This document shows, in pieces, positions 1 through 34,501 of a DNA stretch of 34,501 nucleotides. Location: contig PS015012.1 in NCBI GenBank assembly GCA_048213135.1, forward strand, positions 86,301 to 120,801, given 5' to 3'. Made by a program: the position numbers and the translations under genes. Every line of letters starts with the position of its first letter. Position 1 is the stretch's first letter. The DNA comes from Reclinomonas americana ATCC 50394. Its lineage: Eukaryota. The notes below the pieces were generated by a model. It was not told the origin of the DNA. It ran no database searches and saw only the letters and a program-made list of their open reading frames with translations.

Positions 1-99
1 CAGAGAGAGAGAGAGGCGCGGAATTGCCACTCGTGCGTGCGCGTGTGTCTCACTCAGTCACGTGTATGCGTGCGTGTGCGCGCGGACTCAGAGTTGACT

Positions 100-154
100 G
101 CACTCCGTGTGAGATCTCCGTCGCGGCGAGAACGAAATCGAGGACATCGGACAT
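100..154 (-). CDS. Possible first exon of the next gene (MSDVLDFVLAATEISHG), running off the window
   Basis: ATG about 100 bp beyond the ARPC5 stop, followed by GTGCAG and a microsatellite-rich stretch resembling local introns; no homology recognised. Confidence 0.25.
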
Positions 155-250
155 AACCCATAACTTCACGCCCCTTCATTCGCAAACATCATCTCTCCTC
201 CTCCTCCTCCTCCACAACAACAACAAACAACAAACAAAACCACACTCCCC

Positions 251-1644
251 TTAAAGCGACTGGTTCTTCTCGACGAGGACACGCACAATGCATCCGAGGC
301 CGGCCTTGTCGGCGAGCTTCGCGTGCCACTTGAAGAGTTGACTGGCGCTGAGGCCCTTGCTGAGGCCCGCGTAGATCACCTGGGGGGAGAAGAAGGAGGA
401 GAAGAAGAAGAAAAGGGGGGTGTCAGCGGAAGGGAGAGACGAAGGGAAAGGGAAGGACGGAAGGGGTGGGGAAGAATTTAGAGGAGAGAAGAATGAAAGA
501 GAAAGAGGTGAGGAAATGTAGAAGAGGCGAGAAGACAAGGGAAGAGAAGAGGAGGAGGATGAAGAGAGGAGGAGATGGAGGAGGAGGACGAGCGGAGAGA
601 ACAAATGAAGAAGAAGAGAAGGGAAGAATGGAAGTGCAGAGAGGAGAAGAGAAAGAGAGAAAGAAAGGCAGTAGGAGAGGAAAAATGAAGGAGAAGAAAG
701 ACAAAAGAAGAGAGGAGGACAAGGAGGAGGAGAAGAAGAGAATGGCAGAGAAGGGAAGAGAATGACAGAGAAGGGAGGAGAGAAGAGAGGAGGAGAAAGA
801 GAATGCAGTAGAGAAGACAAGAGAAGGAATGACAGGAAGAGGAAAAATGAGGAAGAAGAAGAGAAGGGAAGATAACAGAAGAACAAACGAGAAGAGAAGA
901 GGAGAGGTGAGTATGCAACACAGATCAATAGAAAGAGAGAGGCCCAGCATGCAGACTTCCCACTGTGACCGACCTTCATCAACACATCCTGCTCCTCAAT
1001 CGACAGACCATCCAATGCACGATCAATGTCGCTCTCCTTGGCCGCCGCCAGCGCCATCACTACTGCTGCCACTGTCTTCTCCTGCACTCACACGAGATCA
1101 ATAAAAATAAAAAAGGCGTGAGTCATTCCCTCTCTCTCACACACTCTCGCTTGTTCATGCACACACGGACCTTGATGTCCGTCGACTCGGCGTATGGTGG
1201 ATTCGACAGCAGCACATGCAGCGCCTGACCAATGTCACCACTGCGAGGAGAGAGAGAAAGAGAGTGTCAATCAATCAACTCCTCCACAATCAACTCGACA
1301 CATGCGCACACATGATGCAGTCGCGTGTGAGTGAGACAGACAGAGAAAGACACGAGTGTGTGCGTGTGAGAAAGAGCGAGTGAGTGAGTGAGAGAGGAAA
1401 AACCCCGAAGGTCATGTCATCACACACACACGCGCACTTGCACACACATGCACACACAAGCGCTGTCAGAAAGAGCGCACAGAGAGGCACACGCGGGTGT
1501 GCACACAGACACGTGCGCGAGTGCGTGCGTGTGTGTGCGACATGCCGACTCACTGCAAATAGAAAAAGCCTGTCTGAGAGAGTCATGCACTCACCCGCCT
1601 GCCGCCTTGCGCGCCTCTGCCTCCTTTACTCGCACACCGTCCAT
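251..1644 (-). CDS. ARPC5: Arp2/3 complex subunit 5 (p16-Arc); 4 exons 1644-1595, 1240-1171, 1081-974, 379-251
   Basis: Spliced product MDGVRVKEAEARKAAGGGDIGQALHVLLSNPPY...DVLMKVIYAGLSKG..SASQLFKWHAKLADKAGLGCIVRVL matches the ARPC5 C-terminal signature (DxLMKxIYxG...LLxWH...GxGxIVRV); all introns are GT-AG and preserve frame. Confidence 0.92.
381..945 (+). repeat. About 560-nt purine-rich (GA/GAA/GGA) low-complexity tract filling ARPC5 intron 3
   Basis: The plus strand is almost entirely A/G; it reads as a polypyrimidine tract on the transcribed (minus) strand. Confidence 0.9.
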
Positions 1645-1742
1645 TAGAGCTCTCACTGTGAGAAACACACGCAGATGATAATCACGGCCAATCACTGGCG
1701 CAGCGAGCACCGACTGTCCGTCTTGTCTCACTCTTCGCACAC

Positions 1743-3795
1743 ATGGACGTGTCCTTTGGAGGAGCCTCTCTGGGCATCCTCGTGTGCCAGAGTGTGTATG
1801 CAGCGCTGCTGGTTGCCGGTTTGTCGTGGATGATTGTGTGGAGAAAGGTGTGTTTTTTTCGCGCGCGCGTGTTACTCTTTATCTCACTGCAGCTGTGTGT
1901 GTGTCTCTCATAGAGACCACCAGTGGCACAGCGGTCTGTGTGGCTGGTGTCCGGCTCGGTGATCGGACTCTCCATGTTTATCTGCTTCTCGGTGTTTTTC
2001 CGCGCCAATGCCAACGGACCCACACTCAGTCACACCGCCGACTTTATCTCCGACATTGGTGGGCACTCTCACACACACACACACTCTCACACTCTCTTCC
2101 TCTTCTAAATTCATGTGCAGGATTCACGTGTTATTTGGCAAGCACATTTCTGCGCATTTATCGCCTGCGTGTGCTGTACGATGCCAACATTGAGAAGGTG
2201 TTGATGAATGAGCAAGAACATGGTGCACTGGCACAGCCGCACTCCCTGGATGCAGCAGGAGCTGGTTTGTGAGGGGCGCGACTCTACCAATTATGCGATG
2301 CAAATGTGATTTGCGTTGGTCGCCTGAAACATTGCGTGCGCATGCAGCGGATGTCAGGCGGAGTATGCAGGCGCGCGGAGCTGCTGTGATTGCGAGTTAC
2401 CTGGCGGTGCACAAGCGCAAAATAAGACCGGCAGTGCTCTGGTTTTGGTTCTTGGCCATCATGTGCATACGCATCTCCATGGCTGTGTTCGGCTTTTTCC
2501 GCACGGATCCGGTGCAAGTTTCGCCTCTTGCATGCTGCAACTGTGGTGTTTAATGGTTGACCGTCGTGCGCAGAATGTGTTCTCGTATTTGGACACGGTG
2601 ATGGGCTCGCTGACCTCGGCCATCTTCATCGTTGTCTTCATCATCTACTCGTACCGGCTGCGCGTCGTCAACGACGCATTCGGGCAGACGCTTGAGCTGT
2701 ATACCACGTCCACTGCCAGTATCATTGGATGTGCCATTGATCAGTTTGTGGAGTGGGGCGACACGGCCACGTGGGCCGACTGGCTCTTTGAGGCCCTGCA
2801 GCTGCTGCTGTTCGTGCTGGCAGTTTGTGTGCCCATCTTCGTCAGCTTCAAGTGCGTACAACATCGCCTTCTCCATCTTCCCCCCTCCCACTCACTCTTC
2901 TCTCCGCAGATGGGCGCGGCACAGCACCCTGCACACGATCCGCAACACCAGCCTGCAACGACAGCGATCACGAGCCGCGTCCGGCTTTTCTCTCACCGAA
3001 TCGCTCACGGAGAGTGTACTACCGATCCTCGAGGACTCCGAGGGCCGTGCAGCACTGCACGCGTTCCTCGTACGCGAATTCAACGTCGAGTTGCTGTATT
3101 TTTATGGTGCGTATCGATGAAACTCATATCGGATATTAACCGTGCTCACTGCAACTCGTGGGCGCACAGACGACGTGGTGCGCTACAAGAAGCTGGGTGA
3201 GTGATCGCACGTATTCTTTGTCTCCCTTCTCTCTACAAAAAAGTAACATGCGCGTGCGCGTGCACTCAGCGGCTGAATCTAACAACTCGGCGACGCTACT
3301 GTCGACGGCCAGAGTCATGGTGGCCAAGTACTTTGAGGTGGACAGCGTCATGGAACTGAGTTGCGTGATACGCCACGTCTCGTCTCACTCGCCGCGGTGC
3401 GCCTGCGCCCTCATTGTGTGCATCGAATGAGCAGATGTTTCGGCGCCCGAGCGGGACTCGGTCATGAACGCTGTGCGGGGCGGAGTTGTATCCAAGTCCA
3501 CCTTTGACAGGTTTCGTGAGCGCGCGCGTATGTGTGTTGTAACGAGGGCGGCGACTCAGCGTCTATTCGTATGCGATGGTGCAGACCGTTTCACTCGATC
3601 ATGCTGACCATGCACCAAGACACGTATCCGCGCTTCGTCAAATCGGCAGAGTACAAGAGCAGTCTCCAACGAAGTCTGCTGTCCAGCGCCCGACTCAACT
3701 TCCTCCAGGGAAGCGATATGGAGCTCAGAAAAATCATCATGGACGAGGACGCTGAAGAGGAGGAGGCAGCTCGCGTTCTCGGCGCGAGGAGATAG
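1743..3795 (+). CDS. Multi-pass membrane protein with C-terminal RGS domain (7TM-RGS type); about 10 exons
   Basis: Hydrophobic helices with a WRK-RPPVAQRSVWL motif, then an RGS box: ILEDSEGRAALHAFLVREFNVELLYFYDDV..Y..L...KYFEVDSVMELNVSAPERD...FDRPFHSIMLTMHQDTYPRFVKSAEY. Introns restore frame. Confidence 0.85.
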
Positions 3796-3833
3796 CGATT
3801 TCCATTACACAATTTACTAAAATACTATGTTGC

Positions 3834-5219
3834 TCAGTCAGGCGATCGCGTCTCGAAAAGAGTGGTGTACACCTCCGTGGTGCCTGCTGCAGGTCCACTC
3901 AGCAGTGCGTGGGCGCGCTCCAGCTCAGCGACGACGCGTGGTAGGGTGTCGCGCGTCAGGTGGCGAGCGGCATTCCACCCCGGCGCCACGGGATCCTCCA
4001 CCGCAAAGAGCCACGCCTTGTGGTCACGCCGGAAATCGGTCTTGGTGCCAAGCGCTCCGCTGGTCACCGACAGGACGTGCTTGCGCATGTCAAAGGCGCC
4101 GCCGACGAGGAACTCAAAGAAGCCGCGCACCAGCGCACCGAGTGTCAGGCCGCTCTCATCCAACTCGCCAAACAGCTGCTGCCATCGCCAATCGTCGTCC
4201 TCGTCTTGCTCCTCCTCCCCCTCCTCCCCCTCTGCTCCCTCTGTGTCCTCCACCTCCGCGTCCACACACTCGTCGTAGTCTTCGTAGGATGACGCCATGC
4301 GCGTGTCGACAGGCGGCAGACCGTGAATCACTTGCAAGTATGCTGCGCATGTACGGAACATGAATGATGTTTCTCGGGTTGGAAGAGCACGCCGCCACGA
4401 ACCAACAGCTATCAAGCTCCAGCAGTACGAGGTGGGCGTGCCGTCGCGCGAACAGTTGATCGCTCGCCGCTTGGCCCAGTGTCTGCAGCAGGTCAGCAAA
4501 AGGAGAGAACGCACGACAGCGGAGGAACACAACGCACTTGACCAGCAGGATCAGGAGTCGCGCGACTGCAAACTCCTCGACAAAGAGGCGCAGGAGGTGC
4601 GTGTTGCACAGCGCGTCGGTGTTGTTGACACTAACATCGGCATCGAAACCACTATCGGAAAAAACAAGAAGAGACAACTCAGTTGCTGCAAAAGAGAGAT
4701 GCAACAAGCTTCCAAGGCCGCAACGTCTGCGTATCACGAAAGCGCACAATAGGCACGCGAGCCTCATCCACGAGCTCCACATTCTCAAAAGCTCCGCTCT
4801 CCGCGCGCCTCTTGCTGACCAATTGCGCGCGCACCTGCTTCAGCACGCGGATCTGCATGTCGACCGAGTGCCACTCGCTGTGCACAATGCACACGTCGAC
4901 ATCGACGTTGCCACGCAAGGCCATGCCCGAGATGAGGCTGCCAAAGACGTGCACGCGTGGAGCACTCCTCGCTGAGCTCATAATTAGCTGCGGACAACAC
5001 GCTCTTTGTCTCTCTCTCTCTCACACACACACCTGCAAGCTTGCTCGCGGCAGCCTCCACCAGTGGCCGCACACGACGAGCGACAAAGAGCAGTGCTCGT
5101 CGTCGAGTGCGCCAGGGCTCGGCGACTTGGCGCACCACTGCCCGCACATGCGCCTCCAGCTCAATGGGATCACAGGCGACTGCCTCTGCTACTCTCCGCC
5201 TGCTGCCTCCACTGGCCAT
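3834..5219 (-). CDS. Cid1/GLD2/TUT-family terminal nucleotidyltransferase; 5 exons
   Basis: Pol-beta motif VHVFGSLISGMALRGNVDVDVCI, then ARVPIVRF, DADVSVNN, LVKHWAKRRAIN..GTPTSY, and PAP-associated LGALVRGFFEF...VEDPVAPGWNAAR. Confidence 0.9.
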
Positions 5220-5334
5220 TCAGAGAGCGTTGTTAAAGCGGGGGGAGACACGATGGATTTTTAATTTTCCTTGGTTGGTTGGTTGAAGAAGAACAGACCA
5301 AGACGTGATGCAGGCAGCGCGCGCATGCGCACTC

Positions 5335-7288
5335 TCAACGCCGCGTCTGCTGTTGCCGCAGCAGGGCCTCGGCAAAGCCCTCCAGGTCCTGCTCGATCTC
5401 GCCCGTTCTTGTCTTTACCCACTGGTCGAGCACCGTCTGCTCATCGCGCAGGAATTGCTGGAGAGCCACGTCCACTGCGTTGCGACTGGTCAGCATGCAG
5501 CAAGCGAGAGGGAGACGTGGAGGAGACGGAGAAGGGAGAACCTTGCTCGAGGAGCTGCTTCCGATAGGCGTCCACGCGTGACTCGGTTTCATGCGCAAAC
5601 TCCTGGCTCTTCTGCTTGAGATCAGAGAACAAAAACTCACGCCGCTCCTGCAACTTGCGCTGTCCCAACATGTCCAGGCCCTGCGCACAAACACAATGAG
5701 GACGCAGCATTCCGGCAGGATGTCATGTGGAAGGCTGGTCGCACCGACACTTGCGGCAACCGTGGTACCGGCGGCAACGAGGCCGGTGCCATGGGTGCCG
5801 GCAGCAGTGAACCGGGTGCCTGCCTTGGTGCCACCGCTGGCATGCCCGCCGACATTCCACCCTGCACAATCCACACGTGTAGGTAACACAGCAAGCCGAG
5901 CACGCGTCACACGATGCAGGCGTACGCGCGCGCGCAAACCATTCCAAACGATTGCGGTGCGGCCGAGTGCGCGCCGCCCATAAACCCAGTCGCCACTGAA
6001 GGCGCCCCTGCCTCTGTTTGTGATGTGCACGCAAAAAGCGGTGAGTAAAGCAAACCACCATCGACCGAGAAGACGCCCAGCGACGCACGATTGCGCATGA
6101 ATGGCATGCCGGGTGCCACAGAGCCGCCCATTGGATCGTGAGCCTGTGCGCGGCAAGCAAATGAGCGTCGACACTTCCTCACACACTCTCTCGCTCACTC
6201 ACCTGAGGGAAAGGAACAGCTGGCGGCATCATGCCTGGTGCGCCCATGACACCACCCACCGCGACACCCATCATGCCCACCGCTCCATGCCCACCCATCA
6301 TGGGGAACTGCTGCTGCTGCTGCTGCTGCTGCGGCATGGTCATCGCCGCGTTGGCTTTCCGCAGCACCGTGATGCTCAGTGGCACCGCACTCAACTCCCC
6401 GCTCGTCGTTTTCGCTGACACACAGCAGTGAGCCAAACGACAACGCAAGAGCGGGAGGCTGAGAACGCACTGGGATAGCCGACCACGGTAATGACATCGC
6501 CGGGGACCAAGCTGTCAACGACACCGCGCAGATCTCCACGAAAGTCACTGACACGCACACACCCACACACATTGAGCGTGGAAGGATGGAGCAAAAGGCG
6601 CGCGCACACACGCAACGTCTGATCACACATGAGCTGAAACTTGACGACATCGTCGCCCTTGATGTCGACGAAATGCAGACGCTGGTTCACCGTTCGCTTG
6701 CGCGTCACCGTGCCTACACACACACAAGTCAGCGCACACAGAGATAGAGAGAAGAGCACGCGCGCGCGCACGCACCTCCAATCGTCTCCACGCACTGCCG
6801 CCGTCGCTCATTGGCCACCACCGACGCGTACTTGGTGCGAAACTCCTCCAGCGACAGACGCCCTCCACTGCCACCACCACCACCACCATGTCGCTGCACA
6901 CACATACACACCACTCAACACACACATGCGCGCGCGTGTGCATCACTCTCACAGACACACACACCTGCACAGCAGCCGCGGCCGCTGCAGCCGCTGCTGC
7001 AGCTGCTGCTGCCTGTTGCGCCGGCGTTGTTGTTGTTGTTGCCACTGCCACTGCTGCAGCACCTCCATTCACTCTTCGCTGTTGCTGCTGCAGCTGCTGG
7101 GGAGCAGCAGGTGCTTGCTGATCAGTCTTTTGTCGCTTGAAATGAGGTTCGCGACTGTCATCCTCCTCCTCCTCGTCGTCCTCGTCTTCGTTATGGTTCC
7201 TCTCGTGGTCAGCCTCCTCCTCCTCTTCCTCTGCTCCTTCTCTTGCTGGATCGTCGTCTTCTGCGTCGTCACGCAACGCTCTCTTCAT
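5335..7288 (-). CDS. Protein with acidic/low-complexity N-terminus, LysRS-type anticodon-binding OB fold, Q/M/G/P-rich region and coiled-coil C-terminus; no synthetase catalytic domain
   Basis: Spliced LSLEEFRTKY...GTVTRKRTVNQRLHFVDIKGDDVVKFQLMCDQT.DFRGDLRGVVDSLVPGDVITVVGYPTKTTSGELSAVPLSITVL resembles the class II LysRS N-terminal OB domain (GDIIGVxGxPGKTKxGELS). Confidence 0.75.
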
Positions 7289-7360
7289 TTGTGTGCGTGT
7301 GTGTGAGTGAAATTTTGCGCGATCACACTGCAGCGTTGTGTGTGTGCGTGAGCGCGCGTG

Positions 7361-7814
7361 ATGTTGATCCCTGTGCGGTGAGTCATCTTGCGTTCGTGCT
7401 GCAAACGAGCGCGCGCGTGTGTGTGTGTGTGTGTGCCTGCGCGCGCGCGTGTGTCACATGTCGTGCTCATCGCTCTCTCTCTCTCACACGCGCACAGGTG
7501 TTTCACGTGTGGCAAGGTTGGATGCTTCGTGTAGCTCGTTCATGCCTCCCCCTGCGCCGCTCACGCATGCGTTGCAGGTCATTGGCAACAAGTGGGAGCT
7601 CTACACCAAGTTGCTAACAGAGCAGGACTACCCCGAGAGGTTCGTCGTCGTCGTCGCATCCCACTCTCTCTCTCACACACACGAGTGTTTGACTGTGAGC
7701 GTGTGTGGTGTGCGCAGTGAGGCACTGGACGAGCTGGGACTGCGACGATACTGCTGCCGTCGCATGTTGCTCACGCATGTGGATTTGATTGAGAAGTTGT
7801 TGCAGTATCGCTGA
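7361..7814 (+). CDS. RPB10: RNA polymerase I/II/III subunit RPABC5 (Rpb10); exons 7361-7377, 7498-7516, 7578-7639, 7718-7814
   Basis: Spliced [21 protein letters not shown]...[32 protein letters not shown]. Confidence 0.96.
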
Positions 7815-7961
7815 TGTGTGCTGCTGCACGCGTGAATGAATCGCACCGCCCACAAGGCCCTGTTTAGTGACCCCTCCCTCTGGCACACACGTCGTCGTCC
7901 ACGCAAGTTCCAAGTTGAACAAGACGTCGTCCTGCACGCACGAGAAGAGTGTGTCACAAGC

Positions 7962-8613
7962 ATGAGTGGAGACGGCGATCGTGCGGCTGCTCGCATGGCA
8001 GAGGCCATTGGGGGGCGCACGGGTGTGCCCGGTCGCACGTTCGGGCAGCGACTGCGCGCGCATCGACTGCAATTCGCCACTGTTGCGCAAAGAAGCAACA
8101 CGCTCCTCTCTCATACACACACTCTCACTCACACACACACACGCATGCGCAGGCGGCACTGGCGGGTCTGTCATTCGGCCTCTCCTTCCAGGTGTACATG
8201 CGCTCGCGGCGCGTGCAGGAGCTGGAGGGTGAGCTGGAACGCGAGAGATACGCAAGGTCGGTGATTGCATCCACTCTCTCTCTCTCTCTCTCGTGTGGCT
8301 CACGGAGGAGGGACGGTGGGGCAGGCAGCAGACGGCGGCGGTGGCCACCGATGTGGCTCGTGTGCTTTCGGAGACGGCGTCGACGGGTGAGGCCGGCGAG
8401 CGGGGACGACAGGCGCTGCGGATGCTGGAGCGCATTGACGATAGCATGCAACAGCAGACGACGGCAGTGTTTGACCAGCAACGCAGTTGCGTGGACACGC
8501 TTGTATCGTTGTTGACTTATTCGCGCTCATCAAGAGCAACAGGTGCCCCTCCTCCTTCGGCCTCGCAATTACCGCCGAGCGACGGACAACCCAAGCCCGT
8601 CCGCATGGTTTGA
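7962..8613 (+). CDS. Small hypothetical protein with one hydrophobic segment followed by a coiled coil; probably 3 exons
   Basis: MSGDGDRAA...RLQFAT|AALAGLSFGLSFQVYMRSRRVQELEGELERERYAR|QQTAAVATDVARVL...; microsatellite-rich introns preserve frame; no family recognised. Confidence 0.55.
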
Positions 8614-8749
8614 TCTCTCTCTCTTTCCCCTTTTCTTCTCCCGCACATCAATCGTTTAGAATGCCCGACATATACATTGAGTGGTAATCGCCTTCAAACT
8701 TTCTACGGGACTGGCAAAACATAGTTGATTAGGGGTGGGTGGGAGTGTT

Positions 8750-12496
<3,747 letters not shown>

Positions 12497-12773
12497 GTTT
12501 GGAGAGAAGAGGGATTTGTTGTCTGTGTGCGTGGAGCGCGCGAGAATTCAGTGATCACACACACTCAACGGGAAGAAAAGACACACGCCCACGCGAGTGG
12601 GAAAGGAGACAAGGGAGGGAACGCACTGGAAGAAAGTTGAAGTTGGAAGGGTTTCGCAAGTCGGAGGGATGCGAAGGGATAACGAATGCGTGCGAATGAG
12701 AAGCGAAGATAACTGGGTCGGTTGATTCGGCGGAGGTTCGAAATCACTTTTTTCACACACACACTCACACGCA

Positions 12774-13442
12774 ATGGCGGCTTCTGCATCGAACGGCGGC
12801 ATGGAGGACCTGCCCGACTTTGAGGACCTGGACGAGTTGTTGCAGGGTCACGCCGAGCCGGAGCTCGTTGAGAAGAAGTTCCGTCACTCTTTATCTTTCT
12901 CTCCACTCTTGTCTCTCGCTCTCCGCTGTGAGCATTCCTACACGCTCCTTCTTTGTATCCTGTGTGTGTATGTTCTCCTGCACAAAGGAGAAGTGTGTGT
13001 GTGTGTTTGTGCGTGCGCTGTCTCGGGAAATGGCAAACCCCCGGCGTGTGCGTGTCTTCTCCGCACCCGGCTCCTGTGCTTCCTGCCCCGTGTCGCGTCG
13101 TGCCTGCCGAAGCAGTGTGCGGAGGAGAGGAGAGGAGAGGGCAAGGGGCGTGGGTCACAGTGCGTGCAACTGAACCAGGTCCAGTTGGTGTTGTCCGTCA
13201 CGCTGGAACTCGCCCCCCTCTTCCCTCCTTGCACTGTTCGTTGAGCTTCTCGGGGCACGCACTTGTTCCTCCATGCCTCCTCCTCTTCTCCCTCTCCTTT
13301 CTCCACCTCGCGACAACACACTTGTCGTTGTTGTGTCTTTCGTCCCGACATGCCGCCATGCACATGTCCGCCTCCTCCTCGCCCTCCTTCCCCCTCGTGC
13401 CACTCACCGCACTCTGCTGCAACACACAGGGCTAATGCCTAC
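12774..13442 (+). CDS. UAP56: UAP56/SUB2 DECD helicase, exon 1 (12774-12877) and start of exon 2 (13430-13442)
   Basis: MAASASNGGMEDLPDFEDLDELL...EKK|ANAY continues directly into [11 protein letters not shown] on the inverted contig. Confidence 0.8.
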
Positions 13443-14574
13443 NNNNNNNNNNNNNNNNNNNNNNNNNNNNNNNNNNNNNNNNNNNNNNNNNNNNNNNNNN
13501 NNNNNNNNNNNNNNNNNNNNNNNNNNNNNNNNNNNNNNNNNNNNNNNNNNNNNNNNNNNNNNNNNNNNNNNNNNNNNNNNNNNNNNNNNNNNNNNNNNNN
13601 NNNNNNNNNNNNNNNNNNNNNNNNNNNNNNNNNNNNNNNNNNNNNNNNNNNNNNNNNNNNNNNNNNNNNNNNNNNNNNNNNNNNNNNNNNNNNNNNNNNN
13701 NNNNNNNNNNNNNNNNNNNNNNNNNNNNNNNNNNNNNNNNNNNNNNNNNNNNNNNNNNNNNNNNNNNNNNNNNNNNNNNNNNNNNNNNNNNNNNNNNNNN
13801 NNNNNNNNNNNNNNNNNNNNNNNNNNNNNNNNNNNNNNNNNNNNNNNNNNNNNNNNNNNNNNNNNNNNNNNNNNNNNNNNNNNNNNNNNNNNNNNNNNNN
13901 NNNNNNNNNNNNNNNNNNNNNNNNNNNNNNNNNNNNNNNNNNNNNNNNNNNNNNNNNNNNNNNNNNNNNNNNNNNNNNNNNNGAGAGGAAAGGGTGCGAT
14001 GCAGAGAAGAAGAAGAAAGGGAAAAAACGGCCATCCCAGTCGCCCGGCGTCGACCCCCGCCACAAACAAGGGTCGGCAGCCTCCAGCCAGTCGCCGCCAT
14101 CGTTATCACTTCCACGTCGTCAACCGAGATCGATCCTCCACGCCCCCGCACAACCGCAGTGCACACCACAGCCACACACGGCCGCAAGACGGGCGGGATA
14201 CCACGAGCAAGGCGCACACAAGGAACGAAACGAGCCGCACAGCGCAGGAGACCGGCTCGGCTCCCAATGCTCCCCCTCCACAAAAAAATCAAGCACGCGA
14301 CAAAACACGAGCTGAAGTGGTCGCGGAAAGATTGTTGCGGAAGGCGCACAAGAGAGGCAAGGAAGGTGGTGGTGGTGGTGGTGGAGGCGGCGGACGATGA
14401 AAACAAGGAAACCCACGCGCGCGCGGAAAAAATGCAAGCCTCCGCCACTCGACGACACCGTTGCTCACACAACAACAAAGTGCCTCCAGTCCGTGACGTG
14501 GTGGTGGTGGTGGTGGTGGTACAAAAATGACGCTCCCGCTCCCGCTGCATCTTCTTCCTCTGCTCGTTGCTCAC

Positions 14575-15424
14575 CCTCGCTGGGCGCCTCCCAACCCTTG
14601 TCGGTGATGGCGCGCAAGATCTCCGGCTTGAGCGAAAAATCGCGGAAGCCCGAGGTGGAGACGCCGGCNNNNNNNNNNNNNNNNNNNNNNNNNNNNNNNN
14701 NNNNNNNNNNNNNNNNNNNNNNNNNNNNNNNNNNNNNNNNNNNNNNNNNNNNNNNNNNNNNNNNNNNNNNNNNNNNNNNNNNNNNNNNNNNNTTATAGAA
14801 TAGAGGAGGGGTGGCGCACAGCACACGCAACGTTCTGCATGAACTTGTTCACAATCGGCAAAATGTCCTTGCCAATGGTGGCCGAGAACATCATGACTTG
14901 CTTCTTGTGCGGGGTGGCCTTGAACACCTGCTGCACCTGGCGGCGCATGGCCACGTTGGCCAGCAGGTGATCGCACTCGTCGAGCACAAAGTGCCTGACG
15001 TGGCTCAGGTTGAGCGCCTTGCGCTCGACAAGGTCCATCACACGGCCGGGAGTGCCGACCACAATGTGTGGCGGCTTCTCCTTTTGCAGCATCTGGACGT
15101 GCTGATCCACAGGCACACCTACATGTCGTCCACGGGTGAGAACAGGCAGCACGCGAATGTCGACAAGATTAGACTCACCGCCCAAGAACACCATGATGCG
15201 GGGCGCCGGACTGGTAATGTACACCGACAGCTGCTCCAACTCGCGCTGAATCTGGAACGCCAGCTCGCGGGTGTGGCCGAGCACCACGGCCAACGTCTGG
15301 TCCTGGTCAAAGTCGAGCTGCTGCAGCAAGCTGATCACGAACACGGCCGTCTTGCCGAGACCCGACTTGCCCTGGCAGATGAGGTCCGAGCCGAGGACGG
15401 CCTGTGGGATGGCCTCGAATTGCA
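14575..15424 (-). CDS. UAP56: UAP56/SUB2 exons on two inverted contigs (14668-14575; 15424-15179; 15118-14832); C-terminal half not in the assembled sequence
   Basis: [88 protein letters not shown]. Confidence 0.93.
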
Positions 15425-15573
15425 CTGAACGCCGAGCAGGAACAAGGTGGGCACGATGTGGATAGATGGAGGAAGGGTGGTGGTGGTGGTGGTGGTGCGT
15501 AGGAGTGCAAGTGCATCACGGTGCAAAAGTGAGAAATGGTGTGTGTGCGTCTCNNNNNNNNNNNNNNNNNNNN

Positions 15574-15905
15574 ACTTATTGTGCGTCGGCGGTGCTGCTG
15601 CCGTCGTTGACGTCGACCGCTCAATGAGTTTACTCACTTTTTTTGCTTGCTTTTGCATGCAGTTGACCAACACGGGAACGCTGTCGGCGGTGCTGACCGT
15701 GGTGTTTTTTATTGGCCATGTTGCGTGTCTGTGGCGCGCCGAAATGCAAACCTTTCCCCGTCATCTAACTCGCGTACCTGTGCTGCAGGCGATTGCGTTG
15801 AACATGGAGGAAAAGTGGCACCTCAGCGGCCGCACGTGGGTCTGGACGGTGCACATCTGCCTGGCGCCGTTCTTTGTCGAGCCTCTACTGGCGCTCATCG
15901 GCTGA
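15574..15905 (+). CDS. 3' fragment of a membrane protein, Mpo1/DUF962-like (tentative)
   Basis: VLTVVFFIGH|AIALNMEEK...ICLAPFFVEPLL resembles the QFIGH..E.....LAPFFV pattern; the 5' part is lost in the gap. Confidence 0.4.
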
Positions 15906-15940
15906 ACAATACACACATACACACAGTAGTGCTCCATCCT

Positions 15941-18900
15941 TCATATATAGACGAGTTTCTCGGCGCGTCCCGATCGCTCGCCACGCCGCTTCGGAGGCGC
16001 CAGGAAGCCGAGATGCATGAGCTCGCCCACCGCAAAGAAGAACCTGGCTGTGCAGAAGCGTCGTCGTTATGGATAGCAGAGGTGATATCAACGAAGGCGA
16101 GGAGTGGGAGAGCGGTCGGCAAAGGATATTGTAAGGTGGCCTGTTTCGATGCCTTGCCCTTCGACTGTGAGGCAGCCTCGTCGCGCCGTTGCTGTGCGCG
16201 GAGTTCTGCATCAAATGCGCGAAACAGGTCGGCGAGGTTGATCTTGCGGCCAGCCTCCTTGTACAACTTGAATCTGTGAGTGGCAGCAGTCAGCGCCACG
16301 AGGGATGAAGATGAGGATGAAAACAAGCAAGCAAGCACGAAGCAGCAACGCAGTGTCGACATTGGGGAATTGGACAGCCAACTCGACATCGTGTTGCACA
16401 TCGGGCAGCGAGCTGGCCAGAGCCGCGCGCGTCCAGTAGCGAAAGTCGGGATTGAACATCTGGGTGGGCACAGCTGTGTGAAACTCGCACATGTGCGCAA
16501 CCAACGTATCGAAACACGCACTTGCTGCAGTGTACGCGGCGCGGCGTAGAAGCAGAATTCGTTTGCCAAGAACCGCTCGCCAGTCGGGAGCGACAGGATC
16601 CGTCTGCGTAGGCCAATGTCAGACAAAAACGACAAGTGACAGTGGTGTTCCTGTTCTGAGACGCAGCTGGAAGAATGCGCGCACAGTCGCGACAATTTCA
16701 GTGACTATGCGACCTGGATCGTCCTCCGCTCGAGCGCAACCACCAGCACCAGCACTGCCACCACTTGTTCTGTGTGCATGTCATGTGCATTGCGTAGCAG
16801 TCCGTCAGTCCCATCGACGAAAAAGTTACCGAGCTGCATGCAACACAACTTGGAACGCTTCTTCGCTGGCTCGTCAGCATCGGTGTCGCCTCGTGATCGT
16901 CGACGACGGCGCTGGGACAAAACAATTGTCGATTAGTGGATGTGAAGAAAAAACAAGGAGAAGAGTGAATACACCAAGATAGTCAAGTCAGCACACACCC
17001 CAACGCCGTCGGCACTCGCTGTCACCTCGGCTTGTCGATCATCAGCACCGGCGTCTTCACCTTCGCCCCCAGCATCGGCATGTGCTTCTGCGGCAGCCAG
17101 AGAAGAGCTGGCGCGACTACACAGGCGCACCAGTGGTTCATATTGCGTCGGCGCATACAGTGCACCGCCGCTGTTGGTGGTGGCCTCCTGCAATCTCGAC
17201 AACAGTGTCCTGAGTGCCTGCACGCATTGCGAAGCAGGCCGTTTGCTGCAAGGCGCACTGAGTGTGAGCAATCGAGATGGACAAGACAACAACGGCTGCA
17301 CGCGCAAAACCTCAGTGCATCCATGTGTCGCTGAATCAGAGTGTACCAGCCAGTGTCGGACTCGTTGTTCACTACACACAAAACTCGTCAGTGCAACACT
17401 GACGGCAACGCATCCCGAATTACGCACCGGCAACACCACTGGCATCTTCGCCGGCCAACGGACGCCGTGTGATGAACGACGTAATGTGCGCCTCCAATAC
17501 TGCGCAAGTGTTTTCAGTAAAGACAGCCGACAACATTCGTATAGCGCGCAACGCACATTCCGGTTGCGACGCCTTGAGCCGCTCCCGATGATCACGAGCT
17601 GCCGTCACCACCACGGCCGCGTAAATGTCACTCGCGGCGACCGGACTCTCTTCGTCGCCACACTCGCTCAGGAAATCGGCGCACAGATGGATGGAGGCTG
17701 CGCGCTGCATCGCCAAGTTTTCCCAGTCAGCGACCGTCACACACAGTGCATGCTGGCGCTCTCTCATCGCACCTGTTGATGTTCACGGGCTACCATCGTC
17801 ACTGCCTCCGGCATCGCCTTTCGCAGTGCAATGTCGTCACCAAAGAGCACCAGCTGGCGATCGGCCTGATCGGCCAGGCTGCTCAGCCACCTGGAGTGCA
17901 ACGCGGGTGTTAGGCCCGAGATCCGCACCATTAAGACACATACACACACACACTCTCTCTCTCTCTCTCGTTGACGCACTGTCGGAAGCTGACAGTCCGC
18001 CGGAAGCGCGACAAGAAGCGGCGTGACAAGGTGTTGCACACTTGCTGCACCGAATTCAAGTCGTCCTCCGCCAGTCGAACAGCCAGGAAGGCGAGATCCG
18101 AGTCCTCCAGCAGGCGATGCCAGCAGTACTGAGGACGCACGCAACGAGATGAGGGGATGAAGAGAGGGTGTGTCACCACTGCCGACGCACCTTGGTCATG
18201 TGTATCAGCGACTGCACTGACGCAGTGATGCAGTCGTAGGTCTGCAGAATGAATTCGGCAACAGTGGGGTGGAGTGCCAGTGGTGAACGGCTGTCGTACA
18301 TGCAGTGGCCGATGACAGCATTGCGCAGTCGACGTGGAACGCCAGTGCAATCAATGGACTGTACGCGAGTGCGAAAGACGTGACGCGACTCGCACAGAGC
18401 GGCTGTTGTCGGATCACTGCCGTGTGCCAGCACAGTGACTACCACCACGAATGGAATCGAGGCCGCGTACAGACCCAGAGTGTAGACCAGGTCCGACAGA
18501 GCGCCATACTCGAAGATCTCCGTCTGCAGCACCGTGATCACCACATCGTCGCCTGCTCCCACCAGCGTCAAAACACAGAAAAAAAACATGACACGCGCTA
18601 ATGATGTAGGAAGACGAGACACACCATTGCCACATTGCCCATACAACGCAATCAAGTCGTCAATGTCCATGTCGTTGGGGTCCATCTGCACACAAAAAGA
18701 GTGTGTGGGTGGCGACACCAATACCATGGACAGCAGTGATCGTGAAACCTTGTTGCCACGCGCAGCCGGCCGACCTGCTGCCGCCACCGAGCGATCCACC
18801 AGTGTGCGGCCGACTTGCGACACAATCTCTTGCAAGCACGACCCAGCATCGGTCCACACACGATGCGAAGGCAATTGCACTTGCAGTGGTGGACGAGCCC

Positions 18901-20891
18901 CGTACGCGCCGTGAAGGAGCACGGTGCCCCATGCACTGGCGTCGAGTGCCGACGAATCTGCACCAATAGTAATGCATGAGAACGCGGAAGAGACAGGCGC
19001 TGTATGTACCCCCCCCNNNNNNNNNNNNNNNNNNNNNNNNNNNNNNNNNNNNNNNNNNNNNNNNNNNNNNNNNNNNNNNNNNNNNNNNNNNNNNNNNNNN
19101 NNNNNNNNNNNNNNNNNNNNNNNNNNNNNNNNNNNNNNNNNNNNNNNNNNNNNNNNNNNNNNNNNNNNNNNNNNNNNNNNNNNNNNNNNNNNNNNNNNNN
19201 NNNNNNNNNNNNNNNNNNNNNNNNNNNNNNNNNNNNNNNNNNNNNNNNNNNNNNNNNNNNNNNNNNNNNNNNNNNNNNNNNNNNNNNNNNNNNNNNNNNN
19301 NNNNNNNNNNNNNNNNNNNNNNNNNNNNNACCAGGTGGTGGTGGTGGAGAGGCGGATGGGACACACACTCGTCGCAAGCGTGTGAGGGAGGGTCAGCGAT
19401 TGCTGGCGCTGCTGACAGCGAGCGAACGCGCTGCAGTGCACCACGATCCGCACCGGCAGACTCTGCGTGCGCATCGACGAGCATCGACCTCGTCGTCTGC
19501 AGCAGGCACAGGGCCGTCGACACCGGCAGGCTCACAGCGACGAAAGTCGACGGGAATGATGCTGACGCAGCAGTCGGTGACGGGCGAGGAGGCTGTGGAT
19601 CGCCTGCTGGAGGAGATGGATGTGGTCGAGATTGAGCCGCGACGGAGACGAGTGTCGGCGGCGTCGTCGTCGTGTCGTGTGGTGGTGGCACCCAAGGCGG
19701 CGACGACAACGACAACTGCAGTGACGGCGGCGACGGCGGCCACTGCCGGCAGCAGTCGCCGTGGTCGTGGTCGCGGTCGCGGTCGCGGTCGAGGTCGCGG
19801 TCGTCGCGTTGTTCCTGGTCGTCGACCGCTTCGTGTTCGCGACAGCAGTAGCAGTGGTGGCAATGACAGCAGTAGTGACGATGATGACGAGGATGAGGAT
19901 GAGGACAGCAGCGATGACGATGATGATGAGGACGACAGCAGCGACGACAGCAGCGACGATGACGACGAGGAGAGCAGCGAGGAAGAAGACGACGCGAGCT
20001 CCGACATGTCGAGCGACGACAGTGAAGAGGAGGAGGAGGAGGAGGAGACAGCAGTGGTTCGACGGCGGCGTCTGCGTGACGCCAAGGAGCGTGCTACGCA
20101 TCGTGCCTCAGGTGCGTCGCACGAAAGCAACGGTTCGAATGGTGTGAATGCTCATTGCTGTGCACACAGAACTCATCATGCGACGCATGCGGTCGGCGGC
20201 GTTTGACGTGGTCTGCAAGTGGCTGGATGCGGCAGTGGAGGTGCGTATGCTTGTGCTTGTCGGCTACACTGTCGATTCTAACGCGCCGCACGTCATGCAG
20301 GCCAGCTACGTGGATGCCACTCGCGGGCCTGCCGCACAACTGCGGCAATTCTTGCAGTTGTCGGGTGCCGCCTCTGCAGAACGTGTGCGTGTTGCTCTGC
20401 TGCTGACAGGTATAAGTGTGCGACGGGGGCGGGGGGGGGGGGGGGGGGTACATACGNNNNNNNNNNNNNNNNNNNNAGCGAACAGTGGCGGTGGTGGCTC
20501 GTCGTCGTCGTCGTCGTCGCCCTGCAGCAGCTCGTCCAGGTGCTCCACCGCTGCGCGCGCCACAGGTGAGCGAGTGATGGGGAGAGTGGAATGCACACTT
20601 CACATACCATCCTCCGAGACCACCACAAAGGCGAGCACCATCAACGCCGACTGCCGGTGCCGTGGCTCGCCCACTGCCGCACTCAACGTGTGCACCAGGG
20701 CGCCATCACGCCACCGCACGACATCCGCCCGCTCCGCGTGTGTCGCCACTGTGTTGCTCGTTATCAAGTGTTGTCGAGGGACATCCACAAGTGTACGCAC
20801 CACGCAACGCCTCACACAGCTGCTGCAGTGCCACCGCACGCTGCTCGGCATCGACCGCAGCTGCGGCGGCCACCATTACTTCCTCGAGCAT
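15941..20891 (-). CDS. ORC3: Origin recognition complex subunit 3, multi-exon, with long N-terminal extension; segment 19330-20456 inverted
   Basis: VRVALLLTD; VVITVLQTEIFEYGALSDLVYTLG..IPFVVV; PLALHPTVAEFILQTYDCITASVQSLI; NEFCFY..FNPDFR; FKLYKEAGRKINLADLFRAF; LQARFFFAVGELMHLGFL. The start codon (20891 or 20876) is uncertain. Confidence 0.85.
16050..16129 (-). other. U12-type (minor spliceosome) AT-AC intron, 80 nt, last intron of ORC3
   Basis: 5' end ATATCCTTT, branch-site-like TCCATAAC (16073-16066) about 16 nt before TGCAC; removal restores LQARFFFAVGELMHLGF. Confidence 0.9.
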
Positions 20892-21161
20892 CGTTGGAGA
20901 CAAGTGATTGAAACACAATGGAAGGATCGACCAACAAAAAAAGAACAGCGCAGCGCCGTAGCCCCTTTTTCACTTCCTCCCACTTTCACCAACTGCATCG
21001 TCGCCCAGCCACCACAAGCACGCACGCACGCACAACTAGCACAGAGAAAAAACGCAAGAATGAATACACAGTGAAGGAAAAAGAGAGTGAAGAGAGGCAA
21101 GCTGCACTGCCACTCCTTCTCCCTCCTCTTCCCTCCCTTCTCCTCCTCGTCGTCATCATCG

Positions 21162-21788
21162 TCACTCCCTTTGCGTGGCGAGCTTTGCACGCTCCCGCCA
21201 CTCGGCGAGCAGCGAGTACTTCTCCTCGAGCGCCTTGCGCATTCTCTCCAGCACCTCCTCCAGTCGCGTGGTGTTCTCGCGAATCGCCGGCAGCACCTCG
21301 CCTACTGTGCGCTCCACCAGCACACCGCCCACCATGCGGAAACACCGCCGTGCGCCATCGAGCTTCTCCAGTTGTCCCATCAGCGTACTATATAATGTGA
21401 AGAGAGTGGCATGTGTGTGCGTGAGCGATCAAGAGTGTGTGTGTGTACGCTGGGGAGAGGGGTGAGCGCGCGTGTGTGTGTGTGTGGAGAGAGGACGAGC
21501 GCGTGTGTGTGTTGTGTTGTGTATGAACATGTCGGTGGGCGCACGCAACTGGTGCTCGCTGCGTTCCCGCTCCAGGTCTTGCACCTTTTGCGAGTGCGAC
21601 GACACCTCCTTCTGCAGCGCCTCGTACTTTTGCACCACCTCCTCAGGGCTCATATCCTCAGCATGTGCAGAAGATGATGATGATGATCCTGAGCCAGATC
21701 CGCTGGCTCCTCCTGCTGGTGATGATGCTGCAGGTACGACCGCTGCTGCTGCTGCTGCTGGTGCTGCTGGTGGCGCCGCGTCGCTCAT
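21162..21788 (-). CDS. PFDN2: Prefoldin subunit 2; exons 21788-21550 and 21387-21162
   Basis: SEHHTLMGQLEKLDGARRCFRMVGGVLVERTVGEVLPA signature. Confidence 0.93.
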
Positions 21789-21880
21789 ATGCTGTTGAGT
21801 AAGTGTGTGCCGTAATCCACCGGTTCAGTCGGGTGAACGAATTGCGTTCATTTCCCCCACCCGCACAATCAACAGCGAAA

Positions 21881-23124
21881 AGTGCGTCTGCTCTCTGTGG
21901 CCTCTCGCGGGTCACTGCCCGCTCTCTGTCTCCGTCTCTGCGTGTGTGTGTGCGCCTGTGTGTGTCGTGTGTTGTGATGGGCTTGTGCGTGTCTGTGTGC
22001 GTGCGTGTGTGCGCCATGCGCATGCCGTACATTTGCATGGCCACCGCCCTCGCTCTCCCCGTGCCCCCCTCTCCACGCAGTTTGTGTGTCTGCGTGTGTG
22101 TTGCGGGGTGTTTGTCTCTCTGTGGAACGAAAAACAGGCTTCTCTCTTTCTCGAGTCATGATGGGGCGCTGATTGTGTTTGTTTGTTTTGCAGTGGTGCG
22201 ACACAACAACATGATCCCCAATGCCCACTTCCACAAGCAGTGGGACCGCCGCGTGAGGACGTGGTTTGACCAGCCGGCCAAGAAGGTCGCTCGCCGCCGC
22301 GCTCGTGCCGCCAAGGCAAAGCAGGTCAGCTTGTCAAATGATGATGATGCTGATGGATGACAGAAATCAAGGCCGCTGACTCCTTCTCTCTGTGTGTTTG
22401 CTTGTCAAGATCTACCCGCGACCTGTGCAGGGCCCCCTGCGCCCGGTGGTGCGCGCACAGACCGTGCGCTACAACACCAAGGTGCGCGTCGGCCGTGGCT
22501 TCAGCATGCGCGAGCTGGCGGTACGTGGATGATGATGATGTTGGATGATGGGGAGTAGGCCCTGCAGCGCGCTCAATCGGCGACTGTCTGTCTTGTGTGT
22601 GTGAGAGTAGGAGGCTGCCATTCCCAAGCGCTTTGCACGCACCATTGGCATCTCTGTGGATCACCGCCGCAAGAACCGCAGCGCCGAGGGTCTGCAGACC
22701 AATGTGCAGCGCCTGAAGGTTTGTTGTGTGCGTGTGTGTGGTGGAACGGCAGTGCAGGCAGGCAGGCGCGGGTCCTCAATACGTGCTGTGGTGCTAGGCA
22801 TACATGGCCAAGCTGGTCCTGTACCCGATCAAGAAGAACAAGCTGCAGGCTCGCGAGGTCGCCCCGGCTGAGTTCAAGACCCTGGGTCAGGCCAAGGGTG
22901 CTCTGCTGCCGCCCAAGGGCCCGGCTCCCCGCTCGATGGTACTGCTCGCACGCCTCTCCTCCCCACGTATACGCATGAGGATCTCATTGTTGTTGTTGTT
23001 GTTGTCGCAGTCCCGCGCCATCACCGACGCTGACAAGGCATTCAAGGCATACAGCACTCTGCGTAACGAGGCAGCCAATGCCCGGCGTGTGGGCAGCCTG
23101 CTCAAGCGCCGCAAGGACAAATAA
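21881..23124 (+). CDS. RPL13: 60S ribosomal protein L13 (eL13); start codon probably split A|TG by intron 21882-22193
   Basis: [88 protein letters not shown]. Confidence 0.96.
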
Positions 23125-23386
23125 TCAGACTACTGAGCAGCCTCTGGCTCGCGCTACTCTTGCTGTTGTCGTTGTGGGTGCGCATTCCAGCTTGCGCGGC
23201 TGCCTTGGAGGTCACCTTGCACTCACCGCCATTGTATTGGTGGTGGAGGTGTGGTGGTGAAGTATCTTGTGTGGCTGTGTAAGTGAAGACATGCGTTTCT
23301 ATGCACGTGGTCTTGCGCAGGCGCACACTCTGCTCTCCGTTGACAGTGTCGTGTTTGTAGGATTTTTCCCTTCATTTCTCCCTCTC

Positions 23387-24736
23387 TCACATGAACACGG
23401 ACGTGTATGTGGGCACCTGCACAGCAGCCGCGCGGTGAGCAACAGAAGAGGCGGGGAGAGTGCACAGCTGCCGGCGTAACCTTGGATTTGATAATGGGGC
23501 ACGCCTCGGGTCCACCGTGCTCCTCGAGGCACTGCAGTGTTTCTTCGATTTTCGGCTTGAGCTTCTTGTCAAAGGCCTTCTTCGATATTTGACCCACGAT
23601 TTGCACGAGATGCTCATTCAACGACGGTCCCACCGCGCGCGACAGCGACTGAATGGCGTCGAGCGCCGACAGGAACGTCTCCTGATCGGCGCCCAGCAAC
23701 GACACGCGCAGTGGTCCCACCAATTTGTTAAGCAGCGGCGTTACCTTTTCCTCGGCCGCCTGCCCCTCGCGAGTGAGACCCAGGCCCACCACACACACAC
23801 AGAGACATGATCAAAAACTGACCGTGGCGCCCATCATATCCTTCCACGCCAGTCGCGCCATGGTCACATACGGATGCTTGGTTTCGCGCAGTCCATCACA
23901 TACCGTCACCAGCAACTGCGAGTAGTCCAGGTCCACCAGCGGCACATCCCACGTCAGATACATACTCGACGAGGTGTGCTGAATACGTGCCGGGATGGAT
24001 CCGGCATTGTAGGCCGCCTGGAACGGCGTGGCCTTCTTGGAGGGCGCCGCAAACGGATCTTACCAATAACACAAGAACAATGACAATCAGGGCTCTGCCA
24101 CACACACTCATTCCCTGCGCTGACGACAGAGGGACGCACTCACCGACGACCTTGTGCGTGTCATACCGCGAACGTGAGATGCGAGTCGCCGCCGCACCAC
24201 CACTGCTGCTGCCAGCGCCACCATCATCGTCTGTGCAAAAAAATCAGGACAAGGCAGTTGGTGGTCACTCAACTCTTGCTCTCTCTCTCTCTCTCTCTCT
24301 CATAAGGCTCACCAGTAGCAGGTTCCCTCTTACGTGAGGCCGTCGCGGCAGACGCAGCAGCACCGCGTTTGCCAATCTTGCCCGTTGCAGCCGTTGCAGC
24401 CGTTGTTGTTGTCGCCGTCGCTGCGCTTCCTGCACGCCTGGGAGCCGCAGCTCCAGCAGCAGCTGTAGTCGACGAAGAAGAGGAGGCAGTGGCCGCTCGC
24501 ACTCGCACCGACGACGGTCCAACGGATAGTGACGACGAGGAGGGTGGTGNNNNNNNNNNNNNNNNNNNNNNNNNNNNNNNNNNNNNNNNNNNNNNNNNNN
24601 NNNNNNNNNNNNNNNNNNNNNNNNNNNNNNNNNNNNTGGGGCGCGCCGAGGCCGCACTGCCAGTGCCACCGCGTGCGCCTCCAACAGGACCCTCCATCAC
24701 CGTGCTGGAGCCAAAGGAGACTCGCCGCGATGCCAT
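23387..24736 (-). CDS. PACRGL: PACRG-like protein; spans the gap at 24550-24636
   Basis: VDPFAAPSKKATPFQAAYNAGSIPARIQH..LTWDVP..LDY..LLVTVCDGLRETKHPY...VGPSLNEHL..IEETLQCLEEHGG..IIKSKVPTYTS. Confidence 0.88.
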
Positions 24737-24800
24737 CTTTTCCCTTGAGCGACGACAGACAGGAACAAGGACGACGATCAGGACATCATCGCCACCAATA

Positions 24801-26562
24801 ATGCGCGGCACACGCGCGCTCGGCGACTGCACGTTGCCGATCGTGGCGCTGTCGATTGTGGCGCTGCTGTCGTTCATGGGCCTGGTGTGGGTCGGCTTTC
24901 CATCGTCGCCCACGCAGCGCGCATCGTCGTCGTCGTCGTCGTCGTCTGCGTCATCCGCGTCTGCGTCATCATCGCTGTCCCTCACGCCGCCACCACCATC
25001 GCCTTCCGATGCCTCTCGATCGGGCAAGGCCGCTGCTGGTGGTGGTGGTGGTGGTGGAGCGACAGGTCGTGCTCGCGGCACCTCTGCGCAACAACAGCAG
25101 TCGCCAAAGCAGTTTCCGCTCGCTGCCAGGTGGCGTGATCTGTGTCCACTCGGCCGGTGGCTCGAGGCGCAGCCTGTGGTCACTGAGCAGCGTTGCGTTC
25201 GAAGGCTGGTGCCCCGCTCGCGTCGTCTCTCTCGTCTCTCACTCGTTGCGCGCATGCGCAGTCTTGTCACGCATTGGCGAAAACTGTGCGCTGATTGTGC
25301 GCTACCTCGCACCGTGGATGGAGAGCGGCATTAGCGGGGCGGCAGTGGATACGGCACTGGCCAAGTTTGCGCCGAACAAGTCGCGTCTCGTGGTCTTCTT
25401 CTACAATCACGAGAGCAACACACTGGAGTGGGATGTGATGCATCCGACCGCCGACGGCAAGTCGACCAGCGATTACCGAGTGTGCGTTTGTTGTTTGTTT
25501 ACCCAGCGCCTTCCCCTGACTCCCTTCCTGACTCTGCTCTGTGTGTGTGTGTGTGCCTGGCCGTGCAGGAAAAATATCGCACGCATGATCCTGCGTGTGA
25601 TCACTGCCGGGCCGCCACTGTCGCACTCGTTTGTGTTGCCGGTAGAGTGCGACGATGTGCCGAAGCAGCGCAAGAGTCAGTGGGTGCCGTCGGAGCAGCT
25701 GCCGATGCCGCCGTTCTCTGCGGCGTTTCTGGCACACGAGGAGTACTACGATGTGCCGCTGCCGGATTTTGCGTTTGAGAACTGGGAGGCGGCGTCGTTG
25801 GAAGACTACGAGGAGGAGGTGCGGCGAGTGAAGGAGCGAGCCGACAGCACGCCGTGGGAGCGGCGCACGCCAAAGGCCGTGTTCCGTGGCTCGCTGTCGT
25901 CGGGATGGTGGGGCGATGAGCCGAGTCCACGTGCACTGCTGTTCGAGCAGTGTGCCAACGTGACGAGTGTGTGCGATGTGCGTGAGGCGCGCAAGTGGGC
26001 CGGCGCGGACGCCGGTGACGAGGCGGAGCAGAAGCGGCAGGCTGGATATTTGTCGCTGGCCGAGCACTGCGATTACCAGCTCATTCTCTCGCCAGAGGGC
26101 AAGACGTGGACCGCCCGCACCAAATACCACATGTGGTGCGGTTCGGCGTTGGTGGTGCCACGCCATCGCTTCCACGAGTACTGGTGGCCGCTGGCGCGTC
26201 CGGGTGTCGACTACCTGCCCGTGGAGTACGACTCGCGCACGCTCGTGCAGCGCCTGGAGCGCCTGCTGCTGCCGCCACCCCCACCCTCAGAACCCAACAA
26301 GCAAGTGACGGTGGCCGGCACTGGCACCGGTCAGCCACCGCCCGGTACAGAACTACGGCGACTCGGTCTCAACGCTCGCGCGCTGGCAGAGCGACATTTG
26401 ACCCGCGAGGCCGCCCTGTTGTACCTGCGCATGATGCTGGAGATGATTGGTGCGCTGGAGCAACTCGGCGGTTTCGATGTTACTCGGCGGCTCAGCGGCC
26501 GCCCTGTGCCCGTCAGCGAGCTATTACCGCGGTCTCGCTCAAAAGGGCGCGGCGATGGTTGA
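24801..26562 (+). CDS. Type II membrane glycosyltransferase, GT90/CAP10 (POGLUT/KDELC-like); 3 exons
   Basis: N-terminal signal anchor and Ser/Pro stem, then DVPLPDFAFENW...PWERRTPKAVFRG...LSLAEHCDYQLILSPEGKTWTARTKYHMWCGS...EYWWPLARPGVDYLPV. Confidence 0.88.
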
Positions 26563-26653
26563 TATTAGAGAGAGTAAATGGCATCGAAATTGGCAACTTC
26601 CGTGCATGCCAACGTCCTGCGTCCCGTGCGGCCGTTTAGGCGAGATCTCAGGT

Positions 26654-29167
26654 ATGACGTCGTTTGAGCTGGAACACGCCATCGGCTTCTCTGGCAACGT
26701 GCCACACAGTGTGCACTTTCACCCCAACGGCCAGGATTTCGTGTATGTGGCGGGCGGGACCATTGGTGCGTTGCGCAAATCTGTTTTTTCTCTTCTCCTC
26801 TCTTCCTGCTCACTGTGCACATATAGTGATCTGCGACCTCAATGACTCCCACAATCAAGTGTTCTTGCGCGGTCACGATGACGAGATCACGTGCCTTGCG
26901 ATTTCATCGTCGGTCAGTGCTTGTCAATCACCCTCCTTTCCCTTGTCTCTCTGGCATCTCCACTGAGTGCGGAATCGTGTGGATAGGGTCGGTATCTGGC
27001 GTCGGGACAGCGAGGCGACAACTCCGACGTGATTGTGTGGGATTTCGAGGCGCGATCGATGCTGTACCGCTTCAGTGAGCACGATCATGGGATCTCGTGT
27101 GTGTCGTTCTCGGAGGACGAGGTGCATCATGTCGCCTTCTGCTGCTGTCGCCTCGTTGGTTGCCGCTAACAGCTGTTGATTGCGACAGAAACTGCTGGTG
27201 TCGGCCGGCGATGCGCACGATCGTCGCCTGATTGTGTGGGACTTGTCGTGCGGTGGCATGGTGGCGTTCCAGTCGGCTGTGGAACCCGTGGACACGGTGA
27301 CCATGGGCGGTTTCGAAAAGGGTACGCTTCGCCTCTCCTCCAACCCAGCAGCGTGGTTGTCGCGCTGAAACGAGAGAGATGAGTGCAGATGTTAAGCGGC
27401 GGCCGACTCGCAACTACGTGATCGCTACTGGCGGCAACAAGAAGCTCACGCTGTGGACGCTGGATCCGTACGGTGGTGAACTGCGGTCCGATATCGTTGC
27501 GTTGTGCAGGCGCGCGGCATGCGCTTTCCACGTGCAGCACCTGATCCCTTCCCCATGCAGATCAACATTGCATCCATCACGCGCGACTATCGTGCACTGC
27601 GCTTCTCCGCCGACGGCGAATTCCTCTACGCCGGCACCGACTCGGGCGACTTTGCCGTGATTCAGATGAAGAGTCTGGTGTTTGCCGGCACGATTCGTGC
27701 GTCGGCCAACGGCATCAAGTCGCTGGTGAGCTGCGCCAAGCGCACACTCTTTGTGCCGCATGTGTGGATGTATGTGCTTATTTTTCCCGTCCGTCGCAGG
27801 TCACACTGCGCAATGGTGGTCTCTGTGTGGGCGGAGGCGACGGATCGCTGGTGGCATATTCAGGGCAGGGCAAGGAACTGACGGAGGACTCGCGCACCTA
27901 CCTACAGGGTGCCGTCATGTCTCTCAGTGTGACGCACGACGAGGTACGTGTGGATCTTGGCGATTGTCGTCTGACACGCACACTCACTCTCTTGTGACGC
28001 AGGTGGAGCTGCTGGCTGGCACGTCACGAGGCTTCCTGCATCGCGCACGAATTCGCGATCTCATGGATCTGGTGCTGCTCGAGGCGCACTCGGCGCCGGT
28101 GACCGCAGTGGCGTACAACAGTGGCTTCTCCGATCGATTCGTCACCGTGTCTGCGGATGGCTCGTTCCGCCAGTGGGACTCCTCCGACTACACCACCGTG
28201 TGCAAGGGCGAGACGCACGGCTCACCCGCCACCTGCGTCGTGTATTTGACCGAAGTCATTCTCGTTGGCTGCGAAGACGGCAAGATCCGGTTCGTGCGCG
28301 CTCCCATCGTGCTCGCCCCCCTTCGCACCCAGTCGACTGATCTCTGCAACGCAGGTGTTTCCACTCCGACACGGGCGAATTCTTGTGGGATCTCACGGCA
28401 CACAGCCGAGCCAAGATCACGGCACTGGCGGCGTCGCGCAACGAAAAGTTCTTCATCACCGGCGCCGCCGATGGTGAGATTCGTGTGTGGCTGCTGCGGT
28501 CACGGGAGATGGTGTCGAGTTTCCGGGAACACTCGTCGGGCATCACACAGGTACATTTTCTGTAGTTGCGCATCGTGGTCTGCTCCGTCGTTGCCACCTC
28601 ACGTGCGTGCGTGCGTGCGTGTGCAGCTGAAAATCTTTGAGGACGACGCACATGCACTGTCGAGCAGCCGTGATCGCTCCATGTTTGCCTGGGATCTGCG
28701 AGTTGCGATGACCCCGTCAATGTGTCACGACTTCTTTCCATCGTGTTTGACCGCCTGTGTGTTCTCGCAGGCCGAGCGCCGTGTCAACACCATGTCGCAA
28801 CGGCAAGGAGCCATCAATGACTTTGCGCTGGTTGCTGATCAAACACAAGTGCTCTCTGTCGGTCAAGACAAGCGCATCTCGTTGCGTCGTCGGCCACTGG
28901 TGTGAAGCAGTAGCGCTGCCGCGTCTGACTCGTGCGTGTAGATACTGGGACTTGCGAACGGCGGCCCCCTACAAGCTGATTGACGCGGCGCACTCGGATG
29001 ACATTCGGACGATCTCAGTTCGTTGCTTGGCATGCGTGTCCCCTGTGCTTCCATTTTGCGTGCTCACTAGCGTGTGCAGTTGAGTCACGGCAATGCCTAC
29101 GTGGCCACTGGCAGTGCCGACCAGATTGTGAAACTGTGGGACTTTGAGGGTGCTCTCCTCTCCGAAG
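26654..29167 (+). CDS. CFAP52/WDR16-family ciliary WD40 protein (13 exons here; last exon inverted at 29936-29824)
   Basis: FELEHAIGFSGNVPHSVHFHPNG..QVFLRGHDDEITCLAISSSGRYLASGQ, many WD repeats, and SVGQDKRISYWDLR. Confidence 0.87.
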
Positions 29168-29823
29168 GTACACCAGCAGCTGCACACACGCACACACTCC
29201 TTCACCTGTCTCCGTCGTCGTCCACTCACGCACTTGNNNNNNNNNNNNNNNNNNNNCCGTACCACAGTGCGCCGGCTCGAGCGTTCAGCCACCTGCCGGA
29301 GGAGCAGTCGACGGTGGCGGAGGAGATGGCACGCGACGCCCTGCGCGTGCACATGAGTCGGGCGTTTGCCAACAGCGCTGCCACACACGCCTCGAGCACC
29401 AGCAAGTCGAGTCGCATGTCGGCGCGCGGCTCGCCATCCCCCTGGGCGCCGCCTCAATCGTGTTCCTCTTCCACTGCGGTACGGCGACAGACTCGTCAGT
29501 GCGATCGCGCCAATGTGTGAGAGGCTGACGCCGGTGACATCAACAAGGTCATGACTCTCGAGGTTACGACGCACTCACGAGCGAACATTTGAGCTGCGCG
29601 CGACAAGCGCAGCTCGGCATCGGAACCAATCTTTCTTTTTTGCTTGACGACGGAAAGCACCCCGATGCAGTCGTCGAGTTATGATTGTCTCTCTTTTAAC
29701 CCTTTGCGCCTCGTTTTATGAAGTGAAACGCGATGACGTGTGAACGATTGATATTTTTTCATCCAAGAACATGAACCACGAGGCAACATACACGAGCGAG
29801 TGAAATGAGCAGCGACGACGCAC

Positions 29824-29936
29824 TCAGCCCGGATACACATTCCACAAGAACACACACATGTCGTCGCCGACGGAAACCAGTTGTCGGTCGTCGGGTGAGA
29901 ATTGTACACGATTGATGGCCGCCGAGTGACCAATGC
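29824..29936 (-). CDS. Terminal exon of the CFAP52-family gene on an inverted contig
   Basis: G|GC ATT GGT CAC gives EGIGHSAAINRVQFSPDDRQLVSVGDDMCVFLWNVYPG*, completing the last WD repeat. Confidence 0.9.
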
Positions 29937-30172
29937 CTGCGTGGTGCACGNNNNNNNNNNNNNNNNNNNNNNNNNNNNNNNNNNNNNNNNNNNNNNNNNN
30001 NNNNNNNNNNNNNNNNNNNNNNNNNNNNNNNNNNNNNNNNNNNNNNNNNNNNNNNNNNNNNNNNNNNNNNNNNNNNNNNNNNNNNNNNNNNNNNNNNNNN
30101 NNNNNNNNNNNNNNNNNNNNNNNNNNNNNNNNNNNNNNNNNNNNNNNNNNNNNNNNNNNNNNNNNNNNNNNN

Positions 30173-31553
30173 TGGCCCGTGAGCTGCATACGAAGAGAAG
30201 AAGGCGGCGGTGGCGTTGCCTGCCGGTGTCGTCCCGATCGGATCGTCGGGCAATGGCGGAGTCATGGCCGACGACAGCGACCGGCAGTCGTCCGATAGCG
30301 AGCGGCTAATGGTGGTGGTCCCCGTGGCCGCCGTGTCGCCGCGCAAACTACCGTGCGCCACAATGAGACCGATGCTGGACTGGAGGTGCGCCAGTCGCTG
30401 TGCGCCGCTGTCGTGCCGATCCTCCGTCATGTCGGTCTCGCTGTCGGTGTCCTTGTTGTGGCCACCGGCACCGGCCACGTGGCCACCTCCGCTCTCAGCC
30501 TCGTCCACTGAACTGTTGCTGGCGCTGTGCCAGCGCAAAAACTCGGCACGTGTCGCCGCCCGACTCAATGCGTCCGCCAACAACGCCCCCGGCGACGACG
30601 ACGTAATGGACAGCAGTGGTGGTGTGCTGGCATCCAGCTCCGCGTCAGCCTCCGTCTGTCCGCTGCGCCGCTGGTCTGCTGCTGCTGCTGCCGCTGCCGC
30701 AGTGGTACGAGCACTTGTGGTGGTCGAGGTCCGTGAAGAGCGTGCGGCAAGGGGTGGAGGCGCAGCGGCCTCCTGCTCGCGGAACCAGCCGTCTATTCGC
30801 TCCGTCATACTCAGCTTGCCGAGCTGCGCCAGTCGGTGGCGATTGAGACGCAGCGAGGGACTCAGACCACGCCACACTTGTCGTGATCCACCAGGCGACA
30901 TTTCCACCTCCTCCTCCACCACCACGACGGACACATCGCCGCCCGCCGCGGCGACGCCCGTACCCTCCAGCTCTGCCTGATCAATCGAGTCCCTCACCAC
31001 ATTCTCCGGCACGCAGAGTTCATCCGACACACGAGCCGGCGGTGGCGATGCACTCCGCACCATGCGCCGCCGCCGCCGTGCCAAACACGAGGCATTCGTC
31101 ACTGCTGCTGCTGCCGCCGTCGGATGCTGCTTGAGGCGATCGACGGTGAAGCGTTGCGTGGGCGACTGCGTCTGCGGTGGTGGTGGTGACAGCGGTTCGA
31201 CCGGCATTGACGGTGGCTCCTGCAGCGTGTCGAGCGGTGGTGGCGACGGCGACGGTGGTGGCACCAGAGGTGAGCACGGCAGCAGGGCCACCGAGGCCGC
31301 CGACTGGCTGGCCACTGTCGCCGCCGCCTGCGACGGACTGCTCATCAGCAGCAGCAGCGCCGCCTCGGCTTCCGGATCCAACCCCGACACCAGCATGTGT
31401 GGAGGCACCATCCGCACGGCATCGTGCTCGCTGCTGCAGCAGCTGTCCTCGTCGTCGTCTCCGCCATAAAAGCTGTCATCGTGGTCGTCGTCGTCCCCGT
31501 GAACCATGAACGACTGCTGCATGACGTGCTTGTGTCGGTGATGCTGTGCTTCA
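30173..31553 (-). CDS. Long low-complexity hypothetical protein; continues on the + strand at 29257-~29592 (inverted contig)
   Basis: Open frame of about 460 codons rich in S/P/A/D; ...YAAHGP joins PYHSAPARAF... in frame when 29257-29950 is flipped. Confidence 0.6.
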
Positions 31554-32227
31554 NNNNNNNNNNNNNNNNNNNNNNNNNNNNNNNNNNNNNNNNNNNNNNN
31601 NNNNNNNNNNNNNNNNNNNNNNNNNNNNNNNNNNNNNNNNNNNNNNNNNNNNNNNNNNNNNNNNNNNNNNNNNNNNNNNNNNNNNNNNNNNNNNNNNNNN
31701 NNNNNNNNNNNNNNNNNNNNNNNNNNNNNNNNNNNNNNNNNNNNNNNNNNNNNNNNNNNNNNNNNNNNNNNNNNNNNNNNNNNNNNNNNNNNNNNNNNNN
31801 NNNNNNNNNNNNNNNNNNNNNNNNNNNNNNNNNNNNNNNNNNNNNNNNNNNNNNNNNNNNNNNNNNNNNNNNNNNNNNNNNNNNNNNNNNNNNNNGTGTG
31901 TGTGGAGGAGATTACACCGTGCGCGCGCAAGAGTGAGACAGAGTGTGAGAGTGGGGGTCGCCATGTCAACAAGTGTCATCGCCGCACTTTGACCAGCGCA
32001 CATGACACTCTGTGATGATTGGTCGCTGACATCATGACGCACACACATACACAAACACGTGTCTCCGCACTCTCTCTCTCTTCGTCTCTCTCTTTCCCTG
32101 CTCTTCTCATGCGTGGGCGATCCGCATTTCGTAAACTCCTTTGCCGCATTTGTGTCCTGTTCCGAGACCGCTGCTTGCTGTCTTTGGCAAACTCGCTCAA
32201 TTTTGCATTTTTTTTCTTTTTACACAG

Positions 32228-34501
32228 GTGGTCTGCGTGCCACTGCTCGTGAGTCCGACGTGCTGGCGCTGTTTGACAGTCGGCTGCGCACTGCCGGCTC
32301 GCCGTCTTCATTGCTGTCGTCGTCGTCGTCGTCGTCGACTGCCGGCATGCCCCGCGACAGCGCAGCTGCGGCCGCCGCCTCGTACGGCTACCCTGCCGGC
32401 TACGACATGCCGGCGACGATGCCACCGGGCATCGAGTACGCCCGCATCATAGCCTCCAAGGTGCTGATTGACGGCTGCAAGACGTGCATCTGCTTCGTGG
32501 TGTTTCACTCGAAGCGGCTGGCGCTGGAGGCGCTCTCGTTGAATCCGCCGCCGGTGCCGCCGCGCCGCATTGTCGCTGGCTCGCATCTGGTGGTGCAGCT
32601 CAAGGGCAAGATGGGCAAGCGTGTGTACTGGTACCCGGCCGAGCCCGGCAACCTGCAGGTCAATGTCAACAGCGGCGACATGTCGGTGTCGCCCACCTCC
32701 ATGTCACCCACTTCCACCTCGCCGGTGTCCATGTCGGCCTCGTCGTCGCCGCTGCGTGGCAGCACAGTTGCAGCACCGATTGCTGTGACGATGCCGCCAC
32801 CACCACCACCACCGCAAGCGCCGCCACCGCCGTATCACCTGCACCAGTACTCGGAGCAGGCGGCAGCGCAGCAACAGCAACAGCAACACAACATGTTGTA
32901 CGCTGGATATCCGCAGGCGGATGGTAAGCGACACCGCCAGATGCTGCCGCCTGGACAGCGCCCTCTGACACCGCAGCGGTGAGCACGTTCCGTGTCCGTG
33001 CCTTTCTCACTCCCAGTGGCTCACTCTCGCTGTCATTGTTAGATCTGCGGCCGCAGCGTGGACCAGACGCAGTGGTCAGGCTGACGATTTTCCGCCGCTG
33101 CCGAGCCAGTCTGGTTCGGCCACCACGCCGACGGCGACCGGCACCGCCAACAGCGGATCAGGTGGTGGTGCTTTCGGCCGCCTGTCGGGTTCCTCGACGC
33201 CCACCATTGGTGCCCCCGGCTACAGCCATCATCCGGAGATGGTTTGTACTCACAGTTCTCCTCCCCACCACTTTCTCTCGATATTTTCTTTGGCTGATTG
33301 GCGCTTCTGCATGCATTAGTTCTTCTCCTGCCCCAGCTCGTCGGCGAGCTCGGTGGTGTCGGCCGAGGACGTGTATTCGCTGTCGTCGGAGCTGACTTCC
33401 GAGTGCGAGGACAATGGCGAGTGCGAGTTGCTGCCTGCTGGCCTCCTGGACGAGAGTGCGTGTTCACCGTATTTTTGTGTGTGTGCGTGTTCACCTCAGT
33501 GCCTAACTGTTTTGCTTGTTGCGCGCACAGTCCCGGCCACCGACGAGTCGCTGAGTGACCGTGCTCCCGCGAGTCGTCCGCTGTCGCACGCGGCGGCTCG
33601 CAGCCACAGCTTGTACGCCCCGTACCACCATGGTGCGGTGATGCCGGCTCGTCTGCACCAGCACATTTCGCCGCACGGCGTGATGGTACCACCGCAGCCG
33701 CACATGCAGCAGCAGCAGCAGCAGCAGCATCATCACGGCCACCATCACCCGCAGAATCACCACCCCCACCCGCACCACCTTCACCACCACCACCACCACC
33801 ATGCGGCGGCGGCGTACATGCACATGGGTCCCGGTAGTGCGGCGGCGCACATGTCGCAGTCGTCGGGACGCACGCGCTCCTCGTCGTGCTTCTCCGAGTC
33901 GTCGTGCCCCGTGTCCAGCATTGACGTGCGCGGCTCGGTGACGCCGCCCAGCGTGCTGGTGGGTGCCACTGCTCACTCGGGCTCGGAGGCGTTCTCGCCC
34001 TGCGAGTACCCGACGCACGTGCAGTTTGGAGTGCCGCCATCGGCCATGCCGTCGTGGGGTCCGCAGCTGTACTACACCTCGGCACCGGGCTCCCACTCGT
34101 CGTCGCCAACATTTGCCGCCACTGCCGGTGCCGGCGGCGGCAACTTCAACCCGAACTCGGTCATGATGATGCTCGGCGGCAACTCGTCGTTCCCGGCCAT
34201 GTCCAGCATCTCGTCGCCGGTGCACTCGCTGCGGACGTCGCCGCTCCAGGAGATTCACGGTGGTGAAATGGCGCCACCCGCCGCCATGCCACAGTCGGCC
34301 ACTGCCCCTGCTACGCAACAGCAGCAGCAGCAGCAGACAAGGTCGCACTCGCCGCCGACTCCATCGTCGACGACGGCGACCACTGCCAACAACACGTCGT
34401 CGCTGAACAATCTGATGGCTGGTCTGTCGGTGGGTGGTGTTCTCGGCCACATTGGCAGCTTCGACTCGAGTGCCGGCGCTGGCGCCGGAGCCGGTAGTGC
34501 C
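32228..34501 (+). CDS. RRM-like RNA-binding protein with long Q/H/P/S-rich disordered tail (5' and 3' incomplete)
   Basis: GGLRATARESDVLALF (RNP2/alpha1-like) ... IIASKVLIDGCKTCICFVVFHSKRLALEAL (RNP1/alpha2-like), followed by polyQ/polyH exons. Confidence 0.6.

Follow-up and report, generated by a model that had tools for sequence, protein, structure and literature searches.

The stretch of DNA analysed here, a window of 34.5 kb, is gene-dense and intron-rich. We built 15 gene models by hand from the DNA sequence alone, and the 69 donors in these models are the sample for the counts below. Once spliced, fourteen of the 15 give an open frame and consistent phases; the remaining one crosses N gaps. 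The 66 catalogued introns with both ends are GT...AG by construction. Catalogued introns are dense, about 43-120 nt long with one of 1038 nt, and have a GC content of ~55%; part of the introns in the window carry a CTGAC-type branch word. Junctions were curated with an earlier list of 16 sites in view, which a preliminary description had assigned to a donor class GTTNCG. All 16 hexamers lie where it placed them, and 14 are exon ends in open, phase-consistent models; the sites at 12878 and 15720 were left out of the catalogue. For minus-strand sites, the coordinate used as a name is that of the G of the donor GT.

Donors in the window are generally degenerate: the 69 comprise 28 hexamer types, including GTCGCA, GTGACA, GTAACT and GTACTG. 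GTGCGT ranks first (17/69) and GTTGCG second (11/69), and GTTNCG donors total 14/69. The abundance that had been proposed for the class is borne out within the window, with a count of 14 of 69 in curated models in place of 16 of roughly 85 introns. On the sense strand, GTTGCG is found at 11 of 69 donors and at 11 of 1564 non-donor GT sites (odds ratio 27, Fisher p=1.7e-10), an enrichment of the same order as that of the consensus GTGCGT (odds ratio 24). TGCG makes up 0.92% of intron-interior 4-mers, from which 0.63 GTTGCG donors would be expected among 69, and 0.36 would be expected if positions were independent; with 11 observed, the comparison with intron composition that the preliminary description had called for comes out in favor of the class within the window. 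The introns of this second class (class 2) are otherwise ordinary, 59-75 nt long (one is 162 nt) with the usual acceptors and GC content. A YTRAY branch-point word lies upstream of the acceptor in 5/10 of them, in 24/56 other introns and in 12/69 exon control windows. Unlike introner-like repeated introns, they share no common sequence beyond the motif in local alignments, where scores of class 2 against class 2 (mean 8.5, maximum 21) resemble those of class 2 against the others (mean 8.6, maximum 23). As read from the sequence, GTTNCG, chiefly GTTGCG(T), appears to be a real and abundant donor class, with ~16% of the donors in the window (~20% when counted as GTTNCG).

How firmly each junction is fixed differs from site to site. 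Nine of the 11 GTTGCG introns must be removed to give an open frame, and of the 24 donors that lack an in-phase alternative, five are GTTGCG (3360, 4724, 8082, 27496 and 28702) and six are GTGCGT. In a non-canonical poly(A) polymerase-like gene, the 73-nt phase 2 intron at 4652..4724 on the minus strand has a GTTGCGG donor; the match to Pfam MTPAP-like_central is continuous through the split codon, with positions 38-112 running up to residue 97/98 of the upstream exon and positions 116-138 starting from residue 2 of the downstream exon. The 162-nt phase 2 intron at 21388..21549 (minus strand, GTTGCGT donor) interrupts the gene for prefoldin subunit 2, which also matches Pfam Prefoldin_2 37-99. 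Upstream exon residues 2-48 correspond to residues 8-54 of PDB 7wu7 chain 2 (E=0.37), and downstream exon residues 4-69 to residues 59-124 of the same chain (E=3e-14); with unaligned and split-codon residues counted, the exons join without a gap relative to prefoldin 2 of 7wu7. The 75-nt phase 1 intron at 3360..3434 (plus strand, GTTGCGT) would, if read through, reach a stop after 23 codons, and the spliced gene is open. On the plus strand at 8082..8152, a 71-nt phase 0 intron with a GTTGCGC donor requires a frame switch in a small gene with no homology. Two further introns belong to a CFAP52-like WD40 gene that matches PDB CFAP52 9d5n (E=8.7e-6), both phase 0 and on the plus strand: the 65-nt intron at 27496..27560 (GTTGCGT) requires a frame switch, and the 69-nt intron at 28702..28770 (GTTGCGA) is itself open in frame, so that its support comes from WD-repeat context and intron-like ends.

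Other sites rest on frame or family context. In the same CFAP52-like gene, the 61-nt phase 2 intron at 28881..28941 (plus strand, GTTGCGT) requires a frame switch, and using the in-phase GTGAAG at +21 would place seven extra residues within the final part of a WD repeat. The 70-nt phase 1 intron at 25192..25261 (plus strand, GTTGCGT), which also requires a frame switch, joins a signal-anchor exon to the Glyco_transf_90 exon of a GT90 glycosyltransferase gene; the sole in-phase alternative leaves a 40-nt intron. In the gene of the 3360 intron, a 74-nt phase 2 intron at 3511..3584 (plus strand) has a GTTTCG donor, with in-phase alternatives at +21 and -15. We read this gene as membrane-anchor plus RGS-like; its short exons have no Pfam match, and the exon spacing at 3511 agrees with what we take to be the RGS fold. 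The last intron of a ParcG-family gene (23417..23480, minus strand, 64 nt, phase 0) has a GTTACG donor and an in-phase GTGCAC at +15. Pfam ParcG 70-176 of 183 ends there at residue 92 of an exon of 93 residues; the last exon, after it, has 9 codons.

Four sites in the catalogue are ambiguous. The 56-nt intron at 2518..2573 (plus strand, GTTTCG donor) has an in-phase GTGCAA 6 nt upstream and no homology. The candidate 69-nt intron at 6548..6616 (minus strand, GTTGCGT) is open in frame and has an in-phase GTGCGC 9 nt downstream; its flanking exons match no Pfam family. The 59-nt phase 1 intron at 12214..12272 (minus strand, GTTGCGC) lies where a DEAD-box gene encodes its Gly/Ser/Tyr-rich N-terminal part; it requires a frame switch, and use of the in-phase GTGCGT at +18 would shorten it to 41 nt. 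The GTTGCGT donor at 14826..14831 (minus strand) follows the DEAD domain of a second DEAD-box gene, with its acceptor lost in the N gap at 14669-14792; Pfam DEAD 2-163/167 ends 11 residues before the donor, a stop lies 12 codons on, and there is an in-phase GTGCGC at +12. As for the two sites outside the catalogue, no downstream exon was found for the proposed donor GTTCCG at 12878..12883 (plus strand) before the N gap at 13443, and the 69-nt segment at 15720..15788 (plus strand, GTTGCGT donor) is a candidate intron, open in frame and with no homology, that has CTAAC at -24 and ends in ...tgctgcag. The preliminary description had called both 8082 and 15720 weaker.

Within the class, bases are coupled by position. 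T stands at +3 in 14 of the 15 donors that have CG at +5/+6 (Fisher p=7.5e-7, 69 donors), and the base N has mirrored spectra in the two motifs, G11/T2/A1 in GTTNCG and G18/T4/A3 in GTNCG. T follows at +7 in 7/11 GTTGCG donors, compared with 7/27 non-donor GTTGCG sites. As had been proposed, these donors look like a version of the main motif in which CG(T) lies one base further into the intron. The base before the cut differs as well: G at -1 is present in 0/11 GTTGCG donors and in 45/58 other donors (p=1.4e-6). Non-donor GTTGCG sites, with G at -1 in 4/27, do not differ from the GTTGCG donors (p=0.30), which indicates that selection for G is missing rather than that G is avoided. The pattern of loss does not extend to the three GTTNCG donors in which N is not G, whose bases at -1 are A, G and G. 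Other GTT donors match no register model (GTTTGC twice, GTTTGT twice, GTTGGA, GTTGCT, GTTCTC and GTTTTG).

These features suggest that GTTGCG(T) is a genuine second GT-AG donor class, best read as G|GTGCGT displaced by one base, a proposal that we regard as evenly poised between right and wrong. The seven-base recognition word GGTGCGT would become GTTGCGT, in which the sole GT stands one base earlier and cleavage would go with that GT. The G at +1 would fill the place of the exon -1 G of ordinary donors, the T at +3 that of the T at +2, and GCGT at +4 to +7 that of +3 to +6. The register of U1 pairing would then lie one base further downstream than normal, with cleavage set afterwards at GU by U5, U6 and Prp8, as it is at shifted sites in human. 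Exon -1 G would no longer be needed, because U1 C9 would be occupied by the +1 G; the absence of G from all 11 sites is predicted by this shift of the whole motif (G|GTGCGT to |GTTGCGT). If U6 keeps pairing with the conserved G, its distance from the scissile bond would grow by one base. The register that the snRNAs use at GTTGCG donors is what we infer from the motif, and two results weigh on the other side. Pairing of class-2 sites with the canonical U1 5' end is very weak whatever the register (+0.7 to -2.5 kcal/mol at best), so they may be selected by something other than U1 pairing. A motif-blind gene finder placed three GTTGCG among 84 predicted donors (p=0.04), which we count against the displaced motif; just 24 of those 84 donors are shared with the hand curation.

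A bulge could produce much of the same pattern. U1 would pair with G+1 and U+2, one U of +2/+3 would bulge, and GCGU would pair as it does in GTGCGT; this corresponds to the preliminary description's picture of one extra T. A bulge accounts for the T that is required at +3, for the one-base displacement of CG(T) and for the agreement in the spectrum of N. Tan et al. (2016, PMC4856993) describe experimental validation of a +2/+3 bulge register in human cells, and in our nearest-neighbor energies the shifted and bulged registers lie within ~0.7 kcal/mol of each other when -1 is not G. With G at -1, however, the bulged register would gain ~3 kcal/mol (given a hypothetical matching U1), so a bulge predicts that this G, which pairs with U1 C9, is kept as useful or more so, yet none of the 11 sites, a small sample, has it. 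This speaks for displacement of the entire motif rather than for an extra T that is inserted or bulged, and we consider the bulge unlikely. We are more skeptical of a lineage-specific or second U1 (or U6) snRNA, whose changed 5' end or paralogue would bind GUUGCGU in the normal register, the two classes being served by different or altered snRNAs. Both classes have C at a position of mismatch to canonical U1 (+4 in GTGCGT, +5 in GTTGCG), the canonical 5' end pairs poorly, and Irimia and Roy put forward the same idea for the Ostreococcus GTGCGTG consensus (PMC2483917). A single U1 nevertheless already explains both motifs, since after a one-base shift they differ at one position. Within the 34.5-kb window no snRNA genes were found.

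It is also conceivable, if very unlikely, that only GT is required and that a TGCG or GCG word inside the intron is favored on other grounds, for example as the binding site of a protein or through local composition. The variety of hexamers fits such degeneracy, GTGCGT is over-represented window-wide (82 copies, 1.9 times expectation), and donors GTTTGCG and GTTTTGCG occur (5939, 17310); but the link to T at +3, the mirrored spectra, the T at +7 and the loss of -1 G are predicted by a seven-base word displaced by one base, not by a floating GCG. Least probable of all, in our view, is an artefact of hand annotation, in which the true donors would be nearby consensus-like sites or some of the introns would be retained coding sequence. 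In its favor, an in-phase GTGCG[CT] lies 9-18 nt downstream of 3/11 GTTGCG donors (6616, 12272 and 14831), and no stop interrupts the frame within the introns at 6616, 28702 and 15720. It is opposed by the nine introns whose removal the frame demands, the five donors with no in-phase alternative, the two junctions fixed by Pfam or PDB continuity and the strength of the enrichment. In addition, in eL13 the Pfam match runs on from 110 to 111 across the junction at 22719 and fixes its donor as GTTTGT, despite an in-phase GTGCGTG 9 nt downstream, so the genome does use upstream non-consensus donors over a downstream GTGCGT.

A broader possibility, about which we are doubtful, follows the displaced motif to its end: the major spliceosome would routinely take two spacings between scissile bond and snRNA helix, and at about one in six introns both U1 and U6 (ACAGAGA box with G+6 and U+7) would sit one base downstream, with GU alone setting cleavage. 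If true, U6 would act in a +1 register naturally and across the genome; the only altered U6 register argued for until now concerns one human site and goes in the opposite direction. The preliminary description had spoken of a possibly undescribed second donor class of the major spliceosome, which holds as to abundance but is overstated, as shifted and bulged registers are already known. What would be new is the frequency of the class together with the loss of -1 G, rather than the register as such: a high-frequency variant of registers known as rarities in human, where they concern a small fraction of sites and have been proven minigene by minigene. Were a shifted donor the second commonest type in a genome, natural test cases would number in the hundreds or thousands. 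Sequence and RNA-seq could then tell if the cleavage position is really independent of the register of U1, if U6 pairing tolerates another spacing to the scissile bond, and how donor motifs co-evolve with snRNA 5' ends, a question posed for the Ostreococcus GTGCGTG. Gene finders with a single donor matrix would mis-call about one in six introns in this genome.

U12-type introns likewise form a second donor class beside a main one. Their donors carry a long, rigid [AG]TATCCTT word, which none of the 28 hexamer types among the 69 donors resembles, and we reject this candidate. The main class here, G|GTGCGT, is similar to the GTGCGT(G) consensus of the Mamiellophyceae Ostreococcus and Micromonas (PMC2483917, PMC3879977); as these papers describe them, those genomes have few canonical introns per gene, with AT-rich introns in intron-rich regions, whereas introns here are dense and ~55% GC. 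In the passages considered from the two papers, a GTTGCG class does not come up. At human shifted sites (Roca and Krainer 2009, as cited in PMC4856993 and PMC11162779), U1 pairs one nucleotide downstream and cleavage stays at GU. The GTTGCG donors have in common with them a consensus word one base inward, G at +6 instead of +5 and an exon -1 without G, but the displaced word is GTGCGT-like here and GTAAGT-like in human. With the human +2/+3 and +3 bulge registers, of which 54 and 36 curated sites are tabulated among 201,541 (Tan et al. 2016, Table 3, PMC4856993), they share the GUU start, the consensus moved by one and the required U at +3; the human bulge keeps -1 paired with U1 C9, in contrast to the 0/11 with G at -1 here. 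All validated non-canonical registers together are put at ~1.5% of the 201,541 human sites in PMC4856993, against ~16-20% of donors in the window. Finally, the STAT3 tandem donor indicates, as presented in PMC11162779, that the spacing from the U6:G pair to the cleavage site can differ from 5 nt; there the change is -1 (4 nt) at a single site tested with a suppressor U6, whereas class 2 would need +1 (6 nt), predicted at many sites.

Of the 5' splice sites in the window, the most frequent carry G/GTGCGT (the main class; the slash marks the splice junction), and a second set carries GTTGCG(T), which we call class 2. The preliminary description had listed 16 sites of the wider form GTTNCG as donors. 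All 16 hexamers lie at the coordinates assigned to them, with the minus-strand coordinate marking the G of GT, and 14 of the 16 fit gene models as donors; the other two, 12878 and 15720, were kept out of our catalogue. Coding strands were read in three-frame displays, and scripts listed the frame-compatible acceptors used to set each junction. Curation was manual, with the earlier site list known beforehand, and all results are drawn from reading frames, family profiles and statistics inside the one window (34,501 bases, about 56% G+C, 11 N runs). The catalogue contains 69 donors in 15 genes, with an acceptor assigned for 66 of the donors. Fourteen of the 15 spliced models are open and free of phase mismatch; the fifteenth crosses N gaps and a piece of the scaffold that is most likely misoriented. 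Catalogued introns are 43-120 nt long, besides one of 162 nt and one of 1038 nt. Six further junctions were left out because they could not be resolved: the final intron in the ORC3-like gene, intron 1 of the gene at 32346 and intron 2 of that at 7961, the tandem GTGTGCGT donor at 20383/20385, the eL13 exon 1, and the tail of the CFAP52-like gene past the gap at 29237.

Database tools named an MTPAP-like nucleotidyltransferase, a DEAD-box protein, prefoldin 2, a Helicase_C gene, GT90, WD40, CFAP52 (a PDB match), ParcG and ribosomal protein L13e. The labels RGS-like, OB-fold-like, ORC3-like and RPB10-like are our own reading, because short exons gave no Pfam match; exons of 24-73 aa from the RGS-like, OB-like and WD40 genes found no family in Pfam. 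A single exon of the CFAP52-like open reading frame aligned to the PDB, a protein database queried with the CFAP52-like sequence gave no match, and the ParcG exon had 0 matches in the PDB at E up to 0.01. A GC3 frame plot of the window did not discriminate, and a motif-blind exon-chaining gene finder fused genes and read through in-frame introns. Searching the window with Rfam gave 0 matches at the gathering score and, at E up to 1, eight weak miRNA- or snoRNA-like matches and no snRNA.

Several loci have features of their own. The stretch 10914-11692, between N runs at 10528-10913 and 11693-11892, reads as a DEAD-box helicase core on the plus strand, and the minus strand carries the N-terminal exons (12496-11893) and C-terminal exons (10527-8750) of the DDX5-like gene to which this core apparently belongs; this contig is most likely wrongly oriented in the scaffold. 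In a second DEAD-box gene, an exon holding the N-terminal motif region (14575-14668, minus strand) ends in a phase-1 GTGAGC donor. This exon can be spliced in phase to the acceptor at 15424, yet its position is downstream of later exons (14832-15424, minus strand); either the contig order in the scaffold would be wrong, or this would be a second partial copy. The Helicase_C region is split by the 1038-nt intron (9115-10152, minus strand, donor GTAAGT), which is rich in GT/CA and CT microsatellites, the other catalogued introns being 43-162 nt. A 19-nt micro-exon (7498-7516, plus strand), followed by donor GTTGGA at 7517, belongs to a gene that, by our own reading, would encode RNA polymerase subunit RPB10. 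Only one long gene candidate lacks introns in this otherwise intron-dense window, a 738-codon open frame (29759-31975, minus strand) with a low-complexity product rich in Ala, Ser and Pro. In the nucleotidyltransferase gene, intron 1 (4988-5030, minus strand) falls in a GT repeat, and its donor choice is ambiguous: the intron is 43 nt with donor GTGTGT or 37 nt with donor GTGAGA.

The L13e gene served as a method control, its exons joining at Pfam profile positions 74/75 and 110/111. At the 110/111 junction (22719, plus strand) the donor is GTTTGT despite an in-phase GTGCGTG 9 nt downstream; upstream non-consensus donors are therefore preferred in this genome in at least one proven case. The four L13e donors (GTCAGC, GTACGT, GTTTGT and GTACTG) illustrate the degeneracy of donors even in a gene of presumably high expression.

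Across the catalogue (n = 69), the donor hexamers are GTGCGT (17), GTTGCG (11), GTGAGT (5), GTTCGT (4) and GTGAGC (3), and 23 other types occur once or twice each. The same genes contain 1564 other sense-strand GT sites, 11 of which read GTTGCG, so that the odds ratio for use as a donor is 27 (p = 1.7e-10); for the GTGCGT consensus it is 24. GTTGCG is found 38 times on the two strands of the window, with T next in 14. With TGCG at 0.92% of intron-interior 4-mers, 0.63 GTTGCG donors would be expected, and independent position frequencies predict 0.36. The 11 observed therefore exceed what CG-rich introns with degenerate positions +3 to +6 would give, the explanation that the preliminary description had set against its own proposal. 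Where a donor has no in-phase alternative (n = 24), it is GTTGCG in five cases and GTGCGT in six. The motif-blind gene finder, which ignores positions +3 to +6, placed GTTGCG at 3 of 84 donors (p = 0.04), a result of little weight because only 24 of the 84 agree with manual curation. With all figures drawn from 69 donors in one window, the abundant second donor class proposed earlier is probably real; the suggestion that it may be undescribed is overstated, since shifted and bulged registers are already known from human sites.

Two of the GTTGCG junctions are fixed by tool-based homology. The exons on either side of the 4724 junction correspond to positions 38-112 and 116-138 of Pfam MTPAP-like_central, and the unaligned end residues together with the split codon exactly bridge the gap in the profile. 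Those spliced at 21549 align to prefoldin 2 (PDB 7wu7, chain residues 8-54 and 59-124) and are exactly continuous, the alignment of the upstream exon being weak (E = 0.37). No in-phase alternative GT exists for five GTTGCG donors (3360, 4724, 27496, 28702 and 8082), and an open frame demands removal of 9 of the 11 GTTGCG introns. The donors at 6616, 12272 and 14831 have an in-phase GTGCG followed by C or T 9-18 nt downstream, and their reading as GTTGCG donors is ambiguous. For 2518, an in-phase alternative is GTGCAA, located 6 nt upstream.

CG occupies positions +4/+5 in 25 donors and +5/+6 in 15. As the preliminary description had proposed, the latter placement is coupled to T at +3, in 14 of the 15 window donors (Fisher p = 7.5e-7); the sole exception is GTGTCG at 5750, a possible mis-assignment with GTGCGA in phase 6 nt further downstream. 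The base preceding CG is G in 18, T in 4 and A in 3 of the GTNCG donors, compared with 11, 2 and 1 of the GTTNCG donors. T is found at +6 in 17 of 18 GTGCG donors, and at +7 in 7 of 11 GTTGCG donors versus 7 of 27 non-donor copies. Class 2 would be best described as the main motif moved by one base. The exon end adds a new observation: G at -1 is found in 0 of 11 GTTGCG donors (C in 6, A in 4, T in 1) compared with 45 of 58 other donors (p = 1.4e-6). G is also scarce before non-donor GTTGCG copies (4 of 27), and the safe statement is that strong selection for -1 G is missing in class 2, with no avoidance of G implied. In the three GTTNCG donors with a base other than G as N, position -1 is occupied by A, G and G.

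Class-2 introns are like the rest in length, acceptor and GC. They have no common sequence outside the motif, and an introner family was rejected on that ground; U12 type was rejected from the donor sequences (n = 69). The branch-point word is too degenerate to tell true from false introns. Odd donors outside any register model are GTTTGC, GTTTGT, GTTGGA, GTTGCT, GTTCTC, GTTTTG, GTCGCA, GTGACA, GTAACT and GTACTG. Ordinary GTGCGT donors at 26766 (plus strand) and 17556 (minus strand) run on as GTGCGTTGCG, with the GTTGCG word nested 4 nt inside, and three more GTTGCG copies lie 13-17 nt ahead of acceptors (18145 minus, 25245 plus and 33518 plus). The donors GTTTGCGC (5939, minus strand) and GTTTTGCGCG (17310, minus strand) have two and three T's ahead of GCG, which may be the extension of a series GT(T)nGCG or be due to chance.

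Taken as a seven-base word, the main donor from -1 to +6 (GGTGCGT) differs from class 2 from +1 to +7 (GTTGCGT) by a single base. In the class-2 word the sole GT is one base earlier, and so cleavage would follow the GT while the other bases keep their place relative to whatever reads them. This corresponds to a shifted register, with U1 pairing one base downstream. A bulged register, with one U at +2/+3 looped out, explains the same intronic pattern; it also predicts retention of G at -1, because that base remains free to pair with U1 C9, and no GTTGCG donor has it. By nearest-neighbour energies the two registers differ by about 0.7 kcal/mol or less when -1 is not G, and under a hypothetical matching U1 the bulged register gains about 3 kcal/mol with -1 G. 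Since the bulge energies favour a base that class 2 lacks, we prefer the shift, on a small sample.

Class 2 pairs very weakly with the canonical U1 5' end in every register, its best duplexes having +0.7 to -2.5 kcal/mol versus -9.4 to -13.0 for GTGAGT donors. Either U1 would be altered in this lineage, or U1 pairing would have a small effect. U6, if it pairs with the conserved G, would sit six bases away from the scissile bond instead of five. As the explanation of class 2, the shifted register is in our judgment at best an even proposition against a bulge or a variant snRNA.

Literature searches for GTTGCG, GTTGCGT, GUUGCG, GUUGCGU or GUGCGU as a donor motif gave nothing relevant among the matches listed. 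In the excerpts of PMC2483917 and PMC3879977, G/GTGCGT is reported as the 'atypical' donor consensus of Ostreococcus and Micromonas, the same as the main consensus here. According to these excerpts, however, those genomes are intron-poor beyond low-GC regions, where introns are AT-rich, and the window does not fit. The low-GC 'BOC1' introns of Mamiellophyceae, defined there by <43% GC, were rejected as a match because window introns have about 55% GC. Plasmodiophora resembles the window in intron length and a CTGAC word only. For human donors, the available portion of Tan et al. 2016 (PMC4856993) gives non-canonical registers, validated in cells, for 1.5% of 201,541 sites, with 54 +2/+3 bulges and 36 +3 bulges in the curated list. 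An altered U6 register is so far argued, in the excerpt of PMC11162779, for one human site only (the STAT3 tandem donor), and in the opposite direction. In human 'shifted' sites, as these two sources describe them in part, U1 sits one base further downstream than in its normal register, and U5 and U6 set cleavage later. The class-2 pattern matches that description, and by this analogy class 2 would be a known mechanism at an unheard-of frequency.
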